Below, in pieces: positions 1 to 64,000 of a DNA stretch of 64,000 nucleotides. A model generated the notes under the pieces. That model saw only the letters and a list, made by a program, of their open reading frames with translations. It had not been told where the DNA came from and ran no database searches. Origin of the DNA: a virus; the IMG/VR virus record IMGVR_UViG_3300045988_126140, positions 1 to 64,000 of that record, one strand, 5' to 3'. Numbering within the stretch: position 1 is the stretch's first letter; the number at the start of each line of letters is the position of its first letter. Position numbers and translations under genes: made by a program.

Positions 1-665
1 AATTGGACCTTTAAAAATGCACATTATAGTAGTTTTAAAAAAGGAAATATTAAATGCCCTTATGAACAGAGATATTATGAGATAGGTTATTTTGGAGAAG
101 GGAAATATAAAGTTAGTGAAAATGGTAAGACAACTAGATATTTTAATGCATGGTATAATATGTTGAAAAGATGTTATAGTGAAAAATATTATAATAAAAA
201 TCTAACATATACTAATTGTGAAGTTGATGAGGATTGGTTAAATTTTCAAAATTTTGCTAAGTGGTATAAGGAAACTACTATGAAATAGAGGGCGAACAAA
301 TGGAATTAGACAAGGATATATTATATAAACATAATAAAATATATTCACCAGAAACCTGCATTTTTGTACCTCATGGTATTAATGCTTTATTTACTAAAAG
401 CGATAAAACTAGAGGAGATTCATGTATAGGAACATATCATCGTAAAAACTATAAATACCAAGTATATTGCCGTATGATTAATCCGAAAACTGGTAAATCT
501 AAAAGGGAACATTTAGGATTTTATAATACTCAAGAAAAAGCATTTGAAATATACAAATATTACAAAGAGAGAAACATTAAAGATGTGGCAGATTATTATA
601 AAGATGTAATTCCACAGAAATTGTATAATGCTTTATATGAGTATGAGGTAGAAATTAATGATTAA
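1..665 (+). pseudogene. HNH/AP2-type homing-endonuclease-like paralog (copy 1 of 9), 5' end cut by the window edge and frameshifted
   Basis: Frame 1 (1 to ~285) reads ..KCPYEQRYYEIGYFGEGKYKV..WYNMLKRCY..NFQNFAKWYKE. Frame 3 (300-665) reads ..LDKDILYKHNKIYSPETCIFVP..HLGFYNTQEKAFEIYKYYKE. Both halves align colinearly with intact paralogs such as 15505-16269. Restoring one A in the run at 271-275 would give ..KENYYEIEGEQMELDKD. Confidence 0.8.
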
Positions 666-670
666 AATAA

Positions 671-685
671 AAAATAATTAATAAA
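671..685 (+). repeat. 15-mer AAAATAATTAATAAA (exact)
   Basis: Read directly. Followed by promoter P1. Confidence 0.95.
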
Positions 686-689
686 ACTA

Positions 690-718
690 TTGACAATAAT
701 TTAGTTGTGGCATATACT
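690..718 (+). promoter_or_regulatory. sigma-A-type promoter P1 (TTGACA-17-TATACT)
   Basis: TTGACA at 690-695 and TATACT at 713-718, directly after the 15-mer at 671-685. Confidence 0.6.
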
Positions 719-751
719 TGTTAGTATAAGATATATAGGGAGGTTGGTAAT

Positions 752-1252
752 ATGAATAAAAGTAAAAACGAAATATTCACTGAAAGGCTAGAAGGTTTTA
801 TATTAAAAGAGATAGAAGAAAAAGTAGAAAAGCTTAAAAATTTAAATATTTTAGAAGCGACAATAAAATTAACATCTAAAGAGCTGTATGAATATATCGA
901 TAATAATATAGGAGATTCAGAGAACTTTGTGTTATTAGCTAAAATAAATGGAAATTATCAAATCGAAATCTTATATTATTACAAAAATAAGTTTATAAGA
1001 GCAATTACTCAAGAAGGTAATGAAGGTATAATTGACATTTATACTCTTTTAAGAATCTGTCTTTTACAAAATACTAATACACCTTCAGTTGAATTTACAA
1101 TTCATAAATGTGAACTTCATGGAAAAGAGACATTAGACCCATCTGAACTTTCTGAATTGAACAGCTTATTAAGTTGCGAACACGAATCTTGCGAATCATG
1201 TGATTATTATGATATTGAAGAAGTTAATTTGTTAGATGATAAAAATAATTAA
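752..1252 (+). CDS. hypothetical early protein (166 aa), acidic C-terminus with a CxxC cluster
   Basis: ATG follows a GGGAGG SD downstream of promoter 690-718. C-terminus contains CEHESCESC. The ORF ends ..KNN inside a near-copy of the 15-mer (1242-1256). No family recognised. Confidence 0.75.
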   Translation: MNKSKNEIFTERLEGFILKEIEEKVEKLKNLNILEATIKLTSKELYEYIDNNIGDSENFVLLAKINGNYQIEILYYYKNKFIRAITQEGNEGIIDIYTLLRICLLQNTNTPSVEFTIHKCELHGKETLDPSELSELNSLLSCEHESCESCDYYDIEEVNLLDDKNN

Positions 1253-1284
1253 TAAGGGTTATTTTTAATTAGTTTATGTTAATA
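1253..1284 (+). promoter_or_regulatory. degenerate copy of the CATAGGTAATTT-N12-TGTTAATA promoter family
   Basis: TAAGGGTTATTT (8/12), then 12 nt, then an exact TGTTAATA at 1277-1284. Confidence 0.35.
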
Positions 1285-1317
1285 TATAAGTATAAATTAA
1301 TAAAGGAGGAATATAAT

Positions 1318-1674
1318 ATGAATAAATATTTAATTGAAATGGCAGACGGAGGTATAATAGATATATGCGACGATATAGAATGCGATGATTACGGTTGTCC
1401 TACTTGTGGATTTAATGGACACTATACAAATCATATGAAAATAACATTAGAAAAGAATATTTTAGAAATAGAATTTGGAGGAATGTATACATTTGATATA
1501 CCAGATTACTTGGATATAATGAAGATATTTACTCAAAATAATGACAATATCAAAAATATGACAGAAGAAGAGTTTATAGACTTTCTTAAAGAAGAGTTAG
1601 ATAATTTAACTTGTTATGAAGTAGAAATGAGTAGAAAAGAAAAAATATATAAAAAAGATAAAGAAATATGGTAA
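1318..1674 (+). CDS. hypothetical protein (118 aa) with a CDDIECDDYGCPTC cluster
   Basis: Track ORF is 1276-1674. The preferred ATG at 1318 sits 7 nt after AAAGGAGGA. No family recognised. Confidence 0.7.
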   Translation: MNKYLIEMADGGIIDICDDIECDDYGCPTCGFNGHYTNHMKITLEKNILEIEFGGMYTFDIPDYLDIMKIFTQNNDNIKNMTEEEFIDFLKEELDNLTCYEVEMSRKEKIYKKDKEIW

Positions 1675-1703
1675 TGTATAAGTATAAATAAAGAGGTATA
1701 AAT

Positions 1704-1928
1704 ATGAATAAAGCTATTGATTATTTAAAGAGAGAGCTTGAGGTCGAATTAATAGAAGATGGATTTTTCTATTCGATATTTGAAAGTGATAAATATAGAG
1801 TGAAACTTATATTTAGAGATAGAACATTTAGAAAAGATAGTTATCAAATATACATAAATGATTATTTTATTAAATTTACTAAATGGAAGGATTTATATGG
1901 AATTGTTGATAGTTTTAAAAATAATTAA
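1704..1928 (+). CDS. hypothetical protein (74 aa)
   Basis: ATG follows an AGAGGT SD. The ORF ends ..FKNN inside the 15-mer at 1918-1932. Confidence 0.7.
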   Translation: MNKAIDYLKRELEVELIEDGFFYSIFESDKYRVKLIFRDRTFRKDSYQIYINDYFIKFTKWKDLYGIVDSFKNN

Positions 1929-1932
1929 TAAA
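1918..1932 (+). repeat. 15-mer (exact)
   Basis: Overlaps the ..KNN stop of 1704-1928. Followed by P2. Confidence 0.95.
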
Positions 1933-1937
1933 ATACA

Positions 1938-1965
1938 TTGACAAATAATTTAGTTATGATATAAT
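1938..1965 (+). promoter_or_regulatory. sigma-A-type promoter P2 (TTGACA-16-TGaTATAAT)
   Basis: TTGACA at 1938-1943 and extended -10 TGATATAAT at 1957-1965. Confidence 0.7.
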
Positions 1966-1988
1966 TATTAGTATAAGGAGGAATAAAT

Positions 1989-2060
1989 ATGAGTGGTCTA
2001 GTAATATTACTAATAGTAATAATAGTTTTGACAATTATAGACGTGATATTAAGGGGATAA
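1989..2060 (+). CDS. 23-aa hydrophobic peptide (MSGLVILLIVIIVLTIIDVILRG)
   Basis: First ORF after promoter 1938-1965. ATG lies 6 nt after AAGGAGGA. One predicted TM helix. Below the ORF-track size cutoff. Confidence 0.45.
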   Translation: MSGLVILLIVIIVLTIIDVILRG

Positions 2061-2155
2061 GGAGGAAGATTTTTATAGAGAGTTTGTAAAGATAGGAATA
2101 TATAGTGATAATAAAGTAAAGTATTCTTTTTTATATAATTAAGGAGGGTTAATGT

Positions 2156-2314
2156 ATGAAAATTAAATGTAGTTTCGGGGAGTTTATAACATTTTATGAT
2201 GAATCAGATAAAGAAATAATAACAATACAAAGTGACGATATTAAAAATACATTAAAAGATATTTTTATCTTATTAGATTATTGTGATATAAAATATATTT
2301 ATGAGGAGGATTAA
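2156..2314 (+). CDS. hypothetical small protein (52 aa)
   Basis: ATG follows AAGGAGGG. The 3' end (..YEED) supplies the GAGGAGG SD of the ligase gene. Below the track cutoff. Confidence 0.5.
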   Translation: MKIKCSFGEFITFYDESDKEIITIQSDDIKNTLKDIFILLDYCDIKYIYEED

Positions 2315-2317
2315 TAC

Positions 2318-3616
2318 ATGGGAGAATTATTTATTAAATTAGAAAAATTACAAAATATAAGTGGAACAAACGAAAAAAAGAAATTCATAAAAGAAAATCG
2401 AGACGACCAATTATTCTTAGATACTTTAGATTTTTTATTAAATCCATATAAAATTACGAACATATCTAAGAAAAAAATTAATAAAAAAGTGCAAATTATA
2501 GATAATCAATTAAAAGACTTAAATGAATTTTACGATTATCTAATTGACAAATCGACAGGAAAAGATAAAGATATTTCAATAATACAAGCATTTATAAGAG
2601 AACATGAAGAGTTTAAAGAGCAATTAGAAGAATTAGCTTGTAAAAGTATGAGATTAGGAGTACAAGGTAAATTAGTTAATAAGGCTTTAGGATATAATTT
2701 AATACCACAATTTAATGTGCAATTAGCATCTAAATACGAAGATAAAAATATTAAAGGAAAAGAATTTATTATATCAACAAAAATAGATGGTGTTAAAACA
2801 ATATGTATTATAAATAAAGATGGCAAGGTTAAATTTTATAGCAGACAAGGAAAAGAGTTTACTGATTTAGTAGATATAGAAAAATCAATAAATAAATTAG
2901 GATTAAAAGATTTCGTGTTCGACGGTGAAATTTATTATAATGGTGAAGTTGAAGATAGTAAAGATGGATATAAAAAAACAATGAACAATATATCAATAAA
3001 AGGTGAAAAACATAATTTAAAATATATTGTGTATGATTGCCTTACAAGTGTAGATGAATTTTATAATGGTATGTGTAAATTGCCTACAATAGACAGAAAA
3101 AGAAAATGTAAAGAATTATTAATAAACTTAAATGGGTATGTTGAATATTTAGGTGAATTATATCTTGGTAAGGATAAGACTGTAATACCTAAATTATTAG
3201 AACAGGCTGATAAGAATGGAGAAGAGGGCATCATAGTATCTATAGCGAGTGCAAAATGGGAAGGTAAGAGAACTAAAAATTGTATGAAATTAAAATCATT
3301 TAATGATTATGATGTTTTGGTTACTGATGTTTTGCTTGGTGATGGAAAATATAAAGACGTATTAGGTAAAATTGAAGTACAATTTAAATATAAAGGGAAT
3401 GTGTATACTAATTATATAGGTAGTGGTTTTACGGATTGTGAGAGAGAATATTATATAAATCATAAAGATGAATTAATAGGAAAAGTAATAACTATTAAAG
3501 CATTTGAATTAACTGAAAATCAAAAGGACGGTGTAGGTTTGAGATTTCCTACATGGCAAGGTAAAGAGTATATAAGATTGGATAAGAATGGAATAGATGA
3601 TACTAATGTTGAATAG
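2318..3616 (+). CDS. ATP-dependent DNA ligase
   Basis: Nucleotidyltransferase motifs are present in order: STKIDGVK (motif I, KxDG), FVFDGEI (III), EEGIIVS (IV), CMKLKS (V). Confidence 0.85.
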   Translation: MGELFIKLEKLQNISGTNEKKKFIKENRDDQLFLDTLDFLLNPYKITNISKKKINKKVQIIDNQLKDLNEFYDYLIDKSTGKDKDISIIQAFIREHEEFKEQLEELACKSMRLGVQGKLVNKALGYNLIPQFNVQLASKYEDKNIKGKEFIISTKIDGVKTICIINKDGKVKFYSRQGKEFTDLVDIEKSINKLGLKDFVFDGEIYYNGEVEDSKDGYKKTMNNISIKGEKHNLKYIVYDCLTSVDEFYNGMCKLPTIDRKRKCKELLINLNGYVEYLGELYLGKDKTVIPKLLEQADKNGEEGIIVSIASAKWEGKRTKNCMKLKSFNDYDVLVTDVLLGDGKYKDVLGKIEVQFKYKGNVYTNYIGSGFTDCEREYYINHKDELIGKVITIKAFELTENQKDGVGLRFPTWQGKEYIRLDKNGIDDTNVE

Positions 3617-3625
3617 GGGATATTT

Positions 3626-4411
3626 ATGGGGAGTAAAATAGATAGAACAGGCGAAGAGAATATCAATAATTTTGGAAGTAAAATGGTTATAATAGAGTAT
3701 AGAGGGGCATTAGATATAGATGTTTACTTTCCAGAGTATGACTGGGTTGCTAAAAATAAACAATATGGTGATTTCAAAAAAGGTGAAATATCATGTTCTT
3801 ATGAAAGAAGATATTATGGGATAGGATATATTGGTGAAGGGAAGTATAAAATAAGTGATGAAAATGGAAAAGAAACTAAGTATTATAAAGTTTGGCATGA
3901 CATGTTAAGAAGATGTTACAACTCGAAGTATCATGAAAAATATTCAACATATAAAGATTGTGAAGTAGTTGAAGAATGGTATAATTTACAAAACTTTGGA
4001 AATTGGTTTACAGATAATTATTATGAAATAAAAGGACAAAGAATGCATTTGGATAAAGATATATTAGGTAAACATAATAAATTATATTCACCTAATAATT
4101 GTATGTTTGTCCCTCAAAGAATTAATACATTATTTGTTAAATGTGATAAGGTTAGAGGAGAATATCCTGTAGGAGTATATTATAATAAACAAAATAAAAA
4201 ATTTAGAGCACAATGTAGTGTTTATAATTTTGAAGAAAATAAACAGAAACAAATATATTTAGGGTTATATGACACGTCAGAAAAAGCGTTTCAAATTTAT
4301 AAAAAGTTTAAAGAAAAGAATATTAAAGATATGGCTGATTATTATAAAGACCAAATACCAGAAAAACTTTATCAAGCCATGTATAATTACAAAGTAGAAA
4401 TAACAGATTAA
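3626..4411 (+). CDS. HNH/AP2-type homing-endonuclease-like protein (copy 2)
   Basis: Paralog family signature: DRTGE.NINNFGS, CxYERRYYGIGYIGEGKY, W..MLRRCY, LDKDIL..HNKLYSPNNCMFVP.RIN (degenerate His-Me/HNH core), and a C-terminal YLGLYDTSEKAF..YK AP2-like segment. The 15-mer follows the stop codon. Confidence 0.8.
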   Translation: MGSKIDRTGEENINNFGSKMVIIEYRGALDIDVYFPEYDWVAKNKQYGDFKKGEISCSYERRYYGIGYIGEGKYKISDENGKETKYYKVWHDMLRRCYNSKYHEKYSTYKDCEVVEEWYNLQNFGNWFTDNYYEIKGQRMHLDKDILGKHNKLYSPNNCMFVPQRINTLFVKCDKVRGEYPVGVYYNKQNKKFRAQCSVYNFEENKQKQIYLGLYDTSEKAFQIYKKFKEKNIKDMADYYKDQIPEKLYQAMYNYKVEITD

Positions 4412-4413
4412 TA

Positions 4414-4428
4414 AAAATAATTAATAAA
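4414..4428 (+). repeat. 15-mer (exact)
   Basis: After the stop of HNH copy 2. Followed by an SD. Confidence 0.95.
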
Positions 4429-4442
4429 ATGGAGGGTGTATT

Positions 4443-4988
4443 ATGAATATAGATAATATAAAATCTATAGATTTTGTTTTCGAAAATTGTGAAACCATGA
4501 GAATACCGATTGAAAGCTTTAAAAGCTTAGAAATAGAAAAAGCAAATGATGATTCTTATTCTCTTTCATGTATTATAGAAGGAGTAGATAAAATACAGGA
4601 CTCTTTATATAAAGAATATTTTAATCCATTTCAACGTATTGTTGATTATGATGATATAACTTCTATAGAAATAAGATATAAAAATGGAGACGTAAACAAT
4701 TTATACATGATTTGGGAAGGTGATTATTCTAATTTTTATCAAGAATCGTGTTTATTAAAATTTAATAAAATAAAAATAGATATAAATAAAGAAGTTAAAC
4801 AAGCTAAAATAAAAAGAAATATAGGGAAAAAAGCTGTGGAAATATTGGATTATATTTATCAAGATGTAGATGTAAATTTTTGTAATGATTGCGTTTATCA
4901 CGAGGATTGTAAAAAAATGAAACAGAATAAAGATATTGATATATGTGATGTATTATATTTTTTATCAAATTCATATGAAAATAATTAA
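4443..4988 (+). CDS. hypothetical protein (181 aa), C-terminal FCNDCVYHEDC motif
   Basis: Good SD (GGAGGG). Ends ..YENN inside the 15-mer at 4978-4992. Confidence 0.75.
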   Translation: MNIDNIKSIDFVFENCETMRIPIESFKSLEIEKANDDSYSLSCIIEGVDKIQDSLYKEYFNPFQRIVDYDDITSIEIRYKNGDVNNLYMIWEGDYSNFYQESCLLKFNKIKIDINKEVKQAKIKRNIGKKAVEILDYIYQDVDVNFCNDCVYHEDCKKMKQNKDIDICDVLYFLSNSYENN

Positions 4989-4992
4989 TAAA
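4978..4992 (+). repeat. 15-mer (exact)
   Basis: Overlaps an ..ENN stop. Followed by P3. Confidence 0.95.
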
Positions 4993-4997
4993 ATATA

Positions 4998-5025
4998 TTG
5001 ACAAATAATATAGGTATGATATAAT
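4998..5025 (+). promoter_or_regulatory. sigma-A-type promoter P3
   Basis: TTGACA at 4998-5003 and TGATATAAT at 5017-5025. Confidence 0.7.
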
Positions 5026-5068
5026 CATTACTATAAGGAGGAGATAATATGAAATATAAATTTTAAAT

Positions 5069-5100
5069 CATAGGTAATTTCAATAACAGTTTTGATAATA
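5069..5100 (+). promoter_or_regulatory. phage-specific promoter C1 (CATAGGTAATTT-N12-TGATAATA)
   Basis: Exact upstream box at 5069-5080, with TGATAATA at 5093-5100. Confidence 0.6.
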
Positions 5101-5177
5101 CTATAATAAGAAGGTGATTAAAATGTAAACTTAAAAGAAATACCTCGACAAAAGTAATTAATAAAGGAGAGATAAAT

Positions 5178-6020
5178 ATGAGTAATATAATTGATATAAA
5201 TAGAAATAAAAAGATAAAAAGTATACCGAGCACAGAGGTTGCTAAAATGATGAAAAAGGAACATTGGGAAGTATTAAGAATGTTAGAAGGATATGAACCA
5301 CCTAAAGGTAGTAAAAGTAGAAAAGTTATTGGAATAATACCAACACTTACCGACCACAACATTGTGGTGAGTGATTATTTTATTGAAAGCACATATAAAG
5401 ATGCAAGTGGTAAGTTAAATAAATGTTATGAATGTACTAAAATGGGTTGTGAATTATTAGCTAATAAACTTACTGGAGAAAAGGGAATATTATTTAGTGC
5501 TACATATGTAAAAAAATTCAATGAAATGGAATCAACACAAATGCAAACAATAGACACAACAGAATTATCACCTAGCCTTCAGTCATTCAAAATGTTATTT
5601 GATAGTATGGTTGAACAAGAATTAAAACAGAAACAAATGGAAAAAGATATAAAAGGACTTCAAAATTCATTAGATAATATACAAGACTTAATATCATTGT
5701 CGAAAGATAATTGGAGAGCAGATGTGAAAAATATGGTTAATAAGATAACATATAAAACTGGTATAAATCATAAGGTTGTATATGATGAAGTATATAAAGA
5801 AATAGATAACAGATTTGGAGTAAATTTAAATACTAGATTGAAAAATAGAAAAAATAATGCTATTAAAAATGGTGTAAGTAAAACAAAAGCAGATAAAATA
5901 AATAAATTAGACATAATAAACGAAGACAAGTTATTAATTGAGGCAATATTAATTGTAATAAAAGATTTAGCAATTAAATACGGTTTATATGAAGAAAATG
6001 ATTTAACAATAAATATGTAA
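5178..6020 (+). CDS. Rha-family phage regulatory protein (antirepressor-like)
   Basis: N-terminal IPSTEVAKMMKKEHWEVLRMLEG .. YFIESTYKDASGKLNKCYECTKMGCELLANKLTGEKG resembles the Phage_pRha domain. Preceded by tandem promoters at 4998-5025 and 5069-5100. Confidence 0.6.
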   Translation: MSNIIDINRNKKIKSIPSTEVAKMMKKEHWEVLRMLEGYEPPKGSKSRKVIGIIPTLTDHNIVVSDYFIESTYKDASGKLNKCYECTKMGCELLANKLTGEKGILFSATYVKKFNEMESTQMQTIDTTELSPSLQSFKMLFDSMVEQELKQKQMEKDIKGLQNSLDNIQDLISLSKDNWRADVKNMVNKITYKTGINHKVVYDEVYKEIDNRFGVNLNTRLKNRKNNAIKNGVSKTKADKINKLDIINEDKLLIEAILIVIKDLAIKYGLYEENDLTINM

Positions 6021-6023
6021 TTA

Positions 6024-6038
6024 AAAATAATTAATAAA
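6024..6038 (+). repeat. 15-mer (exact)
   Basis: After the rha stop. Followed by an SD. Confidence 0.95.
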
Positions 6039-6057
6039 ATCTAGGAGGATATATATT

Positions 6058-7194
6058 ATGGAAAGAATAATAAACTTTACTGGGGAACTTGATGCTGAAT
6101 TAGGAAATTATGTAGTTAATGAATTATTAGATATATATGATAAAAATAAAGCTATAATTGAAACAAATGAAAGATTAAAATATCAAAGTGATTATCTACC
6201 ATTATACGCTGATGTAGTAGAATTTAGAATAAATAGTAACGGGGGAGATTTATATAAATTTTTAGAAATATATGATTTAATGGAAAGGATGAAGCAAGAA
6301 CAAGGAATAATATTTAAGGCAAGAACAAGTAGTCACGCTTATTCAGCAGGAATGTATTTGTTTTGTGCTTGCGATTATAGAACAATGAGTAAATTTGGTA
6401 GTTTAATGTATCATGAAATGTCTATGATGAGGATGGATAAATTAAGCGACTTAGAAAGTGAAACAAAAAGAATGAATAAAATACAAAAAATATTAGATGA
6501 TATAGTTACTCGAGATACTGGTCTAACTCAAGAAATTTTGGATAAATATAAAGGACGTGATTTTTGGATAGATTTTGATAAAGCTTTAGAATATGAAATA
6601 ATAAAGGAAGAACCTAGCGAAGAGGAGCGATTAGCAAAAGCATTAGAAGATATGGATAAAGAAGAAATGACAGAATCAGAATGGAACGCTTTTATCGAAG
6701 AGATGAAGGAATTGATTAATATTATTCCAGATAAGCCTACAGAAAAAGAAATACAAGATAAAATAAAAGAAATAGAAGGGGATACAGAACCAGATATGAC
6801 ATTAGGGGAAGCTGTTAAAGAGGTATTAGGCGAAGACTTTAGATGTAATGAAGAAGTTGAATGTGATGAGTTTGAAAATAGATGTTGTTATATGTGTGAG
6901 AACTTTGATAAATGTGATAAATTATGTAAATATGCAGAAAAAGCAGATATATGTGAACATATGGAGAATAAATTAGATGAATTAGATAGTGAATGTGAAA
7001 ATTGCACTTGTAAAGAAAATAAACAAGAAGATATAAAAGAATGTGAGGAACCAACTGAGTGTGGGTTACATCGTGGAACTAATATTTGTTGCCATTTCTG
7101 TCCAGACTTTAATGAATGTACAGACTTTCATAAATGTGCATTCACTGATGACGTCTTTGATTGTGAATATTTAAAAGAACCTTTGGATGACTAA
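6058..7194 (+). CDS. ClpP/S14-like serine peptidase with a C-terminal tandem cysteine-rich extension
   Basis: FRINSNGGD, SHAYSAGMYLF (Ser) and LMYHEMS (His) match ClpP-fold landmarks. The last ~115 aa hold two CC-x2-C-x2-F-x2-C repeats. Confidence 0.65.
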   Translation: MERIINFTGELDAELGNYVVNELLDIYDKNKAIIETNERLKYQSDYLPLYADVVEFRINSNGGDLYKFLEIYDLMERMKQEQGIIFKARTSSHAYSAGMYLFCACDYRTMSKFGSLMYHEMSMMRMDKLSDLESETKRMNKIQKILDDIVTRDTGLTQEILDKYKGRDFWIDFDKALEYEIIKEEPSEEERLAKALEDMDKEEMTESEWNAFIEEMKELINIIPDKPTEKEIQDKIKEIEGDTEPDMTLGEAVKEVLGEDFRCNEEVECDEFENRCCYMCENFDKCDKLCKYAEKADICEHMENKLDELDSECENCTCKENKQEDIKECEEPTECGLHRGTNICCHFCPDFNECTDFHKCAFTDDVFDCEYLKEPLDD

Positions 7195-7208
7195 AAATAA
7201 TTAATAAA
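7194..7208 (+). repeat. 15-mer (exact)
   Basis: Begins at the last base of the ClpP-like gene's stop codon. Followed by hairpin H1. Confidence 0.95.
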
Positions 7209-7223
7209 TTTTATAATACGAAG

Positions 7224-7240
7224 AGGGAGGAATCCTCCCT
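7224..7240 (+). promoter_or_regulatory. intercistronic GGGAG stem-loop H1
   Basis: AGGGAGGAaTCCTCCCT, followed by AGAAAGGAG SD. No U-tract. Confidence 0.5.
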
Positions 7241-7260
7241 AGAAAGGAGAATAAAAGAGT

Positions 7261-7392
7261 ATGAGCAAATATTGTATTCATTGTAATAAAGAATTAAAAA
7301 ATGGAGAGCTAAGTTATTGTGAAAGCTGTTTTAATAAATTGAAAACTAAAGGAATGTTTACAACTGAAAAAGAAAAAACATCAAAGAAGTAG
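7261..7392 (+). CDS. 43-aa zinc-ribbon protein (CIHC..CESC)
   Basis: ATG follows AGAAAGGAGA. Two CxxC pairs. Below the track cutoff. Confidence 0.5.
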   Translation: MSKYCIHCNKELKNGELSYCESCFNKLKTKGMFTTEKEKTSKK

Positions 7393-7464
7393 TTGTGTAC
7401 TATAAAGATAAAGTGTTAGAAAGATTTATTAATAGCATACAAAACTATAAAGGAGAGATAAGAT

Positions 7465-9366
7465 ATGGATAGACACTGCAAAATTTGTGGGAAGAAACTA
7501 ACGGATGGGGACAATATAAAAAGGGAATTATGTAATAAGCATTATTTACAGATAAAAAAATATGGATTTCCATGGGACGATAATAGAAGAACAGAAATAG
7601 ATTTAAATGAATATGAAGAATATCCTAAACATTATGAAATGAAGTTATATGATGAATTTCAAGAGGAACTAGAAGATAAAGTTTTAATTGATAAAGATGA
7701 TTATGAATTAATAAAAGATATTAGATGGAATAAAAGGAGAACTTCTGTTGTGGCAAAAATTAATGGTAAAACTATACCTTTACAAAATTACATATTAAAT
7801 ACAGACGAAAAAATAAACTTTGTGTCACAAGATATACTAGACTGTAGAAGAAATAATTTATATATTAAAAAGAAAAAAGATAAAAAGCATAAACATTATG
7901 ATATATCTAAAAAGAATAAAGATAAAATTATAATAGATTTTGCAGGGAGTAGTAAAACACAAGTAACAGGGAGTGCAATAATTGTATCTTATCCAGTAGG
8001 TGATAATAAATATGAAAGATTGTTAGTTGAATTTGGACAAAGTCAAGGTAATGGAGGTTTATATGACGAATATAAAGCTAATAAGGGGGTGGTTGATGAT
8101 GTGTTAAGTAGAATAGACAATCTACAAGCTTGTTTTATTCTACATACACATCTTTAACTAGACCATATTGGAAATCTCCCGTCTTTAATAAATAATCATA
8201 TATCAGTACCTTTAATAACTACTAGAGAAAATAGATTACTATTAGAACCGTTATTACTTGATGGGGCATACATAATAGAAAGAAATGTTAAAGCATTGCA
8301 AAAGCAGAAATATAAAGTAGAACCTTTATATAGTGAAAGCGATGTATATCTACTAATGAATAATGTAATAGATAAAGAAATGCATAAAGTATATAAATTA
8401 AATGACAGAGTAAGTTATGAGTTTGTCAATTCTGGGCATATTTTAGGTGGCTGTCAATTGATTCTTTACATAAAAACTCTATCTGGAAACACTAAAAAAA
8501 TTCATATAACATCAGATTTAGGTAGTAATTATAATAAAGCACCATTTGTATTAAAAAGGGATAATATACAATCCTCTAGTGTAAGTATAGTTGAAGGAAC
8601 GTACAATGACTTAGACAGAGGTTTTAAATCTAAAAAACAAGTGGAAAAGGAAAGAATTAAATTAAAAGAAATAATTAAAAAAGAATTAAGTAAAAACAAA
8701 AGAATATTATTTGGGGCATTTGCACAGTCAAGAACTCAAAACTTAATGATATATTTGTATGAATATTTTAAAGACGACCCTAATTTCGATACGAAGATAT
8801 ATGTAGATGGGAAACTATGTCATTCTATTACTAATGCTTATTTAGAAATATTACAAGGTGAAGAAAAAGAATATTTTAGAGAAGTGTTAAATTGGAAAAA
8901 TTTTATTTATGTAAAGGATTATCAAAATAGCTTGAGTGTAGCAACTAATAATGAAAAGAAAATTGTTATCTCTGGTGGTGGTATGTATACACAAGGGCGA
9001 ATATTAAACCATTTAAAAACAATGGTGGAGGATAAAGATTCTACTATTATAATGGTTGGGTATTGTGGAATAGGTACTATAGGTAGAGAACTTCAAAGAA
9101 AAGACAATAAAACTATAAAAATAGAAGGATTAGAATATAAGAAAAAATGCAAAATATATGAAATGAATACTTGGTCATCTCATATAATGGCTAACGAGAA
9201 TATAGATTTTATGTGTAACATAAATACACCGTTAATATTAATACATCATAGTGATAAAGACGGTAAATATAAATTTAGAGATGTTATAGAAGATGAATTA
9301 AGAACTAAAGGTAATAGTGCTAAAATAATAGCAGTCGATGAGAATAATTCAGTGTTTTTTATTTAA
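7465..9366 (+). CDS. beta-CASP metallo-beta-lactamase-fold nuclease with an N-terminal HNH-like zinc module, interrupted by an in-frame TAA at 8155-8157
   Basis: Track ORFs 7465-8157 and 8296-9366 share one frame, and the frame stays open from 8158. Motifs are ..ILHTHL*LDHIGNLP (HxHxDH split by the stop), NSGHILGG, ITSDLG, VEGTYN (beta-CASP A), WSSHI (B), LILIHHSD (C). The N-terminus has CKICG..CNKHYLQIKKYG plus ..DILDCRRNNL. Confidence 0.7.
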
Positions 9367-9377
9367 GGAGGGATGTA

Positions 9378-10013
9378 ATGAATAATTTAATTGTAATTGA
9401 AAATAATGAGCAATTAATTAGCTTACGTAAACTATATGACGCATTAGAAATAAAAAGTAAATTCAATGATTGGAAAAATAGAATGTTTTCTTATGGATAC
9501 GAAGAAAATATAGATTATATAGCTGTTACTCAAAAAAAAGTAACAGCTCAAGGTAATAGTTCTGAATACATAGACTATTATTTAAAAATAGATGTAGCAA
9601 AAGAAGTATGTATGATTCAAAGAAATGATAAGGGGAGAGAATTTAGAAGGTATTTTATTGAAGTTGAAAAGGCATATAACGATTTACAATTTAGAATAGG
9701 AGATAAAAAACATCAACTTAAATGTATGGAGATGTTGCAAGATTTTTTACCAGAAGAATTAAAGCAGGAAAAAATATCGTATATAAAAGCAAATACTGTA
9801 GTTAATAAATGTACCAGCAATTATTTCGGCTTCCCTAAGATGTTAAAGAAGGTTGAGATGAATGATGAAATGTTAAAAGTAAGAGAAGAAATACTAGATG
9901 ATTATCTAAAATTATTCGAGGTATTACAAGATAATGGTGAGGTCAAAGAAGCTTTATATAAAAAATATGATAAACGAAAATTATTATTAGAATCAAAAAA
10001 TGAAAATAATTAA
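9378..10013 (+). CDS. AntA/AntB-type antirepressor
   Basis: LISLRKLYDALEIKSKFNDWKNRMFSYGYEENIDY .. DVAKEVCMIQRNDKGREFRRYFIEVEK matches the AntA domain pattern. Ends ..NENN in the 15-mer. Confidence 0.75.
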   Translation: MNNLIVIENNEQLISLRKLYDALEIKSKFNDWKNRMFSYGYEENIDYIAVTQKKVTAQGNSSEYIDYYLKIDVAKEVCMIQRNDKGREFRRYFIEVEKAYNDLQFRIGDKKHQLKCMEMLQDFLPEELKQEKISYIKANTVVNKCTSNYFGFPKMLKKVEMNDEMLKVREEILDDYLKLFEVLQDNGEVKEALYKKYDKRKLLLESKNENN

Positions 10014-10017
10014 TAAA
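10003..10017 (+). repeat. 15-mer (exact)
   Basis: Overlaps an ..ENN stop. Followed by P4. Confidence 0.95.
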
Positions 10018-10022
10018 ATGTA

Positions 10023-10050
10023 TTGACATTATATTCCAATATGATATAAT
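10023..10050 (+). promoter_or_regulatory. sigma-A-type promoter P4
   Basis: TTGACA at 10023-10028 and TGATATAAT at 10042-10050. Confidence 0.7.
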
Positions 10051-10073
10051 TATTAATATAAGGAGGTGTTGAT

Positions 10074-10238
10074 ATGAGTATAGAAGAATTAAAAGATTTA
10101 TTACATAAGTTAGACTCCAATGAAGTATGTGAGTTATTATCTAATAAACAATGTGAGAAGTGTTTCTTTTATTATAAAGACACTAAAGAATGCATCAAGA
10201 CAGTATTCGTAGAAGGAACATTGGGAGAGTTAGAATAG
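10074..10238 (+). CDS. hypothetical 54-aa Cys-motif protein
   Basis: First ORF after promoter 10023-10050, with an AGGAGGTG SD. Contains CEKCFFYYKDTKEC. Confidence 0.55.
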   Translation: MSIEELKDLLHKLDSNEVCELLSNKQCEKCFFYYKDTKECIKTVFVEGTLGELE

Positions 10239-10269
10239 AAGGAATGTTAAATGAAATAGGAAGTAAATA

Positions 10270-10284
10270 AAAATAATTAATAAA
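10270..10284 (+). repeat. 15-mer (exact)
   Basis: Followed by an SD. Confidence 0.95.
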
Positions 10285-10300
10285 AAGGAGAGATGTTGAT

Positions 10301-10477
10301 ATGATAAAATTAATAACTAATGGTAGTTTAGAAGTAGTGAAAGTTTATAATACAATATACTCTGCAAGAATGGATTTGAGACAAAGAAATGCAGAAAAAT
10401 ACTTAGTTGAATATTGTGATAAAATATATGGCATCAATAGATTCTTAGCATTAATAGAAGGAGGTGAAGAGAAATGA
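10301..10477 (+). CDS. hypothetical 58-aa protein
   Basis: AAAGGAGAG SD directly after the 15-mer at 10270-10284. Its stop overlaps the next start (ATGA). Confidence 0.55.
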   Translation: MIKLITNGSLEVVKVYNTIYSARMDLRQRNAEKYLVEYCDKIYGINRFLALIEGGEEK

Positions 10478-10623
10478 ATTTAAAAGATTTGATTATAAGA
10501 TGTATTATTATAATCTTATCTCTAGTATTAATTTTTCGAGTAGAATTTGTAACTCCTTATGTAGTAGTTTTAGTGTCATTAATAATAGGTGAGATAATAT
10601 ATAGTTTAAGATATAAAAAATAA
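10474..10623 (+). CDS. 49-aa membrane peptide
   Basis: ATGA-coupled to the previous ORF. Two hydrophobic stretches (IIRCIIIILSLVLIF, VVVLVSLIIGEII). Confidence 0.5.
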   Translation: MNLKDLIIRCIIIILSLVLIFRVEFVTPYVVVLVSLIIGEIIYSLRYKK

Positions 10624-10628
10624 TAATT

Positions 10629-10660
10629 CATAGGTAATTTTATATGTGGTCATGTTAATA
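10629..10660 (+). promoter_or_regulatory. phage-specific promoter C2
   Basis: CATAGGTAATTT at 10629-10640 and TGTTAATA at 10653-10660. Confidence 0.65.
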
Positions 10661-10721
10661 CACTAATATAAGAGGTGATTAAAATGTAAAATATATGAAA
10701 TGCCAAAATAAAATATTAATA

Positions 10722-10736
10722 AAAATAATTAATAAA
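10722..10736 (+). repeat. 15-mer (exact)
   Basis: At the end of the C2 leader. Followed by an SD. Confidence 0.95.
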
Positions 10737-10750
10737 GGAGAGATGTGTAT

Positions 10751-11878
10751 ATGAGTAATTTAAACTTCGTTATGGTAGGTAGATTATCAATTGCACCAGA
10801 TAGAGAAAATAGAAAAGCTTTTAGCGATAAATTATTAAATAGTGGTTGTAATATTAGACAATTTTATTTGAATATGAAATGTGATAAAGATAACTTTAAT
10901 CTTCAAATAAAATCTTTCATGAATAATGTTAAAAGAACTTCAGATGGAACACTTAATGTTAATGATTCAACTATATATACCATATTAGATAATGACGGTA
11001 AATATGAATCAACTAACTTTAAATATAAAGATAAAGATAAATATGAAGATAGAATCGCAAACTTCCGTAAACTGGTATTTGTAGACGAAAACGAAGAAAG
11101 AGTAGAGTGCAGTAATGAATTTGATTATTCAATGGCAGTGCACTCAATATTAAAATCAGATGCTTATAAAGACAAAAAATTTAAAGTACAAGGTAATATA
11201 GAATATTCAAGTTATACTAATCCTAAAACACACGAAGAAAAGATTTATACAAATTACAATGTGCAAAGAATATATGTTATAAATGACGAGGCAGAAGAAA
11301 AAGCATTAGCAAACGTAGAATTTTATATAACAGAAGATTGTTTAGACGATAGCAGATTAGAAGAAGAGAATCTATTAGTTATAAATGGATATATACCAGA
11401 GTATAATTCTAAGAAAAAGGCTGATATAGGATTTTATCAATCATTTGAATACCCATTAGGTGAGGATAGTGAGAAAGCTAAGAAAATGGCTAAATTAATA
11501 GATAAAATGTTATTAGATAACTTTGACGATAATGAATTATGTAAAATGGGGTATAGAGTTAATTTAATAAATAGAAGAGAAGAAGTACCATTTAATGAAG
11601 ATATGTTAAGTGATGAAGAAAAAGAACTTGTTAAATACGGATTAATGGACATTGAAGATTTGAAACAGCAATATGGTGTAGGAATGGGTAGTATGCAAAG
11701 AAGAATGGAAATATCTTCAATAGGTAGAGGATATAGTAAAGGAGCAATACCAGTACCTTTAACATTAAACGAGTTATTAAGTAAAGGTGATGAACCTAAG
11801 AAAGAATTAGTGGACGAGGACGGAGACTTAGATATACTTGGTGAAGAAGATAACGACGATGATTTATTCGATTTTTAG
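10751..11878 (+). CDS. putative single-stranded DNA-binding protein (atypical, 375 aa) with an acidic C-terminal tip
   Basis: N-terminal NFVMVGRLSI resembles an SSB OB-fold start. The C-terminus ..EEDNDDDLFDF mimics the SSB DDDIPF tip. Lies beside recombination genes. ATG 10751 is preferred over the track start 10745. Confidence 0.5.
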   Translation: MSNLNFVMVGRLSIAPDRENRKAFSDKLLNSGCNIRQFYLNMKCDKDNFNLQIKSFMNNVKRTSDGTLNVNDSTIYTILDNDGKYESTNFKYKDKDKYEDRIANFRKLVFVDENEERVECSNEFDYSMAVHSILKSDAYKDKKFKVQGNIEYSSYTNPKTHEEKIYTNYNVQRIYVINDEAEEKALANVEFYITEDCLDDSRLEEENLLVINGYIPEYNSKKKADIGFYQSFEYPLGEDSEKAKKMAKLIDKMLLDNFDDNELCKMGYRVNLINRREEVPFNEDMLSDEEKELVKYGLMDIEDLKQQYGVGMGSMQRRMEISSIGRGYSKGAIPVPLTLNELLSKGDEPKKELVDEDGDLDILGEEDNDDDLFDF

Positions 11879-11882
11879 ATTG

Positions 11883-11897
11883 AAAATAATTAATAAA
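11883..11897 (+). repeat. 15-mer (exact)
   Basis: Followed by hairpin H2. Confidence 0.95.
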
Positions 11898-11904
11898 ATT
11901 ATAA

Positions 11905-11924
11905 AGAGGGAATTAATTCCCTCT
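11905..11924 (+). promoter_or_regulatory. intercistronic GGGA stem-loop H2
   Basis: AGAGGGAATTAATTCCCTCT (perfect palindrome), followed by AGGAAGGAG SD. Confidence 0.5.
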
Positions 11925-11941
11925 AGGAAGGAGTTGGTAAT

Positions 11942-12169
11942 GTGGAAGAGTTGAAGTTATATATTGATTATATCAATACAAAAGATTTATATTTGATTCA
12001 ATTATATAAAATAGATGAAAATGAGGAAGTTTTAGAATACTTAGAAAAATATACAACTCATAACGTATACGGTGCTGTAAATAAAGTAAAAGAAATAACA
12101 AATAGATATCCTAAGATTACAATAATAAGTGAAGATATAAGTTTTAATGTATATTATATGAATAAATAA
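11942..12169 (+). CDS. hypothetical protein (75 aa), GTG start
   Basis: GGAAGGAG SD. The only in-frame start is GTG at 11942. Confidence 0.55.
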   Translation: MEELKLYIDYINTKDLYLIQLYKIDENEEVLEYLEKYTTHNVYGAVNKVKEITNRYPKITIISEDISFNVYYMNK

Positions 12170-12178
12170 ATTTTAAAT

Positions 12179-12210
12179 CATAGGTAATTTTGAAGTTGGA
12201 ATTGTTAATA
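12179..12210 (+). promoter_or_regulatory. phage-specific promoter C3
   Basis: CATAGGTAATTT at 12179-12190 and TGTTAATA at 12203-12210. Confidence 0.65.
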
Positions 12211-12279
12211 CGATAATATAAGGGGTGATTAAAATGTAGAATATATTAGTTATAAGATATAAATAAAAATAACAAATTA

Positions 12280-12294
12280 AAAATAATTAATAAA
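12280..12294 (+). repeat. 15-mer (exact)
   Basis: At the end of the C3 leader. Followed by an SD. Confidence 0.95.
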
Positions 12295-12306
12295 AGGGTG
12301 ATTGAG

Positions 12307-13557
12307 ATGTATCAGAATGAGGAACATAAGAGAGGAGTAATTGAAAGGGGAGATGGTTACGAATATATAGGAAGTTATTACTGGAATGAAGTGACTATAG
12401 ATGGTAAGAATAAAAAACAAACTAAAAGTTATATAAGAGTAAAATGTCCCTATTGCAGTAAAGAATATGATATAGATGTTTATTCTTTTGTTAAAGGAAA
12501 TAAATCAAAATGTAATTATTGTTGTAATTTTTATGAAAAATCTTTTGCCTATCATATTCAACAAGAATTACAAGAATCACTTAATAAATATTGGGATTGG
12601 GAGAAAAATACAGTTAATCCTTATTTGATAAATAAAAATTATAAAAAAAAGGTAGTTATTAAATGTGATAAGAAAGATTATCATAATGATTTTGGAGGTT
12701 ATGAGGTTAAGCCAATAGATTTTATAAAAGGTGTCAGATGCCCTTATTGTCATAACTTTAAAGTACATCCTAAAGATTCATTCGCACAATGGGGGATAGA
12801 TACTTTTGGCGAAGATTTCTTAAAAAGATATTGGTCGCCTAAGAACACAATCAATCCATGGGAAATAAAGCCAGGTAGTGATAAGAAAGTATGGTTATTA
12901 TGTCAAGAAAAAGATTATCATAATGATAACGGTGGATATTTAATATGTTGTGAACATTTTCATAGTGGCGTAAGATGTACTTATTGTGGAAAAAATGGCA
13001 AATTGCATAAATTAGATAGCTTTGCTTATTTATATCCCGAAAAAGCCAAATATTGGGATTATAAAAAGAATAATAAATCTCCTTATGAGGTCTCTCCTAG
13101 AAGTCATAAAAAATATAAATTTATATGTGAAAAATGTGGTGAAGAATTTGAAAGAGGCTTAACAGTTTTAAATAAAAGCGATTTAGGTGTTGTTTGTAAT
13201 AATTGTAATTCATCTGTATTAGAAAAAAATACTGCAAAGATACTTAATAAATATAATATTAAATATTATAAAGAATATATATTTAATGATTTAATAGGTG
13301 TTGGTAATAATAATTTAAGATTTGATTTTTATCTACCAGATTATAAGTTACTTATTGAATGTCAAGGAATACAACATAAGATATGGCAGAGAACGTGGAT
13401 GAGTAAAAAGGAATTTAAAATAATATTAGAGCATGATAAACGTAAGGAGGAGTATTGTAAAAGAAATAATATTGAACTAATAAAGATTTGGTATTATGAT
13501 ATCGACAATATTGAAGAAATATTGACACATAGATTGAATTTAAATAAAAATAATTAA
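12307..13557 (+). CDS. triple zinc-ribbon protein with a C-terminal Vsr/PD-(D/E)xK-like endonuclease domain (homing-endonuclease-like)
   Basis: Three repeats of W(D/S)..KN..P....P.S.KK.W..C....YHND.GGY......G.RC.YC (DUF4379-like treble clefs). C-terminal LRFDFYLPDYKLLIECQGIQH. ATG 12307 is preferred. Confidence 0.7.
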   Translation: MYQNEEHKRGVIERGDGYEYIGSYYWNEVTIDGKNKKQTKSYIRVKCPYCSKEYDIDVYSFVKGNKSKCNYCCNFYEKSFAYHIQQELQESLNKYWDWEKNTVNPYLINKNYKKKVVIKCDKKDYHNDFGGYEVKPIDFIKGVRCPYCHNFKVHPKDSFAQWGIDTFGEDFLKRYWSPKNTINPWEIKPGSDKKVWLLCQEKDYHNDNGGYLICCEHFHSGVRCTYCGKNGKLHKLDSFAYLYPEKAKYWDYKKNNKSPYEVSPRSHKKYKFICEKCGEEFERGLTVLNKSDLGVVCNNCNSSVLEKNTAKILNKYNIKYYKEYIFNDLIGVGNNNLRFDFYLPDYKLLIECQGIQHKIWQRTWMSKKEFKIILEHDKRKEEYCKRNNIELIKIWYYDIDNIEEILTHRLNLNKNN

Positions 13558-13561
13558 TAAA
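13547..13561 (+). repeat. 15-mer (exact)
   Basis: Overlaps a ..KNN stop. Followed by an SD. Confidence 0.95.
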
Positions 13562-13576
13562 AGGAGAAGTGATAAT

Positions 13577-14650
13577 ATGGCTATAAAAAGAAATAAAGTG
13601 AAAGTTGATTTAACATCTTACTCACATTATATATTAATGGGTGAAGCGAAAATAGGAAAAACAACAACAGTTTATGAACTAGCAAAACAAGAGTATAGTT
13701 TAGATGAAATGTTATTAATCAGTTGTGGAAATGAACAAGGTTATAAGGCATTACCAGATATACAATACGAAGAAGTTTTAAAATTTAGCAAAAAAGAAGA
13801 TTCAGAAGGTAACAGAGGGTTTGTGCAAGTAGTAGATGATTTGGTTAAGAATTATAAAGAATTAGGCATAAAAATGGTAGTAATAGATACATTAGATACT
13901 TTATTTGATATAGGTATAGAACAAGTCATGGAAGAAAGTAGAAGACAAACAGGTAAACCATCTAAAAGTTTGAACGATTGTTTTGGTGGGTATTCCAGAG
14001 GTAGAGATAGATTATTAGAATTAGTAATGAATGAGATACATAAATTAGATAGATTGCCTGTTGCACTATTTATTTTAGGACATACTAAATATAAAGGTAA
14101 AAAAGATACATTAACAAACGATGAATACGAACAACTTACAACAAATTTAAGATTTGACTTTTATTCACCAATATCTAATTCAGCACAAATGATAGTTAAT
14201 TTAGCAACAGAAAGAGTTATTGAAGATGGCGTGCAAGTAGATGCTAAAAGATATATGTATTTTACTTCTAATGGTTTAATTGATTGTGGGAGTAGATTTG
14301 AAGGTCTACCAGAAAAATTAGAATTATCAGCAGAAAACTTTATGAAAGCATTTAAAATGGGCGTTGAAAATTCATTAAAAAAATCAAAGGTTAAACATAA
14401 TGTAGAAGAATTAAGAAAAGAGGAGAAAAAAGAACAAGAATTAGAAGTTAAACAAGTACAACAAGAAGTTGAACAACAAGAAAAAGCAGAAGAGCAAACA
14501 AATATAGATGAGTTAAAATCTCAATTAAAAGATAAACTTAAAGATACGAATGCTAAGAATATAGTAAAAGAATTTATGAAAGAAAAAGGTGTTAAAAGTG
14601 TTGCATCATTAGATGCTGAACAATTACAAGAAGTATTAACCTTATTATAG
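13577..14650 (+). CDS. AAA_24 / Sak4-like RecA-fold ATPase (recombination mediator)
   Basis: Walker A ILMGEAKIGKTT, Walker B MVVIDTLD, and a K/E-rich C-terminal tail. Confidence 0.65.
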   Translation: MAIKRNKVKVDLTSYSHYILMGEAKIGKTTTVYELAKQEYSLDEMLLISCGNEQGYKALPDIQYEEVLKFSKKEDSEGNRGFVQVVDDLVKNYKELGIKMVVIDTLDTLFDIGIEQVMEESRRQTGKPSKSLNDCFGGYSRGRDRLLELVMNEIHKLDRLPVALFILGHTKYKGKKDTLTNDEYEQLTTNLRFDFYSPISNSAQMIVNLATERVIEDGVQVDAKRYMYFTSNGLIDCGSRFEGLPEKLELSAENFMKAFKMGVENSLKKSKVKHNVEELRKEEKKEQELEVKQVQQEVEQQEKAEEQTNIDELKSQLKDKLKDTNAKNIVKEFMKEKGVKSVASLDAEQLQEVLTLL

Positions 14651-14662
14651 TCAATAAAACGT

Positions 14663-14686
14663 ATAGGGAGTTTTTAAACTCCCTAT
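14663..14686 (+). promoter_or_regulatory. intercistronic GGGAG stem-loop H3
   Basis: ATAGGGAGTTTttAAACTCCCTAT, followed by ..AATAAGGAGG SD. Confidence 0.5.
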
Positions 14687-14708
14687 ATATGAATAAGGAG
14701 GAAGTGTA

Positions 14709-14924
14709 ATGAAAGAAAAACATAGATTAACATTACAAGAGGCAAGAGAACAATATAGAAGTCAAAATCAAAAATGTGAATACTGTGAATTTTGTGGTAA
14801 AGAAGTGGATTTTGAAGACTATGGTGGAGTAATAGTGGACTATGATATTCTATGGTGTTATGTTAAAGATGAAAAATGTGATAATAAACCATGTGAATTT
14901 TATCAAGTAAAAGAAGGTGATTAA
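14709..14924 (+). CDS. hypothetical Cys-rich protein (71 aa)
   Basis: AAGGAGGAAG SD. Contains CEYCEFCG and CDNKPCEFY. Confidence 0.7.
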   Translation: MKEKHRLTLQEAREQYRSQNQKCEYCEFCGKEVDFEDYGGVIVDYDILWCYVKDEKCDNKPCEFYQVKEGD

Positions 14925-15512
14925 ATGTCAAAGTCTAAAATAGTTACTTGTAAATATTGTAAATCTAAAATACCTAAAGATACTGCATATGTAGAAGAGT
15001 ATTTAACTAATAGTTGCGTACTACGAAATAATTATTATTGTAGTGAAGAATGTTTAAATGAAAAACAAAATGAGATTAAGAAAAAAGAATGGTTGAAAAA
15101 AATTAAAAAAGAAAATAGAGAAAAAATTAGAGGTCTATGTAATTTAAATGAGAAAGAAAAGAATATATATTTTCAAAGCACTTATAAAAGTATTACTGAT
15201 AATTTTTCACAAGAAGATATATATGAATTTATTAATAAATATGAAAAAGATATGTTAGACATATTAAATAATATAGATTTTAAAACTGTTAATTCAAGAA
15301 TTAAATATTGTTTATCAATGTTAGAAAATCAATTACAACATTATATAGCCGAGAATCAATTAGACAAACAAGAACCTAAAGAAAAAACAGAAGAAGTTAA
15401 AGAAGTAGAACCAAATTTTGTAGATGAGGATTTCGATATAGTAGTTAATGTAAAGAAAAGAGAGCGTAGAAGCTTAGAACAAATACTGAATGGAGAAATT
15501 AATAATGAATAG
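14925..15512 (+). CDS. hypothetical protein (195 aa), N-terminal zinc-ribbon-like CKYC..CSEEC
   Basis: Start abuts the previous stop (TAAATG). Confidence 0.7.
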   Translation: MSKSKIVTCKYCKSKIPKDTAYVEEYLTNSCVLRNNYYCSEECLNEKQNEIKKKEWLKKIKKENREKIRGLCNLNEKEKNIYFQSTYKSITDNFSQEDIYEFINKYEKDMLDILNNIDFKTVNSRIKYCLSMLENQLQHYIAENQLDKQEPKEKTEEVKEVEPNFVDEDFDIVVNVKKRERRSLEQILNGEINNE

Positions 15513-16269
15513 AATAGGGGAGAAAAAATTAAACAATTTTGGGAGTGAAATTATAATTGTAGATTATAGAAAATATTCAGACATAGATGTTTATTTTCCT
15601 CAATATGACTGGGTTGCTAAAGGAGTGCAATATGGAAATTTTAAAAATGGCAAAATTAAATGCCCTTATGAAAGAAGTATTTATGGTGTAGGTTATTTAG
15701 GAGAAGGTAAATATAATCCTTATGAAAACAGAAGAGCCACTAAGGTATATGCTACTTGGAAGGATATGTTAAAAAGATGTTATGATGAAAAATATCAAGA
15801 AAAATATTCAACTTATAAAAATTGCAGTGTTACTAAAGAATGGCATAATTTTCAAAACTTTGCTGAATGGTATTATAATAACTATTATGAGATTGAAGGA
15901 GAAACAATGTGTCTTGACAAGGATATCTTATATAAACATAATAAAGTTTATAGTCCTAAGACGTGTGTATTCGTACCACAAGCTATAAATAAATTATTTG
16001 TTAAAAGAGATAATGATAGAGGTGAATCAGTTATTGGGACATATCCTTTTCAAGGGAAATATGTAGCACAATGTAGCATTATTAATCTAAAAACAGGTAA
16101 ATCAAAACACGAATATTTAGGTTATTATACTACTCAAGAGAAAGCATTTGAAGTGTATAAATATTATAAGGAAAAGAATATTGAGGAAGTTGCTGATTAT
16201 TATAAAGGTTTAGTCCCAGAAAGATTATATAATGCGTTATACAACTACGAAGTCGAAATAACAGATTAA
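15505..16269 (+). CDS. HNH/AP2-type homing-endonuclease-like protein (copy 3)
   Basis: Family signature as for 3626-4411. ATG 15505 lies 9 nt after GGAG and overlaps the upstream stop. A 14/15 copy of the 15-mer begins in the stop codon. Confidence 0.8.
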   Translation: MNRIGEKKLNNFGSEIIIVDYRKYSDIDVYFPQYDWVAKGVQYGNFKNGKIKCPYERSIYGVGYLGEGKYNPYENRRATKVYATWKDMLKRCYDEKYQEKYSTYKNCSVTKEWHNFQNFAEWYYNNYYEIEGETMCLDKDILYKHNKVYSPKTCVFVPQAINKLFVKRDNDRGESVIGTYPFQGKYVAQCSIINLKTGKSKHEYLGYYTTQEKAFEVYKYYKEKNIEEVADYYKGLVPERLYNALYNYEVEITD

Positions 16270-16301
16270 AAATAATTAATAACAAAATAGGAGTTGATAT
16301 T

Positions 16302-17426
16302 ATGGATGAAAAAAATAGAAAAAGATATTTTCTTGCAAACGAGGATTTATATCAATTAACGGTAGATTTTGAATGTTTATTATTTGCTTTTGAAAAATTA
16401 AACCTTCTAACTTCTACAAAACTAAAACCAGACATTGAAGAATGTATCTTAATTAGTGATTTTAGTGCTTATCAATTCGTAGATTATGAAGAATTAGAAG
16501 CCACTAATAAAGATACCTTAACAAGAATAGCAATATTATTATGTAAACAAATATTAAAATTTAAATACGGAGAATCAATGAGTATACCTATTATTGAAAA
16601 TTATGAAAAAGCTTATGATAGATGGAAGGTGAATAACATAAGTAAAAAAGAAACAAAAGAATGTAAATTAGACGATGTTATACTTGACAAAGAAATAAAA
16701 GAGGACGTGCTTAGTACAATAAACTTTGTAAAAAATATGGAAAAATATAAAGAAATTGGATGTGAATTACCAAGTGGTATATTACTAGAAGGGTCTCCTG
16801 GAACTGGGAAAACATTACTTGCTAAATCAATAGCCAGTGAATCTAATATGAATTTTAAATCAATAGTAGCTTCAGATTTTGCCGAAAAATACGTAGGGGA
16901 GTCAAGTAAAAAGGTGCAAAAAATATTTGATGACTTAAAAAATAAAGGTGGAGGAATTCTTTTTATAGATGAAATTGACGCTATAGGTGTAAATCGTGAA
17001 GGTGACGATAACAAGGAATATAGAAGTGCAATGAACAAACTATTATCTTGTATGAATGAAGCAAGTGATAATAAGATTATAGTTATAGGAGCAACAAATT
17101 TAGTAGAACAATTAGACCCAGCATTAATTAGAGAAGGGAGATTCGATAAGGTTATAACTATTCCTTTGCCTTCTTATGAATTAAGAGTTGAATTATTTAA
17201 ATTATACGTTGGTAAACTTAAACATGAAAAGGATATAAATTATGAATTATTGGCTAAAATAACAGAAGGTAAAACTGGAGCATTTATTCATACAGTTTGT
17301 AATCATAGTGGTATATATGCTGTAGATAAAGGTTTATGTAAAGTTAATCAAGGTTGTTTATTACATACAATAGAAAGAATGGTTAGAGATAAAAAAGTAA
17401 AAAAATCAACTATTGGATTTAAATAA
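16302..17426 (+). CDS. classic-clade AAA+ ATPase (FtsH/Cdc48-like module)
   Basis: Walker A GSPGTGKT, Walker B ILFIDEIDA, second region of homology GATNLVEQLDPALIREGRFD. Confidence 0.85.
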   Translation: MDEKNRKRYFLANEDLYQLTVDFECLLFAFEKLNLLTSTKLKPDIEECILISDFSAYQFVDYEELEATNKDTLTRIAILLCKQILKFKYGESMSIPIIENYEKAYDRWKVNNISKKETKECKLDDVILDKEIKEDVLSTINFVKNMEKYKEIGCELPSGILLEGSPGTGKTLLAKSIASESNMNFKSIVASDFAEKYVGESSKKVQKIFDDLKNKGGGILFIDEIDAIGVNREGDDNKEYRSAMNKLLSCMNEASDNKIIVIGATNLVEQLDPALIREGRFDKVITIPLPSYELRVELFKLYVGKLKHEKDINYELLAKITEGKTGAFIHTVCNHSGIYAVDKGLCKVNQGCLLHTIERMVRDKKVKKSTIGFK

Positions 17427-17446
17427 TAATATAAGAGGTGATTATT

Positions 17447-18502
17447 GTGCAGAATAAAAAAAGAAGAATAATCTATGAAATATATTTTCCAGCATTTTGT
17501 AAAGACCTCCAAGATTTAACAAATAAAATACATTATTTCAAGGAATTAGGAGTAACAACCTTATGGCTGACTCCTATCTTCCCTAGTCCAACAGAACATG
17601 GTTATGACACTACTGATTATTTTAATATCAAAAAAGAGTACGGAACTCTTGAAGATTTTGATAATTTCATTAAGAAAGCTCATGAAAATGGGTTAGAAAT
17701 TCTTTTGGATTTAGTTTTGTGTCATACGAGTTCAGAACATAAATTATTTAAAGATTCTATTCAAGGTAAAAATGATTGTTACTTTTGGAGTGATAAAAAA
17801 TTAGATGATACCTGGAAAATTTGTAATGATAATGGTCAATATTATCAAGCAAAATGGTATTATACAATGCCACAGTTAAACAATCAATCTGAAACAGTAA
17901 GAGATATGATAAAAGAAGTGGTAAAGTTTTGGCTAATAGAACATAAAGTAGATGGATTTAGACTTGATGCCATTAAATATGCAAGTGGCGACCCAATCAA
18001 TTTCTGGAAATGGTTTTGTGAGGAAGTTTACAAAATAAAACCAGATACTTACCTAATCGGTGAATGCTGGGAAACATTTGATATAAGTAATAAATATGCT
18101 ATAGAGAGTGGAATGAAAACATTCAATTTTGAACAAGCTGGTTGGATGAAAAATAAAGTATTGCATAATGGTGAGTTTAAAGTTGTAAACAATGTAGATA
18201 ATGCAGTTATCTTCTTGGATAATCATGATATGAGTAGAATAGCCGTTGATTGTACTTTCAATCAAGATAAAATTAAGAAATTACTGGACTTAATGTTCAC
18301 GTTTAAGAACAACGACATATGCATATACTATGGTGATGAAATCGCAATGGGTGTTCCTAATGGTCATGTACACTGTGGTGGTTGTGGAGATTTTCATTCC
18401 CGTACTAAAATGGATTGGAATGAAGTAGAGAAACAAAGAAAAGACCCAAACTCCTTATTTAATTATATGAAAAAATTAATAAAAGAGTTTAAAAATAATT
18501 AA
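17447..18502 (+). CDS. GH13 (alpha-amylase family) catalytic-barrel enzyme, compact, no signal peptide
   Basis: GH13 regions are present: DLVLCHTS (I), DGFRLDAIKY (II, nucleophile Asp), GECWE (III, Glu), FLDNHDM (IV, Asp), MPQLN (V). GTG 17447 is preferred because the track start 17438 lies inside the SD. Confidence 0.8.
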   Translation: MQNKKRRIIYEIYFPAFCKDLQDLTNKIHYFKELGVTTLWLTPIFPSPTEHGYDTTDYFNIKKEYGTLEDFDNFIKKAHENGLEILLDLVLCHTSSEHKLFKDSIQGKNDCYFWSDKKLDDTWKICNDNGQYYQAKWYYTMPQLNNQSETVRDMIKEVVKFWLIEHKVDGFRLDAIKYASGDPINFWKWFCEEVYKIKPDTYLIGECWETFDISNKYAIESGMKTFNFEQAGWMKNKVLHNGEFKVVNNVDNAVIFLDNHDMSRIAVDCTFNQDKIKKLLDLMFTFKNNDICIYYGDEIAMGVPNGHVHCGGCGDFHSRTKMDWNEVEKQRKDPNSLFNYMKKLIKEFKNN

Positions 18503-18506
18503 TAAA
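18492..18506 (+). repeat. 15-mer (exact)
   Basis: Overlaps the ..KNN stop of the GH13 gene. Followed by P5. Confidence 0.95.
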
Positions 18507-18511
18507 ATCTA

Positions 18512-18539
18512 TTGATAAATAATTTGGTTATGATATGAT
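18512..18539 (+). promoter_or_regulatory. sigma-A-type promoter P5 (TTGATA / TGATATGAT)
   Basis: TTGATA at 18512-18517 and TGATATGAT at 18531-18539. Upstream of the HNH pseudogene. Confidence 0.55.
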
Positions 18540-18568
18540 AATTTATATAAAAAGGGGGATTAATAATC

Positions 18569-19351
18569 ATGGGGAGTAAAATTGATAGAACAGGAGAGAT
18601 AAATTATAACACTTTTGGAAGCAAAATGATTATAGTAGAATATAGAACAAACAGAGACATGGATATATATTTCCCAGAGTATGACTGAACTGCTAAAAAT
18701 ATTCAATATGATAAATTTAAAAATGGCAATATTAAATGTCCGTATGAAAGAAGAACATTTGGAGTTGGCTATTTAGGTGAAGGAAAATATAGAACAAAAG
18801 AAAATGGGAAAACAACTAATTGTTATGAAACATGGCACAATATGTTATTAAGGTGTTATGATGAAAAATATCATGAAAAATATCCTACATATAAGAATTG
18901 TAAAGTTTGTGAAGAGTGGCATAATTATACAAATTTTGGTGATTGGTTTGTAGATAATTATTATGAAATTGAAGGTCAAAAGATGTGTTTAGACAAGGAT
19001 ATATTGTATAAAGGAAATAAAATTTATTCACCAAATACTTGTGTTTTTGTACCTAATAATATAAATGTCTTATTTGTAAAAGGCAATAAAATGAGAGGGG
19101 ATTATCCTATAGGGGTTGATTATAATAAAATTAATGGAAAATTTAGAGCAAGATGTAGTATTTATGATTTTAAAGAAAATAAAAATAAATCAAAACATTT
19201 AGGATATTATAATACACCAGAAGATGCATTCGAAACATATAAGCAATTTAAAGAACAATATATTAAAGAGGTTGCAGATTATTATAAAAATTTAATACCA
19301 AGAAAATTATCTGATGTATTATACAATTATAAGGTAGAAATAACAGATTAA
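18569..19351 (+). pseudogene. HNH/AP2-type paralog (copy 4) with an in-frame TGA replacing the conserved Trp
   Basis: MGSKIDRTGE..FPEYD*TAKN. TGA at 18686-18688 sits where all paralogs have TGG (..YDW..). The same frame continues into track ORF 18842-19351. It has its own promoter at 18512-18539. Confidence 0.8.
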
Positions 19352-19364
19352 TAATAATTAATAA

Positions 19365-19393
19365 ATAGCTCAAGTTAAATCGACTTGAGCTAT
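19365..19393 (+). terminator. stem-loop terminator candidate after HNH pseudogene copy 4
   Basis: 11-bp perfect stem ATAGCTCAAGT/ACTTGAGCTAT with a 7-nt loop, then ATTTGT (weak U-tract). Confidence 0.5.
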
Positions 19394-19470
19394 ATTTGTA
19401 GGTATAAATTATCAATGAATAAATTAAAAGGGCTTAGAATGGCGTATAAAAGGTCAAAATTTTTATCAAT

Positions 19471-19502
19471 CATAGGTAATTTTTGGTGAATTAATGTTAA
19501 TA
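19471..19502 (+). promoter_or_regulatory. phage-specific promoter C4
   Basis: CATAGGTAATTT at 19471-19482 and TGTTAATA at 19495-19502. Confidence 0.65.
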
Positions 19503-19530
19503 CGGTAATATAAGAGAGGAGTGATAGAAA

Positions 19531-19590
19531 ATGTATTATAATGAGGAACATAAAAAAAGAGTAATTGAAAGTGGGGATGGTAATTATTGA
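19531..19590 (+). pseudogene. 19-codon remnant homologous to the 5' end of the zinc-ribbon nuclease gene (12307)
   Basis: MYYNEEHKKRVIESGDGNY* compared with MYQNEEHKRGVIERGDGYEY. Both follow a CATAGGTAATTT promoter. Confidence 0.7.
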
Positions 19591-19611
19591 ATATAGAAAA
19601 AGTACAGATTG

Positions 19612-19626
19612 AAAATAATTAATAAA
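19612..19626 (+). repeat. 15-mer (exact)
   Basis: Followed by the dnaB SD. Confidence 0.95.
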
Positions 19627-19638
19627 GGGGTGATAAAT

Positions 19639-21198
19639 ATGAAAATATTATATGAAGAATTGCCAGACTATCTACAAAAAAATAGAAAAAGCATTGAAGG
19701 AACTGTTTTGGGAGTTTTATTCCAAGACATAATGAGTGTTAAAGAATATAACTTAGACGATATATTTATAACACATGAAGGAATGGTATTATATAGAATC
19801 GTTAAAACGCTTTCAGATAATAATGTATTAAAGGCGACAGATTTGGATATTAAACTTCAATGTGAACCTTCTCTAGTTAAAGAGTATACTGACTTAGGTG
19901 GTTTTAAAATGGTAGAAATATTAATGAGAACAACAGAATTAGAAAATGCCAATTCATACATTGATTCGTTGCTTAAACATAATATGTTAATATCATTTTG
20001 GGAAGATGGGTTGGATTTAACAAAAGAGATAACTATAACAACTAAAAAAGGTGAAACTCAAATATCATGGATAGAATTAGCTGAAAAAATGACAACAGAT
20101 GAATTATTAAATTTTAAAGAAAGTAGAGACACTTCTTATCTGCCAATTAGTATTAATTCGGATGTAAAGGAACACGTTGGTGAAATAAGCATGGACTTTA
20201 TTGAAAATCTTGAAAATGGTAATGAGGTTGGATTTTTATTTGAAAATGTCTTATCTTCTAAGTTTTTACCAACTATAAGTAAAGAAATACTAGGGCTAAG
20301 AAAGAGAACATTGAATTTTATCGCCAGTTCTATAAATATTGGGAAAAGTACATTATTATCTAATCTAGCCTTATCTTTAGCATCCAATGGGTATAGAACG
20401 TTGTTGATGACAAACGAGGAAGACATAAGTGCTTTCAAGATTAAATTCCTAACTTATTTGGTAAATAATGAAGTAGGATATAAAAAAATAAATCAAAAGA
20501 AAATTAAATCTGGTGGATTAACTGACGAAGATAAACTAGCACTTAGGGAGGCAAGAAATATATATAATGAAAAAATAGCAGACAATTTAATAATTGTAAG
20601 TACTAATACAATGAATATGGGTAGTATGAAAAAAATAATTAGGAAATATTCATTAAGTAGTAAAGGTTTAGATGTGTTTCTATTTGATACATTTAAGATG
20701 AGTAACGGTACAGATGATGACTGGAAAGCTTTAGTAAAACAATCTCGTGAAATCCATGAATTGACAAAGATTTATGATATATGTGCTGTAATGACTTATC
20801 AATTAGCAATGTCTAATAATGGGTCATTATTCTTAGACATTGGTATGATGGCGAACTCGAAACAAATTGGGGAAGTGGCCAGTGAAATTTTTTTAATGAG
20901 AACTTTATATAAGGAAGAGTTGGATAAGGATTCTAAAGCATATTGTAAACCTTTTAAAAGAGTAAAGAAAGGCGATAGATGGGTCGAAGAAGAGGTTGAG
21001 TTGAGTCCAGATTCAAACTACCGTGTACTCTTCCTCGGAAAATCAAGAAGTGCAACTGTATCAAGTGATAGTAATACAGCTTTCATATTACATATGAATA
21101 CATATAGCACAAAGATTAGTGAAGTATGTTTTTGCCATCCCGTCAGAATGAATATAAACAATATCAATCAACAAAATAATAAATTTGGTAAAAAGTAG
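19639..21198 (+). CDS. dnaB: DnaB-family replicative helicase
   Basis: Walker A SSINIGKSTLL and Walker B-like VFLFDTF, with a DnaB-like N-terminal domain. ATG 19639 lies 8 nt after AGGGGTGA. Confidence 0.75.
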   Translation: MKILYEELPDYLQKNRKSIEGTVLGVLFQDIMSVKEYNLDDIFITHEGMVLYRIVKTLSDNNVLKATDLDIKLQCEPSLVKEYTDLGGFKMVEILMRTTELENANSYIDSLLKHNMLISFWEDGLDLTKEITITTKKGETQISWIELAEKMTTDELLNFKESRDTSYLPISINSDVKEHVGEISMDFIENLENGNEVGFLFENVLSSKFLPTISKEILGLRKRTLNFIASSINIGKSTLLSNLALSLASNGYRTLLMTNEEDISAFKIKFLTYLVNNEVGYKKINQKKIKSGGLTDEDKLALREARNIYNEKIADNLIIVSTNTMNMGSMKKIIRKYSLSSKGLDVFLFDTFKMSNGTDDDWKALVKQSREIHELTKIYDICAVMTYQLAMSNNGSLFLDIGMMANSKQIGEVASEIFLMRTLYKEELDKDSKAYCKPFKRVKKGDRWVEEEVELSPDSNYRVLFLGKSRSATVSSDSNTAFILHMNTYSTKISEVCFCHPVRMNINNINQQNNKFGKK

Positions 21199-21211
21199 GT
21201 GACAAACCTAT

Positions 21212-22231
21212 ATGAAAGAGTATTTAAAAAATAATCCAGAACAAATTGAAAAAATATTAAGTTATTACAATTATCATAGTATTAATATAACAGATAAAGA
21301 AATTAGATGTGCAAAAGTAGGAGGAGATAACCCTAGTGGCTGTAGAATCAAATTAAATGATAATTTATCAGCTACAGATTTTACAACGTCTTATAATGGG
21401 GATTTATTCTCTTTAATAGCTACTCATACAGGTTTAACCTATGGAGAAGTATTAAAAACAATTACAACTATGTTGGGTAAGAAAATAGAAGGTAACTATC
21501 AATCAGAGGAAAAAAGTTTATTCGATGGTTTCTTCGATAGCTTATATGTACCTTATGAAGATGAAGAAAAGGAAGTGACTTATGATGAAAGTGTTTTAGA
21601 TAAATATAATAATGGATATAAATGGTTTAAACGTTTCGCAGATGATGGAATTTTACCTTCGAGTCAAGTTAAATTTAATATAGGGTTTGATGAAGAATCA
21701 AATCGTATTACAATACCTCATTATAATGAACATGGAAAACTCGTGGGAATTATGGGTCGTATAGATAGTGACGAACCAACAAATTATAAATATCTTCCTA
21801 TAATAGCTTTTGAAAAGCACAAAAACCTTTATGGATTGTATCAGAATAAGGAATATGTTAAAGAGAGTAAAGAAGTATATGTATTTGAATCAGAGAAATC
21901 AGTTATGTTAGGAGATAGTCTAGGTTATAAATCCTTTGTGGCATTAGGAGGAAACAGTATATCCAAGACACAAGTAGAACAATTATTGAAATTAAATGTG
22001 AACAAAATCATTATAGCACTTGATGAAGGATTGGATACAGAAATAATAAAAAAAGATATAAAGACGATAAAAGATTGTCTTTTTATGAAGGATAATATTA
22101 GAATAGGTTTCATATTAGATAAAGAAAATAAATATCTGCCTAAAGGGTCAAAAGCTTCACCAATAGATTTAGGAAAAGAAGTATTTGAAAAACTTTGCAA
22201 TGAATGTATTTTGGGAGGTAAAAATAATTAA
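21212..22231 (+). CDS. dnaG: TOPRIM DNA primase
   Basis: TOPRIM landmarks VYVFESEKSVM and IIALDEGLD. Immediately downstream of the helicase. Ends ..GKNN in the 15-mer. Confidence 0.7.
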   Translation: MKEYLKNNPEQIEKILSYYNYHSINITDKEIRCAKVGGDNPSGCRIKLNDNLSATDFTTSYNGDLFSLIATHTGLTYGEVLKTITTMLGKKIEGNYQSEEKSLFDGFFDSLYVPYEDEEKEVTYDESVLDKYNNGYKWFKRFADDGILPSSQVKFNIGFDEESNRITIPHYNEHGKLVGIMGRIDSDEPTNYKYLPIIAFEKHKNLYGLYQNKEYVKESKEVYVFESEKSVMLGDSLGYKSFVALGGNSISKTQVEQLLKLNVNKIIIALDEGLDTEIIKKDIKTIKDCLFMKDNIRIGFILDKENKYLPKGSKASPIDLGKEVFEKLCNECILGGKNN

Positions 22232-22235
22232 TAAA
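22221..22235 (+). repeat. 15-mer (exact)
   Basis: Overlaps the ..KNN stop of the primase gene. Followed by an SD. Confidence 0.95.
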
Positions 22236-22251
22236 TAGGAGGAGTGATATT

Positions 22252-22398
22252 ATGAAAAATTTAAATAATCAATACAAATTAATATTATTAGGTATGATTT
22301 TATGGATATTAGCTGTTGTTTTAGGATGTTTTGGATTTAATAGCACAGCTATATTATTAATTATACTTGGTGGTGTGTTGACATATTTAAATATGTAA
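22252..22398 (+). CDS. 48-aa membrane peptide
   Basis: AGGAGGAG SD after the 15-mer at 22221-22235. Two TM-like segments. Confidence 0.5.
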   Translation: MKNLNNQYKLILLGMILWILAVVLGCFGFNSTAILLIILGGVLTYLNM

Positions 22399-22415
22399 AT
22401 AAAGGAGGAATAATT

Positions 22416-23342
22416 ATGAAAGGAATTAATTTTGAAGATAAAAATATTAAATTTGTATTATTACCAATAGGTAGATATTTAATAGATGGGGAAGTTGTTA
22501 ATAATAACACTTGCACTAAAATTGAAGTAAAAGTAAAAAATGAAAAAGACATAAGAGAAATAGAAGAAACTAAAATTGTAGACTATTATTTACATGTTGA
22601 CACAAAAGAAAAGATAACAAATGAAGAATATAATTCTAAAATCAATCAATTATTAGAAAAATCATATTATGACTATGACGTGGACGAGCGAATATTCACA
22701 ACGTTAGAAGATGAGTATGCTTATAAGAAATTTAAAAGTTTATATAAACCAATATATAAAATCATACAGACATTTAGTGAACCACTCAAGGTAGAAATGA
22801 AAACGTATCAATATGATACAGGGAATAAATTTATAAAGAATTGTTTCTTAAATGGAAATAGTTCATATGATTTGTATACTTATAATCGACATGATGCTTG
22901 GATAGATATAGTTGAAAATTGTTTTAAAGAATTAAAATTTGAGTACATTCCAAACTGTGATTATGGACATACGAAAGATAAGAAAGTCTGGGGGAATTCT
23001 ACTCATTCATGTATAAGATATGTTACAGCTTTTGGAGGATATGTATTTGATGATAGATTTAACCTTCCAAACAAATGTATATATGGTACATTAGAAGATT
23101 TAAAAGAAAGATATAAAAAGGATTATGATAGAATAAGAGATGTAATAATTAGGAAATATAATAAAGCATATAAAGATATAGACCCTAAAAAAGTTGATTA
23201 TAAAAAAGTAATCGAAGAATTATATCGTATAGATGGTATTATAAATAACATTGATGTTAAAAAACAATCAATAGAAAAACAGAAAGGAGCAATAAGCAGA
23301 ATTGACAAATTAATACAATATTTAGAAAGTAAATACGAATAG
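22416..23342 (+). CDS. hypothetical protein (308 aa)
   Basis: AAGGAGGA SD. No family recognised. Confidence 0.75.
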   Translation: MKGINFEDKNIKFVLLPIGRYLIDGEVVNNNTCTKIEVKVKNEKDIREIEETKIVDYYLHVDTKEKITNEEYNSKINQLLEKSYYDYDVDERIFTTLEDEYAYKKFKSLYKPIYKIIQTFSEPLKVEMKTYQYDTGNKFIKNCFLNGNSSYDLYTYNRHDAWIDIVENCFKELKFEYIPNCDYGHTKDKKVWGNSTHSCIRYVTAFGGYVFDDRFNLPNKCIYGTLEDLKERYKKDYDRIRDVIIRKYNKAYKDIDPKKVDYKKVIEELYRIDGIINNIDVKKQSIEKQKGAISRIDKLIQYLESKYE

Positions 23343-23403
23343 GAGAGTTTATATATAAAACACAATGGAACTTTTGTAGAATAATTAATAAAGGAGTGAT
23401 GTT

Positions 23404-24180
23404 ATGAGTGGTAAAATTGATAGGACAGGGGAAGTAGGTTATAATAATTTTGGTAGCGAGATGATTATTATTAGATATAAAACTAATAAAGATATTGATA
23501 TTTATTTTCCAGAGTATAATTGGATGGCTAAAAATAAACAATATGGTGATTTCAAAAAAGGTGAAATTAAATGTCCATATGACAGAAATATTTATGGAGT
23601 GGGTTATTTGGGAGAAGGGAAATATAAATGCAAAGAAAATGGCAACCTTACTAGAGTTTATCAAATATGGAATAGTATGCTTCAAAGATGTTATGATGAA
23701 AAACGCCATAAAAAACAACCGACATATATTGATTGTGAAGTAAGCAAAGATTTTCATAACTTTCAAAATTTTGGAGAATGGGACAAGGAGAATTATTATA
23801 GAGTTAAAGATGAAAAAATGTGCTTAGACAAAGACATACTTTATAAACATAATAAAATATATTCTCCAGATACCTGCATCTACGTACCACAGACCATTAA
23901 TAATTTATTTGTTAAAAATGATAAAAACAGAGGTGAATCAGTTATAGGTACAAGTCCTTTTAAAGGTAAATATATGGTAAGATGTCAAATGATTAATCCG
24001 AAAACAAGTAAATCAAAAAATGAATATTTAGGTTATTATGATACTCAAGAAAAAGCATTTAAAATATACAAGTATTACAAAGAAAAGAATATAAAAATGG
24101 TAGCTGACTATTATAAAGAACAGATACCAGACAAATTATATGATGCACTATATAATTATGAAGTAGAGATAGATGATTAA
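23404..24180 (+). CDS. HNH/AP2-type homing-endonuclease-like protein (copy 5)
   Basis: Family signature. Near-copies of the 15-mer lie on both sides (23378 and 24180). Confidence 0.8.
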   Translation: MSGKIDRTGEVGYNNFGSEMIIIRYKTNKDIDIYFPEYNWMAKNKQYGDFKKGEIKCPYDRNIYGVGYLGEGKYKCKENGNLTRVYQIWNSMLQRCYDEKRHKKQPTYIDCEVSKDFHNFQNFGEWDKENYYRVKDEKMCLDKDILYKHNKIYSPDTCIYVPQTINNLFVKNDKNRGESVIGTSPFKGKYMVRCQMINPKTSKSKNEYLGYYDTQEKAFKIYKYYKEKNIKMVADYYKEQIPDKLYDALYNYEVEIDD

Positions 24181-24204
24181 AAATAATTAATAAGGAGTGA
24201 TTTT

Positions 24205-25074
24205 ATGAAAGAAAATAAAAAAGAAAAATACTCATATTCAAAATTAAGTTGTTATGGCAACTGTCCTAAGAACTATTATCTAACTTATATAGAACACGTT
24301 GAAAGAAGTCAAAATATTTATGGGAGTGCAGGTGGTGATGCTCACGAACTGGTACAAGCCCTAGAAATAGGAGAAATGACAAATGAACAAGCCGTTGAAG
24401 AATGGGAATCAAAAATGGATATATATGAATTCTGTGGTGAAGCTAATTTTCCAACAATTAATGCTAAGAAAAATTATATAACAGATGTAACGGCTTATTT
24501 CAGAAATTTTAAACCAATACCTATAAATGGTAGAGAAGTATTAATAGAAAAGGAATTTGAAGTTGAGATTGAAGGAATTGTTATTCGTGGATTCATCGAT
24601 TTAACATTGATTGACCACAACAAAAAAGAGATTGAAGTGATTGATTATAAAACATCAAGCAAGAGTGGATTTACAAATAAAAATCTAATTAAAAAATGTT
24701 ATCAATTGATTTTATATTCATTAGCATTACAAAAGTTATATCCAGATTATAAAATAGTTAAATGTGCCTTTGATATGCTCAAGTATGGAAAGCATAAAGA
24801 GACAGGTAAGGTTAAAGAAAGAAAAGATATTCCACCAGGAAAAGAGAAAGAATACGAAAGATATTTTATTGAGATACCATTTAATCAAGAAAACATAGAT
24901 TTATTTAAAGAATTTGTAAATAAAAGCATGGAAGATATTAATAAAGCTAAAGAGGAGGATTTATGGAGTGTAAATAAAACTAATTTTAGTTTCTTCTGTA
25001 AAAATCTTTGCTCGACAGCAGAACATTGTGTTGAATATCAAAAATATAAAAATAAATACAATAAAAGAAAATAA
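24205..25074 (+). CDS. Cas4/RecB-like PD-(D/E)xK exonuclease with a probable Fe-S cluster
   Basis: N-terminal Cys (LSCYGNCP), IDL..EVIDYKT (D..ExK), QLILYSLAL (QxxxY), and C-terminal FFCKNLCSTAEHC. Confidence 0.75.
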   Translation: MKENKKEKYSYSKLSCYGNCPKNYYLTYIEHVERSQNIYGSAGGDAHELVQALEIGEMTNEQAVEEWESKMDIYEFCGEANFPTINAKKNYITDVTAYFRNFKPIPINGREVLIEKEFEVEIEGIVIRGFIDLTLIDHNKKEIEVIDYKTSSKSGFTNKNLIKKCYQLILYSLALQKLYPDYKIVKCAFDMLKYGKHKETGKVKERKDIPPGKEKEYERYFIEIPFNQENIDLFKEFVNKSMEDINKAKEEDLWSVNKTNFSFFCKNLCSTAEHCVEYQKYKNKYNKRK

Positions 25075-25082
25075 TTAATAAA
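25068..25082 (+). repeat. 15-mer (exact)
   Basis: Overlaps the stop of the Cas4-like gene. Followed by C5. Confidence 0.95.
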
Positions 25083-25083
25083 C

Positions 25084-25115
25084 TATAGGTAATTTTCTGT
25101 GTGCTAATGTTAATA
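25084..25115 (+). promoter_or_regulatory. phage-specific promoter C5 (dnaE)
   Basis: TATAGGTAATTT at 25084-25095 and TGTTAATA at 25108-25115. Confidence 0.6.
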
Positions 25116-25139
25116 CACTAATATAGGAGGTGGTAATAA

Positions 25140-26726
25140 ATGGAATACAGATATAATAATTACCATAAACATGATTATTACACAAATGTAAGACAACTTG
25201 ATGTTGTTTGTAGCCCAATGGAATATATCCAGAGGGCTAAGGAATTAGATGGTGATAAAGCGATATTCTTCAGCACTAATCATGGATATCAAGGAAATAT
25301 ACACGAATATTACACAATGTGTAAAGAAAATAATATAAAACTTATAGCAGGTGTAGAGGCATATTATGTGTCTAATAGATTAGAAAAAGACAAATCTAAT
25401 TATCATTTAGTAATAATAGCTAAAAATAAAAATGGATATAAACAAATTAACAAAATAATGTCAGAAGCAAATATAAGTGGATTTTACTATAAACCCAGAA
25501 TAGATGATGAATTATTATTTAGTTTAAATCCTAATGACGTAATAATTACAACGGCTTGTGTTGCTTCAAGATTAAGAGATATTGAGGGTGCTGAAGACTG
25601 GATAATTAAAATGAAAAATTATTTTGGCAATAACTTTTATTTAGAAGTGCAAAATCATAACACTAATATTCAAAAAGAATATAATAAAAGACTTCTTAAT
25701 TATGCTAAAAAATATAATATAGAGATAATTCATGCAAATGACTCACATTATATTAAACCCGAAGATTCAAAATATCGAGACTTATTTTTAAGGGCAAAGG
25801 GTATTGTATATGAGGAAGAAAGCAATTTTATATTAGATTATCCAGATTATGAAACAATAGTAGAAAGATATAAGGTACAAGGTATTTTATCAGATAAACA
25901 AATCAAACAAGCTTTAGATAATACATTAATATTTGATAACTTTGAAGGAATAGAATTAGACGATGATATTAAATTACCTTCTATATCTAACAATCCAAAT
26001 AAGGAATTAAAACGAATATTAAATAATGAATTAAAAAAAATACCAAAAGAAGAAAGACAAGAATATATAAATGCTGTAAAATACGAATTAAATATAATAG
26101 AAAAAACTCATATGGAAGATTATTTTATTCTTGATTATCATATTGTTAAAAAAGGTATGAAAGACTATAACGGACTATTAACTAAAACTGGAAGAGGGTC
26201 AGCACCTTCATTTATCATAACTAAGTTTTTAGGATTAACGGAAATAGACAGACTAAAAGCACCTGTGCCATTATTCCCTACCAGATTCATGTCTATAGAA
26301 CGTATATTACAAGCAAAATCCTTACCAGATATAGATTTAAACTGTTGTAATCCAGAACCATTTATTAAAGCTACAGAAGATTTATTAGGAGCTGAAAATT
26401 GTGCATGGATGCTTAGTTTTAAACCTTTACAAAGAGCATCTGCATTTAGATTATATTGTAAATCTTTAGATATGAAAGTGTCTGAATATGACGAAGTAGC
26501 TAAGAATTTAGACGATTATATTGATGATATTAACTGGAAAAATATAATAGAAGAATCAAAACATTTTGTAGGAGTGATTGAAAGTATTTCCCCTTCACCT
26601 TGTTCAATGTTACTTTATACAAAACCAGTTGATGAAGAAATAGGACTTATAAAAACTAAAGATGGAATATGTGCTAATTTAGACGGCTATAATTGCGATA
26701 AATATAAATATTTAAAAAATGATTAA
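25140..26726 (+). CDS. dnaE: DNA polymerase III alpha (DnaE-type), exon 1: PHP domain plus palm start
   Basis: PHP N-terminus (YHKHDYYTN.., HLVIIAKN, HANDSHY). The ORF stops 1 codon after ..KYKYLKND, which is the KFD of the conserved KFDFLGL motif. Confidence 0.85.
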   Translation: MEYRYNNYHKHDYYTNVRQLDVVCSPMEYIQRAKELDGDKAIFFSTNHGYQGNIHEYYTMCKENNIKLIAGVEAYYVSNRLEKDKSNYHLVIIAKNKNGYKQINKIMSEANISGFYYKPRIDDELLFSLNPNDVIITTACVASRLRDIEGAEDWIIKMKNYFGNNFYLEVQNHNTNIQKEYNKRLLNYAKKYNIEIIHANDSHYIKPEDSKYRDLFLRAKGIVYEEESNFILDYPDYETIVERYKVQGILSDKQIKQALDNTLIFDNFEGIELDDDIKLPSISNNPNKELKRILNNELKKIPKEERQEYINAVKYELNIIEKTHMEDYFILDYHIVKKGMKDYNGLLTKTGRGSAPSFIITKFLGLTEIDRLKAPVPLFPTRFMSIERILQAKSLPDIDLNCCNPEPFIKATEDLLGAENCAWMLSFKPLQRASAFRLYCKSLDMKVSEYDEVAKNLDDYIDDINWKNIIEESKHFVGVIESISPSPCSMLLYTKPVDEEIGLIKTKDGICANLDGYNCDKYKYLKND

Positions 26727-27851
26727 TGAATAGTCGTCCATATAGGAAACTATGTGGAGTATGACACCTTAAACTGCTTGAAATCCCTAAAGCCTAATAT
26801 ACTACAACGTAAGATGTGAGTCTAAACGTGAATGTTGCGAAAGCAGAAAAAAATATTAGGATTGCCTATGCTGAAATAAAAGCCGTAAGGTGCTAAGGGT
26901 CGATTAATGGGTAACGAGCAGGGAAATAATGTTTGAATAGTAATTTAGAAATAGGAGTTGAGTTTTTTGCATAAAAGTAATGCAGGTTTTGATTTTTGGG
27001 ATAATGAAAAAGAACAGGTGTTAAATTTATATATTAATAAAGAACTGTCTGCCAATGAGATAAGTAAAATATATGGATGTAATGGAACTACTATTTCAAG
27101 ACAATTAAAGAGATGGAACATTAAAACTAGAAAAAGAAGTAATGCCAAATATAAAGTTGATAATAATTTTTTCTCAAATATAGATAATGAAGAAAAAGCG
27201 TATTGGTTAGGATTATTATTTGCCGATGGTCATGTATCTAAAGATGGAGTTTTAATGTTATGTATGAAAGATTTAGATATAATTGAAAAATTTAAAAAAT
27301 CTTTAAAGAGTGAACACCCTATAAAATACGATAAATATAATAACCCATATATAAATATACGTTGTAAACAAATATGTGAGGATTTAAGAAAAATAGGTTT
27401 TAACAATAGGAAAAGTTATGAAGTAGATTTTAATAAAATATTATCCTATGTACCCAATAATTTGTTGCATCATTTTGTAAGAGGTATGTTTGATGGTGAT
27501 GGGTCTATTAAAGTTTATAGATATGAATATCTAAATAAACCTCAATATCATTTTGGATATACGGGACTTAAAGAAGTTTGTGAATTTATTCAAGATTTTT
27601 TAAATTTTAATAATAAAATAATTAAAGAAGGAGAAGTTACTTACACCTGTAAAACAAGAAATTTAAATAAAATAAAAGAAATATATTACAAATTATATGA
27701 AGACGCACATATTTATTTAAACAGAAAATATGAAACATTTAAAAAGGAAATACTATAACTATTCAAACATTAACCTTCAAAGACTATAATAGGTGTATCC
27801 TAATAGGTAAAGCTAAGGATAAAGGAATAGTCTAGTCCGACTCTTAAATGA
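26724..27851 (+). mobile_element. group I-like intron with a LAGLIDADG ORF, interrupting dnaE (boundaries approximate, 3' end between 27840 and 27875)
   Basis: About 230 nt of relatively GC-rich, stem-rich sequence lies 5' (26727-26957) and about 100 nt lies 3' (27759-27870) of a free-standing endonuclease ORF. Polymerase homology resumes at GISYLTVNV (27876). Confidence 0.7.
26958..27758 (+). CDS. LAGLIDADG homing endonuclease (double-motif) with an N-terminal HTH
   Basis: WLGLLFADGHV and VRGMFDGDGSI. HTH-like ANEISKIYGCNGTTISRQLKRW. TTG start (26958, or in-frame 26967), no ATG available. Confidence 0.85.
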   Translation: MSFLHKSNAGFDFWDNEKEQVLNLYINKELSANEISKIYGCNGTTISRQLKRWNIKTRKRSNAKYKVDNNFFSNIDNEEKAYWLGLLFADGHVSKDGVLMLCMKDLDIIEKFKKSLKSEHPIKYDKYNNPYINIRCKQICEDLRKIGFNNRKSYEVDFNKILSYVPNNLLHHFVRGMFDGDGSIKVYRYEYLNKPQYHFGYTGLKEVCEFIQDFLNFNNKIIKEGEVTYTCKTRNLNKIKEIYYKLYEDAHIYLNRKYETFKKEIL

Positions 27852-29357
27852 GTGTTAAAGTATTGGGAAACCAACGGTATCTCGTATCTAACCGTTAACG
27901 TTTGGGATATAATAAGGAAAACTTGTAAATTGGCTAATATAGATATACCATCAATAACCGAAATTAATAATCTTTTAGATGATAAGACATGGGATATTTA
28001 TGAGAAAGGATTAACTTCGACTATCAACCAAGCAGACTCCAAGTTTGCTACGGATTTAATTAAAAAATATAAACCTAAAAGTGTGGCTGAAATGAGTGGT
28101 TTCGTAGCTTCTATAAGACCTGGCTTTGCATCTTTATTAGATACATTTATAGATAGGAAAGAATATACGACAAATGTAAAAGAATTGGATGAATTATTAT
28201 CTGAAAGTTATCATTTTATGTTATATCAAGAGTCAATCATGAAATATTTAATATGGTTAGATATTCCAGAATCAGAAAGTTATACGATAATTAAGAAGAT
28301 AGCGAAAAAGAAATTTAAAGAAAAAGAATTAATTGAATTGAAAGAGAAATTAAAAAAAGGTTGGTTAAATGTTGTTGGCAAAGAAGAAGGATTTGAAGAA
28401 ACGTGGAAAGTAGTAAATGACTCCAGTAAGTACGCTTTTAATGCTAGTCATTCACTATCTTATGCTTATGATAGTTTATATGGAGCTTATTTAAAATCTC
28501 ATTATCCATTAGAATATTATACTGTTGCTATGAATAACTATACTGGTGACGAAGAAAGAACAACTAGACTAACAGAAGAAATGAAACATTTTAACATTAA
28601 ATTAAAAAATCCTAAATTCCGTTATTCTAAAGGTGAATATTTTATGGATAAAGAAACTAACTCTATTTATAAAGGCATTTCCTCAATTAAATTTATATCA
28701 AAAGATGCAGGTGAAATTTTATATAATCTTAAAGATAATAAATATAATTCCTTCATAGATTTATTAATAGACATAGGAAATAAAATAAATAGTAAAAATA
28801 TAAATATATTAATTAGGCTTGACTTTTTCTCTGAATTTTCAACAATACCTAAATTATTAAAAGTATATGAATTATATCAAACTTTTTATGGTAAAAAACA
28901 AATATCTAAAGATAAATATCCTAATTTAAATAAAATATTTACTAAATTTGCTATAAAAGAGTCAGATAAAATGTTTAAATTCAATAATACATTACCTATG
29001 CTTAAATATATGGAATCTAAAGTAAAAAATAAAGAAAATAACACAGCACAACTTATACAAGACTATTTTGAATTTACTGGTAGCTGTGATATTAAAGATA
29101 AATCATTTGGTAACAAATATCTTGTAGTTGACATTGATACCAAATATGCACCTAAAATAACCCTTTATTCACTTTCTAAAGGTAAATCAACTACTATTAA
29201 GATATATAAAAAGCATTTTAAATTAAACCCTCTTAAACTAGGTGATATAATTGGCATAAAAGATGCACAATGGAAACATAAAAAGAAAAAGGTAGATGAT
29301 AAATGGATTCAAACTGAAGAGAAAGAACTTATAGTAGAAAGTTATAAAATTTATTAA
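27852..29357 (+). CDS. dnaE: DNA polymerase III alpha (DnaE-type), exon 2
   Basis: Colinear with the DnaE fingers/thumb: LTVNVWDII, FVASIRPG, MLYQESIM, FNASHSLSYAYDSLYGAYLKSHYP. The true exon start is unknown; homology begins by 27876. Confidence 0.85.
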   Translation: MLKYWETNGISYLTVNVWDIIRKTCKLANIDIPSITEINNLLDDKTWDIYEKGLTSTINQADSKFATDLIKKYKPKSVAEMSGFVASIRPGFASLLDTFIDRKEYTTNVKELDELLSESYHFMLYQESIMKYLIWLDIPESESYTIIKKIAKKKFKEKELIELKEKLKKGWLNVVGKEEGFEETWKVVNDSSKYAFNASHSLSYAYDSLYGAYLKSHYPLEYYTVAMNNYTGDEERTTRLTEEMKHFNIKLKNPKFRYSKGEYFMDKETNSIYKGISSIKFISKDAGEILYNLKDNKYNSFIDLLIDIGNKINSKNINILIRLDFFSEFSTIPKLLKVYELYQTFYGKKQISKDKYPNLNKIFTKFAIKESDKMFKFNNTLPMLKYMESKVKNKENNTAQLIQDYFEFTGSCDIKDKSFGNKYLVVDIDTKYAPKITLYSLSKGKSTTIKIYKKHFKLNPLKLGDIIGIKDAQWKHKKKKVDDKWIQTEEKELIVESYKIY

Positions 29358-29359
29358 TT

Positions 29360-29391
29360 CATAGGTAATTTTCAAGTTATAAATGTTAATA
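29360..29391 (+). promoter_or_regulatory. phage-specific promoter C6
   Basis: CATAGGTAATTT at 29360-29371 and TGTTAATA at 29384-29391. Confidence 0.65.
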
Positions 29392-29458
29392 TAGTAATAT
29401 AAGGAGGTGATAAAAATGTAAAATATTAATAAAAATAACAAATAAGGAGGAGAATAAT

Positions 29459-29812
29459 ATGTATTGTATTAAAAATATAGACCATATAAAAATAAACGAC
29501 TTATATTTAAGGACTATAAATGGTTATAAAATTTATAAAAAAGGAAAAGACGTATTATTATATATAGATAATGAAGTATTTACAAATGAAATAAGAAAAT
29601 TTTTATTAAGTGTTATTGTTAATAGTAATAATTTGTATAATATATCTATAGTAGAAACAACAATAGACGATATGGGTGTTACAAATAAATTAAAAACAAT
29701 TTTTCTATGCGAAATAGCAGAAGGTACAATATATGAAAAAAAATATGACGAAATATCATCTGTATTGCCAATATTCCGAGTAATAAATGTTTATGAAAGT
29801 GAGGTGGAATAA
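29459..29812 (+). CDS. hypothetical protein (117 aa)
   Basis: AAGGAGGAG SD at the end of a start-stop leader. Ends ..YESEVE inside the 41-nt repeat. Confidence 0.7.
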   Translation: MYCIKNIDHIKINDLYLRTINGYKIYKKGKDVLLYIDNEVFTNEIRKFLLSVIVNSNNLYNISIVETTIDDMGVTNKLKTIFLCEIAEGTIYEKKYDEISSVLPIFRVINVYESEVE

Positions 29813-29834
29813 ATGTTATTAAAAATATATGGAG
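29794..29834 (+). repeat. 41-nt direct repeat, copy A
   Basis: TGAAAGTGAGGTGGAATAAATGTTATTAAAAATATATGGAG. Matches 30097-30137 at 39/41. Confidence 0.9.
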
Positions 29835-30115
29835 TAATAAGTATTTTAAATATAATATTAGGATTAAAACTAAAAAATGATTTAAATAAAAATACAGAAT
29901 TTGTTGATGTGCTGTTAGCACATCAATTAGGAATAATAATATATGACAGACATATTAAACGAAAAAAAATAATAATAAATTCTATATTACCTATCTATAA
30001 CTTATTTACTTTAATTGAAAACAGTACGTTTTTTATATTTAATATATTTAAAGACAAAAATGGAAATAAAGCAATGTTAGAAGTATTAAAAGATTTTGAA
30101 AGCGAGGTAGAATAA
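29813..30115 (+). CDS. hypothetical protein (100 aa), bracketed by 41-nt direct repeats
   Basis: Starts MLLKIYG and ends ..FESEVE. Its 5' 22 nt and the upstream 19 nt recur at 30097-30137. Confidence 0.6.
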   Translation: MLLKIYGVISILNIILGLKLKNDLNKNTEFVDVLLAHQLGIIIYDRHIKRKKIIINSILPIYNLFTLIENSTFFIFNIFKDKNGNKAMLEVLKDFESEVE

Positions 30116-30137
30116 ATGTTATTAAAAATATATGGAG
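30097..30137 (+). repeat. 41-nt direct repeat, copy B
   Basis: TGAAAGCGAGGTAGAATAAATGTTATTAAAAATATATGGAG, exactly 303 nt downstream of copy A. Confidence 0.9.
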
Positions 30138-30166
30138 GTGATAATAATGGCAAAAGTTGTAGATAG
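30116..30166 (+). pseudogene. truncated second copy of the 29813 gene start (MLLKIYGG..), cut by the HNH cassette
   Basis: ATGTTATTAAAAATATATGGAG is repeated; the frame ends after 16 codons, inside the HNH gene start. Confidence 0.55.
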
Positions 30167-30926
30167 GACAGGAGAGAGAAATATCAATAATTTTGGAAGT
30201 GAAATAGTGATAACGGGTTGTAGAAAAGCCATAGATATAGATGTTTATTTCCCAGAGTATGATTGGATAGTTAGAAATGTGCAATATGGTAATTTCAAAA
30301 AAGGCAATGTTAAATGTCCTTATGAACCTAGTATATGTGGTATTGGATATATCGGAGAAGGTGAATATAAAGTTAGTGAAAATGGTAAAAAAACTAGAGT
30401 TTATAAAACATGGAGTGGTATGTTACAAAGATGTTATGATGAAAAATGTCAAGAAAAACATCCTACTTATAAAGATTGTAAAGTTAGTGAAGAATTTCAT
30501 AACTTCCAAGACTTTGGTAAATGGTTTGATAATAATTATTACGAAATAGAAGGAGAAAAGATGTGTTTAGATAAAGATATACTTGTTAAACACAATAAAA
30601 TATATTCTCCAGAGAATTGTATTTTTGTACCTCAAACGATAAATAACTTGTTTGTTAAAAAAGATAAAAATAGAGGTAATTCAGTTATAGGTACAAGTCT
30701 TCGTAAAAATAATAAATATATAGTATATTGTCAAATATTTAATCCAGAAACTGGTAAATCAAAAAATAAATATTTAGGTTTATATGAAACTCAAGAAAAA
30801 GCATTTGAGGTTTATAAATATTATAAAGAGAAAAACATTAAAAAAGTTGCTGACTATTTTAAAGAACAGATTCCACAAATCTTATACGATACTTTATATA
30901 ATTATGAAGTAGAAATAGATGATTAA
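30147..30926 (+). CDS. HNH/AP2-type homing-endonuclease-like protein (copy 6)
   Basis: Family signature. ATG 30147 lies after GGAGGTGA. An exact 15-mer starts at its stop. Confidence 0.8.
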   Translation: MAKVVDRTGERNINNFGSEIVITGCRKAIDIDVYFPEYDWIVRNVQYGNFKKGNVKCPYEPSICGIGYIGEGEYKVSENGKKTRVYKTWSGMLQRCYDEKCQEKHPTYKDCKVSEEFHNFQDFGKWFDNNYYEIEGEKMCLDKDILVKHNKIYSPENCIFVPQTINNLFVKKDKNRGNSVIGTSLRKNNKYIVYCQIFNPETGKSKNKYLGLYETQEKAFEVYKYYKEKNIKKVADYFKEQIPQILYDTLYNYEVEIDD

Positions 30927-30940
30927 AAATAATTAATAAA
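30926..30940 (+). repeat. 15-mer (exact)
   Basis: Starts at the last base of the stop codon of HNH copy 6. Followed by an SD. Confidence 0.95.
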
Positions 30941-30952
30941 GGAGGATTTATT

Positions 30953-31207
30953 ATGGATAAATTAGAATACGAAATAAACGTATTAAAACCAAAAGAAGGA
31001 GATATACTTTTATTTAGATATAAAACAATTGACGGAGAACCAATAGCTACGGACGAAGAACTTTCAGATTTTCATAATCGTGTTAGGAAAATATTCAAAG
31101 GAGACGTAATTACTGTACCAGATTATATAAACGTAGATTTGGTAGATAAAAAATTCTTAGAGGATTCAATAAAAGTTATGCAAGAAATGTTAAATAGCAT
31201 GGAATAA
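30953..31207 (+). CDS. hypothetical protein (84 aa)
   Basis: AAAGGAGGA SD. Flanked by exact 15-mers at 30926 and 31207. Confidence 0.7.
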   Translation: MDKLEYEINVLKPKEGDILLFRYKTIDGEPIATDEELSDFHNRVRKIFKGDVITVPDYINVDLVDKKFLEDSIKVMQEMLNSME

Positions 31208-31221
31208 AAATAATTAATAAA
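31207..31221 (+). repeat. 15-mer (exact)
   Basis: Followed by the thyX SD. Confidence 0.95.
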
Positions 31222-31237
31222 AAAGGAGAATGATAAT

Positions 31238-31975
31238 ATGATGAAAGTAAAATTAATTGGGAAATATGGAAACGTAGAAGAAGTGATAGCTATGGCAGGT
31301 AAATTATGTTATAGTCCTGTAGGTATAGACGAATTAGAAGAAGGTTTAACAGAAGATAAAATACAAGGTTTTATAAAAAGATTAATAGATATGGGGCATG
31401 AGTCTCCATTAGAACATTGTAGTTTTTCATTTGCAGTGGAAGGTGTTAGTAGAGCTTTAACTCATCAATTAGTAAGACATAGAATAGCATCTTATAGTCA
31501 ACAATCTCAAAGATATGTTAAGGAAGAAGAAGGTAAATTTGAATTTATAACTCCTAGCATAATTAAAGAAATGGGAGAAGATTATGTCAAAGAATACGAA
31601 GATGATATGCACTCAATTCATGCTATGTACTTAAAATGGCAAAAAAATATAAAACAATATGTTGAAGAAAATGATTATCCTACTTATGGTATGAATTCAA
31701 CTAAAGTGGCTAATGAAAATGCAAGATATGTTTTACCTAATGCTTCAGAAACTAAAATAATAGTTACAATGAATGTTAGAAGTTTATATAATTTCTTTAG
31801 TAAAAGATGTTGTAATAGAGCACAAGAAGAAATTAGAGAACTTGCAGAGAAAATGTTAGAAATATGCAGAGAAGAAGCACCATTGTTATTTAGTAAAATA
31901 GGAGCACCTTGTCAATATGGGTCTTGTCCAGAAGGTAAAATGAATTGTGGAAGTCCAAAAGAGAGATTAATATAA
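31238..31975 (+). CDS. thyX: flavin-dependent thymidylate synthase ThyX
   Basis: ThyX signature VRHRIASYSQQSQRY (RHRxxSxxxxSxR). Confidence 0.9.
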   Translation: MMKVKLIGKYGNVEEVIAMAGKLCYSPVGIDELEEGLTEDKIQGFIKRLIDMGHESPLEHCSFSFAVEGVSRALTHQLVRHRIASYSQQSQRYVKEEEGKFEFITPSIIKEMGEDYVKEYEDDMHSIHAMYLKWQKNIKQYVEENDYPTYGMNSTKVANENARYVLPNASETKIIVTMNVRSLYNFFSKRCCNRAQEEIRELAEKMLEICREEAPLLFSKIGAPCQYGSCPEGKMNCGSPKERLI

Positions 31976-31987
31976 AAGGAGAATGAT

Positions 31988-32729
31988 ATGATTGAAAAAA
32001 ATGTAATATATAACGAAGACTGTTTTTCTTTAATGGAACAAATGGTTGAAGAAAATTTCAAAGTAGATGTTATACTGACTCAAAGTCCTCCCTAACTTAT
32101 CTAAGGAGGACTACATAAATCTATTTCAACACTTTAATAAAATATTAATTGATAATGGAACAGTGTTAATTGAAATCCCATACGATAGAAAGAAACCAAG
32201 TTATGTATTTCAAATAATAAATGAAATAGAAATAAATACGGAATTTATGTTAGGTGACATTATATATTGGAATAAAACTGACATTCTTCCAGATAATATG
32301 AGTTGTAATCAATCAACAAAGAATGTATCACAAATACATTTATTTTGTAGAAAAAGCGAATTTAAAACTTACAAGACTAACAAAAAGGTTAAAAGTTTTA
32401 GAATAACAGGGCAAAAAACATATAGTAATATATCTAATATAATTAATGCACCAGTTAGAGACAAAGGTATTAAAACATTCAATCATAAAGTATTTTCAAC
32501 TGAATTAGTAAAAGAATTGTTATATAAATATGTGAAAAAAAGAGGAATTGTCTTTGATTGTTTTTGTGGTGTAGGTAGCACATGTTTAGCAACATTGGGT
32601 GAAAATATTTATTATATAGGAAGTGAAATAGATAAGAAACAATATGAATATAGTTTAATTAGAATTTTAAAAAGAAAACAAGAAATAAAGAAGGAGTATT
32701 ATAAAAATTATAAAAGAAAGAAGGAGTGA
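31988..32729 (+). pseudogene. N6A/N4C DNA methyltransferase (PF01555-like order: motif IV then I), frame broken inside SPPY
   Basis: Frame 2 reads MIEKNVIYNEDCFSLM..DVILTQSPP then TAA (32093-32095). Frame 3 continues NLSKEDYINLF..NGTVLIEI..VFDCFCGVGSTCLA (motif I). A 2-nt gap relative to SPPYNL would explain the break. Confidence 0.7.
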
Positions 32730-32733
32730 TGTA

Positions 32734-33510
32734 ATGGGGAGTAAAATTGACAGAACTGGTGAAGTGGGTCATAACACATTTGGTAGCAAGATGATAATTG
32801 TTGATTATAAAAAATGGAACGATATAGATGTTTATTTTACAGAATATGATTGGATTGCTAAAGGAGTACAATATCAAAATTTTAAAAAAGGAAATATTAA
32901 ATGCCCTTATGAAAGAAGTGTTTATGGAGTAGGATACATTGGAGAAGGTGAATATAAGACAAGAGAAAATGGTAAAATTACTAGAATGTATATAACTTGG
33001 CACAGTATGTTAAAAAGGTGTTATGATGAAAAATATCATGAAAAATATCCTACATATATCGGTTGTGAAATATCAGAGGATTTTCATAATTTCCAAAATT
33101 TTGCTAAATGGTATCATGACAATTATTATGAAGTTGAAGGAGAAAGAATGGAGTTGGATAAAGATATACTTATTAAAGGAAATAAAATATATAGTCCAGA
33201 GACCTGTATATTTGCACCACAAACAATTAATAGTTTGTTTACTAAATGTGATAATGCTAGAGGAGATTCAGTTATAGGTGCAAGTTTTGTAAATGGCAAA
33301 TATCGAGTGAGTTGTAATTTGATTAATCCAGTAACTGGAGAATCAAAAAGAAAACATTTAGGCTATTATGACACACAAGAAAAGGCATTTGAAGCCTACA
33401 AACAATTTAAAGAAAACTATATTAAACAAATTGCTGATTACTATAAAGAACAAATACCTATTAACCTATATAACGCTTTATATGATTATGAAGTTGAAAT
33501 AACAGATTAG
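32734..33510 (+). CDS. HNH/AP2-type homing-endonuclease-like protein (copy 7)
   Basis: Family signature. An exact 15-mer lies at 33511. Confidence 0.8.
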   Translation: MGSKIDRTGEVGHNTFGSKMIIVDYKKWNDIDVYFTEYDWIAKGVQYQNFKKGNIKCPYERSVYGVGYIGEGEYKTRENGKITRMYITWHSMLKRCYDEKYHEKYPTYIGCEISEDFHNFQNFAKWYHDNYYEVEGERMELDKDILIKGNKIYSPETCIFAPQTINSLFTKCDNARGDSVIGASFVNGKYRVSCNLINPVTGESKRKHLGYYDTQEKAFEAYKQFKENYIKQIADYYKEQIPINLYNALYDYEVEITD

Positions 33511-33525
33511 AAAATAATTAATAAA
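33511..33525 (+). repeat. 15-mer (exact)
   Basis: After the stop of HNH copy 7. Followed by P6. Confidence 0.95.
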
Positions 33526-33537
33526 TAAAAAATAGTA

Positions 33538-33566
33538 TTGACATCTATCGCCTTGTATGTTATTAT
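33538..33566 (+). promoter_or_regulatory. sigma-A-type promoter P6 (TTGACA-17-TATTAT) for the DGQHR gene
   Basis: TTGACA at 33538-33543 and TATTAT at 33561-33566. Confidence 0.6.
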
Positions 33567-33583
33567 TTATATGAGGTGATAAT

Positions 33584-34699
33584 ATGAAAATATTAGATTT
33601 ACAAAATATATATAAAGAAAATGAAAGTGAATATATTGTATTAAAAACGTTTAAGAATGTTGTAAAAATAGCACAAGATAAATATTTGACATACCTATCC
33701 GCTTATAATATTGGTGAACTTTGGGAGAAACAACAATTAACATATTACTCTCAAACTCAAAGAGGCATAAAATATAGAAAAATTAATAATAAAATAGTAG
33801 AAAAGACAATAGTTAAAGAAAGTAATATAAATGAAATGAGTAATCTTATACTTAAAGGACAACTTAGTGTAACACAATTAAGCTTTAATGTATTAAAAAC
33901 AGATAGAGAAGTATTAAATTATAATGAAAATAAAAAAGAATTATTTATCAAAGGAAGTATATCTATATTAGATGGTATGCATAGAGTGAAGGCTTGTTAC
34001 AAAGCATATAAGTCAGCACAAATTCTTAATGACTCTAAATTAATTAACAATGCGAAATCACTTTTATTCCCTATTATTATTTCGCATTTATCTAATGAAG
34101 AAGCCAAGATTGTGTTTTCTCAAATGTCTAAAGGATTAAAAATAAGTAAATCTTTAGCCGAGAGTTTTGACAGCACTAAAGCTAGCAACCGAATCATATT
34201 AAGGTTAAATGAACATTCTGTTCTTAAAGGCATGATTGACGTAAGAAAAAATAGCGTAAGCAAAGATGATATGGAACACATAGTAACTTTTAATACCCTA
34301 AAAATGGCAATAGATGAATCGTTCCCCTCAATTAAAAATGAATCAGAAGAGAAGGAAATATATATGTTTTTATCTTCATTTTTCAATGAACTATTTTGTT
34401 TATTCCCTCACATGAAAGATGGAGAAGGACGTATATTAATCAGAAAAGAATCATTAGAATGTGAAGATATTATGTTCCATGCTTATATATCATTGGCTGA
34501 AGACTTATATATGAAGCGAAAATCTGGCAAATGGAAAGAAGAGTTAAAAGCTTTAGAAGAAATAGATTTTTCAAAATCTAATAGTATTTGGGATTGCATA
34601 ATTAAAGAAGGGAAAGAATCTTACATCACAATTAATACTAAACAATCAAGAGCATTGATGATAAGAGTGTTTAAACAAGAGTTTTATAGTAATTTGTAA
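33584..34699 (+). CDS. DGQHR/DndB-like ParB-fold protein
   Basis: QTQRG .. SILDGMHRVKA corresponds to the QR ... DGQHR pattern of DndB/DGQHR-domain proteins. It has its own TTGACA promoter (33538-33566) and its own terminator (34704-34736). Confidence 0.55.
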   Translation: MKILDLQNIYKENESEYIVLKTFKNVVKIAQDKYLTYLSAYNIGELWEKQQLTYYSQTQRGIKYRKINNKIVEKTIVKESNINEMSNLILKGQLSVTQLSFNVLKTDREVLNYNENKKELFIKGSISILDGMHRVKACYKAYKSAQILNDSKLINNAKSLLFPIIISHLSNEEAKIVFSQMSKGLKISKSLAESFDSTKASNRIILRLNEHSVLKGMIDVRKNSVSKDDMEHIVTFNTLKMAIDESFPSIKNESEEKEIYMFLSSFFNELFCLFPHMKDGEGRILIRKESLECEDIMFHAYISLAEDLYMKRKSGKWKEELKALEEIDFSKSNSIWDCIIKEGKESYITINTKQSRALMIRVFKQEFYSNL

Positions 34700-34703
34700 T
34701 TTT

Positions 34704-34736
34704 ATCACCATCTGTAAAAGGGTGGTGATTTTTATT
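34704..34736 (+). terminator. rho-independent terminator after the DGQHR gene
   Basis: Stem ATCACCATC/GGTGGTGAT (one G-U pair), an 8-nt loop, then TTTTTATTATT. Confidence 0.7.
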
Positions 34737-34739
34737 ATT

Positions 34740-34771
34740 CATAGGTAATTTTTGGCTAACGATTGTTAATA
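34740..34771 (+). promoter_or_regulatory. phage-specific promoter C7
   Basis: CATAGGTAATTT at 34740-34751 and TGTTAATA at 34764-34771. Confidence 0.65.
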
Positions 34772-34795
34772 TATTAATATAAGGAGGTAGATGTT

Positions 34796-36004
34796 ATGGA
34801 AAATCAATGTGGAGTAACAGTAGTTGATTGTATACCAGGAGCAGGTAAAACAAGCTGGGCAATCGATTATATGAATACAAATACAAATAAAAAATTTATT
34901 TATATCACACCTTATTTAGATGAAATACAAAGAGTGTTAGATGGGTGTGTAGATAGAGCTTTCTATGAACCTAAAACAGACAGAGGTGAAGGTTCTAAAT
35001 TAAAAGACTTTAACAAATTGTTAAGTCAAGGTAAGAATATCGTATCCACGCATTCACTATTTGCTATGATAGATGAAAGCACTTTAAAATATCTGAAAGA
35101 GTATAATTACACTTTAATACTTGACGAGGTATTCAATGTTGTGGAAGAAATTAAAATAACCAAAAGTGACCGAGAGATTTTATTAAGAGATAAAGTCGAC
35201 GTATCTGAAGACGGTAAATTAACATGGATTGATAAAAATTACAAAGGCATATTATTTAGGTATAAAAATGCGATTGAAAAAGGAGATTGTTACATATATG
35301 ATAATTGCTTTATGTTATGGACTTTCCCAGTCTCTATCATGAAAGCTTTAAAACATACTTACATATTAACCTATATGTTTACAGGGCAAATACAAAGGTA
35401 TTACTACGATATGAATAATGTCGAGTATGAATATAAATCAGTGAATAAAATTAATAACAAATATGAAATTGTAGATTATAATAAACATGAAGATTTATCT
35501 CATATAAAAGACTTGATAAATATATGTGACGATTCAAAATTAAATAAAATAGGTGAAGATAAATATGCATTGAGTAAATCTTGGTATATGAAACAAGATG
35601 AGAATAAAGGAGATGGATTTGATGTATTAAAAAATAATATGTATAATTATTTTAGACATAAAGTCAAAGGAAAAGGTCAAGATAATATGTTTACTTGTTT
35701 CAAAGATTTTAAGAATCAATGCAAAGGCAAGGGTTATAGTAAAGGATTTGTATCTTGCAATGCTAGAGCAACCAATGAATATAGACATAAGAAAAATTTA
35801 GCATATGTAGTAAATATATTCAATAATCCAATGATATTAAAATTCTTCAGAAGCAAAGATGTTGAAGTTGATGAAAATACATTTGCATTATCAGAATTAA
35901 TTCAATGGATGTTTAGGTCGCAGTTAAGGGATGGAAAAGAAATTAATATTTATATACCATCTAAAAGAATGAGAATATTATTAGAAAATTGGTTACAACA
36001 ATAA
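34796..36004 (+). CDS. P-loop NTPase, helicase-like
   Basis: Walker A IPGAGKTS, Walker B LILDEVFN, and a C-terminal QWMFRSQLR (helicase motif VI-like). Driven by promoter 34740-34771. Confidence 0.55.
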   Translation: MENQCGVTVVDCIPGAGKTSWAIDYMNTNTNKKFIYITPYLDEIQRVLDGCVDRAFYEPKTDRGEGSKLKDFNKLLSQGKNIVSTHSLFAMIDESTLKYLKEYNYTLILDEVFNVVEEIKITKSDREILLRDKVDVSEDGKLTWIDKNYKGILFRYKNAIEKGDCYIYDNCFMLWTFPVSIMKALKHTYILTYMFTGQIQRYYYDMNNVEYEYKSVNKINNKYEIVDYNKHEDLSHIKDLINICDDSKLNKIGEDKYALSKSWYMKQDENKGDGFDVLKNNMYNYFRHKVKGKGQDNMFTCFKDFKNQCKGKGYSKGFVSCNARATNEYRHKKNLAYVVNIFNNPMILKFFRSKDVEVDENTFALSELIQWMFRSQLRDGKEINIYIPSKRMRILLENWLQQ

Positions 36005-36125
36005 TTAAGATAAAACGTGGCAAAATTAAAAACACACATTTAAAATAATACGACAAAATTATAATATTTCAATGTTAAAAATTGTTATCTCTTATAAAAA
36101 AGTATTATATAGGGAGCTATTCGTC

Positions 36126-36156
36126 AAGAGTTTAATTTAAAACCGATTAAACTCTT
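36126..36156 (+). terminator. stem-loop terminator candidate after the NTPase gene
   Basis: 11-bp perfect stem AAGAGTTTAAT/ATTAAACTCTT with a 9-nt loop, then a T-rich TCCTCTTCACTTTTTC. Confidence 0.5.
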
Positions 36157-36224
36157 TCCTCTTCACTTTTTCATTTATTCATTACATTCATAAATTCAAA
36201 GTGACAATAATAAAAATTCAAATT

Positions 36225-36256
36225 CATAGGTAATTTTTACTCATTAATTGTTAATA
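36225..36256 (+). promoter_or_regulatory. phage-specific promoter C8
   Basis: CATAGGTAATTT at 36225-36236 and TGTTAATA at 36249-36256. Confidence 0.65.
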
Positions 36257-36281
36257 TATTAAATATAAGGGGTGATGTAAA

Positions 36282-36746
36282 TTGGATGTAATACAAAGGA
36301 ATAAAACAGAAACGATAGATACAATACATGATTTGTTAAATTGTTGGAAATTTAATATAGAAAGTGAATATTCTAATCTAATAGACTTAACTAATATAAT
36401 TCTAATTGTATCAGATAGAGATGTGGATATTATGTTAGATAAGTTATTGACTGCAATTAATACATTTGAAACATCGTTATCGTATGATAAAATAAAATGT
36501 AAAGATTTTTATTTAGTTGTGTTGAAATTTTATTTTGATAATTTAGATATTAATATACATCTACAATTTAGAGTGATATCATATGAAAAATATTTGGAAT
36601 TAACATATCATTTAAAATATAGTTGTGTGTTATTTGATATGAATTATAATAAATTCAAAGAAATTGATTTAGATAAGGCAAAGAAAATAATTAACAAAGA
36701 ACCAGAGAATATGTTTATAGATTATGGTATTATTAATTTATATTAA
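36282..36746 (+). CDS. hypothetical protein (154 aa), TTG start
   Basis: Only TTG 36282 is available after the AAGGGGTGA SD. Two ATG-TAA pairs flank the start. Confidence 0.55.
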   Translation: MDVIQRNKTETIDTIHDLLNCWKFNIESEYSNLIDLTNIILIVSDRDVDIMLDKLLTAINTFETSLSYDKIKCKDFYLVVLKFYFDNLDINIHLQFRVISYEKYLELTYHLKYSCVLFDMNYNKFKEIDLDKAKKIINKEPENMFIDYGIINLY

Positions 36747-36759
36747 AGGAGGAGATATT

Positions 36760-36795
36760 ATGGAGAATAGAACAGGTGAAAAAATAAATAATTAA
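36760..36795 (+). pseudogene. 11-codon scar of an HNH/AP2 paralog N-terminus (MENRTGEKINN*)
   Basis: AAGGAGGAG SD, then M-E-N-R-T-G-E-K-I-N-N. Matches ..DRTGEENINNFGS of the family. The scar runs into a partial 15-mer and promoter 36799. Confidence 0.5.
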
Positions 36796-36798
36796 ATT

Positions 36799-36830
36799 CA
36801 TAGGTAATTTTTATAAAAGTTTTGTTAATA
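36799..36830 (+). promoter_or_regulatory. phage-specific promoter C9 (nrdDG)
   Basis: CATAGGTAATTT at 36799-36810 and TGTTAATA at 36823-36830. Confidence 0.65.
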
Positions 36831-36854
36831 TAGTAATATGAAGGAGGTGATAAT

Positions 36855-36944
36855 GTGAATGATAGAGTACATAAATGGTTTTACATAGGCATTTGTTGTT
36901 CACTGATTAGTATTTTATTCTTTGTATTAGAAATAATTTTATAA
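36855..36944 (+). CDS. 29-aa hydrophobic peptide, GTG start
   Basis: GGAGGTGA SD. MNDRVHKWFYIGICCSLISILFFVLEIIL. The stop abuts the 15-mer at 36944. Confidence 0.4.
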   Translation: MNDRVHKWFYIGICCSLISILFFVLEIIL

Positions 36945-36958
36945 AAATAATTAATAAA
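36944..36958 (+). repeat. 15-mer (exact)
   Basis: Followed by the nrdD SD. Confidence 0.95.
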
Positions 36959-36971
36959 AAGGAGCGATTAT

Positions 36972-39230
36972 ATGATAGTTAAAAAAAGAAATGGAAATAT
37001 GGTGGCATTTGATAAAAACAAAATAATAGTAGCTATTCAAAAAGCAATGTTAGAAGTAAATATAAATACAGATAGAGCTTATGATATAACCGAAAAGGTG
37101 TTAGATAAAATATCAGATAAAAATGAAATATCTATAGAAGAAATCCAAGATATTATTGAAGAAACTTTAATAGAAAAAAATTATCCTACAGTAGCTAAAG
37201 CATATATACTTTATAGAGAAAAAAGAAAAAGAACTAGAGAGAACCAAGCTAGACTATATGAAGAATCTCAAAAACAAATATCAGAAATTATGGCAATGAA
37301 AAACATAGAAAATTCAAACGCAAATGTGGATGAGGCTTCATTTAGTGGCAAAAATTCCAAGGTAACTTCTTATTTTTTAAAAGAATATGCTTTGAATAAT
37401 TTAATGAGACCAGAGGTTGCAAAGGCACATAGAGATGGTTTATTATACACTCACGATTTAGATAATTATGCAAGTGGGATGCATAATTGTTTATTTATAG
37501 ATTTTGAAGATTTATTTAATAATAAAGGTGGTTTTACAACTAGAAATGGTGATGTAAGAAAACCAAATGATATTATGACATTTTTTCAATTAGTAGCAGT
37601 AACATTTCAATGTGCCTCTCAATGTCAATATGGTGGAATCGCTAGTAATAAAATAGATTATGATGCATCTCCTTATGTAGCTATAACCTTTAGAAAAAGT
37701 TTTAGAAATGCTTTAATGGATATAGATGGAATAAGTAAAGAACACGCAGAATTAATAATGAAAAATATAGAAGATACCAACGGAGACATTATAAAATTAG
37801 AAAATGAAAAGCTTAAATTATTTTATCCTAAACATTACAAAGTTGCAGAAAGACATACTATAGAAAAAACCATGCAAGGAGCAGAGTCTTTATACCATAA
37901 CCTTAATACTCTTGAGTCTAGAGCAGGAAGTCAAGTTCCTTTTACAAGTATAAATTTTGGGACAGACACATCACCAGAAGGAAGATTAGTATCTAAGGCG
38001 TTATTGACAGCTAGTATAAATGGTATTGGTAAATTTAATAAAACATCAATATTCCCAATAAGTATATTTAAATATGCAAAAGGAATAAATGATAAAGAAG
38101 GAACTCCAAACTACGATTTAAAATTATTAGCTTTAGAATCTTTATCAAAAAGAATATATCCTAATTTTTGCAATGTTACAATAGAGGGTGAAGGTGATAT
38201 AAATGACCCAGATACCCAATCAGCAACTATGGGATGTAGGACGAGATTGGGATATGATATAAATGGTATGGGTTGGCACAAATCTGGTAGAGGTAATATA
38301 ACACCTGTAACATTGAATCTTGTTGATATGGGAATTAGACATGGTATCTGTTTAGGTGAAAGAGATGTTGCAGATATTGACGGATTTATGGATGAATTAG
38401 AAGAAAATCTAAAATTGTCTGAAACAGCATTATTAGATAGATATGAATGGATTTGTTCTCAAAAATCTAAAAGTGGATTCTTCACTCATCACAACGGATT
38501 AATGAAAAATCTCTTAGGAAGAACGCTGAAAGATGAAGAAGATGTGAAAGAATCAATGAAACATGGTACATTAGCTTTAGGATATATAGGAATTGCAGAA
38601 TGTATGTATGCTATGTTTGGTGAAACTCATACATATAATAAAAATGTTTATAATTTTGCATTAAAAATAGTACAAAGAATCAATTCATTTGCAAAAGAGT
38701 GTGTAGAAAGAAATCATCTAAATTTTAGTTGTTATGCTACTCCAGCGGAGGGTAGTTGTTTTACATTAAGAAATAAATTAGTTGAAAAATATGGTATTAT
38801 AAAAGGTGTTACAGATAGAGAATACATAACTAACTCACACCATATACCTGTGTATGAAAAAATATCTATTAAAAACAAAATAGATTTAGAAGCACCTTTC
38901 AGTAAATTAGCGACTGGTGGATATATTTTATATGTTGAATTAGAATCATCTTTTATGAATAATATAACTGCTGTTGAAAAAATAATAGATTATGCAATGA
39001 GTAAAGATGTTTATTATTTTGCATTAAATTTTCCAATAGATACTTGTATGAATTGTGGATATTCTTCAGAAATAAAAGAAAACTGCCCAAAATGTGGCAG
39101 TAATAAAATTGAAAGACTTAGACGTGTCACAGGTTATTTAACTACTGATTATTCTAAATTTAACAATGGTAAAATAGCTGAAGTAGAAGATAGAGTTAAA
39201 CATTCTGTTGGTGATATTAATGAATATTAG
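36972..39230 (+). CDS. nrdD: anaerobic ribonucleoside-triphosphate reductase (class III)
   Basis: N-terminal ATP-cone (VKKRNGNMVAFDKNKI), C-terminal zinc ribbon CMNCGY..CPKCGS, and glycyl-radical motif RRVTGYL. Confidence 0.9.
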   Translation: MIVKKRNGNMVAFDKNKIIVAIQKAMLEVNINTDRAYDITEKVLDKISDKNEISIEEIQDIIEETLIEKNYPTVAKAYILYREKRKRTRENQARLYEESQKQISEIMAMKNIENSNANVDEASFSGKNSKVTSYFLKEYALNNLMRPEVAKAHRDGLLYTHDLDNYASGMHNCLFIDFEDLFNNKGGFTTRNGDVRKPNDIMTFFQLVAVTFQCASQCQYGGIASNKIDYDASPYVAITFRKSFRNALMDIDGISKEHAELIMKNIEDTNGDIIKLENEKLKLFYPKHYKVAERHTIEKTMQGAESLYHNLNTLESRAGSQVPFTSINFGTDTSPEGRLVSKALLTASINGIGKFNKTSIFPISIFKYAKGINDKEGTPNYDLKLLALESLSKRIYPNFCNVTIEGEGDINDPDTQSATMGCRTRLGYDINGMGWHKSGRGNITPVTLNLVDMGIRHGICLGERDVADIDGFMDELEENLKLSETALLDRYEWICSQKSKSGFFTHHNGLMKNLLGRTLKDEEDVKESMKHGTLALGYIGIAECMYAMFGETHTYNKNVYNFALKIVQRINSFAKECVERNHLNFSCYATPAEGSCFTLRNKLVEKYGIIKGVTDREYITNSHHIPVYEKISIKNKIDLEAPFSKLATGGYILYVELESSFMNNITAVEKIIDYAMSKDVYYFALNFPIDTCMNCGYSSEIKENCPKCGSNKIERLRRVTGYLTTDYSKFNNGKIAEVEDRVKHSVGDINEY

Positions 39231-39708
39231 TGGAATAGTGTATGATTCAGTTGTTGATGGAGAAGGTTTAAGAAATACAATATTTGTATCGGGCTGTTTT
39301 CATTTTTGTAAAAACTGCCATAATCCACAAACATGGGACTTTAATTATGGTTATGAGTTTACAGAAGATTTACAAGATGAATTTATAGAAAAATGCAAAG
39401 AAAATATTTTATTAAATGGAATAACTATAAGTGGGGGAGACCCTATTTATAGTTATCGAGAATTAATTCCTTTTTTAAAGAAGTATAAAAAGAAAAATCC
39501 CACACACGATATTTGGTTATATACTGGATTCAAATATGAGGGTATAAAAAACAATGAAATATTAAAATTAATAGATGTTTTAGTTGACGGAGAATATATA
39601 GAAGAATTAAAGGATTCAACATTGTCTTTTAGAGGTAGTAGTAATCAAAGAATTATAGACGTGCAAAAAAGTTTAAAAGAAAATAAAGTAATATTATTGA
39701 ATATATAA
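39220..39708 (+). CDS. nrdG: anaerobic RNR activating enzyme (radical SAM)
   Basis: CFHFCKNC (Cx3Cx2C) and GITISGGDP. ATG 39220 overlaps the nrdD end. Confidence 0.85.
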   Translation: MNISGIVYDSVVDGEGLRNTIFVSGCFHFCKNCHNPQTWDFNYGYEFTEDLQDEFIEKCKENILLNGITISGGDPIYSYRELIPFLKKYKKKNPTHDIWLYTGFKYEGIKNNEILKLIDVLVDGEYIEELKDSTLSFRGSSNQRIIDVQKSLKENKVILLNI

Positions 39709-39712
39709 ATTA

Positions 39713-39727
39713 AAAATAATTAATAAA
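39713..39727 (+). repeat. 15-mer (exact)
   Basis: After the nrdG stop. Followed by C10. Confidence 0.95.
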
Positions 39728-39759
39728 CATAGGTAATTTTTATATCAGTTTTGTTAATA
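39728..39759 (+). promoter_or_regulatory. phage-specific promoter C10 (now reading into tnpB)
   Basis: CATAGGTAATTT at 39728-39739 and TGTTAATA at 39752-39759. Confidence 0.65.
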
Positions 39760-39778
39760 CACTAATATAAGAAAAGGA

Positions 39779-39788
39779 GGTGATAATA
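39779..39788 (+). repeat. left copy of the 10-bp direct repeat GGTGATAATA flanking the TnpB element
   Basis: Identical to 41082-41091. Confidence 0.9.
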
Positions 39789-39795
39789 TTGTAAG

Positions 39796-40926
39796 ATGAA
39801 ATCATTAAAAATAAAATTATATCCTACAAAACAACAAGAAATATTATTCTACAAACATATTAATTGTCAAAGATATATTTATAATTGGGCTTTAGGTATT
39901 AACAATGAATTATATAAAGAAAATAAAATGAAATATTCTAGTAATGAATTGTGTAAAATGCTTACTCAATATAAAAAAGATAATACTTGGTTAAATGAAG
40001 TATCTAGTGCAACGTTAAAAGAATCAATTAGAAATCTAGATAAAGCTTATACTAATTTTTATAAAGGTAGAGCCAATTTACCTAAATTTAAGAGTAAAAG
40101 AAAGTCTAAATTAAGCTTTTATAGTAGATATGATAAAATTAAATTTTACCAAAATAATACTGTTAATTTAGAAAAAATAGGTAGGGTAAAATATAAATCT
40201 AGCTATAATATAGATTTGACTCAAATAATTAAATTTAGTAATCCTCATGTATCATATAATGGTAGATGTTGGATATTAACTGTAGGTATAAGTGTAGATA
40301 GTGAAATGCATAAATTAACAAATGAAGTAATAGGAATAGATTTAGGCATAAAAGAATTAGCAATATGTAGTAATGGAATGATATTTAAAAATATAAACAA
40401 AGATTTAACTATTAAGAAATTAGAAAAACGACTTAAAAGATTGCAAAGAAAAGTAAGTAAAAAATATGAATTAAATAAAGAAGGGAGGAGTTATCAAAAA
40501 TCTAATAATATAATTAAACTTGAAAATAAAATAAATAGATTATATCGAAAATTACATAATATAAGATTAAATTATATACATCAAACAACTTCTACAATAG
40601 TGAAAACCAAACCTTGTATGATAGTTATGGAAGATTTATGTATTAAAAATATGATGAAAAATAAATCAATTGCTAAACAAGTTCAAAAGATAGGGTTATA
40701 TGAATTTATTAGACAGATGAAGTATAAATGCGAATGGAATGGTATCAGATTTGAACAAGTAGATAGATATTTCCCATCAAGCAAAATATGTAGTAATTGT
40801 TTTAATATAAAGAAAGATTTAAAATTATCTGATAGAACATATTATTGTGAAAAATGTGGTTTAACTATTGATAGAGATTTTAATGCAAGTATTAATCTTA
40901 TGAATTATGGAAAGTCATTATTATAA
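39796..40926 (+). CDS. tnpB: TnpB (IS200/IS605-family RNA-guided nuclease)
   Basis: N-terminal KIKLYPTKQQE motif. RuvC triad GIDLGIKE (D), VMEDLCIKNM (E), DRDFNASINL (D). Zinc finger CSNC..CEKC. Confidence 0.9.
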   Translation: MKSLKIKLYPTKQQEILFYKHINCQRYIYNWALGINNELYKENKMKYSSNELCKMLTQYKKDNTWLNEVSSATLKESIRNLDKAYTNFYKGRANLPKFKSKRKSKLSFYSRYDKIKFYQNNTVNLEKIGRVKYKSSYNIDLTQIIKFSNPHVSYNGRCWILTVGISVDSEMHKLTNEVIGIDLGIKELAICSNGMIFKNINKDLTIKKLEKRLKRLQRKVSKKYELNKEGRSYQKSNNIIKLENKINRLYRKLHNIRLNYIHQTTSTIVKTKPCMIVMEDLCIKNMMKNKSIAKQVQKIGLYEFIRQMKYKCEWNGIRFEQVDRYFPSSKICSNCFNIKKDLKLSDRTYYCEKCGLTIDRDFNASINLMNYGKSLL

Positions 40927-41091
40927 GAATTTCTATAACATGTAGTGTTTCGTTAAACACGAATTTACGCCTTTGGACTATTAATAACTAGAGTAGGTAT
41001 TTTTCTGAAATAGAATAGAATGAAAAAGGAATGAAGATTTATTTAAGTTTAATTTATAGATTTTTATAGATTTTCGATAACGGTGATAATA
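40927..41091 (+). ncRNA. putative omega RNA (reRNA) scaffold of TnpB
   Basis: About 165 nt of non-coding sequence lies directly 3' of tnpB. It has hairpins (GTGTTTcgttAAACAC at ~40945-40960) and a tandem TTATAGATTTT x2. The location is canonical for TnpB guide RNAs; the fold was not verified. Confidence 0.4.
41082..41091 (+). repeat. right copy of the 10-bp direct repeat GGTGATAATA
   Basis: Identical to 39779-39788. Followed by the leader ATG-TAA at 41095-41100. Confidence 0.9.
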
Positions 41092-41155
41092 AAAATGTAA
41101 AATACATTCTAAATAAAATATTAATAAAAATAACAAATTTTAAGGAGATGATGTT

Positions 41156-41395
41156 ATGGTAATGATTTTTATAGATTCAAAAATAGAACATCTGCAAGAA
41201 ATCGTAGGACAAAGGGTTAGTTTGGATTTTGATAGTATGACAGGTGAATTATATATTAATGCATTACAAACAGGAAAATATATCAAATTATCATCTAATA
41301 TAAATATAAATAATGAAGGTAGATATGTAATAATTTCAGATAATGATAATGACAGTTTATTTATAATGAAAGATTTAGAAGGAGATGAAATATAA
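41156..41395 (+). CDS. hypothetical protein (79 aa)
   Basis: TAAGGAGAT SD at the end of the leader. Confidence 0.7.
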   Translation: MVMIFIDSKIEHLQEIVGQRVSLDFDSMTGELYINALQTGKYIKLSSNININNEGRYVIISDNDNDSLFIMKDLEGDEI

Positions 41396-41396
41396 T

Positions 41397-42149
41397 ATGA
41401 ATTTAAAAGTAGGAGATAAAGTTAAAATAAAAGAAGATTTGAGTGAATGTGAATTTGGATATTGTGGTTATATGGAAGAGTTTGCAGGTAAAGAGACAAC
41501 TGTAATAAGTACTTTTGGTAAAGGTGTGATAAAGTTAGATATAGATGAACAAGTCTGGGATTGGTCAGAAAATGTATTAGAATTAATAGAGGAAGGAAAA
41601 ACAATGAAAATGAAAAGAATAGATTATATATTAAATGCCAAAGATAACATGCAAGCAATATTAGATGAAACAGTGTTAGATTGTGATATATGCCCAGTTG
41701 ACAGTGGGGTTTGTAATGGTGATTGCGAATTTTATTATAAAGAATATCTAAATGAAGAAATAGAAGTTGATAAATCCAAACTGAAATTAGTTGAAGAAAA
41801 CATAGAAGTTGAAACAGTGGAATGTGATAAAGAAGTTGTTAATAACCCAGTTAATCCATTTATAGAAGAATATAAAAAGATAGTAACTGAAACAATGAAT
41901 TTATGTGAAAAGAAAAATAAAGATTATGGAAATGCAACAGATGAATCATTCAAACAATTTGGTGATGTAAGTTATCAAGTAAGATGCTTTGACAAATGGA
42001 GTAGGATAAATACATTATTGAAGAATGGAAAAGCTGAAGTTTCTGAATCATTAGAAGATAGTTTACTGGATTTAAGTAATTACTTATTCCTTTGGGTTAC
42101 AAGTAGAAGATTAAAAGAAAAAGGTGATACTATATGCCAGGAAAAATAA
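41397..42149 (+). CDS. SH3-like N-terminal module fused to a DUF1599/MazG-like all-alpha domain
   Basis: C-terminal KKNKDYGNATDESFKQFG..VRCFDKWSRI..EDSLLDLSNYLFLW matches the DUF1599 pattern. The N-terminal KVGDKVKIKEDL.. is homologous to the N-terminus of the 43434 gene. Confidence 0.55.
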   Translation: MNLKVGDKVKIKEDLSECEFGYCGYMEEFAGKETTVISTFGKGVIKLDIDEQVWDWSENVLELIEEGKTMKMKRIDYILNAKDNMQAILDETVLDCDICPVDSGVCNGDCEFYYKEYLNEEIEVDKSKLKLVEENIEVETVECDKEVVNNPVNPFIEEYKKIVTETMNLCEKKNKDYGNATDESFKQFGDVSYQVRCFDKWSRINTLLKNGKAEVSESLEDSLLDLSNYLFLWVTSRRLKEKGDTICQEK

Positions 42150-42916
42150 ACAGAAAAGGGGAAGAAAATATAAATACTTTTGGTAGTAAAATGGTTATAG
42201 TAGAATATAGAAAGGCTATGGACATGGATGTATATTTTCCCGAATACAATTGGACATCTAATCATAAACAATATGGTAATTTTAAAAAAGGCAATATCAA
42301 ATGTCCATATGATAGAAGTGTCTATGGAGTAGGTTATATTGGTGAAGGAAAATATAAGGTAAAAGAAAACGATGAGGTCACCAGAGCTTATAAGACTTGG
42401 AATCATATGATGGAAAGATGTTATGATGAAAAACTTCATAAAAAACACCCAACTTATAAGAATTGTAAAGTTAGTGAAAAATGGCATAACTTTCAAAACT
42501 TTACTGAGTGGTATGAAGATAACTATTATGAAGTTGATGATGAAACAATGTGTTTAGATAAAGATATATTAATTAAAGGTAATAAGATATATTCACCAGA
42601 AACTTGCATTTTTGTACCAAATACAATTAATGTATTATTTACCAAGAGAGATAGTAAGAGAGGAGAAACATGTATAGGTACAAGTTATCATAAAAGATAT
42701 AAAGTATATGAAGCTAATTGTCATTTAATAAACCCTAAAACTGGAAAATCTAAAAATAAATATTTAGGGAGATATAACACAGAACTAGAAGCGTTTGAAG
42801 TGTATAAATATTATAAAGAAAAGAATATTAAGGAAGTGGCAGATTACTTTAAAAAAGAAATACCAGACGAATTATATCAATCATTACATGATTACATAGT
42901 TGAAATTACAGATTAA
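42134..42916 (+). CDS. HNH/AP2-type homing-endonuclease-like protein (copy 8)
   Basis: Family signature. The start overlaps the upstream gene. This is the only copy without a 15-mer after its stop. Confidence 0.8.
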   Translation: MPGKINRKGEENINTFGSKMVIVEYRKAMDMDVYFPEYNWTSNHKQYGNFKKGNIKCPYDRSVYGVGYIGEGKYKVKENDEVTRAYKTWNHMMERCYDEKLHKKHPTYKNCKVSEKWHNFQNFTEWYEDNYYEVDDETMCLDKDILIKGNKIYSPETCIFVPNTINVLFTKRDSKRGETCIGTSYHKRYKVYEANCHLINPKTGKSKNKYLGRYNTELEAFEVYKYYKEKNIKEVADYFKKEIPDELYQSLHDYIVEITD

Positions 42917-42936
42917 AATATATCTAAAGAAAGGAG

Positions 42937-43434
42937 GTGATTATTATTTTATTATCTTTAGACGCAAGTATAGCTAGTACAGGATATGCTATATTTGATA
43001 AAGAAAAATTAATAATATATGGTAAAATTGTTACTAAAAAGAAAGATTTTAAAACCGAAGATTTAAGAATAAATCATATATGTGATGAAATAAAGCAACT
43101 AATAATTGAATATAATATAGATAAAATAATTGTAGAAGACCAATTTACTGGTGTTAATCAATCAACAATACTGTTATTAAGAAAGTTAATAGGAGCTATT
43201 TTGAGGACGGCTAATGAATTCAACATATCATTATCGTACTATTATCCTGCACAGTGGAGAAAAATCATAGGAATTAATAGTGGGAAAAGTATAGATAAAA
43301 AAGAGAAGGCGTATAGATTTTTAGTTAATAATAACATTATAGATTTTGAATTTATACCAAAGGGAGTTCAAAAGAATGATGATATTATTGATGCGATATG
43401 TATAGGTATAGCATATATGAAAGGAGAGATGTAA
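42937..43434 (+). CDS. RuvC-like Holliday junction resolvase (phage type)
   Basis: LSLDASIASTGYAIFD (Asp1), IVEDQF (Glu), DDIIDAICIG (C-terminal Asp pair). No canonical start codon lies downstream of the SD. Confidence 0.7.
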   Translation: MIIILLSLDASIASTGYAIFDKEKLIIYGKIVTKKKDFKTEDLRINHICDEIKQLIIEYNIDKIIVEDQFTGVNQSTILLLRKLIGAILRTANEFNISLSYYYPAQWRKIIGINSGKSIDKKEKAYRFLVNNNIIDFEFIPKGVQKNDDIIDAICIGIAYMKGEM

Positions 43435-44174
43435 TGAGTAAATTTAAGATTGGTGATAAAGTGAGAATAAGAGAAGATTTAAATGAATATAATTTCCATG
43501 ATATAATACCAGAAATGTTAAAATATGCAGGGAAGGAATTTGAAATAATAGATATACGTTATAATGCTATCTTTGGCGAATGTTATGTGTTAAACGATGT
43601 TAATTATTTTTGGTATGGAGATGCGTTAGAATTAGTAAATGAATCAGAAATTAAAATATTAGGTGTCGATTATACAACAAGCACATTAAAAATAGAGGAA
43701 AGTGTCTCACAAAAAGTAAGGGGATTTGAAATTGTGTCTGATGAATTTAGAAAACATCCAGACGTAGATATACAATTGCCTAAACGTGGAACTAAAAAAT
43801 CAGCAGGATATGATATATGTACTCCTATAGATATAATTATCCCTCCTAATGGTATATCTGATGCAATTCAAACTGATTTAAAAGCATATATGTTAGAAGA
43901 CGAAGTATTAGAAATAGTACCAAGAAGTAGTATAGGATTTAAAAAAGGATTGATGTTGATTAATACTGTAGGAATAATAGATTCAGATTATTATAGCAAC
44001 CCAGATAACGATGGTAATATAGGATTTAAATTTAAAAATTTAACAGATAAAACAGTAGAAATAAAAGCTGGAGAAAGAATATTACAAGGGATATTTAAAA
44101 AATATTTAACAACAGATTATGACGATTGTGATATTGAGAGAATGGGCGGAATAGGAAGTACGGGGATTGAATAA
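43434..44174 (+). CDS. dut: dUTPase with a ~90-aa SH3-like N-terminal extension
   Basis: dUTPase motifs AGYDI, PRSS, GIIDSDY, ERILQ and RMGGIGSTG. ATG 43434 overlaps the ruvC stop (TAATG). Confidence 0.85.
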   Translation: MSKFKIGDKVRIREDLNEYNFHDIIPEMLKYAGKEFEIIDIRYNAIFGECYVLNDVNYFWYGDALELVNESEIKILGVDYTTSTLKIEESVSQKVRGFEIVSDEFRKHPDVDIQLPKRGTKKSAGYDICTPIDIIIPPNGISDAIQTDLKAYMLEDEVLEIVPRSSIGFKKGLMLINTVGIIDSDYYSNPDNDGNIGFKFKNLTDKTVEIKAGERILQGIFKKYLTTDYDDCDIERMGGIGSTGIE

Positions 44175-44189
44175 AAAATAATTAATAAA
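44175..44189 (+). repeat. 15-mer (exact)
   Basis: After the dut stop. Followed by C11. Confidence 0.95.
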
Positions 44190-44199
44190 ATTTTTATCG

Positions 44200-44231
44200 G
44201 ATAGGTAATTTTAGTTGCTTATCCGATAATA
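44200..44231 (+). promoter_or_regulatory. phage-specific promoter C11 (weaker: GATAGGTAATTT-N12-CGATAATA)
   Basis: Upstream box 11/12 and downstream box 6/8 at the correct spacing. Embedded in the inverted repeat ATCGGATAGG..CTTATCCGAT. Confidence 0.45.
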
Positions 44232-44257
44232 TATAAGTGTAGAAAGGACGTGATAAA

Positions 44258-44434
44258 ATGAACAGATATGATATATTACATGAATTAACATTAGAACAAT
44301 TAGCCGAAGTATTGGGCAAATATAAATTATGTAATATATGTAAATACCAATCAGATAATAAATGTCTAAGTATTTCACATAAAGAAAGTAATTGTTATGA
44401 AGGTATAGAACTATTTTTAAGAGAGGAGATATAG
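44258..44434 (+). CDS. hypothetical 58-aa Cys-motif protein
   Basis: Follows promoter-like 44200-44231. Contains CNICKYQSDNKC..C. Confidence 0.5.
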   Translation: MNRYDILHELTLEQLAEVLGKYKLCNICKYQSDNKCLSISHKESNCYEGIELFLREEI

Positions 44435-44436
44435 AT

Positions 44437-44664
44437 ATGAAAATAGGAGATAAGGTTAAATTAATAATAACTGAAAGTGAATTGGATAAAATATTAAAAG
44501 ATAACAAAGATTTGGAAAATGAAATCATGGAATGTTACAATGTAAAGATAGGAATAATAGTTGATAAATTTTTACCAAGTAAATTCATTTCAGAAAATTA
44601 TTATTGTTTAGATACAAATGACAATGTGGCTTGGAAAGAGAGTGAATTAGAATTAATAGATTAG
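44437..44664 (+). CDS. hypothetical protein (75 aa)
   Basis: GAGAGGAGAT SD. N-terminal MKIGDKVK resembles the 41397/43434 module start. Confidence 0.65.
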   Translation: MKIGDKVKLIITESELDKILKDNKDLENEIMECYNVKIGIIVDKFLPSKFISENYYCLDTNDNVAWKESELELID

Positions 44665-44674
44665 GAGGTATGAT

Positions 44675-44824
44675 ATGCTTGTGTTAACTCTAGTTTTAAT
44701 GGGGCTTTTGATTGGAATAATATTCAGTTGTTTAGGTTATACCGTAGATTTACCAACGTATATTTTTACTTGTGTGAGTTGGTTTATAGGTACACTTATA
44801 GTTGAATGGTGGGATAAGAAATGA
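44675..44824 (+). CDS. 49-aa membrane peptide
   Basis: TAGGAGGT SD. Two TM-like segments. ATGA-coupled to the next ORF. Confidence 0.5.
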   Translation: MLVLTLVLMGLLIGIIFSCLGYTVDLPTYIFTCVSWFIGTLIVEWWDKK

Positions 44825-44976
44825 AACTTTTAATTAATTTTATATTATTAATTATACTTAGTTATGTTTTAGAAGAATCTTTTAAATTAGTAAAACCATA
44901 CAAACATATAATGATTGCAACCATTATTTTCTTTGCTATATTAATATTTTTTAATAGTTTTGATTTATTATTTTAG
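44821..44976 (+). CDS. 51-aa membrane peptide
   Basis: ATGA overlap with the previous ORF. Two TM-like segments. Confidence 0.5.
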   Translation: MKLLINFILLIILSYVLEESFKLVKPYKHIMIATIIFFAILIFFNSFDLLF

Positions 44977-44988
44977 GGAGGATATATT

Positions 44989-45309
44989 ATGAAAATGAAT
45001 AAAAAACAATTAAAACAGTTTGATGCTTATGTAGAAGAACTAGGAAGAGGACTTAAAAATACAATATTATGGGAGTCAAGTGATAAATATTTAAGACAAC
45101 AATGCGAATTTAAATACGATTCATTTTTAGTAAATTATATTGAACGTTATATGGATATTCAATATGAAGACATAAAAAACGATATGAAATTAAAATCAAG
45201 ATTTGATAAAATTTTATTTCCAGTATTAAAAGATATGAGAGAAGAGTTAAAAGTTGAACACGAAGAAAGAATAAAGGAAGAAAGAAAAAGAAATGAAAAA
45301 AGGACATAA
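44989..45309 (+). CDS. hypothetical protein (106 aa), last gene of the + strand block
   Basis: AGGGAGGA SD. Followed by the bidirectional terminator. Confidence 0.7.
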   Translation: MKMNKKQLKQFDAYVEELGRGLKNTILWESSDKYLRQQCEFKYDSFLVNYIERYMDIQYEDIKNDMKLKSRFDKILFPVLKDMREELKVEHEERIKEERKRNEKRT

Positions 45310-45325
45310 AAGAAAGAAATAGTCC

Positions 45326-45390
45326 AAAAAATAAAAAAGTTGGGATAGATGTTAATTTAAAACACCTATCCCTTTATTTATGTTTATTTT
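45326..45390. terminator. bidirectional terminator between the convergent early (+) and late (-) blocks
   Basis: Stem GGGATAGATGTT/AACACCTATCCC (1 mismatch) at 45342-45372. An A-run lies upstream and TTTATTTATGTTTATTTT lies downstream. Confidence 0.7.
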
Positions 45391-45473
45391 ACAGGTATAA
45401 ATACCTTATGAAGAAATTTCAAACGCCTTAGAATCGATTTTACAGCGTCATTATTTCTGCAATACTCGGAAAT

Positions 45474-46388
45474 TTATATAATTTCTAAATATTTTTTATT
45501 GACAAACCCATAATCTGTATTTGTATAAACAGATACCCATCCATTCAATGAATATCCTATAGTTACAATTTCACCTTTCTTTAATACAAATTTAACTTTA
45601 CCTAAATTGCCATTTGAATCTGGTCTAGTTGCTCTAACATTTAAAGTTGTGCATCCGATTACTCTTGCTTGAACATTATAAGCTTTCTTATCTTCTATTG
45701 TTTTATTGGCAACTGTAGTTTCATTTGAAGTTTTTACTTCTTCTCCATATTTATATGCTTTTAATAATGGATAGAAATTATTTTCAAATGCTTTTTTAGT
45801 ATTTCCAAATCCCATAAAATTAGTACCAGGGCATGACTTACGACTCTTACCAGGATAATAATTCCACAAACAAGTACCACCAGAAGTAAACCATGCATGA
45901 GGTCTTATATAAGTAGAACTTATAGGTATATTAAATTTTTTAGCTAGTAAAGCATATACAAATATAACAGCTTTTTTTTGTTCTTTTGTCATTATATCTT
46001 GCCCTTTATCAAAATTACCATATATTTCCACACATATTGCATTTGTATTCCATCCTGCTATACCTATAGGTGTACTATTTAAGTTTCTACCAGTTGTTAT
46101 ATTGCCATTAGGAAATATATTGAAATGTTGTGCTATATAATGACCATGTCTATCTGGGCTATTCCAAGTAACTTTACCATAAGAGTCTAAAGATTTTGTT
46201 CTCCCTAATTCTCTATTATTACCATACACTCTTTTATCCGTATTATTCCAAGTCGAATAATCAGGTAATCCCATATGGTGAACTTGTAATCTGGTTATTT
46301 TTCTAGTTGGATGTTGTTTATCTAACCATTCTTTGAATTCTTTTTCAGTTTCTAATAATGTGAATCCATTTTGTGTTTTCATTATCAA
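45474..46388 (-). CDS. endolysin: N-acetylmuramoyl-L-alanine amidase (Amidase_2/PGRP) plus a C-terminal SH3 domain
   Basis: VHHMG, AQHFNIFPNGNITTGR, NAICVEIYGNF, RPHAWF..KSCPGTNF. C-terminal LNVRATRP..GWVSVY is an SH3b pattern. Confidence 0.85.
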   Translation of the reverse strand: MIMKTQNGFTLLETEKEFKEWLDKQHPTRKITRLQVHHMGLPDYSTWNNTDKRVYGNNRELGRTKSLDSYGKVTWNSPDRHGHYIAQHFNIFPNGNITTGRNLNSTPIGIAGWNTNAICVEIYGNFDKGQDIMTKEQKKAVIFVYALLAKKFNIPISSTYIRPHAWFTSGGTCLWNYYPGKSRKSCPGTNFMGFGNTKKAFENNFYPLLKAYKYGEEVKTSNETTVANKTIEDKKAYNVQARVIGCTTLNVRATRPDSNGNLGKVKFVLKKGEIVTIGYSLNGWVSVYTNTDYGFVNKKYLEII

Positions 46389-46400
46389 TCAACTCCTTTA

Positions 46401-46439
46401 TAAAATAAAAAAAGAGTAGACAAATTAACATCTACTCTT
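46401..46439 (-). terminator. intrinsic terminator-like hairpin between holin and endolysin
   Basis: On the - strand: AAGAGTAGA, a 10-nt loop, TCTACTCTT, then TTTTTTATTTTAT, followed by AAGGAG and the endolysin ATG. Confidence 0.55.
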
Positions 46440-46448
46440 TAGTAATAA

Positions 46449-46715
46449 TTATTTTTCGTCTTTATTAATTAAATTTCTATAAGCTTCATACAATCCTGTA
46501 CTTGCTAATCCTGTAATTAAACCACTTAAAATTACATTAAAATCATAACTTTGAGCATTAACTATTGCAACAAGCATACCTACAATTCCCATAATTAAAG
46601 GTATATATTTATTTGGTATTTTAGGTATTGAAGTTTTAATTATATACCCAATTGCTAAACAAAATAACATCACACCACCATTTATTAAACTCATGTATAA
46701 ATCTAAATCAATCAT
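46449..46715 (-). CDS. holin (88 aa, multi-TM)
   Basis: Three hydrophobic segments, GLASTGLYEAYRN, and a charged C-terminal tail. Immediately upstream of the endolysin. Confidence 0.7.
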   Translation of the reverse strand: MIDLDLYMSLINGGVMLFCLAIGYIIKTSIPKIPNKYIPLIMGIVGMLVAIVNAQSYDFNVILSGLITGLASTGLYEAYRNLINKDEK

Positions 46716-47017
46716 TATTTTTCACCTTCTCTTTCATGTTGTTTTATATCTCTAATATCCAATTTTAAATCATCCATATCATGTTTTAAATCGTCAATTT
46801 TAACATTTGTATCTCTTACTTCATTACTTATTCCTTTTATGGTCAATGAGAATTCATTTACAGTTTTATGAAATTCTTCTACTGAAGTTTTATATAAGTC
46901 TCTATTTTGATTAGCCTCGTTTAAAACTTGTTGTATTAAAATCCATACTAATATTACAAAAACACCCATTGCACCATAATTACTTAACACCTCCAATAAA
47001 TCCATTATTAGCACCAC
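46715..47017 (-). CDS. lysis-cassette membrane/coiled-coil protein (XhlA-like position)
   Basis: N-terminal TM segment (AMGVFVILVWILI) followed by a coiled coil. ATGA-coupled to the holin. Confidence 0.5.
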   Translation of the reverse strand: MVLIMDLLEVLSNYGAMGVFVILVWILIQQVLNEANQNRDLYKTSVEEFHKTVNEFSLTIKGISNEVRDTNVKIDDLKHDMDDLKLDIRDIKQHEREGEK

Positions 47018-47037
47018 CTTTCTTTATTAATTATTTA

Positions 47038-47733
47038 TTATAAGGCTATAGTTATTTCAATATATGGTCGAGTACTACCCGTACCACTAAAATATCCATA
47101 ATCTGTAACTGCGAATCCAGTTGGTGCTAATAGTCTAAAACCATCAATAGTACCATTTTGGATAGATTGTATTGCTGTGCTATTTAGTGTTAATGTTAAA
47201 GTTCCTCCTTTATTAAAATGAGTACTGCTACAATATTGAGTAGAATTAACATTACTCATTGAAAAACTTGTCGGTCTGTAAGTGCTCATATTAGTTGCTC
47301 CACTTATTATAGTGTTTAATCCTGCATAATAATACGAATGTAAATTAGTTAATTTTAATTTTACGCTTGTTATTGTTCCTAGCTGTCTAGCTTGTTCAAA
47401 TAAACTTTTAAAACATATTATTCCTAAATAATTAAAATTAGGATAATAACCTTGATATATTCTATCTCTTCTATCGTCATTGAAATTATCAGTAAATGTT
47501 CCAGTTGTACTAGAGCCACGATAACTTCCACTCCAATCAGCATAACCTTTTACAATATATGGTGAAGATGGAGTTGAACCTCCACCTCCAGAAGAGCCAT
47601 TGCCTAAATCTATTCTTTCCATACCATTAGAAGTTTTTTTATAAACAGGACAAATTTCCATACCATTAGAAGTTTTTCTATAGATAAGTATGTTATTTAA
47701 TGAACCATTTTTATTGATGTATATACCACTCAT
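47038..47733 (-). CDS. tail fibre-associated structural protein (231 aa)
   Basis: In-frame duplicated KTSNGME segment. A Gly/Ser linker GSSGGGGSTPSSPYIV is shared with the neighbouring 759-aa fibre. Confidence 0.5.
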   Translation of the reverse strand: MSGIYINKNGSLNNILIYRKTSNGMEICPVYKKTSNGMERIDLGNGSSGGGGSTPSSPYIVKGYADWSGSYRGSSTTGTFTDNFNDDRRDRIYQGYYPNFNYLGIICFKSLFEQARQLGTITSVKLKLTNLHSYYYAGLNTIISGATNMSTYRPTSFSMSNVNSTQYCSSTHFNKGGTLTLTLNSTAIQSIQNGTIDGFRLLAPTGFAVTDYGYFSGTGSTRPYIEITIAL

Positions 47734-47743
47734 AAAATCCCTC

Positions 47744-50023
47744 CTAATTAATATTTGAAATTTGTGAATCTGTTAAAACTGAATCATATACTTTGATATA
47801 CTCATAATCAGAATAACTATTTGTAGCATTGTATAAATATCTTAATGATGAAGCTCTTGTTGTATAAGTTCCCTCGTATTTAGTATCACCTACATTTAAA
47901 GTTAATTGTTTCTTAGTAGAGTTACATCTCATAACTAAAATTATTTCTCCTGTAGCAACTTTACCTGTTACATTATCACCATTAATTATAGCTTGGTAAA
48001 CTGTGCTTGAAGGCATTATATTACAAGCCATATTATCAGTCCAATTTCCTGTTCCTGCTCCTAAAGTCACAATGTTATCACCAGAAGCTACTACGCTTGC
48101 ATTTGTAGGATTAACTAATATTTTAGCCACCACTGTATAACTATTTAAATTTAACGAACTAACATTGCATAAGAAATATTTATCTCCATTAAATCTAACT
48201 CTACCATTAACCTTTTGCACAGTTCCATTAATTGTAGCTGATTTATCTCCTACTAAATCCACCCATTTATTTGCTCCACTCGTAAAATTAGATGCATTTA
48301 ATTCAAATACAGGATTAGGAACGATTGTAGTAGTTGTCAATGTAGCACTTGCTGTTATTATTACATTACCAGTAACTTTAGATATGTTAATTGTATTATT
48401 TGCCACTGAAGTAGAAGTTATATTTGTTCCACCCATTGTAACTGTTATAGAATTAATAGTATATCCACTATAAGCTGTTAATTTTGCACTATATGATTTG
48501 TTTTCTTCTATACTTGTTATATTATTATTTGTAATTACATTAGTTAAGTTATTTGAAATAACATATTTATTAGTACTTGGAGTAGTACTTCCTCCACTAG
48601 AAATTCCTTCTATTTTTATTAATATATCATTTACCCTAGCATCTGAAGGAAATTCTGAACCTGTATAAATTCTGATTCCATTTATTTCAATACAACCTAA
48701 TGCTAATCTACTATTATTGATTTCTCCATTTTTCTTCATTTCAAATTGAGAATTGTCAACGTTATAATCTATTTTTCCTTCAACTGAAACATTTATATCT
48801 CCGTTAACATCTAATCTGTCTGTTACATTTTTTACCGAATTAATTTCATTTATATCAGCTTTATTAACATAAGCTTTATCAAATCTATATTCTTCTGAAC
48901 CTAAATTAGAACTTATTCCTCTTTCGTAAGGTATTAAGCCTTCTTTAGTTGTACGAATAGCTCTAGTTTCATTGCCATCTTCAGTAATCATACCTTTATA
49001 ACCGTCTATCTCTTTAACTAATAAACCTTTTGTTTCATTTATTTTTTCAATGTAATTATTATGTGTATGATTTATATCGGCATATTTTTTATCGCAATTA
49101 TTTTTAAAATCTGCTAGAGTAGTTTTAACACTATCTTGTAAATCTTTTATATCTTTTTCGCTAGCAAATCCATCAAAATCAATATTGTTATTGTCCATAA
49201 TTATTTCAACTAACCATGTACCTATATAACTTAATCTACATTTATAATAACCTCTAGCAAGTCTATAAACATAATCTTTTTCTACACTTCTAAATGTTGC
49301 ATAAATTACTTCTAATGTATTTATATATAGTATAAATTCATTATGAAAGTCTATACTAGGAAGTTTTATAACTAAATCATTGTCTGTAGTTACACTTTGA
49401 TATTTATCTAAAGATAAACTTATTTCTCCATTTACAGGAAGTTTATTTACAACTAAATTGTCTAATGAATAATATAAAGCATCCTCTATTTTATTCATTT
49501 TTTGTGCTGTTATAGTGTCTTTATCATGCCATGTGGTTTTATTATATCTTTTATTTACATCAAATATTTCTATAGAATCTCCTATAGTTATATGAGAATT
49601 TCCTATACCACCTTGATTTACTCCACTTGAAGTATCTTCCGAATAATCAATTATAGGATTTACATGAAATTGATTATAAATTATAGGCAAATGGATTTCA
49701 CTATTGTCCTTACCGAATAATTTTATTTGAAAATTATAATCTCCTATTTCTACAACTTCATCAACTATATCTTCTGTAACTTTTAAAATTATTTCGTTAA
49801 TATCCACTGCTGTTTTAGGAAGAACTACTTTAGTTTTATTAGGTTTTTCTAATGTTATTTGAGAATAACTAGCACCTTCTATACCTTCACCATTGGAAAA
49901 TTTATAAGGAAAACCATCCACAGTAAAATAAAGCACTATATCTTTATCTTTTTTGCTTAAAAATATATCTCTATCTAATGTCGCTTTACCACTTTTTATT
50001 TTTATATTAAATTTACCGTACAT
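47744..50023 (-). CDS. receptor-binding/tail fibre protein with a BppU-like N-terminus and a LamG/concanavalin-like C-terminus
   Basis: The N-terminus MYGKFNIKIKSGKATLDRDIFLSKKDKDIVLYF parallels the 54328 gene. C-terminal NKWVDLVGD..NGRVRFNGDKYF is a LamG-like pattern. Confidence 0.6.
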   Translation of the reverse strand: MYGKFNIKIKSGKATLDRDIFLSKKDKDIVLYFTVDGFPYKFSNGEGIEGASYSQITLEKPNKTKVVLPKTAVDINEIILKVTEDIVDEVVEIGDYNFQIKLFGKDNSEIHLPIIYNQFHVNPIIDYSEDTSSGVNQGGIGNSHITIGDSIEIFDVNKRYNKTTWHDKDTITAQKMNKIEDALYYSLDNLVVNKLPVNGEISLSLDKYQSVTTDNDLVIKLPSIDFHNEFILYINTLEVIYATFRSVEKDYVYRLARGYYKCRLSYIGTWLVEIIMDNNNIDFDGFASEKDIKDLQDSVKTTLADFKNNCDKKYADINHTHNNYIEKINETKGLLVKEIDGYKGMITEDGNETRAIRTTKEGLIPYERGISSNLGSEEYRFDKAYVNKADINEINSVKNVTDRLDVNGDINVSVEGKIDYNVDNSQFEMKKNGEINNSRLALGCIEINGIRIYTGSEFPSDARVNDILIKIEGISSGGSTTPSTNKYVISNNLTNVITNNNITSIEENKSYSAKLTAYSGYTINSITVTMGGTNITSTSVANNTINISKVTGNVIITASATLTTTTIVPNPVFELNASNFTSGANKWVDLVGDKSATINGTVQKVNGRVRFNGDKYFLCNVSSLNLNSYTVVAKILVNPTNASVVASGDNIVTLGAGTGNWTDNMACNIMPSSTVYQAIINGDNVTGKVATGEIILVMRCNSTKKQLTLNVGDTKYEGTYTTRASSLRYLYNATNSYSDYEYIKVYDSVLTDSQISNIN

Positions 50024-50034
50024 AAAATCACCTC

Positions 50035-50424
50035 CTATTTACCAAAACAAGTTAAAAATACCGTAAAGCTACCTTCTAATTTTATCTTTGAATCCAAATG
50101 TCTTAATCCTATTTTTACTTTATCTTTTCCAGACGGAATAGCTACAACATTTAGATTGCTATAAATATATTTTGTAGATTCACAACTACAAGCTACTGTG
50201 AGAATCACATTAGGAAATGATTTTTTTAATGTGATTTCCTGTGTTATATTTTCCGAACTACCATCAGCAGTTAATGAAATAGTCATACATTCTACTATCA
50301 TTCCATTTATGTTGTTATAAATGTAATCGTCACCTAATGTAACTGAATTTGAATTATCTCCAATTGTAGTTGTTCCTAATGATTGCCATGCACCATCAAT
50401 TTTTCCTAATATTGATAAATTCAT
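50035..50424 (-). CDS. hypothetical structural protein (129 aa)
   Basis: Tightly packed within the tail operon, with a GGAGGTGG SD. Confidence 0.65.
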   Translation of the reverse strand: MNLSILGKIDGAWQSLGTTTIGDNSNSVTLGDDYIYNNINGMIVECMTISLTADGSSENITQEITLKKSFPNVILTVACSCESTKYIYSNLNVVAIPSGKDKVKIGLRHLDSKIKLEGSFTVFLTCFGK

Positions 50425-50435
50425 TAAACCACCTC

Positions 50436-52205
50436 CTAAAATCCATTTTTGTGATTAGCTCTTACATATGTTGGATAATCGAAATAGCAAGTATCGTAAT
50501 CTAAATCTCCATTGTATCCTGGAAGTCTTTTAGTAGCTGACATTTGCCATAACTTAACCTCGGTTCTAGTCCAAGTACAAGCTGAACTCCATTGAGCCAC
50601 CCATATGTGGTCAGTATATTTTATATTATTCCAATTCACATAACTTGTTGCCCATGAGTTATTAGTGTAAATTCCTGCCATATATCCTGCATCATTTATT
50701 ATTTGACAAAAAGTGTTCATACAATTTGTTAATACGGTTTTACCAGGATTCCCTAATTTATTAACTAAATCATTTTCTTGGTCGAAGAATACTGGGAATT
50801 CAAATGTTTGAGAATATTTATTTAATTGTTGAACCACCCAATTTGCTTCTATTTTAACTTTTTCAACTGTATTTGCATATGAGAAGAAATAAACACCTAC
50901 AGGGATTTTATTTTCAACACACAATTTTAAATATTCTTCAAATTTTGGGTCTATTATAGGTTGTCCACCTTTTCTGCTACCATAACCAATTCTTAATATC
51001 ACAAAATTTATACTACCATTTTCTTTTAAAGTTTTTAAATCTATTGTACCTTGCCATCTTGATATATCTATTCCATAACAAGGTACTGTAAATCCCGTAT
51101 TGCCACCTACTTCTCCTGTTCCTCCTGCATCAACTGTTATAGTAGATATAGCTACATATGAGGGATTAGCATTTATATATCCTATACTATTATTGTAACT
51201 TACTTTAACCCATGAAGTATTTGTATAGGTTTCAAGTATTGGCAATGTATATCCATTAGGTATAGCACCTAATACTGGATATTTTACACCCATACCACTT
51301 CTAACGTTTAAAGCATTACAAATTACTTTTGCAACTTTAGTAGTAGAAGATAATAATAATCCCACATACGCTTTACCTGTATTTTCTCCTATTGCAGTAG
51401 CAGTAGATTGGTCTTTACAGTTTATAGCGAATACGGGAAGACTGTGTGAAGAACTTAATCCCAAAGCATCATTGCTTATTGTTCCTGTTATTTGGAATAC
51501 TTTACCGTCTATGTCCTTTCCAGTGTTTGCAAATTTAACATATTGTCCAACATATCTTTGGTCGGTAGTTAAACATACATTTTTATCTGGATATTTATCA
51601 CTTGTAAATTCGGAATCTATATAATAACCCATTATAGTTGAGTCTAAAGTTAAGTTAGATACCCATACAGTTTTATCTTCAGCAGGTGGTTTTACAGGTG
51701 TTGGATTACTTGGGACATCTTTCCCGTCGTCGTCATCATCTTTAGGTTCTTCATAAATTCTTATCCATAATTTATATTTTGGGTCATTAGGAATATCTTT
51801 ACCAATATATATTTCTTCTTCCGTAAAATGTTCAAACATATATTTAAATATATCATTAAGAGAATCAAATTTAGTTCCTTCAATTAAACCTTCTTTATAA
51901 CTGCATAATTCTTTTCTCATAGTTTCAATTAATTCATCTTTGGTCATATCATTGTTGTCTAATAAAGCTCCTATACCTTTTACTTCATATGCAACTTTAA
52001 TTTCTGTATCTAACTCTTCAAAAGAAGAAACTATCAAACATTCTCTTTCTTCGTCATATTCTGGTTCTACTCCGTTTATTTTTTTAAACCCATATCTTTT
52101 CATTAGGTCTTCGTTAGTATTAAAATTAGTAATTAAAATCCCTTCTGAAGTTTTATAATTCATAGGAGCATATACTAATTCTCCGTTTATAATTTTTCCG
52201 TACAT
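50436..52205 (-). CDS. 589-aa tail-module protein with an SH3b domain and a C-terminal GH25 muramidase
   Basis: GIDISRWQGTIDL, FVILRIGYG, VGVYFFSYA, FFDQEND and WVAQWS are GH25 landmarks. ALNVRSGMGVKYPVLG..SWVKVSY is an SH3b pattern. Confidence 0.8.
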   Translation of the reverse strand: MYGKIINGELVYAPMNYKTSEGILITNFNTNEDLMKRYGFKKINGVEPEYDEERECLIVSSFEELDTEIKVAYEVKGIGALLDNNDMTKDELIETMRKELCSYKEGLIEGTKFDSLNDIFKYMFEHFTEEEIYIGKDIPNDPKYKLWIRIYEEPKDDDDDGKDVPSNPTPVKPPAEDKTVWVSNLTLDSTIMGYYIDSEFTSDKYPDKNVCLTTDQRYVGQYVKFANTGKDIDGKVFQITGTISNDALGLSSSHSLPVFAINCKDQSTATAIGENTGKAYVGLLLSSTTKVAKVICNALNVRSGMGVKYPVLGAIPNGYTLPILETYTNTSWVKVSYNNSIGYINANPSYVAISTITVDAGGTGEVGGNTGFTVPCYGIDISRWQGTIDLKTLKENGSINFVILRIGYGSRKGGQPIIDPKFEEYLKLCVENKIPVGVYFFSYANTVEKVKIEANWVVQQLNKYSQTFEFPVFFDQENDLVNKLGNPGKTVLTNCMNTFCQIINDAGYMAGIYTNNSWATSYVNWNNIKYTDHIWVAQWSSACTWTRTEVKLWQMSATKRLPGYNGDLDYDTCYFDYPTYVRANHKNGF

Positions 52206-52220
52206 ATAATACCTCCTTTA

Positions 52221-54314
52221 TTATAAATTAGTTTCATACTCTATATATTTTGCAGGTGAACTTCCCTTATAATTTTTTAAAACCATTGCTGTTGCATAAT
52301 TAGTTAAATTCCACCCTGGATTAAACACATACATATATTTAGCCTTTTCGTTATTTATAGTCACATCATTTGTTGTGGAAATATATTTGTCTAAAACTGT
52401 CCCCTTATCGTCTGTTATAGATATACGTGGTGTCCAAGAAATAACATGGCTATTCCCATCAAGTCTAAACAAACCATATCTTTTACCATTCTCGACAGGA
52501 ATTTTAAATGCGTAGTTTTCGGCACTGTCTGTAATAGACCCGTCTGCACCTATTACAGAATTAACATAATTATTAGTATTTAAAATGTTAATTAAAATGA
52601 TGTCTGATACACTAACAAATTCGTAATCGACTAAGTAATTTTCAAACTTATATTTTTTTGAAGAAAAGTCCATTAAATCTTCGGCATTATACCCTTCTAA
52701 TTTTATGTTTCTAAATGTATTTCCTTTTGAATTGTCACCTAGTACCATTAATTTCCTAGAGTTTGCTATAGTATGTGTACCAGCTTTTATTCTTACGTTT
52801 TCAAAAGTACACCCTTGTATATCAATATAACCATTAGAATTAGTATTATCAGCCTTTAAATACTTAGATAACCCTAGATTTAAGAATCCATATCCAGTTG
52901 CACCCGAATTAGTAATGAATATATCTCTAAAAACGCTGTCTTTCATATCATTTATTTCAAATCCTTTTGCTTGAGGTGCAACAGAAGAATTAACAACTTT
53001 ATTGCCATTAAATGTGACATTTTGTAACTTTATTTCTTCGTTGTTACTGTGCAAGTTAGACATTGCCAACCAAATAGTGCAATCGTTCACTACAGCATTT
53101 ATAATATTTATATTCTTACAGCTTCCTATGCTTATACCTCTACTACATTCATTTACATTTAGACTATAAACATACACGTTTTCGCATTTATTTTCAAAAT
53201 GTATTCCATCAAATCCACAATTTTTAGAATTGATATTGTAACAAGCCATATTTTTACAATTAGAGAAGCCTAGAGCCATACCCGATGCCCCTCCAATATG
53301 TCTAGCATTTTCAATATCAGCATTGCTTATTCTAATATCGCTAAATCCAAAATCGGGGCAATTAATTTCTATTCCGTCTCCGTCATATGTGGTATCATCA
53401 GTAGGTACAGTATTTTTATAACTATAATTATTTATAAACAAACCACTCCCAATAGTAGCATCAGAATAATCTATGCCGTCTACTGTTCTAAAGGTAGCAC
53501 CTTGTTCAGTACAACTATCATTAAATAGTATTCCATATCTAAGATTGCCATTTATTTTTAAATTATTGATTCTTGTATTTTTTGCACGAGTTTTGCAAAA
53601 TACACCACTATATTTAGTAGATAGTTCCATTTCTACATTATCAATAACTGCATCTGTTGTGTTTAATAATTCAATAACTCCATTGTTAAGACCATTAGAT
53701 TCACATTTGTTGATTATTTTAAGATTATGTAAAATAGAATTTTCATTTTTTAAAAGAATTTTAGCTCCACCAGTTACTTCTATAATACCATTAGCTAAAA
53801 TTCTTGAATCTATTACTATATTTTCAGAATTAGAATAAGTTATTTTTTTATTTCTCAAGTCTATTATTTGTTTTTTGTTTGAATTTAATATAGCGCTATT
53901 TAAATCATTATTATACACTTTTATACTTATCATATTATCTTCAAGAAATGCATTTACTTCATTTATAGCTCCTACAATTTCTTTACTTGTGGTTTGCAAT
54001 GTTTTATCATTTTTCTTTTGATAATTTGTTAATTCTACAGTTCCTCCACCAATTCCAGAATTAACATCTTCTCTTAACTGATTTATTGCACCTACAATAG
54101 ATTTGTTATCACCTGTAAGATTATCGTCTTCTTTCATTTGGATTTGACTCATTTTATTATTTATTTTTTCAGCAATATCTTTACATTGTGAATTTACCCC
54201 ATCTAAATTTTCTCTTAATGTTTTACCATCTTCACATAATATATTATCATCAGTAGACCAAAATGAAACGACATTTCCATTCTCATCAGCATATTTATTC
54301 TTCATATACTTCAT
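52221..54314 (-). CDS. tail spike / receptor-binding protein, probable right-handed beta-helix (pectate-lyase-like)
   Basis: Periodic N/G/I-rich repeats (..NCKNMACYNINSKNCGFDGIHFENKCENVYVYSLNVNECSRGISIGSCKNINIINAVVNDC..). The N-terminal fibre-like ENGNVVSFWSTDDNIL. Confidence 0.5.
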   Translation of the reverse strand: MKYMKNKYADENGNVVSFWSTDDNILCEDGKTLRENLDGVNSQCKDIAEKINNKMSQIQMKEDDNLTGDNKSIVGAINQLREDVNSGIGGGTVELTNYQKKNDKTLQTTSKEIVGAINEVNAFLEDNMISIKVYNNDLNSAILNSNKKQIIDLRNKKITYSNSENIVIDSRILANGIIEVTGGAKILLKNENSILHNLKIINKCESNGLNNGVIELLNTTDAVIDNVEMELSTKYSGVFCKTRAKNTRINNLKINGNLRYGILFNDSCTEQGATFRTVDGIDYSDATIGSGLFINNYSYKNTVPTDDTTYDGDGIEINCPDFGFSDIRISNADIENARHIGGASGMALGFSNCKNMACYNINSKNCGFDGIHFENKCENVYVYSLNVNECSRGISIGSCKNINIINAVVNDCTIWLAMSNLHSNNEEIKLQNVTFNGNKVVNSSVAPQAKGFEINDMKDSVFRDIFITNSGATGYGFLNLGLSKYLKADNTNSNGYIDIQGCTFENVRIKAGTHTIANSRKLMVLGDNSKGNTFRNIKLEGYNAEDLMDFSSKKYKFENYLVDYEFVSVSDIILINILNTNNYVNSVIGADGSITDSAENYAFKIPVENGKRYGLFRLDGNSHVISWTPRISITDDKGTVLDKYISTTNDVTINNEKAKYMYVFNPGWNLTNYATAMVLKNYKGSSPAKYIEYETNL

Positions 54315-54327
54315 TACCTCATACCCC

Positions 54328-55569
54328 CTAATTTATATAGCCCTCTTCAGAAGAAATTACATTAAAAGGAATTTTTGTGATAGTTCCCGTTGTTCCTCCC
54401 GATGTGTCACCTTTAATCACAGGCACATTTTCATCATGTATTAAAGTGTCTCCATACCAAATTTCATTTAAATAATTTAATTTTATTTGACATAATACAT
54501 CTTTTTTTAATATTGGTTGCGTTCTCCATGCTATGCTTGGAAATATTAGAATTAAATTATCCATTGTTGGTCTAATAAATAAATTTAATTCCACAAATTC
54601 ATCCATTTCTGGTAAAACAATGGTTGATAATGTTTCTGTTTTTAAATATTGATATTTGTCACCTGTTAAATTTAATTTATCTTCATCATCGGCAATAACT
54701 ACATTTAAATAATCTACTATTTGTTCTTTTTTATTTTTTATTTTATTAAATTTATATAGTTTGAAATAATCTTCATTAAAACAACATAAACCATATGTAT
54801 AAGTATCTGCATTACTTGTTATGTATGCATAATTTCTATTACCATCTAAATATATTATTTCAGTACTAGAATTAAAATCTTTTGCCCAACCTTTTAATAT
54901 ATAAGAACCTTTACTTAATTCTGATATTATTATAGGTGTATCTTCTGTGCCTTTTTTAATTGTATAGCCTTTACTTTCTTCTAATTCTATTAATTTTGTT
55001 TTATGTTGTAATATTTCATCTCTAATTTCGCTAGTTGCTTGTTCTAATTTATTTAATTTAGAATCGGTAATTACATCTCCAGATATCCAAACAGTTCTAT
55101 TATAAGACCCGTCATCATTGAAAGTTTTTAATTCTTTTCCATATTTAGCAACCTTTGTGTTATCTATTGCTGTTCCGTCAACTGTTCCATAAGATAAATC
55201 GTCATCGTCCACTTCGCATTCTTCAACTGACATTATAAAATAAGGTAATTTTATTCTTCCACCTTTATCATCATAAATTCTAATATGAACATGATAATTT
55301 CCTATTTCATCAATTTGATTCATTATTTCATTATTGATTGTAAATAATATTTTATTATCTATAATAGGTACTATATCTGATTTTATTTGTTTTTTTAGAG
55401 GACTAACTAATACTATATCAGATAACAAATAATTAGAACTTAAATCTAAATAATCAGTATCCATCAATTTGAAATATATATCTATGCCTTTATCGTGTTG
55501 AAATATTGATAGCTGACGATTTAAAATACTCTTTTGTTTATTAATAATTATTGAATATTCTTTTTTCAA
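54328..55569 (-). CDS. BppU-like baseplate upper protein
   Basis: The N-terminus KKEYSIIINKQKSILNRQLSIFQHDKGIDIYFKL parallels the N-terminus of the 47744 gene (BppU_N-like). Confidence 0.55.
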   Translation of the reverse strand: MKKEYSIIINKQKSILNRQLSIFQHDKGIDIYFKLMDTDYLDLSSNYLLSDIVLVSPLKKQIKSDIVPIIDNKILFTINNEIMNQIDEIGNYHVHIRIYDDKGGRIKLPYFIMSVEECEVDDDDLSYGTVDGTAIDNTKVAKYGKELKTFNDDGSYNRTVWISGDVITDSKLNKLEQATSEIRDEILQHKTKLIELEESKGYTIKKGTEDTPIIISELSKGSYILKGWAKDFNSSTEIIYLDGNRNYAYITSNADTYTYGLCCFNEDYFKLYKFNKIKNKKEQIVDYLNVVIADDEDKLNLTGDKYQYLKTETLSTIVLPEMDEFVELNLFIRPTMDNLILIFPSIAWRTQPILKKDVLCQIKLNYLNEIWYGDTLIHDENVPVIKGDTSGGTTGTITKIPFNVISSEEGYIN

Positions 55570-55592
55570 AATTTTATACCTCCTTTTAATTA

Positions 55593-55838
55593 TTAAATAT
55601 CTATTTCTAAATTATATTTAATCCAATTTATAAAATTTGATACATCCTCAATACCATATCCTTGTTCTAATGAATTTTCAGATAAAAATTCTTCCCTAAT
55701 TAATCTACTTAGAAATAATCTAAATTCATCCTCTGATAAATTTAATAAATATTTTTTAATATCTTCTTTTAAATGATTTATTCCACTATCTGTTGCTCCA
55801 GTATCATAAGCAAATTTTTCTAATATTTTATCTTTCAT
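55593..55838 (-). CDS. hypothetical protein (81 aa)
   Basis: AAGGAGAT SD. In-operon position. Confidence 0.65.
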   Translation of the reverse strand: MKDKILEKFAYDTGATDSGINHLKEDIKKYLLNLSEDEFRLFLSRLIREEFLSENSLEQGYGIEDVSNFINWIKYNLEIDI

Positions 55839-55853
55839 AATATAATCTCCTTT

Positions 55854-57380
55854 CTAAACATTTGTATTATTTTCAAGAGCATCTAATCTTGATTCTATGT
55901 TAGATAATCTCGAATTTATATTTCCTATTTTAGAATTTAAATCATTAACTTGATTTTGAACTTCTAAGATTTTATCATTTAATCTTTTTTCAATTTGTTG
56001 TAAATTAACTTCACTTGTTGCTGAATTAATTAAATTTATACAGTTTAACATTTGTGAATTTAATTTATTTCTAGCTTCCCTATATAATGCTAATCTTATA
56101 TTGAATTCTTTTCTCTCGTCTTTATTAAAAATTAAATCTTTCATATCTACTCGTATTGAATTAATGAAATTTGCATGTTTTGCTTTAAAATCATCAAAAT
56201 ATTCTTTTAATAATTGTTTATTATTATCGCCTAATTTTTCATTATTATAGTAAGATTGATAACTAGCTTCTATTTTAGAAACATAATTAACCATTCCATT
56301 TGCTAAAGCGTCCAACGAATTATATTGTGCTACCGTTAATTTCCCATCCACGTTTAACAATGAATTAGTTATAGGGAGCATATCATTTGAGTACTTTTGA
56401 TTTGCATCAAAATATCCTTGAATAGTTTGTTGTTCTTTAGCGAAAGAATTAATCAATGAAGCTTGTAATTCATACATATTGCTAGATAAATCATCTATTC
56501 TAGCATTTGTATTATAAACTTCATCTGATATAGTACTTGAAGCTCCTAATGTTTTTTCGCCTTCTGAACCTATAGACAATATTGTACTACATGAATCTTT
56601 AAAAGAAGATAATGTTATCAATATCGTAGTTATATTAGATGTTATGGAAGAAATATCTGCTAATGTTATATTTTCCCTATCATCCTCTGTGACGATTTTA
56701 ATTTCTACAATTAAATCAGCCAGCATTTTTTGCAGAGATAGTTGATATTCTAAAAAAGATGTTGTGTCTACGTCATTAGAATTTTCTGCCATCATATCAA
56801 TTAAAGCATCACTATATCCAAGCATTTCTTCAAATTTATTATTGATTGTATCTAATCTATAATTGACATCTGCTTTTTCTGCTGAATTAAATGTCTCATC
56901 GGAAAGTCTATCGGTTAATACAGTCTTTAAATCTATCATTAAAGAATTGGAATTTATTATTGCTGTATTTAATAATTCTTTAATTTGTTCAAATGATAAG
57001 TTTTCTTGATATTCTTTTGATAAACTTTCTATATTATCTTGAGTGATTTCAAGTTGTTTTTTATAAAATTTATTGTTTTCGTTCACATTCTGAAGTTTCT
57101 CTGCTATTGATTTCTTATTATATCCATCAAATAGCATTTCTAATAAATCTGTAGTGGTTGTAACCCCTATACCATCTATATTTTTAATTATAAATATCAA
57201 GTCTTCTTTGTCGTCTAATTTATTATTTGTGGGTATTAATTCTGATGATTTTATTTTCCAATAAATATATTTATTGTTAGTATATATATTATTTATATTA
57301 TATATTATATTGTCATACAATATTGTCATATCCTTTATGTAAATATATCCTTGATTAGGTGTATTATTAATTATTGCCAT
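55854..57380 (-). CDS. coiled-coil structural protein (baseplate/fibre-associated)
   Basis: Long heptad-rich, N/S/L-rich sequence. ATG 57380 lies 8 nt after GGAGG and is preferred over the GTG at 57389 inside the SD. Confidence 0.6.
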   Translation of the reverse strand: MAIINNTPNQGYIYIKDMTILYDNIIYNINNIYTNNKYIYWKIKSSELIPTNNKLDDKEDLIFIIKNIDGIGVTTTTDLLEMLFDGYNKKSIAEKLQNVNENNKFYKKQLEITQDNIESLSKEYQENLSFEQIKELLNTAIINSNSLMIDLKTVLTDRLSDETFNSAEKADVNYRLDTINNKFEEMLGYSDALIDMMAENSNDVDTTSFLEYQLSLQKMLADLIVEIKIVTEDDRENITLADISSITSNITTILITLSSFKDSCSTILSIGSEGEKTLGASSTISDEVYNTNARIDDLSSNMYELQASLINSFAKEQQTIQGYFDANQKYSNDMLPITNSLLNVDGKLTVAQYNSLDALANGMVNYVSKIEASYQSYYNNEKLGDNNKQLLKEYFDDFKAKHANFINSIRVDMKDLIFNKDERKEFNIRLALYREARNKLNSQMLNCINLINSATSEVNLQQIEKRLNDKILEVQNQVNDLNSKIGNINSRLSNIESRLDALENNTNV

Positions 57381-57434
57381 ACATTTCACCTCCTATAAAA
57401 ATAACACCTATAAAATATAGGTGTTTATACTAAA

Positions 57435-57449
57435 TTTATTAATTATTTT
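57435..57449 (-). repeat. 15-mer (exact, reverse complement TTTATTAATTATTTT on +)
   Basis: Immediately 3' of HNH copy 9 in gene orientation. Confidence 0.95.
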
Positions 57450-58225
57450 TAATCAGTAATTTCAACTATATAATTATACATACCATTATATAATTTTTCT
57501 GGTATCTGTTCTTTGTAATAGCCAGCTACTTCTTTGATATTCTTTTCTTTATAATACTTATAAATCTCAAATGCTTTTTCTTGAGTGTTATAAACACCTA
57601 AATGTTCCCTTTTTGATTTACCTGTTTTAGGATTAATCATATTACAACGTACTCGATATTTACCATTTTCACAAAGACTTGTTCCTATAACTGAACTACC
57701 TCTTGATTTGTCAGATTTGATAAATAATTTATTAATTGTTTGTGGTACAAATATACAAGTCTCTGGTGAATATATTTTATTGTGCTTAACAAGAATATCT
57801 TTATCAAGTTGCATCTGTTCATTACCAACATTATAATAATTATCATAATACCATTCAGCGAAATTCTGAAAACATAACCACTCATCACAAACTTCACAAT
57901 CTTTATAAGTCGGATACTTTTCGCGATGTTTTTCATTATAACATCTTTCTAACATATCTCTCCAAGTACAATAACATTTAGTCTTTTGACCGTTTTTGCT
58001 ACCCTTGCACCTACCCTCTCCGATATAACCCACCCCATAAACACTTCTTTCATAAGGACATTTAATCTTTCCTTTTTTAAAAGCACTATATTCTTTATTT
58101 TTAGCAGTCCAATTATATTCGGGAAAATAAACATCTATATTATCCCATCTTTTATAATCTACTATCACCATTTCACTTCCAAATGTATTATAATTTCTTT
58201 CTCCTATTCTATCCGTTTTATTCAT
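57449..58225 (-). CDS. HNH/AP2-type homing-endonuclease-like protein (copy 9), inserted in the late operon
   Basis: Family signature. Exact reverse-complement 15-mers flank both ends (57435-57449 and 58238-58252). Confidence 0.8.
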   Translation of the reverse strand: MNKTDRIGERNYNTFGSEMVIVDYKRWDNIDVYFPEYNWTAKNKEYSAFKKGKIKCPYERSVYGVGYIGEGRCKGSKNGQKTKCYCTWRDMLERCYNEKHREKYPTYKDCEVCDEWLCFQNFAEWYYDNYYNVGNEQMQLDKDILVKHNKIYSPETCIFVPQTINKLFIKSDKSRGSSVIGTSLCENGKYRVRCNMINPKTGKSKREHLGVYNTQEKAFEIYKYYKEKNIKEVAGYYKEQIPEKLYNGMYNYIVEITD

Positions 58226-58237
58226 AAATATCTCCCC

Positions 58238-58252
58238 TTTATTAATTATTTT
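58238..58252 (-). repeat. 15-mer (exact, reverse complement)
   Basis: Immediately 5' of the SD of HNH copy 9. Confidence 0.95.
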
Positions 58253-58319
58253 TATTGAGGAATAATTAATATTCCCTTTTTATTCTTTCCAATTGCAACT
58301 TCAATTAAACCTTTTGAGA

Positions 58320-61300
58320 CTATAATTTATCATACCAAGGTTGAGATTTTATTGTTTTGTCATCATCTTTGAATTTCCATATATTTATAGTACAACCACC
58401 ATATTTCATGTAATACGTCCAAGATTTATGGAAATAACCTACGCCATAATATCCATTACACCATTCTATAGCTTCTGTGAAACTCCATGACATTTTTCCG
58501 TCACCATATTCTAATATATAAACATCTGTATCTAAAGGTGACCCCATCATTTTCACAGCTTCTGAAGCACTCTTAGAAATCAACAAATCGAAATCAGTTG
58601 TATATCCTCCAGTATCTTTTACATACCAAATACCATCTCCATTATACTTTTTAGTTGACGGAATGTATAATTTCGTGTTATATGGTAAATTATGTGCACC
58701 ACATGACTTTCCTACTATTAAGTTTCCACCTGCACCTACAGGTGAAGGAGTTCCGTATGCTGTGCATCTACTATGTGTTAATTTAGCTACATAATTTATT
58801 CCATCTATTGTTCCATTTTCATAGAATACATTTGGATGTTCAGAATCAGAAACATTTGTATTTGTATTTCCGTTAGAACTGTTTTTATCAGCTTCAGCAA
58901 CTTGAGGTAATCTAAAGAATATCCATTGATTTTTATCAAAAGTTCTTTTTCCTTTTCTTATACCACTTGAGTAACCAGATGCTTCATACATTTCATAATC
59001 TGAATATCCATAAATCATAACGTGATGAGTTCTACAAGTAAATACATTATTTCTACTAAAACTTACTCCATCATTTACACAAAGAACAATGTCTCCTGGT
59101 TTTGCATCTCTTAAACCTTCTTCTTTATATAACCAATATTCAGCTCCTAGTTGTTTTAATTTCTGTTGTAAAGTTCCTGCACCACATGATAGTCCTTTTA
59201 AATCGGGTATACCTGCGTAATCATAACAACATCCTGTATAACTAGAACAATCCCATCCATATGTTTGGTTTAATACCACCCATGAAGGCTGTGTATATGT
59301 CACGCCACCGACCGTTTCATAACGTCCTTTGATTGTATTTGGTTTTCTATAATCTATTGTTCTATAATATTGAGAATAATTTGCTTGATGATTTACACAC
59401 ATTCTAACTATTTCTTCAGCTTTTTCCATAATCTTTTGTCTTATAGGATTTACTCCATTTGTCTCATTATCATCTTCATCATCTGGAGGAATAAAAGAAC
59501 TTACATTATTTTTAATTTGATATTTAATATTATTTAATAACATTTTACATCCTACTACGTTTAAGTCTAATCCATTATAAGTATAATGTGAGGCTAATAT
59601 ATCGCTTTCAACCATTCCACCTTGAACTGTTATAGATTTTAAGCTTAATTCATTTGCGATTTTTTGTAACATATTATTATAATTTTTAATTTGACTATTT
59701 AATTGTTCATAAGTGTAGTCTGTTGTTGCGTAATTTATACCGACAGGTAATTCATTTGCTACAAATATGTATTTTCCTGTGTATTTAGTTTTTATAGAAT
59801 TTAACAATGTCTTTATTTTGCTTATGTCACATAGGGAATCATTGTTTAATCCTAACATAACAACGATAGCTTTTGGGTCTGATGGATAAGTTGTAATATC
59901 AAAATCTTCTACAATATTTCCAAAATACGTCATTTTTGGGGCTAAATTATACTCTTGTAGATTTTGAATTCTTTTTGTTCCCATAATTAATACTTCATCT
60001 AAATCATCTATATTTATTTCTGCTTCTTTACCACTAACCGTAACTGTGCAAGATGCTTTTATTTTAGTATTTTTATTTGATATAGCTGTTATAGTACATT
60101 TTCCTTGACCTACACCTGTTATTAATCCTTCATTTGATACTTTAGCTATATTACCATCAGAACTAATATATGTTATTGATTGATTTGCATTAGTAGGAAT
60201 TACTGTAGGTAATAAATAAACTGATTCATGTTTATCTATTTCTAATGAATTTGTATTTAATCTGATACCTGTAACGTTAACATTACTACTATCCCCCATA
60301 TCAACTTCTACAACTACTTTACAAGTATCTGTTTTATTACCATCTTCTGTTATTACGGTTATTATGCAAGCTCCATATCCATTTCCTACTATTGCACCAT
60401 CACTTACACTTGCAATGTTTTCATCACTACTAATCCATATTACATTTTTATTTTTAGCTGTATCTGGTAGTATTGTCGCCTTTAAAATATATTCTTCATT
60501 TAAATTTATATTTAAAGTATGCTGATTTAAATCCACGCTTGAAACACTGTCAACATAAGCTTTATTAGGGGAAAAATCTAAGTCTAAATCCATACCAGTC
60601 ATTAATGTACTATTAACTTTATTGTATTTTTGTTTATTCCATAACCATTTATTAACTGATACAATTTTTTTTGTTTCTTTTGATTTTTTTAATAAATCAG
60701 CAATTACTCTAGTATCTTCTTTGTTAGTTTTTTTATTCGAGAAGGTTAAACTTAATTTATTGTCTTCATAATTCATAGTCCAACCTGTAAAGAAAACTAA
60801 TTCTTCTTTATCTCTTTCTTTATCATAAGTAGATATAACGTCCCCTAAGCCTAATTGAATTTCTGGACTCAATCTAGTTTTGTCACCTAACAATCTATTT
60901 ATAAAATTTACTGAATCTATCGAGAATTCTACTGTAGGTTTGCATTTAGATTCTAAAATATGTTTTCCTGTTTTTATTAATTCATTAGCATCTACAAAAC
61001 TATCATCTGAATATGTATCATAATAAATGTAATCTTTTAATTCACTTAATAAATTTTCATTAAATAATAAATTACCTGCGTCGTCTTCTGAAGTTTCTCT
61101 TCTACATAATTTGTTTAATCTATTAATTTTAATATCTAATTCTTTTAATTCTCTTTCTATTTTATATATTTGACTTGAAACAGATTGCAATTCTAAATTA
61201 GATACATCTAATTCACTTTTTATATCATCTAATAAATAATATTCTTCTTCAGTTTCCATATCTGTATAACCGTCTATTATATTTTGTAATTGATTGCATT

Positions 61301-62267
61301 TAGTCATAAGTATATTTTCTGAAGAATCCAATGTAGACAATTCTGAATTTTTTTGTGCTTTTAAACTTACATATTCTTTCCATTTTTCCATTCTTTTAGG
61401 AGTTAATTCTTCAAATAGTTTTAAAGCTCTAATTAATTCTTTGCTCATATCTTCGTTTTCTATAAAATATGAATAATTTTCAATATAATTTAATCCTGTT
61501 GGGTTTGCCTCCTCTACTATACACTCTTCTTCATTACCTTCAAGGATTAATCTAGTTACAATGTCAGAAGAATTAAAAGTTTTTTCCAACGATTTTAAGT
61601 AATTATCTTTATTTAAAACTAATTTTAAATCATTTCCAAATCCGTCAATATCATATAGATTTATTAATTTATTTTTTCTATCAAATATAGGAACGCAACA
61701 AAATTGTTCTGCAATGGTTTCGGTTATAAATGAATAAAAAGAAGTATTTGTTTCCTCTTGCATACGAAGTTTGGGTTCACCATTATCCATATATCTAACT
61801 GAATCATCTATATGACCTAATCTCCAACCTGTTTGTTGGTATAAATATTCGTCAAAAGAATAAGTATATGTATCTTCATCTTTATCTTTTAACATAAGCC
61901 CACAATCCGATAAAGCTATTGTATTTTTTTCTAATTTTTTTTCTAATCCATAAGCAGTAATTTCTTTTGTATGATTTGATTGATTTTCATTTATTTCTTT
62001 AATCACAAAATATTCGCCATCAACACATATTAATCTTTCTGCTATAACTTCATCATATACATAATAATTCACCATTTTCTTTGAGAAATTATCTCTATAT
62101 CTCAAAGGTATTGTAAAAGTTATCGTATCTACCTCGTCAATATTTCTACTTTCTTCTGTTAAATAAAATATAGGTATTTCTGCAATAACATCTCCATTTA
62201 ATTTTGTCAATACAATCTCTTGTATTGGTTTTAATTCCTTAATAATTACATCATTCATATCCATCAC
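58320..62267 (-). CDS. tail-associated lysin (Tal): N-terminal tail endopeptidase-like region, 2x Big_2, SGNH-like, NlpC/P60, 3D domain
   Basis: Big_2 repeats (ATILPDTAKNKNVIWISSDENIASV; PTVIPTNANQSITYISSDGNIAKV). IVVMLGLNND (SGNH block). GWDCSSYTGCCY..HHVMIYGY (Cys/His of NlpC/P60). C-terminal GKSCGAHNLPYNTKLYIP..WYVKDTGG..DFDLLI (3D domain). Confidence 0.75.
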   Translation of the reverse strand: MMDMNDVIIKELKPIQEIVLTKLNGDVIAEIPIFYLTEESRNIDEVDTITFTIPLRYRDNFSKKMVNYYVYDEVIAERLICVDGEYFVIKEINENQSNHTKEITAYGLEKKLEKNTIALSDCGLMLKDKDEDTYTYSFDEYLYQQTGWRLGHIDDSVRYMDNGEPKLRMQEETNTSFYSFITETIAEQFCCVPIFDRKNKLINLYDIDGFGNDLKLVLNKDNYLKSLEKTFNSSDIVTRLILEGNEEECIVEEANPTGLNYIENYSYFIENEDMSKELIRALKLFEELTPKRMEKWKEYVSLKAQKNSELSTLDSSENILMTKCNQLQNIIDGYTDMETEEEYYLLDDIKSELDVSNLELQSVSSQIYKIERELKELDIKINRLNKLCRRETSEDDAGNLLFNENLLSELKDYIYYDTYSDDSFVDANELIKTGKHILESKCKPTVEFSIDSVNFINRLLGDKTRLSPEIQLGLGDVISTYDKERDKEELVFFTGWTMNYEDNKLSLTFSNKKTNKEDTRVIADLLKKSKETKKIVSVNKWLWNKQKYNKVNSTLMTGMDLDLDFSPNKAYVDSVSSVDLNQHTLNINLNEEYILKATILPDTAKNKNVIWISSDENIASVSDGAIVGNGYGACIITVITEDGNKTDTCKVVVEVDMGDSSNVNVTGIRLNTNSLEIDKHESVYLLPTVIPTNANQSITYISSDGNIAKVSNEGLITGVGQGKCTITAISNKNTKIKASCTVTVSGKEAEINIDDLDEVLIMGTKRIQNLQEYNLAPKMTYFGNIVEDFDITTYPSDPKAIVVMLGLNNDSLCDISKIKTLLNSIKTKYTGKYIFVANELPVGINYATTDYTYEQLNSQIKNYNNMLQKIANELSLKSITVQGGMVESDILASHYTYNGLDLNVVGCKMLLNNIKYQIKNNVSSFIPPDDEDDNETNGVNPIRQKIMEKAEEIVRMCVNHQANYSQYYRTIDYRKPNTIKGRYETVGGVTYTQPSWVVLNQTYGWDCSSYTGCCYDYAGIPDLKGLSCGAGTLQQKLKQLGAEYWLYKEEGLRDAKPGDIVLCVNDGVSFSRNNVFTCRTHHVMIYGYSDYEMYEASGYSSGIRKGKRTFDKNQWIFFRLPQVAEADKNSSNGNTNTNVSDSEHPNVFYENGTIDGINYVAKLTHSRCTAYGTPSPVGAGGNLIVGKSCGAHNLPYNTKLYIPSTKKYNGDGIWYVKDTGGYTTDFDLLISKSASEAVKMMGSPLDTDVYILEYGDGKMSWSFTEAIEWCNGYYGVGYFHKSWTYYMKYGGCTINIWKFKDDDKTIKSQPWYDKL

Positions 62268-63008
62268 CTATATTACTTCTGGGAAACTACAATAAATAAT
62301 TATATTACATTCTCCTTCAACGATTAATTGATTATCTCCTTGTTTTAAAGTAATCCATTTTCTATTACAATCTGATATAGGATAATATCGTTTATTGGAT
62401 TTAACTAAACACATTTTATTATCTATTTTAATAGTTTCCTCTTCAAGTAAATTATTTATTATAAAATCGTTTACTTTTACTTTTTGATTTCTTTTACAAT
62501 TACTTTCAATTACAATTATAGGTTCATAATTTAAGTCTCCACTATTATGTATATCTATTAATTCTTTACCTTTTACTTCTTTTTCTATAGTTACTTTTTT
62601 ATATGCATATTGACTTAAAGGTTTAAATGTAACTTCTATACAACCTTTAGGTTCACCGTATGTAAATTTTTTTTGTATTTTCGTACATTTTAAATAATAC
62701 ACATAATCTAAATTGTCATAAGAAATAAATTCTTCAAAGTCATCACTTACTAACCATTTTTTAATTTCTCTAAAATTTTCACCAGTCCATATTAAAGGCA
62801 TTCCGTCTTTTTCTAAATATAATTGTAATGTTATATCTTCGGGTTCTTCTTCTTTTTCATTATATAAATCTAAATTATCTTCTTTTTCTAATGTTTTATT
62901 ATATGGAACTCCAAAATCATTTAGAACATCATTATCAGTGGTTAATATACTTAAAAATTTATCTTTAGATTGTTTTCCTTTCCAAATAAAATATTGACTT
63001 TTAAACAA
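62268..63008 (-). CDS. distal tail protein (Dit), assigned by position
   Basis: 246 aa, lying between the tape-measure gene and Tal with an abutting stop/start. No motif was verified. Confidence 0.5.
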   Translation of the reverse strand: MFKSQYFIWKGKQSKDKFLSILTTDNDVLNDFGVPYNKTLEKEDNLDLYNEKEEEPEDITLQLYLEKDGMPLIWTGENFREIKKWLVSDDFEEFISYDNLDYVYYLKCTKIQKKFTYGEPKGCIEVTFKPLSQYAYKKVTIEKEVKGKELIDIHNSGDLNYEPIIVIESNCKRNQKVKVNDFIINNLLEEETIKIDNKMCLVKSNKRYYPISDCNRKWITLKQGDNQLIVEGECNIIIYCSFPEVI

Positions 63009-63051
63009 TTACATCACCCTCCTTATAAAAGAGGGTTAATATATTAACCCT

Positions 63052-64000
63052 CTATAATGATTTGTTAACAATATCTTTTAAAGTTTTATTAATCATTTCT
63101 TGCATGTCGTCAAGAACATTTTCATCAACACTTCCTTCAACATTAATATTAATATCACCCACATTTAATGTTTTAGAAGTTGCATCCTTATTTATACCTT
63201 CTTTATAGTTTACATTTCCTAGTTGTTTAAATCCAAGTTCTTTAAATATATCTTTATAGTCTTTTAAATAATCCAAAGCCACTTCAAGATTATCACACAA
63301 TTCTGTTTTAATTGAATCACCTAATATTCCTACTGCGTCTCCACTTGTTTCTGCAAAGTCAATCAATTTATCTTGTAAATTAGTAATATTACCATTTAAA
63401 TCGGTAAAAGTATTAGTCATCATCGCATCTTTAACCATTTGTGCTATCTTTTGTTGAGTGTAAGTGTCATCTATATTTTGCGTCATGTCTTCTTTCTTTT
63501 TATCTAAAGCGTCTAATTGTTCTTGGAACATATTATCGATATCTTCATCAACCTTATTTTGAACTGTTTCATCTAATTTATCTTGAGCTTCTTTTAAATC
63601 GTCTAATAATTCTTTCAACTTAGATTTACCACTCATAGAATTATCTTTTTTTGCTAATTCTATTTTTTTATTAATAGTGTCAATTTCGTCTTGTTGTTCT
63701 TTTAAATTTTTTGCATAATCATCTTCATCACGTTGTTTTTTATAATCATCTCTTCTTTTTTCTATTAATTCTTTTTCTTTGTCGTATTGTTTTTCTATAG
63801 CGTCTTTACGTTTATCTATTTCATCTTTTATTACATCTGTGATTTTATCTTCTATGTCTTTCACTTTATTAAGTTTATCTTTTTGTAAATCTACTATGTC
63901 TTTTTGTAAATCAGCATAATTTTTTTCTGCGTCGGCTAAATCGTCATTTATTAAAGAAGTATATTCTTCTAATAAATCATTAACTTTTTCCAAATCTTCA
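63052..64000 (-). CDS. tape measure protein, C-terminal part (5' end outside the window)
   Basis: The frame stays open to the window edge. K/E/D-rich coiled coil. Located upstream of Dit and Tal. Confidence 0.6.
   Translation of the reverse strand, partial: EDLEKVNDLLEEYTSLINDDLADAEKNYADLQKDIVDLQKDKLNKVKDIEDKITDVIKDEIDKRKDAIEKQYDKEKELIEKRRDDYKKQRDEDDYAKNLKEQQDEIDTINKKIELAKKDNSMSGKSKLKELLDDLKEAQDKLDETVQNKVDEDIDNMFQEQLDALDKKKEDMTQNIDDTYTQQKIAQMVKDAMMTNTFTDLNGNITNLQDKLIDFAETSGDAVGILGDSIKTELCDNLEVALDYLKDYKDIFKELGFKQLGNVNYKEGINKDATSKTLNVGDININVEGSVDENVLDDMQEMINKTLKDIVNKSL

Follow-up and report, generated by a model that had tools for sequence, protein, structure and literature searches.

The window analysed here is a stretch of 64,000 nucleotides of viral DNA (positions 1 to 64,000 of IMG/VR record IMGVR_UViG_3300045988_126140) in which the 15-mer AAAATAATTAATAAA recurs between genes. 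There are 24 exact copies, 22 on the + strand and 2 on the - strand, at coordinates identical to those in the first-pass annotation. One-mismatch copies number ten, not seven as claimed there; the extra three are intragenic, at 2471 (+), 36684 (+) and 54153 (-), and are probably chance occurrences or irrelevant. The total of 34 copies at no more than one mismatch compares with a mean of 1.14 and a maximum of 4 in 100 dinucleotide shuffles of the window, none of which reached 34, in agreement with the earlier statement that such recurrence is beyond chance. The remaining 31 copies lie at gene junctions:

671..685, +, exact; 5 nt past the stop of HNH-AP2 gene 300-665, with TTGACA promoter 690-718 beginning 4 nt on
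1242..1256, +, one mismatch (A15G); contains the end of ORF 752-1252 (KNN, then two stops)
1918..1932, +, exact; contains the end of ORF 1704-1928; 12/12 promoter 1938-1965 5 nt on
4414..4428, +, exact; HNH-AP2 gene 3626-4411 ends 2 nt before; then Shine-Dalgarno sequence (SD) and gene start at 4443
4978..4992, +, exact; contains the end of ORF 4443-4988; 12/12 promoter 4998-5025 5 nt on
5151..5165, +, one mismatch; in a leader, past a start-stop mini-ORF, fused to the SD of Rha gene 5178-6020
6024..6038, +, exact; Rha stop 3 nt before; then SD and start of ClpP-like gene at 6058
7194..7208, +, exact; overlaps the stop of 6058-7194; then GGGAGG hairpin 7224-7240
10003..10017, +, exact; contains the end of AntA ORF 9378-10013; 12/12 promoter 10023-10050 5 nt on
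10270..10284, +, exact; SD fusion, gene start at 10301
10722..10736, +, exact; past middle-type promoter 10630 and a start-stop mini-ORF, fused to the SD of 10745-11878
11883..11897, +, exact; stop of 10745-11878 4 nt before; then hairpin 11905-11924
12280..12294, +, exact; SD fusion, zinc-finger homing-endonuclease gene (HEG) 12307-13557
13547..13561, +, exact; contains the end of the zinc-finger HEG ORF; then SD and start of Sak4-like AAA_24 gene at 13577
16269..16283, +, one mismatch; overlaps the stop of HNH-AP2 gene 15505-16269
18492..18506, +, exact; contains the end of alpha-amylase-family ORF 17447-18502; left repeat of an insertion
19351..19365, +, one mismatch; overlaps the stop of an HNH-AP2 remnant; right repeat of that insertion; then hairpin 19365-19393
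19612..19626, +, exact; HEG remnants before; SD fusion, DnaB gene 19639-21198
22221..22235, +, exact; contains the end of primase-like ORF 21212-22231; first separator of a variable cassette array
23378..23392, +, one mismatch; SD fusion, HNH-AP2 gene 23404-24180
24180..24194, +, one mismatch; overlaps that HNH-AP2 stop; SD fusion, PD-(D/E)XK nuclease gene 24205-25074
25068..25082, +, exact; contains the nuclease ORF end (second frame); middle-type promoter 25085 2 nt on; PolIII-alpha start at 25140
30926..30940, +, exact; overlaps the stop of HNH-AP2 gene 30147-30926
31207..31221, +, exact; overlaps the stop of 30953-31207; then SD and ThyX start at 31238
33511..33525, +, exact; abuts HNH-AP2 gene 32734-33510; then promoter at 33538
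36944..36958, +, exact; SD fusion, NrdD gene 36972-39230
39713..39727, +, exact; stop of 39220-39708 4 nt before; middle-type promoter 39729 1 nt on; TnpB start at 39796
44175..44189, +, exact; abuts dUTPase gene 43434-44174; ATAGGTAA at 44201
47023..47037, -, one mismatch; abuts the stop of 47038-47733 (-); then SD of 46715-47017 (-), ahead of lysis genes
57435..57449, -, exact; overlaps the stop of HNH-AP2 gene 57449-58225 (-); then terminator-like hairpin
58238..58252, -, exact; SD fusion, HNH-AP2 gene 57449-58225 (-)

Every copy in the window points in the direction of local transcription. The + copies are all found within the first 44.2 kb, the part with + strand genes, and the - copies all occur past 47 kb, in the part with - strand genes; both genome arms of relatives are likewise co-oriented. 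The motif is placed right after the stop of an early or middle cistron, or itself provides that stop: as described previously, seven ORFs end (K/E)NN-stop-stop within it (ends 1252, 1928, 4988, 10013, 13557, 18502 and 22231). The sequence logo is a sharply bounded 15–16-mer with R at -1 and uninformative flanks. Its composition is A/T only (p ~0.01 for 15 positions at 26% GC), which fits a need for unstructured RNA.

The downstream features reported for these junctions were also found. TTGACA-type promoters follow the copies at 671, 1918, 4978, 10003, 18492 and 33511, three of the six matching the consensus at 12/12 with an extended -10. The copies at 25068, 39713 and 44175 are followed by ATAGGTAATTT-type promoters, and those at 7194, 11883 and 19351 by hairpins. 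The nine copies next to promoters are all exact. In the window, about 14 junctions have the motif upstream of a promoter or hairpin, and when upstream of a promoter it is outside the leader made from that promoter. The description of the motif as marking almost every boundary was overstated, since it occupies 26 of the 41 + strand gaps of at least 19 nt; it was not found in the window's late-operon gaps of 10–15 nt. Several genes with normal gaps have no motif, which is therefore dispensable for translation as such.

One uncultured phage clade, to which the window belongs, has the 15-mer as its gene-junction sequence. The clade is siphovirus-like, with large, AT-rich genomes of ~136 kb that each carry at least 57–73 copies, and the motif separates most of its early genes. 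Relatives also have replication and partition genes of plasmid type. Relatives with DnaB 76–99% identical have 8–16 exact copies per 21 kb, and across all of IMG/VR the 19-mer of motif plus GGAG is multi-copy in only about 17 contigs, all of the clade. Within the AT-rich DNA covered here, it is no generic RBS context: not one exact copy occurs in 181 kb from other AT-rich phages, in ~120 kb of Clostridial DNA that is also AT-rich or in 50 kb of phiCD211, and the motif was not found in other phages from the same samples that are just as AT-rich. A sister lineage (L028) has kept only the core (A/T)AATTAATAA, again SD-fused, with 10–11 of 14 copies adjoining an SD; some of these cores are situated in the 5' leader, downstream of a sigma-A -10.

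Identity of the motif across orthologous sites is 98.1%, compared with 87–90% in the flanks, and positions 5–11 are 100% identical; this conservation is far above that of the surrounding coding sequence. The SD starts -2 to +6 nt from the motif end in 75 of 138 distinct downstream contexts, 49 of them at -2 to 0, and in most distinct contexts the spacer is 0–3 nt. Most copies adjoin ordinary or core genes, and the motif precedes the core genes for DnaB, NrdD, ThyX, the Sak4-like protein, the nuclease and ClpP.

Two homing-endonuclease families and two candidate recombination genes are associated with these junctions:

300-665, 3626-4411, 15505-16269, 18842-19351, 23404-24180, 30147-30926, 32734-33510 and 42134-42916, +, and 57449-58225, -; the nine HNH-AP2 paralogs
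30147..30926, +; representative HNH-AP2 homing-endonuclease paralog
12307..13557, +; second HEG family, DUF4379 zinc finger, phrog_559 HNH endonuclease
13577..14650, +; Sak4-like AAA_24 ATPase, candidate annealing protein of a putatively linked recombination module
24205..25074, +; PD-(D/E)XK nuclease, candidate exonuclease partner in that putative module

Eight of the nine HNH-AP2 paralogs end beside a motif, as had been noted, but the spacing is not always 0–3 nt, since 5 nt separate the end of 300-665 from its copy. Motif-terminated copies make up 43 of 68 in the HNH-AP2 family and 16 of 19 in the second, and the zinc-finger HEG differs in genome position among relatives. Insertion occurs at the exact 5' edge of the motif, so that both motif and SD stay intact. 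Of the proposal that the motif is the target or co-conversion boundary of the HNH family, only the insertion joint stands: HNH-AP2 homologs are present also in motif-less relatives, and most copies adjoin other genes.

Among relatives, empty sites have one motif and filled sites have motif-cassette-motif. The insertion at 18492..19365 consists of a promoter and a disrupted HNH-AP2 gene between two motifs, where seven relatives have a single motif. In empty sites matching 30926..30940 the upstream ORF ends in that motif, and in those matching 33511..33525 the methylase ORF does so. The copy at 16269..16283 is missing from relatives without HEG 15505-16269, indicating that it arrived with the cassette. 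Three different genes are joined at 10722..10736 among relatives, and other genes at 12280..12294. Overall, 32 of 120 upstream contexts are joined to more than one downstream context, and 31 of 138 in reverse.

These sites, together with homology that begins or ends exactly at motif edges, where identity drops from about 0.95 to about 0.5, give partial support to the suggestion of a recombination linker. Such an edge-exact step is expected for any conserved element between non-homologous genes. Moreover, 43 breakpoint end points fall at 31 motif boundaries versus 68 at ~44 motif-less ones, so that motif-less boundaries break about as often and a causal hotspot role in recombination is not demonstrated.

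The preferred reading, which is tentative and falls somewhat short of an even chance, is that of an SD-fused junction signal read by a phage-specified factor, the identity between copies also making it a joint for cassette exchange. A multi-frame stop with an A/U-rich translational enhancer, acting only in cis, was also proposed and fits the composition and SD fusion. However, stops are present in only two of the three frames, and an enhancer of this kind would tolerate A/T swaps, of which none were seen; the exact-sequence invariance (98% vs 87–90%) is left unexplained. The main rival, less probable than the preferred reading, is a stoperator-like set of DNA operators; it is made more plausible by the Rep3, ParM-like and Xer-like proteins of plasmid type that relatives encode. 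Against the preferred reading stand the exact promoter-adjacent copies outside the leader and the genes that do without the motif. In addition, no RNA complementary to the motif was found within the window, no co-variation was seen between the motif and the phage beta-CASP RNase, and no reader protein or RNA was identified.

As an SD-fused junction signal, the motif would form with the SD one extended, unstructured translation-start unit on polycistronic mRNA. A putative phage-specified, sequence-specific factor may read this unit and thereby control how early and middle cistrons are translated or processed; the motif is missing from late genes. Copies followed by a promoter or hairpin may be junctions in which a regulatory cassette came to separate the motif from the SD, and before promoters the motif would sit where an UP element would. 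Being identical at dozens of junctions, the 15 bp could also serve as homology for the insertion, loss and exchange of cassettes, including those of both HEG families, probably catalysed by the phage Sak4-like and PD-(D/E)XK recombination proteins.

New genes and homing-endonuclease genes join exactly at the 15-base motif, which makes this one of the few visible examples of the short 'boundary sequences' whose role in shaping mosaic phage genomes has long been proposed. The unit of motif and SD described here resembles the start-associated sequences (SAS) known from cluster K mycobacteriophages.

The window holds 24 exact and 10 one-mismatch copies of the 15-mer AAAATAATTAATAAA, compared with a mean of 1.14 and a maximum of 4 matches in dinucleotide shuffles. 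The exact count is that of the first-pass annotation, which had listed seven one-mismatch copies; the three that it lacked (2471, 36684 and 54153) are intragenic and were left out of consideration. The 30 copies on the + strand all lie below 44.2 kb and the four on the - strand all lie above 47 kb, a division that follows the change in coding strand and in GC/AT skew at about 45 kb. Every copy in the window is co-oriented with local transcription, as had been described. The logo of the 34 copies is a 15–16-mer with sharp limits and an R at -1, the 25 nt on each side being uninformative. The 15-mer is A/T-only (p ~0.01), mirror-like rather than an inverted repeat and unable to pair with itself, and its mismatches cluster at its edges. 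About 40% of the window's gene boundaries have a copy. The earlier statement that it marks almost every gene-cassette boundary is too strong, only 26 of the 41 + strand gaps of at least 19 nt holding a copy. Early and middle cistrons are marked and late ones are not, the late arm being nearly free of the motif both in the window and in the genomes of relatives. Seven ORFs terminate within the motif as (K/E)NN-stop-stop, as reported; a multi-frame stop had been among the roles suggested for the motif, and stop codons are found in two of its frames, not three.

The kinds of sequence that the first-pass annotation placed downstream of the motif were all found again in the window. A Shine-Dalgarno sequence (SD) is fused to 17 of the copies, with a spacer of 0–3 nt. 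Across the clade, the uncultured siphovirus-like phage genomes of about 136 kb to which the window belongs, an SD at -2 to +6 nt from the motif end and then a start codon are found in 75 of 138 distinct downstream contexts. The SD lies 3' of the motif, of which the terminal AAA at most lengthens SD pairing. The genes that follow are mutually unrelated, and stable core genes, including core replication genes, are among them.

Promoters of the form TTGACA-N16/17-TATAAT follow six copies, as had been noted, and three of these are perfect and have an extended -10. The sigma-A promoter lies outside the 15-mer and follows only 6 of the 31 junction copies, the motif being 4–12 nt upstream of the -35 (mostly 4–5 nt, once 12 nt) and spanning about -41 to -55 relative to the consensus promoters. 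At these six copies only, the motif lies where the A/T-rich tract of an UP element would, about -40 to -60 from a sigma-A promoter start, and an UP-element role leaves the other 25 copies unexplained. The second promoter class of the earlier description, found after three or four copies, is a middle-type element of 40 nt, ATAGGTAATTTT-N12-WTGTTAATA-N4-TAATAT. Its conserved upstream box and its element resembling an extended -10 point to a phage activator or sigma factor.

Middle-type promoter candidates in the window (eight copies, and one further position)
10630, + strand, middle-type promoter candidate
12180, + strand, middle-type promoter candidate
19472, + strand, middle-type promoter candidate
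25085, + strand, middle-type promoter candidate
29361, + strand, middle-type promoter candidate
34741, + strand, middle-type promoter candidate
36800, + strand, middle-type promoter candidate
39729, + strand, middle-type promoter candidate
44201, further position listed beside the eight copies

Hairpins, the remaining class, follow only four or five copies. Those at 7224–7240, 11905–11924, 14662–14687 and 19365–19393 have no T-run on the + strand; on the - strand all four are followed by the T-rich complement of the motif and score as intrinsic terminators, and they may stop antisense transcription. Start-stop mini-ORFs are found at ~5125, ~10686, ~12234 and ~29417, with a conserved leader GGTGATTAAA-ATG-TAA/TAG in which an SD and an ATG are followed immediately by a stop. 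They lie downstream of promoters and 25–45 nt upstream of the motif or of a degenerate motif, and could be cassette deletion scars or regulatory start-stops.

Relatives with DnaB 76–99% identical to that of the window have 8–16 exact copies per 21 kb, on the gene strand only. Three relatives' genomes, for which partial maps covering 100, 83 and 77 kb were assembled, have 73, 57 and 59 copies in the mapped sequence (up to one mismatch), with a peak density of 17 per 10 kb in the ORFan-rich early part and an orientation that flips with both transcription arms. A polar replication signal of the KOPS or Ter type was considered for this layout and rejected on the strict junction placement and uneven density of the copies; the reversals of motif orientation, one close to the Rep3 gene and one where the arms converge, are inseparable from gene orientation. 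In contig 3300045988_118892, several copies between 136.4 and 139.5 kb have in common a longer upstream repeat (..AAATGATAGTA + motif), which points to an extended sub-family of the junction element near the Rep3 gene.

A scan of all 2.9 million IMG/VR contigs for the motif followed by GGAG returned 90 stretches. Only clade contigs hold several each, the non-clade contigs (about two dozen) having one stretch each. No exact copy was found in nine loci (181 kb) of other AT-rich phages, eight of which have an NrdD about 71% identical to that of the window and several of which come from the same metagenome, nor in about 120 kb of Clostridial DNA of 26–29% GC. In phage phiCD211 (26.3% GC, 132 kb) there is no comparable repeat, and no 12-mer occurs more than five times in 50 kb; on this ground a general trait of large AT-rich phage-plasmids was rejected. 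The first-pass annotation had named frequent occurrence in such DNA as the sign of a generic ribosome-binding context, and the exact 15-mer is missing from all of the AT-rich phage, phiCD211 and Clostridial DNA examined. A full-text literature search for AATAATTAATAA returned unrelated eukaryotic and plasmid papers only.

The motif is the same in genomes with DnaB only 76% identical. At orthologous sites, located by their flanks alone starting from the copies of the window, it is 98.1% identical across alleles compared with 87–90% for the mostly coding flanks, and positions 5–11 are invariant. Such conservation argues that purifying selection maintains the exact sequence site by site, or that homogenisation is highly efficient. 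The sister lineage L028 (NrdD 93% identical) lacks the 15-mer and has 14 copies of (A/T)AATTAATAA, of which 10–11 are directly 5' of an SD. Three of these core copies lie in the leader, since they are just downstream of a sigma-A -10.

About 17 related IMG/VR contigs of 114–140 kb were found. No close cultured phage or plasmid is present in INPHARED or PLSDB, where DnaB matches at no more than 28% identity, in phiCD211-like, Lactococcus 949-like and Bacillus phages and in Firmicute plasmids of ~130 kb, the last being distant and having the helicase in common with the clade. The host is not identifiable through TnpB because its best matches, in Clostridium and other Bacillota, are only ~50% identical; these loci were used solely as AT-rich background. 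From the genes of its relatives, which are listed below with those of the window, we infer that the clade is phage-plasmid-like. It may be kept as a plasmid prophage; no lysogen or plasmid record of the clade was found.

Genes of the window and of its relatives
Window, replication and repair: ligase, DnaB, primase-like protein, Sak4-like AAA_24 ATPase, PD-(D/E)XK nuclease, split PolIII-alpha
Window, nucleotide metabolism and modification: ThyX, NrdD, dUTPase, DNA methylase, DndB-like protein
Window, regulators and others: Rha, AntA, ClpP-like protease, TnpB
Window, - strand: tail, tape-measure and lysis genes
IMGVR_UViG_3300045988_118892, 7709–8656: Xer-type tyrosine recombinase
IMGVR_UViG_3300045988_118892, 130484–131440: Rep3 plasmid initiator
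IMGVR_UViG_3300045988_118892, 132488–133618 (-): FtsK/SpoIIIE-like ATPase
L074 (ENA contig identical to the left end of the window), 3840–4745: ParM-like (ALP_N) gene

Three of the window's genes have features of their own. PolIII-alpha is split into 25140–26726 and 27852–29357 by an insertion of 1159 bp (26726–27884) that contains a LAGLIDADG ORF (26967–27758). Several relatives are without it, 26725 being joined straight to 27885; the insertion is intron-like, and no Rfam group I or II match to it was above threshold. The tnpB gene (IS605 family, without tnpA) has a middle-type promoter upstream and a RAGATH-18 RNA after it (40970–41031, 50.9 bits), and the segment 39796–41031 that holds the gene and the RNA is missing entirely in some relatives. 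The third is the gene at 7465–9366 (+), for a beta-CASP RNase resembling CPSF73, FttA and TTHA0252, which is broken within its catalytic HxHxDH motif by a stop at 8155–8157. Comparison with loci L013, L141, L157, L133 and L074 gives the break as CTT TAA CTA GAC CAT (H-T-H-L-stop-L-D-H) in the window and as CTT TGAAG CTA GAC CAT, frameshifted, in three relatives. In both versions the canonical HTHLDH is regained if the peptidyl-tRNA-Leu hops from the CUU beside the stop to the CUA, and the HxHxDH motif is intact in more distant homologs. The gene may use a programmed +6/+8 translational hop, the alternatives being a conserved split gene or a pseudogene. As a candidate reader of the motif this RNase was rejected; relatives without the motif have it as well, and among clade members with the exact motif its sequence identity is only ~33%.

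The motif adjoins homing-endonuclease genes (HEGs) of two families. The nine HNH-AP2 paralogs of the window match PHROG HNH-endonuclease families, with weak matches to AP2, and the gene at 12307–13557 represents a second family with a DUF4379 zinc finger (phrog_559). Within the clade, a motif lies no more than 6 nt from the 3' end of 43 of the 68 distinct HNH-AP2 genes, the other 25 having no adjacent motif. The zinc-finger HEG occurs at differing genome positions in relatives, always with a 3' motif, which is within 6 nt in 16 of 19 cases. The 5' sides of HEGs vary and can be another motif, a promoter or the preceding gene with its end altered. Two sites have an empty allele of the form U-motif-D, in which the upstream ORF terminates within the motif, and a filled allele of the form U'-HEG-motif-D; the HEG was therefore inserted at the 5' edge of the motif. 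At a third site (15505) the empty allele is motif-less and the HNH-AP2 cassette carried the motif in. The motif had been suggested to be the homing target of the HNH family. The adjacency holds, and HEG-less alleles keep one intact motif, but HNH-AP2 homologs are also found in motif-less phages. Most copies in the window adjoin non-HEG genes, many of which share the motif with the two unrelated HEG families. HEG remnants lie in front of the solo motifs 19612 and 12280. At 19532–19611, the first 19 codons of the zinc-finger HEG follow the middle promoter at 19472 and run into an HNH-AP2-like 3' end (..acagattg), after which comes motif 19612; nearby, the HNH-AP2 copy at 18569–19351 is disrupted, as in a decaying HEG.

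There are 266 distinct motif contexts in the clade. Several downstream clusters are found as partners of the same upstream-flank cluster in 32 of 120 cases, and several upstream clusters as partners of the same downstream cluster in 31 of 138. For pairs without a HEG, identity drops from ~0.95 to ~0.5 exactly at +15 or rises exactly at position 0. Between an amylase-family gene and a terminator, seven relatives have a single motif where the window has motif-[promoter + disrupted HNH-AP2]-motif. Between the primase and nuclease genes, relatives have one motif and the window has three, set between two cassettes (primase-M-X-M-HNH-M-nuclease); the relatives' loci L003 and L008 have other cassettes at this junction.

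These exchanges bear on the recombination linker proposed in the first-pass annotation, for which we initially expected a recombination hotspot. Homology does break exactly at the motif edges, and the motif is found at the ends of insertions, deletions and replacements; per boundary, there is no excess of breakpoints. BLAST end points number 43 at the 31 motif boundaries and 68 at about 44 motif-less boundaries, 17 of the 68 adjoining promoter cassettes. Of 115 cassette-scale differences between relatives, 60 have a motif at one end or more and 16 have one at each end, which is close to the expectation for random gene boundaries. An identity step that is exact to the edge is expected wherever a conserved element separates unrelated genes. 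On this evidence the motif is a joint, and the per-boundary counts do not support a hotspot. Another short repeat is seen at one HEG insertion: a segment of ~40 nt (gaaagYgaggtRgaataaATGttattaaaaatatatgga), usually the junction of genes 29459–29812 and 29813–30115, is present in the window at both 29795–29830 and 30095–30135. Its second copy forms the 5' junction of the HNH-AP2 insertion at 30147–30926, which is evidence that this joint arose through recombination at a repeat other than the motif.

We tentatively take the motif for an SD-fused start signal, similar to the start-associated sequences (SAS) of cluster K mycobacteriophages, through which a factor specified by the phage would control translation or processing. 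Four observations tie it to the downstream translation start: SD adjacency is kept in the clade and in L028, the two lineages examined; HEG insertion leaves motif and SD intact; fifteen A/T-only positions suit unstructured RNA; and early and middle cistrons are marked while late ones are not. A specific reader is called for because the exact sequence is invariant and clade-specific, unlike a generic A/U-rich or stop-rich spacer. The factor would recognise the motif together with the SD, and the kind of mechanism envisaged is temporal control of the RegA or RegB type. Identity of DNA at dozens of junctions would at the same time provide a natural joint at which phage annealing and exonuclease proteins could exchange cassettes and HEGs. 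An antisense or small-RNA reader was sought and rejected, every G:U-tolerant complement in the window being simply the opposite strand of a motif copy; Rfam returned only the RAGATH-18 RNA beside tnpB. The main weakness of the start-signal reading lies in the roughly 14 copies that precede promoters or hairpins and show equally good conservation.

Those copies are accommodated by a set of DNA operators like stoperators, in which a phage repressor or silencer would bind the asymmetric 15-bp site at about 70 junctions and beside early promoters and impose a polar block in a plasmid prophage; here a single function covers SD-fused, promoter-adjacent and terminator-adjacent copies. Co-oriented asymmetric sites in short intergenic gaps or overlapping stops, at about one per 1.8 kb, resemble stoperators (PMC3029335, PMC9283540), and the excess information content and 98% conservation suit a protein site. 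The clade-specific sequence with its L028 variant is as expected of a co-evolving repressor, and the presence of the motif 4–12 nt upstream of the -35 at all six sigma-A promoters, the Rep3, ParM-like, Xer-like and FtsK-like proteins of relatives and the Rha and AntA regulators of the window are further points in favour of this reading, as is its fit to a plasmid-prophage lifestyle. This reading is nevertheless doubtful. What the clade and L028 have in common is SD adjacency and not a fixed promoter geometry, and a site at -41 to -55 is outside the promoter core. An A/T-only composition is unexpected for a protein operator (p ~0.01), no diversification of the immunity type is seen among at least 15 genomes, no repressor gene was identified, and the lysogeny of the clade is one that we infer. 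The nearly motif-free late arm also differs from the L5 stoperators, which are reportedly present on both genome arms. Still less probable, and in our view very improbable, is that the motif is itself a compact promoter. Like the T4 late TATAAATA box or T7-type promoters, it would be a single element used by an RNA polymerase or sigma factor that the phage specifies, with transcripts starting at its 3' edge; in favour are the exact, information-rich, clade-specific and easily melted A/T sequence, its co-orientation with genes and its position directly 5' of them. With 0–3 nt to the SD it would leave almost no leader, terminator-like hairpins follow some copies at once (19351, 57435), no upstream element is conserved, and early and middle transcription are already covered by two other promoter classes. 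The clade loci gave no ORF of at least 450 aa resembling a phage RNA polymerase, and about 100 kb of one relative gave no T7-like polymerase ORF, which leaves room for a small sigma factor.

Recombination could instead be the primary selected role, the motif being a dedicated linker or HEG landing pad for the capture and exchange of cassettes. We consider this unlikely, and the same holds for its variants taken jointly, namely a 'linker' in the sense of Susskind and Botstein, a short analogue of the T4-type PeSL (promoter-early stem-loop), an insertion target of the resident HNH endonucleases, or copies seeded by HEG insertion and remaining after HEG decay. Junctions coincide with the motif at nucleotide level, empty sites have one motif where filled sites have motif-cassette-motif, and the X of the primase-M-X-M-HNH-M-nuclease arrays differs among relatives. 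The varied positions of the zinc-finger HEG with its 3' motif, the motif introduced with the HNH cassette at 15505, the HEG remnants before 19612 and 12280 and the concentration of mismatches at the motif edges agree with it, as do the encoded Sak4-like protein and PD-(D/E)XK nuclease and the precedent of PeSLs (PMC2839356, PMC4122927). Breakpoints, however, are not enriched per motif-bearing boundary, and both ends are at a motif in only 16 of the 115 differences. A second-order benefit would hardly produce site-by-site purifying selection that exceeds the selection on coding DNA, and stable core genes are preceded by the motif. HNH-AP2 homologs occur in motif-less phages and 25 of the 68 clade copies have no adjacent motif, and an endonuclease with ~70 target sites in the genome that encodes it would destroy itself if it did more than nick them. 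In its strongest form, which is quite improbable, the 15-mer would be a dedicated exchange site of an integron-like gene-capture platform without attC hairpins, HNH nicks or breaks being repaired by Sak4-like and PD-(D/E)XK annealing via the 15-bp linker alone; were it true, any motif-flanked gene could be moved, deleted or imported, in a working example of the Susskind-Botstein model. Equally improbable is a spacer acting only in cis and without a specific reader, combining tandem stops in two frames, an A/U-rich ribosome standby site or enhancer and an A-tract resembling an UP element, with concerted evolution keeping the copies uniform. The A/T-only composition, the TAA-TAA used by seven ORFs, the fusion to the SD and the placement at about -41 to -55 of consensus promoters are in its favour. 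Such functions could be served by many sequences, whereas the core shows 100% invariance between orthologous sites and is the same at a DnaB identity of 76%; other AT-rich phages of the same samples do without the motif, and one of the three frames has no stop.

The idea that short conserved boundary sequences form the joints of mosaic phage genomes is decades old, and at most mosaic boundaries no such sequence can be found (PMC3029335). One exact 15-mer at about 40% of the window's junctions, with cassettes of relatives joined exactly there, makes the linker hypothesis directly testable. The motif is also a Firmicute counterpart, A/T-only and more numerous, of the unexplained SAS of cluster K. 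Its reader, once found, could reveal a new layer of translational or transcriptional control in phages, and a motif that does work as a junction signal would give those who engineer phages of AT-rich anaerobes a ready-made part for joining genes.

Among known systems, integrons also have arrays of co-oriented, mostly promoterless cassettes with a repeated separator, and an Xer-type tyrosine recombinase gene lies in a cassette-dense region of a relative. The attC sites of integrons are imperfect palindromes of 57–141 bp that have conserved R''/R' cores and are recombined as folded single strands, whereas the motif is 15 bp long, has no inverted repeat and has unconserved flanks. An integron-like attC site was rejected on this structure, the 15-mer being non-palindromic and its flanks without information, and a role as plasmid dimer resolvase is the simpler explanation of the recombinase. 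In the modular theory of Susskind and Botstein and of Clark et al., short conserved boundary 'linker' sequences join mosaic modules by homologous recombination (PMC3029335). The motif is such a short conserved sequence at module junctions, where homologous recombination could join unrelated genes; unlike it, with its visible presence at so many of the window's boundaries, 'linkers' are not found at most mosaic boundaries (PMC3029335).

The stoperators of cluster A phages (L5 gp71, Bxb1 gp69) are asymmetric, mostly intergenic, transcription-oriented sites, 24–34 per genome, with a subcluster-specific consensus (PMC3029335), and their binding by repressor and the polar block to transcription have been demonstrated experimentally. 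The motif is likewise many-copy, intergenic and transcription-oriented, but is A/T-only, SD-fused and nearly missing from the late arm. The phage-plasmid P1 has dispersed asymmetric C1 operators, and all of these are asymmetric sites of 13–17 bp. PeSLs of T4-type phages combine a sigma-70 promoter and a stem-loop in about 50–70 bp (Arbiol 2010, PMC2839356; Comeau 2014, PMC4122927), and their mini-circles and promoter and terminator activity are experimentally demonstrated (PMC2839356, PMC4122927). Both PeSLs and the motif are intergenic regulatory repeats in plastic, ORFan-rich regions, between the upstream stop and the downstream SD, and both lie at insertion, deletion and replacement boundaries of close relatives, for the motif in 60 of 115 differences with no excess per boundary. 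With a sigma-A promoter the motif forms six PeSL-like cassettes in the window; most copies, unlike PeSLs, are a bare 15-mer with neither promoter nor stem-loop inside.

SAS are asymmetric repeats of 13 bp, 11–19 per genome in one orientation, with an unexplained function for which a role in translation initiation has been proposed (Pope et al. 2011, PMC3203893). They and the motif are both short asymmetric one-orientation repeats of the non-structural part of the genome, immediately upstream of the start codons of unrelated genes, and in both the upstream stop codon is sometimes within the repeat. SAS are absent from other phages and from hosts, and the motif from the AT-rich phages, phiCD211 and the Clostridial loci examined. 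In contrast, SAS hold the SD itself (GGGATAGGAGCCC) and the A/T-only motif lies 5' of it; the motif has at least 57–73 copies per genome, about a third of them with promoters or hairpins next instead of an SD; and host phylum and phage family are unrelated. No ESAS-like inverted repeats were found with the motif. The closest system is SAS by anatomy, the T4-type PeSL by evolutionary behaviour and the stoperators by genome-wide layout. The motif is assigned to none of these because it is without the SD of SAS and without the promoter and stem-loop of PeSLs; it is an oriented intergenic punctuation repeat of a phage clade, and a new variant of that general sort.

What the first reader, a model, noticed from the sequence alone, without database searches (positions are those of the whole stretch)
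5069..44231. Second, phage-specific promoter family CATAGGTAATTT-N12-TGTTAATA (11 copies plus 1 degenerate), distinct from the TTGACA promoters
Seen in the sequence. 32-nt units occur at 5069, 10629, 12179, 19471, 25084, 29360, 34740, 36225, 36799, 39728 and 44200, and a degenerate one at 1253. The spacer is exactly 12 nt in every copy. The downstream box reads like an extended -10 (TGnTAATAc/t). The position where a -35 hexamer would sit is filled by the invariant (C)ATAGGTAATTT rather than anything TTGACA-like. All copies are on the + strand in front of replication and nucleotide-metabolism cassettes: rha, the ssb-like gene, the zinc-ribbon nuclease, dnaB, dnaE, the NTPase, 36282, nrdDG and tnpB. 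None occurs in the late block. In three cases about 10 nt upstream is also conserved (AAATTTTAAATCATAGG at 5058 and 12168). Inference: these are middle-class promoters that need a phage-encoded activator, appropriator or sigma factor recognising CATAGGTAATTT. No sigma-like gene was recognised in this window.
Basis: partly seen in the sequence, partly recalled or inferred. Interest (0 to 1): 0.65.

Follow-up and report, generated by a model that had tools for sequence, protein, structure and literature searches.

The report
Phage-specific promoters for phage-encoded sigma
A ~50-base sequence repeated a dozen times in front of the replication genes of an uncultivated 135-kb human-gut phage is almost certainly a promoter family that the host's normal sigma factor cannot read; the phage encodes a small sigma-H-like sigma factor just outside the window that is its likely reader, which is a classic phage strategy seen here with a new promoter sequence.

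Summary
In detail: 11 strong copies plus 1 variant, all on the + strand, all intergenic, with rigid spacing (0.44 expected by chance). The unit is longer than reported: (C)ATAGGTAATTTT-N11-TGTTAATAY-NN-TAATATAAGGAGG. Aligned with the window's perfect sigma-A promoters (TTGACA-N14-TGaTATAAT), box 2 falls exactly on the extended -10 and box 1 on -39..-27. The TATAAGGAGG leader is shared by both classes.

More than 125 distinct copies occur in a family of 133-140 kb gut phage-plasmid genomes and nowhere else. No sigma gene lies in the window. However, a contig identical to the window shows a 190-aa sigma-70-family gene 4.5 kb upstream. It is sigma-H/ECF-like and is expressed from the sigma-A-promoter-rich early region. 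Its DNA-reading helices are nearly invariant in all 13 genomes, matching the invariant motif. Two other regulators (a paralogous sigma and a LuxR-type protein) are hypervariable and therefore unlikely readers.

The best reading is a set of middle-class promoters read by a phage sigma, as in SPO1. This is a new member of a known kind, and no transcript data exist. In complete relatives the units also head the operon that encodes the presumed late-gene regulator. The unit "before tnpB" only looks that way because an IS element inserted into its leader.

The parts
1253..1309 (+). Variant unit (box 1 AAGGGTTATTT, box 2 TGTTAATAT) upstream of gene 1318-1674
   Evidence: 18.4 bits in the PWM scan. 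The same variant type, AAGG(T/G)(G/T)(A/T)TTTT..TTATGTTAATATATAAGTATAAA, recurs at other loci in relatives.
5069..5122 (+). Unit upstream of the rha-like gene (5178). It lies 72 nt downstream of the sigma-A promoter at 4998 and is followed by a start-stop ATGTAA at 5123-5128.
10629..10682 (+). Unit upstream of the 377-aa gene (10745); start-stop ATGTAA at 10684-10689
12179..12232 (+). Unit upstream of the treble-clef zinc-finger protein (12298); start-stop ATGTAG at 12234-12239
19471..19524 (+). Unit upstream of a 19-codon ORF and dnaB (19609); a hairpin lies upstream at 19365-19393
25084..25137 (+). Unit directly serving the dnaE N-terminal part (25140)
29360..29413 (+). Unit upstream of the 117-aa gene (29459); start-stop ATGTAA at 29416-29421
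34740..34793 (+). Unit directly serving the P-loop protein (34796, PHROG 2467). A terminator-like hairpin plus T-run lies immediately upstream.
36225..36278 (+). Unit upstream of the 154-aa gene (36282)
36799..36852 (+). Unit upstream of a short ORF and nrdD/nrdG (36972)
39728..39788 (+). Unit whose leader is interrupted by an IS605-type insertion. Its native cargo is the gene at 41156.
39789..41081 (+). tnpB plus omega-RNA (RAGATH-18 at 40970-41031) inserted in that leader. It is not part of the promoter family.
   Evidence: Relatives read GGAGGTGATAATA|AAAATGTAAAATACATTC. In the window GGTGATAATA is present at both junctions and the native leader resumes at 41082.
44200..44253 (+). Weakest full unit (box 2 CGATAATAT) upstream of small genes at 44258-45309
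   Evidence: 30 bits
690..718 (+). Comparison class: sigma-A-type promoter (TTGACA-17-TATACT)
1938..1965 (+). Comparison class: perfect sigma-A extended -10 promoter
   Evidence: 12/12 match plus TG; same downstream leader as the units
4998..5025 (+). Comparison class: perfect sigma-A extended -10 promoter, in tandem with unit 5070
10023..10050 (+). Comparison class: perfect sigma-A extended -10 promoter

Best explanation
Each unit is a promoter plus a very short 5' leader. Box 2 (TGTTAATAY) is the -10 region: an extended -10 'TG' followed by the hexamer TAATAY. Box 1 (CATAGGTAATTTT) occupies -39 to -27, so GGTAAT sits exactly 17 bp upstream of the hexamer. Transcription is predicted to start about 6-8 nt after the hexamer, inside TAATATAA. 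The mRNA would therefore begin only 2-6 nt before a strong Shine-Dalgarno sequence (AAGGAGGTGAT).

Host core RNA polymerase is used, but promoter specificity comes from a phage-encoded sigma-70-family protein rather than from host sigma-A. The most likely reader is 'sigma-b', a 188-191-aa two-domain (sigma2 + sigma4), sigma-H/ECF-like sigma. It is encoded in the early region, which is rich in sigma-A-type promoters, about 4.5 kb upstream of the window.

The resulting cascade would be:
1. Host sigma-A transcribes the early genes, including the sigma pair. The promoter in front of the first sigma gene is wrapped in a palindromic operator.
2. Sigma-b then switches on the 12 or more units, which serve replication, recombination and nucleotide-metabolism genes and also the operon containing a LuxR-type regulator.
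3. That regulator presumably activates the late structural genes.

Shown here: the repeat family, its geometry relative to genes and to the sigma-A promoters, its restriction to this phage group, and the existence, family membership and conservation pattern of the sigma genes.

Inferred: the transcript starts, the timing, and the pairing of sigma-b with the motif.
For: The family is real and strand- and position-specific. All copies are intergenic and co-oriented with the downstream gene. In relatives the units flip strand together with the genes.

Alignment with the window's sigma-A promoters puts box 2 on TGnTATAAT, with the same TG and the same 'TATAAGGAGG' 5-6 nt downstream. The -35 position scores 1/6 against TTGACA. 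The hexamer is TAATAC (70), TAATAT (53) or a rare variant, and is never TATAAT.

An A/T-rich block (AATAATTAATAAA) sits at the UP-element position in both classes. Terminator-like hairpins precede several units.

The motif is exclusive to this phage group. There are at least 110 stretches in IMG/VR, all from the same 133-140 kb family. In 596 Gb of bacterial genomes there are only chance singletons that lack box 3, plus two phage fragments.

Sigma genes: two tandem small sigma-like genes occur in the early region of all 13 large relatives. The window's own phage has sigma-b on contig L142, which is 100% identical over 8,889 nt. Evidence that it is a sigma:
- Pfam Sigma70_r2/Sigma70_ECF hits and the JGI name 'sigma-70 family' on orthologs.
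- A profile hit to F. nucleatum sigma-H, 3mzy, E = 1e-4, over residues 32-181 of 189.
- An AF2 model with two helical domains, for which essentially all Foldseek hits are sigma factors.

The region 4.2 helix of sigma-b (NVSSVTIN(R/K)KINLIK) and its region 2 are nearly invariant across 30 orthologs down to 58% identity, and in 12 of 13 genomes, matching the invariant motif. By contrast, sigma-a has two helix types, and the LuxR-type protein's helix differs completely between alleles in genomes that carry the identical motif.

Box 1 matches 7 of 9 positions of the published sigma-H -35 consensus RMAGGRWWW, and the invariant G of box 2 falls where the sigma-H -10 G lies with an N12 spacer (consensus from PMC4754846). 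This is consistent with a sigma-H-like reader.

The early region is dense in sigma-A promoters with a single unit, and the units dominate downstream of the sigma genes.
Against: There are no transcript data of any kind, because the host is unknown and the phage is uncultivated.

The link between sigma-b and the motif rests on conservation logic only. No genome with a changed sigma-b helix and enough flanking DNA could be found to test co-variation.

The sigma-H-like fit is partial: the defining GAAT core of sigma-H -10 elements is replaced by GTTAAT.

Box 2 still looks like a weakened sigma-A extended -10. The TGnTAATAT form keeps -12T, -11A and -7T, so sigma-A plus an activator cannot be excluded.

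Foldseek E-values for sigma-b are modest (0.01-0.1), and the direct Pfam hit is below the gathering threshold.

phiCD211, the nearest cultured relative, has no comparable promoter family.
Confidence: 0.62

Rival explanations
1. Host sigma-A holoenzyme uses box 2 as a weak extended -10 promoter, and a phage-encoded activator or 'appropriator' bound to box 1 replaces the missing -35 contact. This would be T4 MotA/AsiA-like, lambda cII-like or phi29 p4-like.
For: Box 2 has the TGn extended -10 format, and in 43% of copies the hexamer TAATAT keeps the critical -12T, -11A and -7T. Box 1 is asymmetric and centred near -33, where MotA-type factors bind. Many early proteins have no known function.
Against: In 56% of copies the hexamer ends in C at -7, which is a poor sigma-A -10. 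Both boxes are equally invariant and the spacing is rigid, which fits a dedicated sigma better. No MotA/AsiA-like or other activator family was found by Pfam or PHROGs in about 85% of the non-late genome, whereas two real sigma genes were found.
Confidence: 0.15
2. The paralogous sigma-a, rather than sigma-b, reads the motif, or the two act redundantly.
For: Sigma-a is the first gene behind the operator-controlled sigma-A promoter and has the same two-domain architecture, with a Sigma70_r2 hit.
Against: Its region 4.2 helix occurs in two different allelic types (SSTNVNKKVNR versus SQNT(V/I)KKKIH) in genomes that carry the identical motif.
Confidence: 0.1
3. A host alternative sigma factor (for example the host's own sigma-H) reads the units, tying phage gene expression to a host physiological state.
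For: Box 1 fits 7 of 9 positions of the sigma-H -35 consensus, and the -10 G is at the sigma-H spacing. The invariance of the motif across alleles is also what a host-fixed reader would impose.
Against: The GAAT core that defines sigma-H -10 elements is absent. No bacterial genome carries the full unit, although an exact-pattern scan is too strict to find degenerate host promoters. The phage encodes its own sigma-H-like proteins, which would make a host factor unnecessary.
Confidence: 0.07
4. The 395-aa LuxR/sigma4-type protein (PHROG 5767, annotated 'sigma factor') encoded before the terminase is the reader of the motif.
For: It matches PHROG 5767 at E = 3e-77 and has a GerE/Sigma70_r4 HTH. 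It is present in all large relatives.
Against: Its own operon lies behind motif units. It is hypervariable (100/94/71/47/45% identity) in genomes whose neighbouring genes are 87-98% identical, and its recognition helix differs completely between alleles while the motif stays identical. A different site just downstream of the gene co-varies with the allele. No sigma2 domain is detectable.
Confidence: 0.03
5. The units are not primarily promoters. They could be recombination joints for module shuffling (as proposed for T4 PeSL cassettes) or an RNA-level element.
For: Homology breakpoints between the window and its mosaic relatives lie near units more often than random positions do (23 observed versus 4.9 expected).
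Against: Among intergenic gaps, those with a unit are barely enriched (23 of 43 breakpoints against a 42% share of gap length). There is no Rfam match and no inverted repeat between the boxes (and the sequence itself). The strict orientation, the alignment with sigma-A promoters and the fixed distance to the SD all point to transcription initiation.
Confidence: 0.03

Closest known systems
Bacillus phage SPO1 middle promoters read by the phage sigma Gp28 (early sigma-A, then Gp28, then Gp33/34)
   Same: A lytic programme in a Firmicutes phage in which host sigma-A transcribes early genes that include a small phage sigma. That sigma redirects host core RNA polymerase to a phage-specific bipartite promoter class in front of replication genes, and a further regulator made from that class controls late genes (paradigm as described in PMC13401047).
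   Different: The promoter sequence is unrelated. From memory, the SPO1 middle consensus is AGGAGA-N17-TTTNTTT. Sigma-b shows no detectable specific relationship to Gp28. The present phages are plasmid-like (Rep3, ParM) temperate-type elements rather than a virulent herellevirus. The third tier is a LuxR-type HTH protein rather than a Gp34-type sigma.
Sigma-H (Spo0H) promoters of Firmicutes: RMAGGRWWW-N11-12-RRMGAAW
   Same: A long A/T-flanked AGG-containing -35 element (box 1 matches 7 of 9 positions), a short rigid spacer with the -10 G at the same distance, and a reader whose best solved relative is a sigma-H.
   Different: The GAAT core is replaced by GTTAATAY.
T4 middle promoters (MotA box at -30 plus sigma-70 -10, with AsiA sigma appropriation)
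   Same: A phage-specific element replaces the -35 hexamer. The promoters are interleaved with early promoters in front of replication and nucleotide-metabolism genes.
   Different: T4 keeps a good sigma-70 -10 and re-uses host sigma-70. Here the -10 also deviates and is invariant, no MotA/AsiA homologs were found, and dedicated sigma genes exist.
ECF (group 4) sigma promoters
   Same: A two-domain sigma of about 190 aa, with Sigma70_ECF Pfam hits on orthologs and Foldseek hits to sigma-E, sigma-W and Mtb sigma-H. The promoters have rigid spacing, a highly informative -35 element and a T-tract after the -35 core.
   Different: The ECF signature, as I recall it, of 'AAC' in the -35 element and 'CGT' in the -10 element is absent. 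No anti-sigma gene is evident.
STAB-SD / 5'-proximal ribosome-binding stabilisers of Bacillus mRNAs (cryIIIA, SP82 leader; recalled from the literature)
   Same: A strong SD within a few nucleotides of the predicted 5' end. In about 30% of units it is not used for the downstream gene and is followed only by ATG-TAA.
   Different: Nothing has been tested here. The start-stop codon pair is not part of the classical STAB-SD.

Membership tests
Bacterial sigma-70-type promoter (generic) | Two conserved blocks at about -35 and -10 with constrained spacing, oriented towards a downstream gene | tested here: met
   The boxes are 12 nt apart in about 155 of 157 in-register sites, all are co-oriented with genes, and all are intergenic.
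Bacterial sigma-70-type promoter (generic) | Transcripts start about 7 nt downstream of the -10 element | not testable with these tools
   No RNA data exist. The position is inferred from alignment with the sigma-A promoters that share the same leader.
Housekeeping sigma-A promoter | -35 hexamer close to TTGACA, 16-18 bp upstream of the -10 | tested here: not met
   GGTAAT lies at the 17-bp position and matches 1 of 6.
Housekeeping sigma-A promoter | -10 hexamer close to TATAAT with T at -7 | tested here: not met
   The hexamer is TAATAC in 56% and TAATAT in 43% of distinct copies, and is never TATAAT.
Housekeeping sigma-A promoter | TG extension at -15/-14 | tested here: met
   TG is present in 95-100% of copies, in the same register as in the window's sigma-A promoters.
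Sigma-H-type promoter | -35 element RMAGGRWWW | tested here: inconclusive
   ATAGGTAAT matches 7 of 9 positions; positions 2 and 6 deviate (consensus from PMC4754846).
Sigma-H-type promoter | -10 element RRMGAAW after an 11-12 nt spacer | tested here: not met
   With N12 the G aligns, but GAA is replaced by GTT (WWTGTTA).
T4-type middle promoter (MotA/AsiA) | Host sigma-70-type -10 plus a MotA box, with MotA and AsiA homologs encoded by the phage | tested here: not met
   The -10 is not sigma-A-like. No MotA/AsiA family hit was found in Pfam or PHROGs scans of the window and relatives.
SPO1 Gp28 middle promoter | Consensus AGGAGA-N17-TTTNTTT (from memory) | tested here: not met
   The sequence of the units differs.
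Sigma-70 protein family (candidate reader sigma-b) | Sigma2 domain (core binding, -10 recognition) | tested here: met
   PF04542 and PF07638 hits on many orthologs; profile alignment to sigma-H 3mzy from region 2 onwards; helical N-terminal domain with Foldseek hits to sigma factors.
Sigma-70 protein family (candidate reader sigma-b) | Sigma4 helix-turn-helix (-35 recognition) | tested here: met
   A C-terminal HTH aligned to 3mzy region 4, with a conserved helix NVSSVTINRKINLIK.
Sigma-70 protein family (candidate reader sigma-b) | Binds core RNA polymerase and directs initiation at the cognate promoter | not testable with these tools
   This requires biochemistry or a reporter assay.
Sigma-70 protein family (395-aa PHROG 5767 'sigma factor') | Sigma2 domain | tested here: inconclusive
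   Only the GerE/Sigma70_r4 HTH is detected. The AF2 model is of low confidence with a mixed alpha/beta N-terminal half, and no significant Foldseek hit was found.

The most novel reading that the evidence does not exclude
The units and sigma-b form a self-contained, orthogonal sigma-H-type transcription module inside a three-tier cascade of a human-gut phage-plasmid.

The stereotyped leader places a strong Shine-Dalgarno sequence 2-6 nt from the mRNA 5' end. Where the real gene lies further downstream, the leader carries only a one-codon ATG-TAA 'start-stop'. In this reading it works as a ribosome-loaded 5' cap that stabilises phage mRNAs against 5'-end-dependent decay.

The last tier, a LuxR-type activator, is hypervariable and co-evolves with its own target site. 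That would point to an arms race, or to immunity-like specificity, acting on late-gene activation.
Probability: 0.3. Interest if true: 0.6.

Novelty: new member of a known kind. Interest (0 to 1): 0.42.

Why it matters
If confirmed, this gives a complete and very clean regulatory parts list for an abundant but uncultivated family of about 135-kb human-gut phage-plasmids, distantly related to the 'big plasmidial' phiCD211 phages of C. difficile:
- an operator-controlled sigma-A promoter;
- two small sigma factors;
- a roughly 20-bit phage-specific promoter used 12-16 or more times per genome;
- a separate late regulator.

It lets transcription units and temporal classes be predicted directly from sequence in these genomes. 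It also offers a compact sigma/promoter pair that might serve as an orthogonal expression switch in low-GC Firmicutes. Finally, the start-stop leaders and the hypervariable late activator become concrete, testable questions. Conceptually it repeats the SPO1 paradigm rather than overturning anything.

Tried and rejected
1. Near-identity search of 20 kb against deposited phages found only HNH fragments. The DnaB protein search shows only remote relatives at 24-28% identity: phiCD211-type, Thomasclavelia and Fusobacterium phages.
2. No paper contains the motif.
3. The bacterial-genome scan meant to identify the host returned chance singletons plus two phage fragments in a gut Firmicutes MAG. The host remains unknown.
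4. A de novo dyad search in phiCD211 (131.7 kb), with the window as positive control, found no equivalent family. Its best candidate was a coding repeat.
5. Its structure prediction and fold search were uninformative beyond the HTH.
6. The PeSL-like recombination-joint idea was tested. Breakpoints concentrate at gene boundaries in general rather than specifically at the units.
7. Rfam found nothing at the units.
8. The co-variation test using sigma-b outliers with altered helices (P0178, P0179) failed. Their contigs (up to 4.5 kb) hold only the early region, and the metagenome scan returned a single mainstream 136.5-kb human-gut contig.
9. A single-subunit or virion RNA polymerase was considered and rejected. 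No such gene was found in the scans, and the bipartite motif with a non-conserved 11-nt spacer does not fit that kind of promoter.
10. Sporulation sigma consensus sequences (sigma-E/F/G/K, recalled from memory) were compared by eye and do not fit.

Full report
**1. The observation**

All are on the + strand, against 0.44 expected from dinucleotide-preserving shuffles. A weight matrix built from the eleven strong copies scores them at 30-51 bits and the copy at 1254 at 18 bits, and finds nothing else above 12 bits on either strand. The window has about 26% G+C. Genes lie on the + strand up to about 45.4 kb and on the - strand (tail and lysis genes) beyond that. All twelve sites lie in intergenic gaps, which make up 9.5% of the + block.

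**2. The unit is longer than reported**

Flanking alignment and a survey of 126 distinct copies from relatives show conservation outside the positions used to find them:
- C at -1 (75%) and A at -4 (92%).
- C or T at +31.
- TAATATAA at +34..+41 (82-96%).
- A purine-rich Shine-Dalgarno sequence (AAGGAGGTGAT) after that.

Each box predicts the other. Of 200 distinct box-1 sites, about 155 have box 2 in the same register and only two are shifted by one base. Of 147 box-2+leader sites, 130 have box 1, and the only recurrent variant is G-to-A at the first G.

**3. What the boxes are**

The window also holds a second, textbook promoter family, TTGACA-N14-TGaTATAAT. It scores 12/12 plus TG at 1938, 4998 and 10023, 11/12 at 690, and more weakly at 18512 and 33538.

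When the two families are aligned on the -10 hexamer they superimpose. Both have TG at -15/-14, and both have 'TATAAGGAGG' 5-6 nt after the hexamer. This gives three conclusions:
- Box 2 is an extended -10 region whose hexamer is TAATAY instead of TATAAT.
- Box 1 covers -39 to -27, with GGTAAT where TTGACA would be (1/6 match).

The predicted start, 6-8 nt after the hexamer, puts the SD only 2-6 nt from the 5' end.

An A/T block, AAAAATAATTAATAAA, occurs 27 times on the + strand and 4 times on the - strand. It overlaps stop codons and sits where an UP element would lie, 5 nt before the sigma-A -35 element and 1-11 nt before box 1. It also precedes plain SDs, so it is a general gene-boundary punctuation mark.

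Several units follow terminator-like hairpins (34741, 19472, 36226).

**4. Where else it occurs**

All come from one family of 133-140 kb uncultivated viral genomes that are mosaically 75-98% identical to the window. Each genome has 10-16 or more copies. Most lie in one long co-oriented block, and two or three lie on the opposite strand at the head of the structural block.

In 596 Gb of bacterial and archaeal genomes there are 17 hits. Fifteen are isolated chance matches lacking C-1 and box 3. The other two are phage fragments binned into a human-gut Firmicutes MAG. A human-gut metagenome contig of 136.5 kb belongs to the same group.

No deposited phage is close. The nearest are the 'big plasmidial' phiCD211-type phages of C. 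difficile, at about 25-36% protein identity. No paper contains the motif, and Rfam has nothing at the units.

**5. What the units precede**

The units lie in front of:
- the rha-like gene;
- a 377-aa unknown protein;
- a treble-clef zinc-finger protein;
- a short ORF plus dnaB;
- dnaE;
- a 117-aa unknown protein;
- a P-loop protein (PHROG 2467);
- a 154-aa unknown protein;
- a short ORF plus nrdDG;
- small terminal genes.

The unit 'before tnpB' is a special case. Relatives have the ordinary leader there. In the window a roughly 1.3-kb IS605-type element (tnpB plus its RAGATH-18 omega-RNA) sits between duplicated GGTGATAATA junctions, and the native leader resumes at 41082.

In about 30% of distinct copies, including 5070, 10630, 12180 and 29361, the leader SD is followed by a one-codon ORF (ATG-TAA/TAG), and the real gene starts 50-110 nt later. 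In the others the SD serves the gene directly.

**6.

Pfam and PHROGs scans of all window genes found no sigma factor, RNA polymerase, or MotA/AsiA-like protein. I therefore mined the relatives.

It is syntenic with the 'LuxR-type' gene of phiCD211 and present in all large relatives. Three points argue against it:
- It lies behind motif units itself.
- It is hypervariable (100/94/71/47/45% identity) while its neighbours are 87-98% identical.
- Its recognition helix differs completely between alleles (SVGTVSKYLDR / DRKSVESMLNT / KLPSITGMLDT / PTGKVCNFLDR), although all these genomes carry the identical motif.

Instead, two short patches in the intergenic region just downstream of the gene co-vary with the allele. 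That is what one would expect of its own target, presumably a late promoter. Sequence and fold searches support only the HTH and not a sigma2 domain.

*(b) Two small sigma genes.* I scanned every ORF in the fetched relatives that had no homolog among the proteins already examined. This uncovered two tandem paralogous genes of about 185-195 aa with region-2-like and region-4-like segments.
- The first ('sigma-a') follows a sigma-A promoter, TTGACT-17-TATAAT, flanked by a perfect 9-bp inverted repeat (CTTGCCAAA/TTTGGCAAG). This looks like an operator-controlled early promoter.
- The pair is present in all 13 large contigs.
- For the window's own phage, contig L142 is 100% identical over the 8,889 nt it shares with the window. 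It carries 'sigma-b' at window coordinates -5038 to -4466 and one further unit at -168.

**7. Sigma-b is a sigma-70-family protein**

- Many orthologs carry Sigma70_r2 and Sigma70_ECF Pfam hits and the JGI name 'RNA polymerase sigma factor (sigma-70 family)'.
- A profile of 30 orthologs finds the sigma-H of Fusobacterium nucleatum (3mzy) as its best solved relative, at E = 1e-4 over residues 32-181 of 189.
- The AlphaFold model (pLDDT 74) has two helical domains joined by a disordered linker. Essentially all Foldseek matches are sigma factors (B. subtilis SigH, M. tuberculosis SigH/L/K, E. coli sigma-E, AlgU, SigW, sigma-28) with probabilities of 0.9-1.0, although E-values are only 0.01-0.1.

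**8. Why sigma-b is the favoured reader**

A reader of an invariant DNA signal should keep its DNA-contacting parts invariant. Across 30 sigma-b orthologs down to 58% identity, the region 4.2 helix (NVSSVTIN(R/K)KINLIK) and the region 2 segment (IIYNSYNxYIRDNxY) are almost unchanged while the rest of the protein drifts. The helix is the same in 12 of 13 genomes, and all of them have the same motif. Sigma-a has two helix types, and the LuxR-type protein has at least four.

The promoter anatomy also fits a sigma-H-like protein. Against the published consensus RMAGGRWWW-N11-12-RRMGAAW (PMC4754846), box 1 (ATAGGTAAT) matches 7 of 9 positions, and the invariant G of box 2 aligns with the -10 G at an N12 spacer. 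The GAAT core, however, is replaced by GTTAAT, so this is a resemblance and not membership.

The gene order fits a cascade as well. The region upstream of the sigma genes is dense in sigma-A promoters and has a single unit. Downstream of the sigma genes the units take over.

A true co-variation test could not be run. The only sigma-b variants with altered helices (P0178, P0179) sit on contigs of 4.5 kb or less that contain no unit, and the metagenome scan found no longer ones.

**9. Rival explanations**

- Sigma-A plus an activator bound at box 1 (the T4 MotA/AsiA model) remains possible. Box 2 keeps the TG and, in 43% of copies, the key -12T, -11A and -7T. But 56% of copies have C at -7, both boxes are equally invariant, no activator family was found, and dedicated sigma genes were.
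- A host alternative sigma cannot be excluded without knowing the host. It is made unnecessary by the phage sigma genes, and the sigma-H -10 core is missing.
- A role as recombination joints is at most secondary. Homology breakpoints cluster at gene boundaries generally (43 of 140 fall in the 9.5% of sequence that is intergenic), but gaps with a unit are only mildly over-represented among gaps (23 of 43 against a 42% share of gap length).
- phiCD211 has no equivalent promoter family. The family is therefore specific to this metagenomic group.

**10. Comparison with known systems and verdict**

Functionally this is the SPO1 scheme: host sigma-A for early genes, then phage sigma factors for later classes (PMC13401047). 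Phage-encoded sigma factors are common in Firmicutes phages (PMC9429907). What is new is the particular promoter, its sigma-H-like geometry with a different -10 element, the candidate sigma, and the setting in a human-gut phage-plasmid lineage with Rep3 plus iterons and ParM.

My confidence in the separate claims is:
- The family is real: certain.
- The units are promoters: about 0.9.
- They are read by something other than sigma-A alone: about 0.8.

The finding is a well-supported new member of a known kind and of moderate interest. The start-stop leaders and the hypervariable late regulator are the less ordinary side observations.

Noticed in passing
window, 27 sites on the + strand (e.g. 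673, 1920, 4980, 10005, 25070, 39715, 44177) and 4 on the - strand (47035, 57375, 57447, 58250): AAAAATAATTAATAAA acts as a stereotyped gene-boundary 'punctuation' motif. It overlaps stop codons and lies immediately upstream of an SD, a sigma-A promoter (5 nt before the -35 element) or a motif unit. It may combine the roles of multi-frame stop, UP element and AU-rich translational enhancer.
   Followed up: partly
window 5123-5128, 10684-10689, 12234-12239, 29416-29421: One-codon 'start-stop' ORFs (ATG-TAA/TAG) sit behind the strong leader SD, with the real gene 50-110 nt further on. They are present in about 30% of 127 distinct units across relatives. They may act as 5'-proximal ribosome-binding mRNA stabilisers; this has not been tested.
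   Followed up: partly
window 39789-41081: An IS605-type tnpB with its omega-RNA (Rfam RAGATH-18 at 40970-41031) has inserted into the leader of unit 39729. GGTGATAATA is present at both junctions, and relatives lack the insertion.
   Followed up: yes
window 300-665, 3626-4411, 15490-16269, 18842-19351, 23404-24180, 30132-30926, 32734-33510, 42134-42916, 57449-58225(-): Nine paralogous HNH/AP2-type homing-endonuclease genes (PHROG 953/374/2081, about 258 aa) are scattered through both gene blocks.
   Followed up: partly
window 25140-29357: The DNA polymerase III alpha gene is split into an N-terminal part (PHP plus NTPase domains, 25140-26726) and a C-terminal part (finger plus HhH, 27852-29357) by a LAGLIDADG/HTH gene (26958-27758). 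This suggests an intron or a free-standing endonuclease insertion.
   Followed up: no
L128 9992-11330 and the equivalent regions of L134, L137, L040, L103 (relatives, outside the window): The 395-aa LuxR/sigma4-type protein (PHROG 5767) is hypervariable (45-100% identity) while its neighbours are 87-98% identical. Two short patches in the intergenic region downstream of the gene, GCAAAATA[NNNNNN]TTTTTTCCTAGTAT[N~10], co-vary with the allele. This is a candidate allele-specific late promoter.
   Followed up: partly
L007 about 6270-6400, L093, L025, L069, L148 2900-2990 (relatives): The sigma-A promoter in front of the first small sigma gene is embraced by a perfect 9-bp inverted repeat (CTTGCCAAA...TTTGGCAAG) overlapping the -35 element. 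This looks like a repressor operator controlling entry into the lytic cascade.
   Followed up: no
L128 5531-6720; L142 3840-4745; L023/L001 (relatives): Plasmid-type features are present: a Rep3 initiator next to iteron-like repeats (CCCTTAAAAACACATATT), a ParM-like actin (ALP_N), an FtsK-like protein and a tyrosine recombinase. The group looks like phage-plasmids, as described for phiCD211-type phages.
   Followed up: partly
window about 45320-45490, - strand: A 'TTTCCGAGTAT' element sits in the convergent gap, followed about 100 nt later by a strong terminator hairpin (GGGATAGGTG...CATCTATCCC plus a T-run). It is related to the TTTCCTAGTAT element that recurs in relatives. Together they may mark a small non-coding RNA gene and a third promoter type.
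   Followed up: no
window 1253-1309; L016, L075, L161, L049: The 'degenerate' unit is one of a recurrent variant class, AAGG(T/G)(G/T)(A/T)TTTT-N-TTATGTTAATATATAAGTATAAA. It keeps the normal box 2 but has a different box 1 and a different downstream sequence. It could be a separate promoter subclass, perhaps read by the other sigma.
   Followed up: partly
relatives: L008 430-1410, L066 5517-6176; window 33584-34699, 32163-32729: Counter-defence and DNA-modification genes are present: Gad1 (anti-Gabija) and Tad3 (anti-Thoeris) homologs in relatives, and a DndB-like protein and DNA methylases in the window.
   Followed up: no
window 46380-46470, 57380-57470, 62990-63070 (- strand): Inside the late block, terminator-like hairpins are followed directly by an SD with no recognisable promoter between them. 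Late transcription may therefore have to read through them, possibly by antitermination.
   Followed up: no

Follow-up and report, generated by a model that had tools for sequence, protein, structure and literature searches.

A beta-CASP nuclease gene in a viral DNA of 64,000 nucleotides (IMG/VR record IMGVR_UViG_3300045988_126140, positions 1 to 64,000; hereafter the window) is interrupted by a stop codon within the codons of its catalytic HxHxDH motif. From the comparison of related sequences, and with moderate confidence, we consider this interruption to be best explained by a frame-independent short translational bypass, in which the ribosome would resume at a matching codon 5-9 nt further on and thereby restore HxHxDH. 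At positions 8143-8166, the sequence CAT ACA CAT CTT TAA CTA GAC CAT encodes H T H L * L D H. An earlier sequence-only reading of this DNA had pointed out the in-frame TAA within the motif, and both its letters and its translation proved exact. The features of the interrupted gene are as follows.

7465-8154, + strand: ORF1, the N-terminal 230 codons of the beta-CASP nuclease gene (ORF list and translation)
8143-8166, + strand: interrupted HxHxDH metal-binding motif, which aligns to HAHLDH once 6 nt are removed
8152-8154, + strand: proposed take-off codon CTT (Leu), in the P site with the stop in the A site
8155-8157, + strand: in-frame stop TAA (TGA in relatives, TAG in one lineage of small MBL-fold genes)
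8155-8160, + strand: proposed 6-nt untranslated gap, consisting of the stop and the landing codon
8158-8160, + strand: proposed landing codon CTA (Leu), not re-translated if the hop occurs
8161-9366, + strand: ORF2, 401 sense codons beginning with GAC (the Asp codon of DH) and followed by TAA

The upstream ORF (7465-8157) encodes a 230-aa product that contains a Zn-ribbon and a degenerate HNH_3-like domain followed by the first MBL-fold strands, and that ends with ...ILHTHL at the take-off codon. Beyond the stop, the frame indeed stays open from 8158 until the TAA at 9364-9366, but it comprises 402 sense codons, the 403 codons given earlier including the stop. The other MBL motifs and the beta-CASP domain lie in ORF2. 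Removal of the 6 nt yields HTHLDH, as had been predicted; the resulting 631-aa product matched Pfam Beta-Casp (PF10996, E=1.3e-23) and aligned to the solved beta-CASP RNases 8yhd and TTHA0252 with HTHLDH opposite HAHLDH. MBL motifs 2-4 and beta-CASP motifs B and C were all present, although motif 2 is contiguous only without the 6 nt, and the downstream catalytic residues in GHILG, SDLG, SSH and HHSD were invariant across the family of the gene. Only the gap-free product restores the invariant HxHxDH spacing.

Position 8155 was the sole coding-strand in-frame stop in the 64-kb window with at least 100 open codons on either side and no nearby restart codon, the first ATG, GTG or TTG after it being 47 codons downstream. 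No second copy of the nuclease gene was found within the window, and a megablast search retrieved no close relative of the gene among GenBank phages. CTT accounts for 9.3% of the Leu codons in the window and TTA for 71.5% of Leu codons in the AT-rich clade of this gene, while TGA terminates 1 of the 57 ORFs in the window.

The gene was interrupted at the identical point in independent assemblies of related phages of ~135 kb. The same junction in many independent contigs supports the TAA and rules out a sequencing or assembly error; the window's own allele was shared by at least six other independent contigs (L008, L009, L022-L024 and L026). Seven junction alleles were distinguished, all located between the second His codon and GAC and all adding 5, 6, 8 or 9 nt.

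CTT TAA CTA: 6-nt allele, the window's own
CTT TGA AA CTA: allele of relatives
CTT TGA AG CTA: allele of relatives
CTT TGA GAA CTA: allele of relatives
CTG TGA CTC: allele of relatives
CTT TGA AA CCA: allele of L015
CTT TGA TA: 5-nt allele, with landing codon ATA

The take-off codon was CTT in six of the seven alleles and CTG in the remaining one. The codon preceding GAC was CTA in four and CTC in one, the exceptions being ATA and CCA. An uninterrupted relative, P0001, has TTA at the position of the take-off Leu. In the interrupted relatives, ORF1 (230-234 aa, at least 229 codons) and ORF2 (400-401 codons) were all intact. The 8-nt alleles occurred in close relatives (96-99% identity) and the 5-nt alleles in others; three gap lengths were mixed on the tree within a cluster of at least 90% identity, which fits an untranslated, frame-independent gap. 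Related genes with 5-, 6-, 8- and 9-nt gaps were all under purifying selection, as expected if resumption is independent of frame. The hop geometry proposed earlier stands with regard to the matched codons, which recur, but the device spans 5-9 nt in any frame and is not specifically one of 6 nt.

Substitution rates were analyzed separately for the two halves of the gene. Both were constrained, with dN/dS of 0.05-0.34 and dS above 1 between alleles: dN/dS was 0.12-0.34 in ORF1 and 0.05-0.17 in ORF2, carriers of the window's in-frame TAA allele included. Among these carriers, omega of ORF2 was 0.05-0.11 with dS of up to 0.45, and in the 40 codons preceding any possible restart pN was 0.032 compared with a pS of 0.145. 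The 5-nt allele, compared between L002 and L007, gave a dS of 1.64 and an omega of 0.10, indicating that it is old and selected. ORF2 contained no frameshift or further stop in about 30 independent loci, and pN/pS was 0.14-0.17 within three interrupted groups of small MBL-fold genes, which are described below. Because the interruption is kept by the relatives, assorted inactivating lesions are absent and both halves are under purifying selection, the gene does not look like a pseudogene; on this sequence evidence, the interruption is neither a pseudogene nor a sequencing error.

The same interruption was present in unrelated small phage MBL-fold genes that adjoin recT (small-MBL genes). The pattern HxH-YTN-TRA-YTN-DH had 133 matches in IMG/VR, 30 of them in genuine MBL genes and 103 in the background, where codon boxes of all kinds were found. 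In the genuine cases, which were collected with patterns requiring Leu-like codons so that other X-stop-X pairs fell outside the scan, CTN stood on both sides of the stop in 30 of 30. TTR was never seen there, in two IMG/VR scans that fixed the second His as CAT and that CAC-His genes with TTR codons would escape; uninterrupted relatives use TTR for the motif Leu in 14 of 29. TGA, TAA and TAG all serve as the interrupting stop, indicating that no stop codon is reassigned. Two cultured Cellulophaga phages, phi18:3 and phi46:3, carry CAA TGA CAG (Q*Q) at a site that is occupied by one CAA in the related phi13:2, and the interrupted pair is exactly 6 nt longer. Matched codons flanking the stop, which the earlier reading had noticed in one gene, prove to be a rule, with CTN-stop-CTN in the small-MBL genes and CAA-TGA-CAG in the Cellulophaga phages. 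A take-off codon followed by a stop was present in the seven clade alleles, the 30 small-MBL loci, L235 and phi18:3; a matched landing codon lay directly 5' of the resume codon in the window, in 30/30 small-MBL loci and in phi18:3, but not in the ATA and CCA alleles. A simple tandem duplication is not supported as the origin of the insert, since Ala (GCY) stands opposite CTC TGA CTT in the uninterrupted genes most closely related to the L066 group.

When the protein database was searched with a profile for small-MBL genes in split form, the 120 matches listed were all full-length proteins. The same search supplied close uninterrupted small-MBL relatives.

In 15 of the 29 interrupted small-MBL loci, the gene was immediately preceded by one for an HNH_3 homing-type endonuclease, as against 0 of 29 uninterrupted loci; such a neighbour was also absent from the uninterrupted relatives that were closest. 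In some lineages the HNH gene was degraded or lost with the insert still present. No HNH gene was found beside the window's own gene or that of phi18:3, and the N-terminal domain of the beta-CASP family itself gave only sub-threshold HNH_3 matches. By analogy, the upstream HNH gene in interrupted small-MBL loci mirrors the arrangement of MobA and gene 60 in phage T4. This likeness suggests a reason for the insert: it may alter the spacing of the conserved motif in DNA with the spacing in the protein unchanged, for example as an escape from a homing endonuclease.

In the mechanism that we propose, TAA-CTA (8155-8160) would act as a minimal programmed translational bypass ('stop-hop') cassette. 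The ribosome would decode CUU (Leu), the stop would enter the A site, and termination would then compete with dissociation of peptidyl-tRNA-Leu from CUU. After dissociation the mRNA would slip forward, the same tRNA would re-pair with CUA 6 nt downstream and decoding would restart at GAC, 9 nt thus giving one Leu. Ribosomes that terminate at the TAA would release the 230-aa N-terminal product, whereas the hop would produce a single 631-aa chain with HTHLDH and the junction peptide ...ILHTHLDHIGNLPSL...; the predicted peptide of this chain is IDNLQACFILHTHLDHIGNLPSLINNHISVPLITTR, and that of the phi18:3 hop product is ...ACIVTHGHQDHCK. Gaps of 5, 6, 8 or 9 nt would be tolerated because re-pairing would be frame-independent, although the ATA and CCA landing codons would need two-out-of-three pairing. 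The hop itself and its efficiency are what we infer from these comparisons.

RNAalifold on eight alleles revealed no stem-loop at the take-off site (-0.39 kcal/mol, 2 pairs, no covariation), and no Rfam match was found at the junction. The upstream peptide ...CFILHTHL is conserved, but the MBL fold explains this conservation equally well. Selection for a weak UGA-C termination context, and not for re-pairing, could also account for the C after the stop in CTN and CAR landing codons; that context alone leaves the CTN constraint on the take-off side unexplained.

The alternative that survives best, though we regard it as unlikely, is a split enzyme, in which the stop terminates translation, the downstream part is made as a separate chain and the two chains assemble into an active MBL/beta-CASP nuclease. 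The second chain would start at a UUG overlapping the UGA in the -1 alleles, and elsewhere post-termination ribosomes would resume without an initiator. In all four -1-frame alleles, namely CTT TGA TA, CTT TGA AA CTA, CTT TGA AG CTA and CTT TGA AA CCA, the TTGA stop/start overlap does place TTG in frame with ORF2, and the AAA-to-AAG difference is synonymous in the TTG-started frame. The 5-nt allele is old and selected even though it lacks a matched landing codon, and phage genes cut at metal-binding sites by endonuclease insertions remain functional (bioRxiv 10.1101/2022.08.31.505936). A start codon at or near the upstream stop, as in a coupled split gene, is nevertheless confined to the -1 alleles of the relatives and absent from the window's allele: in the window, L016, L017-20, all small-MBL cases and phi18:3 the halves are in frame and the junction has no ATG, GTG or TTG. 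The first possible start in such cases is 5-47 codons downstream, past the Asp-His ligands, yet Asp-His and the codons that follow are conserved. The TTG is lost in the step from an 8-nt allele to the 6-nt one of the window, yet selection on the gene persists. No Shine-Dalgarno sequence lies upstream, and two separate chains would leave the CTN/CTN and CAA/CAG matching unexplained.

Readthrough, in which a near-cognate or suppressor tRNA would decode the stop and lengthen the motif by two residues to HTHL-x-LDH, is improbable. In its favour, the two halves share a frame in the window and in every interrupted small-MBL gene; UGA, which interrupts the motif more often than the other stops, ends just 1 of 57 ORFs here; and termination is weak where C follows UGA. 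The earlier reading had offered readthrough as an alternative, but the close relatives with 5- and 8-nt versions, which are beyond such rescue (the 8-nt ones at 96-99% identity), exclude it as the general mechanism. In addition, UAA, UAG and UGA all occur, the window contains no tRNA gene, HxHxxxDH spacing is absent from every uninterrupted homolog examined, and the matched codons would be unexplained. A gene inactivated by a recent 6-bp insertion, or one whose 230-aa N-terminal product alone is functional, which would accord with a premature stop inside the catalytic motif and with the annotation of relatives as two ORFs by GenBank and gene callers, is highly improbable and is contradicted by an ORF2 omega of 0.05-0.17 over saturated dS, the lack of extra lesions in about 30 loci, the invariant downstream catalytic residues and the pN/pS of three small-MBL groups.

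Other recoding events were also considered and rejected. Code reassignment or a suppressor tRNA does not agree with a single such site in 64 kb, the lack of tRNA genes and the interchangeability of stops among relatives. A +1 (prfB-like) frameshift would in no allele reach the frame of ORF2. A -1 or +2 shift would lengthen the motif by 1-3 residues and is not required by the in-frame alleles. For transcriptional slippage, the T-run is just 3 nt.

Taken together, the sequence comparisons partly support the recoding interpretation first proposed for this gene. Each comparative check that the earlier reading had suggested favoured a recoding site over the alternatives it had named. The support is partial because the gap is 5-9 nt in any frame and not specifically 6 nt, because the landing mismatch in the ATA and CCA alleles and the UUG in the -1 alleles leave room for two polypeptides, and because the widespread use of the device in other MBL-fold genes and its link to HNH genes had not been foreseen.

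Stop-hopping of this kind has a precedent in synthetic constructs. As related in two accounts (PMC5009743; bioRxiv 10.1101/2022.08.31.505936), matched codons around a stop supported hops, with peptidyl-tRNA quitting the first codon and re-pairing with the second, in E. coli (Weiss, Dunn, Atkins and Gesteland 1987; O'Connor et al. 1989), the 1987 constructs showing '+5 and +6' events, with 9 nt decoded as one amino acid and elaborate signals not needed. No natural in-frame stop-hop was known at the time of a 2016 review (PMC5009743). The synthetic cases were engineered reporters of low efficiency, whereas the device described here is natural, selected, spread over many phage lineages and placed in a catalytic motif.

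T4 gene 60 and MobA resemble the present cases in that the insert lies at a conserved metal-binding region and an HNH-family gene is directly upstream in some small-MBL lineages. The gap in gene 60 is 50 nt, compared with 5-9 nt here, its tRNA is Gly rather than Leu or Gln, and its host gene differs. It has a take-off stem-loop and an endonuclease neighbour; no stem-loop was found at the window junction, no dedicated nascent-peptide signal was identified, and the window's gene has no such neighbour. The mitochondrial byps of Magnusiomyces capitatus are many short bypassed inserts, with landing sometimes matched at two out of three positions (PMC5009743). In contrast to the present inserts, which measure 5-9 nt, use ordinary stops and occupy one motif in many genomes, byps are spread through numerous genes of a single organellar genome and require an unused codon in the A site. 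Lang et al. in 2014 reportedly gave the length of byps as 27-55 nt.

In the +1 programmed frameshift of prfB (RF2), at CUU UGA C, peptidyl-tRNA-Leu detaches in competition with termination. The window's family likewise has CUU in the P site followed by UGA and often by C, and the proposed event would also compete with termination, but in prfB the tRNA re-pairs with UUU, which overlaps the original codon (+1), and the shift depends on a Shine-Dalgarno sequence further upstream; the window junction lacks one. The nrdA/mobE 'genes in pieces' of Aeromonas phage Aeh1 are similar in that an interruption linked to a homing endonuclease affects a conserved enzyme. The interrupted nrdA remains functional, but its chains have their own starts and interaction tails, while most alleles here have no second start. 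With the beta-CASP RNases TTHA0252, aCPSF1, CPSF73 and INTS11, the repaired protein aligns over about 400 residues including HxHxDH; it differs from them in the interruption of the motif DNA and in an additional domain of ~155 aa at its N-terminus, composed of a Zn-ribbon and a degenerate HNH_3-like part.

To our knowledge, natural bypassing has been described in very few systems, namely T4 gene 60 with its homologs, a single lineage of yeast mitochondria and, as candidates, phages of Streptomyces. The present analysis adds dozens of natural stop-hop candidates in at least a dozen lineages, whose variation in gap length, stop codon and Leu or Gln codon pair amounts to an evolutionary 'mutagenesis'. 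The proposal is directly testable, with phi18:3 and phi46:3 in culture and phi13:2 as an isogenic-like uninterrupted control. If the bypass is true, hopping without elaborate signals would be frequent enough to sustain an enzyme, and a systematic annotation error would be mended for genes now called as two ORFs or as truncated proteins. As a more tentative possibility, the inserts may be transferable 5-9-nt hop cassettes in HxHxDH DNA that depend on signal-independent stop-hopping and that spread or are kept through immunity to an adjacent HNH endonuclease, with no change to the protein. Such immunity to homing endonucleases would explain why bypass elements reside in catalytic motifs, and the cassettes would then form a previously unrecognised class, a small-scale and recurring parallel to T4 MobA and gene 60.

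The interruption described from the sequence alone, an in-frame TAA within the HxHxDH motif of the beta-CASP nuclease gene, was borne out: window positions 8143-8166 read CAT ACA CAT CTT TAA CTA GAC CAT (H T H L * L D H). The ORF beginning at the ATG at 7465 is stopped there after 230 codons (ORF1), and the frame past the TAA is open to 9366 (402 sense codons). Taking out six nucleotides restored HTHLDH, as had been claimed, and the resulting 631-aa protein contained a Pfam Beta-Casp domain (E=1.3e-23). Its alignment with beta-CASP RNases of known structure (8yhd, TTHA0252, aCPSF1, CPSF73 and INTS11) spanned ~400 residues, HTHLDH standing opposite HAHLDH. In this AT-rich phage DNA (26% G+C), 8155 is the sole coding-strand in-frame stop in the window that is flanked by long open frames and lacks a nearby restart codon, and no second copy of the beta-CASP gene was found within the 64 kb.

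The N-terminal domain (window 7465-7930, residues 1-155) opens with a CxxC...CxxH treble-clef-like Zn ribbon (Pfam DUF2116, E=0.016) and contains a degenerate HNH_3-like segment; the protein-search homologs P0083 and P0012 gave sub-threshold HNH_3 matches (for P0083, E=9e-5 and 22.5 bits versus a cutoff of 24.8). The family looks like a fusion of an HNH-like domain to a beta-CASP nuclease. Other features of the window and of related loci were as follows.

Window 6058-7194 (+): ClpP-family protease two genes upstream (Pfam CLP_protease in the ortholog at locus L001), with a long acidic, Cys-rich C-terminal extension
Window 7261-7392: 43-aa CxxC...CxxC mini-ORF after the protease gene
Window 40970-41031 (+): Rfam match to RAGATH-18 RNA (RF03064; 50.9 bits, gathering score 44.9), in the intergenic gap after an ORF ending at 40926
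L004 1-2337: DNA polymerase III alpha gene upstream of and adjoining the interrupted nuclease in a related phage, with an intein (Pfam Intein_splicing, Hint) that is absent from L002; the intein adds a further mobile element to this replication module
Clostridium phage c-st AP008983.1 160544-161074: distant homolog matching query residues 161-344 only and overlapping the annotated insertion sequence ISCbt1-d, by which this copy appears disrupted

In protein searches, full-length uninterrupted relatives were 65-69% identical or less and carried HAHLDH or HTHIDH, and the closest relatives (68-96%) were seen only as C-terminal fragments. When the DNA of those closest relatives was read, every one contained an interruption at an identical position, 3′ of the second His codon and 5′ of GAC, in one of seven forms.

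Junction forms in the window's clade, with the nucleotides added, the frame and the carriers
CTT TAA CTA: 6 extra nt, in frame; window, L008, L009, L022-24, L026
CTT TGA AA CTA: 8 extra nt, -1; L001, L013, L025, L027
CTT TGA AG CTA: 8 extra nt, -1; L010-12
CTT TGA GAA CTA: 9 extra nt, in frame; L017-20
CTG TGA CTC: 6 extra nt, in frame; L016
CTT TGA AA CCA: 8 extra nt, -1; L015
CTT TGA TA: 5 extra nt, -1; L002-L007

The ortholog comparison that the sequence-only reading had called for thus found CTT-TAA-CTA kept in relatives, alongside 5-, 8- and 9-nt forms. Because the junctions occurred in many independent samples and assemblers, read errors are excluded, and with them the earlier objection of a TAA lacking read support. 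At every interrupted locus, both ORF1 (229 codons or more) and ORF2, which resumes at GAC (400-401 codons), were otherwise intact. Uninterrupted relatives, Terrisporobacter genome contigs among them, have CAT ATA GAC or CAT TTA GAT. Two of these (L035, Terrisporobacter mayombei, and L036, a Terrisporobacter sp. MAG) are 71% identical, and the fragment P0079 is labelled Sarcina sp. MAG; the contigs and this label are the sole clues to the host, pointing to low-GC Clostridia.

All seven alleles had CTT or CTG ahead of the stop, and five had CTA or CTC ahead of GAC. Leucine is mostly encoded by TTA in this genome (71.5%; CTT 9.3%, CTA 6.9%), and TTA is also the codon in the uninterrupted relative that has Leu here. 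The interrupting stop was TGA in 6/7 alleles, though TGA is the rarest terminator (57 long ORFs in the window: TAA 40, TAG 16, TGA 1). CUU-UGA is the prfB shift site, so peptidyl-tRNA-Leu readily leaves CUU when UGA occupies the A site.

Phages with 96-99% protein identity had gaps of either 6 nt (in frame) or 8 nt (-1), and the three alleles of this cluster were intermixed in the tree, indicating that any mechanism rescuing the gene must be frame-independent. A +1 shift would give the wrong frame in every allele, and residues would be added by a shift of -1 or +2. This leaves two options that do not depend on frame: a hop onto a matching codon immediately 5′ of GAC, or two separate polypeptides. 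In the former, peptidyl-tRNA would leave the codon preceding the stop for the matching one, and this short natural stop-hop would restore HTHLDH. We regard it as the best-supported explanation and, judging from the sequences compared, as somewhat probable.

A two-chain enzyme is the main rival, but an unlikely one. All -1 alleles contain a TTG that overlaps TGA in frame with ORF2, where reinitiation could occur, and two alleles have ATA or CCA rather than CTN before GAC, so that a hop would need two-out-of-three landing pairing. The in-frame alleles, including that of the window, have no ATG, GTG or TTG at the junction; their first possible start lies 10-47 codons downstream, past the Asp-His ligands, which counts against two chains. 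This reading is favoured by the -1 alleles only. Readthrough, the other alternative raised earlier, is improbable: the frame-independence of the gaps rules it out as a general answer, and it would place 2-3 extra residues in a motif that keeps one fixed spacing in every uninterrupted homolog seen.

Pairwise dN/dS was 0.12-0.34 for ORF1 and 0.05-0.17 for ORF2, on par with uninterrupted genes, and dS exceeded 1 between lineages with different alleles. Among carriers of the window's TAA allele, ORF2 omega was 0.05-0.11 at dS values reaching 0.45; in the 40 codons ahead of any possible restart codon, pN was 0.032 and pS 0.145. The 5-nt allele is common to two lineages (dS 1.64, omega 0.10). Given this purifying selection on both halves, the invariant catalytic residues 3′ of the stop and the otherwise intact ORFs, a pseudogene is excluded, and inactivation of the gene, as by the recent 6-bp insertion raised earlier, is very improbable.

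An IMG/VR pattern scan unexpectedly matched a different gene at L049, a ~250-aa MBL-fold gene adjoining a RecT-like gene, with the junction CAT AGG CAT CTT TGA CTA GAC CAT. Family-agnostic scans for HxH-CTN-TRA-CTN-DH and HxH-YTN-TRA-YTN-DH gave 133 matches, 30 of which were genuine MBL-fold genes (at least 35 open codons upstream and 90 downstream): 28 small MBL genes (Pfam Lactamase_B and Lactamase_B_2) and two copies of the window's own clade, from about nine lineages. The codon pair was CTN/CTN in all 30, and in just 27 of the 103 background matches, which covered all codon boxes; in uninterrupted HxH-L-DH relatives, Leu was TTA or TTG in 14/29. One further lineage, L235, has CTT TAG CTA. 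Since TAA, TGA and TAG all occur at the site, reassignment of one stop codon is excluded. In three interrupted groups, pN/pS 3′ of the stop was 0.14-0.17 (pS up to 0.36-0.62). The proposed 6-nt hop between Leu codons thus gains from a matched-codon pattern that recurs across genes, but its length does not generalize (gaps of 5, 8 and 9 nt also occur), and two alleles have an imperfectly matched landing codon.

The Leu-type interrupted lineages comprise the window clade, L049, L059, L060, L063, L064, L066, L098, L117, L124 and L235. At take-off the E site would hold the second His codon, which was CAT in 28/28 genuine matches of the scan that allowed CAY; this codon was CAC in 11/15 uninterrupted relatives with a CTN Leu codon and in the Gln-type phage phi18:3. 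The CAT bias could reflect a context effect or co-conversion with a cassette.

An HNH_3 (NUMOD) endonuclease ORF lay directly upstream of the interrupted small-MBL gene at 15/29 loci (three lineages, two distantly related HNH types) and upstream of 0/29 uninterrupted small-MBL loci; none was found next to the window's gene or the phi18:3 MBL gene. For the L066 group, the nearest uninterrupted relatives (83-84% identity, same RecT-MBL-SSB synteny, no HNH gene) read CAT AAA CAC GCY GAC CAC (HKH-A-DH), and the interrupted genes CAT AAA CAT CTC TGA CTT GAC CAT, one member having ~1.1 kb of extra DNA with an HNH gene. The Leu-stop-Leu unit thus replaced an Ala codon and flanking synonymous sites, and its origin by duplication of the resident codon is not supported. 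Compared with L088, L066 has a ~200-nt deletion in the upstream HNH gene and an unchanged insert; 48 nt from the start region of the MBL gene are repeated upstream of the HNH gene. In T4, the HNH endonuclease MobA belongs to one mobile cassette with the bypass insert of gene 60; the insert shields DNA from MobA and often stays when the endonuclease is degraded (bioRxiv 10.1101/2022.08.31.505936). The small-MBL loci with an HNH gene upstream would mirror this arrangement, the gene being degraded and the insert kept in L066. Only an untranslated insert would change the spacing of an invariant motif in the DNA and leave the protein as it is.

The gaps here (5-9 nt) are far shorter than the 50 nt of T4 gene 60, and no take-off stem-loop like that of gene 60 was conserved at the junction. 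Bypassing was first described as stop-hops between matched codons, in which 9 nt yield a single amino acid (PMC5009743), and +5 and +6 hops have been reported (PMC5009743; bioRxiv 10.1101/2022.08.31.505936), all of them in synthetic constructs. A 2016 review knew of no natural in-frame stop-hop (PMC5009743), and our literature search found no paper on stops inside HxHxDH.

A tblastn search of GenBank phages showed the MBL gene as two CDS in Cellulophaga phages phi18:3 and phi46:3 and as one in phi13:2 and phi19:3. Where phi13:2 reads CAC GGG CAC CAA GAT CAT (HGHQDH), phi18:3 reads CAC GGC CAC CAA TGA CAG GAC CAT (HGHQ*QDH), exactly 6 nt more within ~94% identical flanks. This case came from homology and not from the codon pattern, and because the variable motif residue is Gln and two Gln codons flank the stop, the rule suggested by these sequences is X-stop-X. 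Such a rule is needed by a hop and predicted by neither readthrough nor a split gene. As these phages are cultured, demonstration of the hop would be straightforward.
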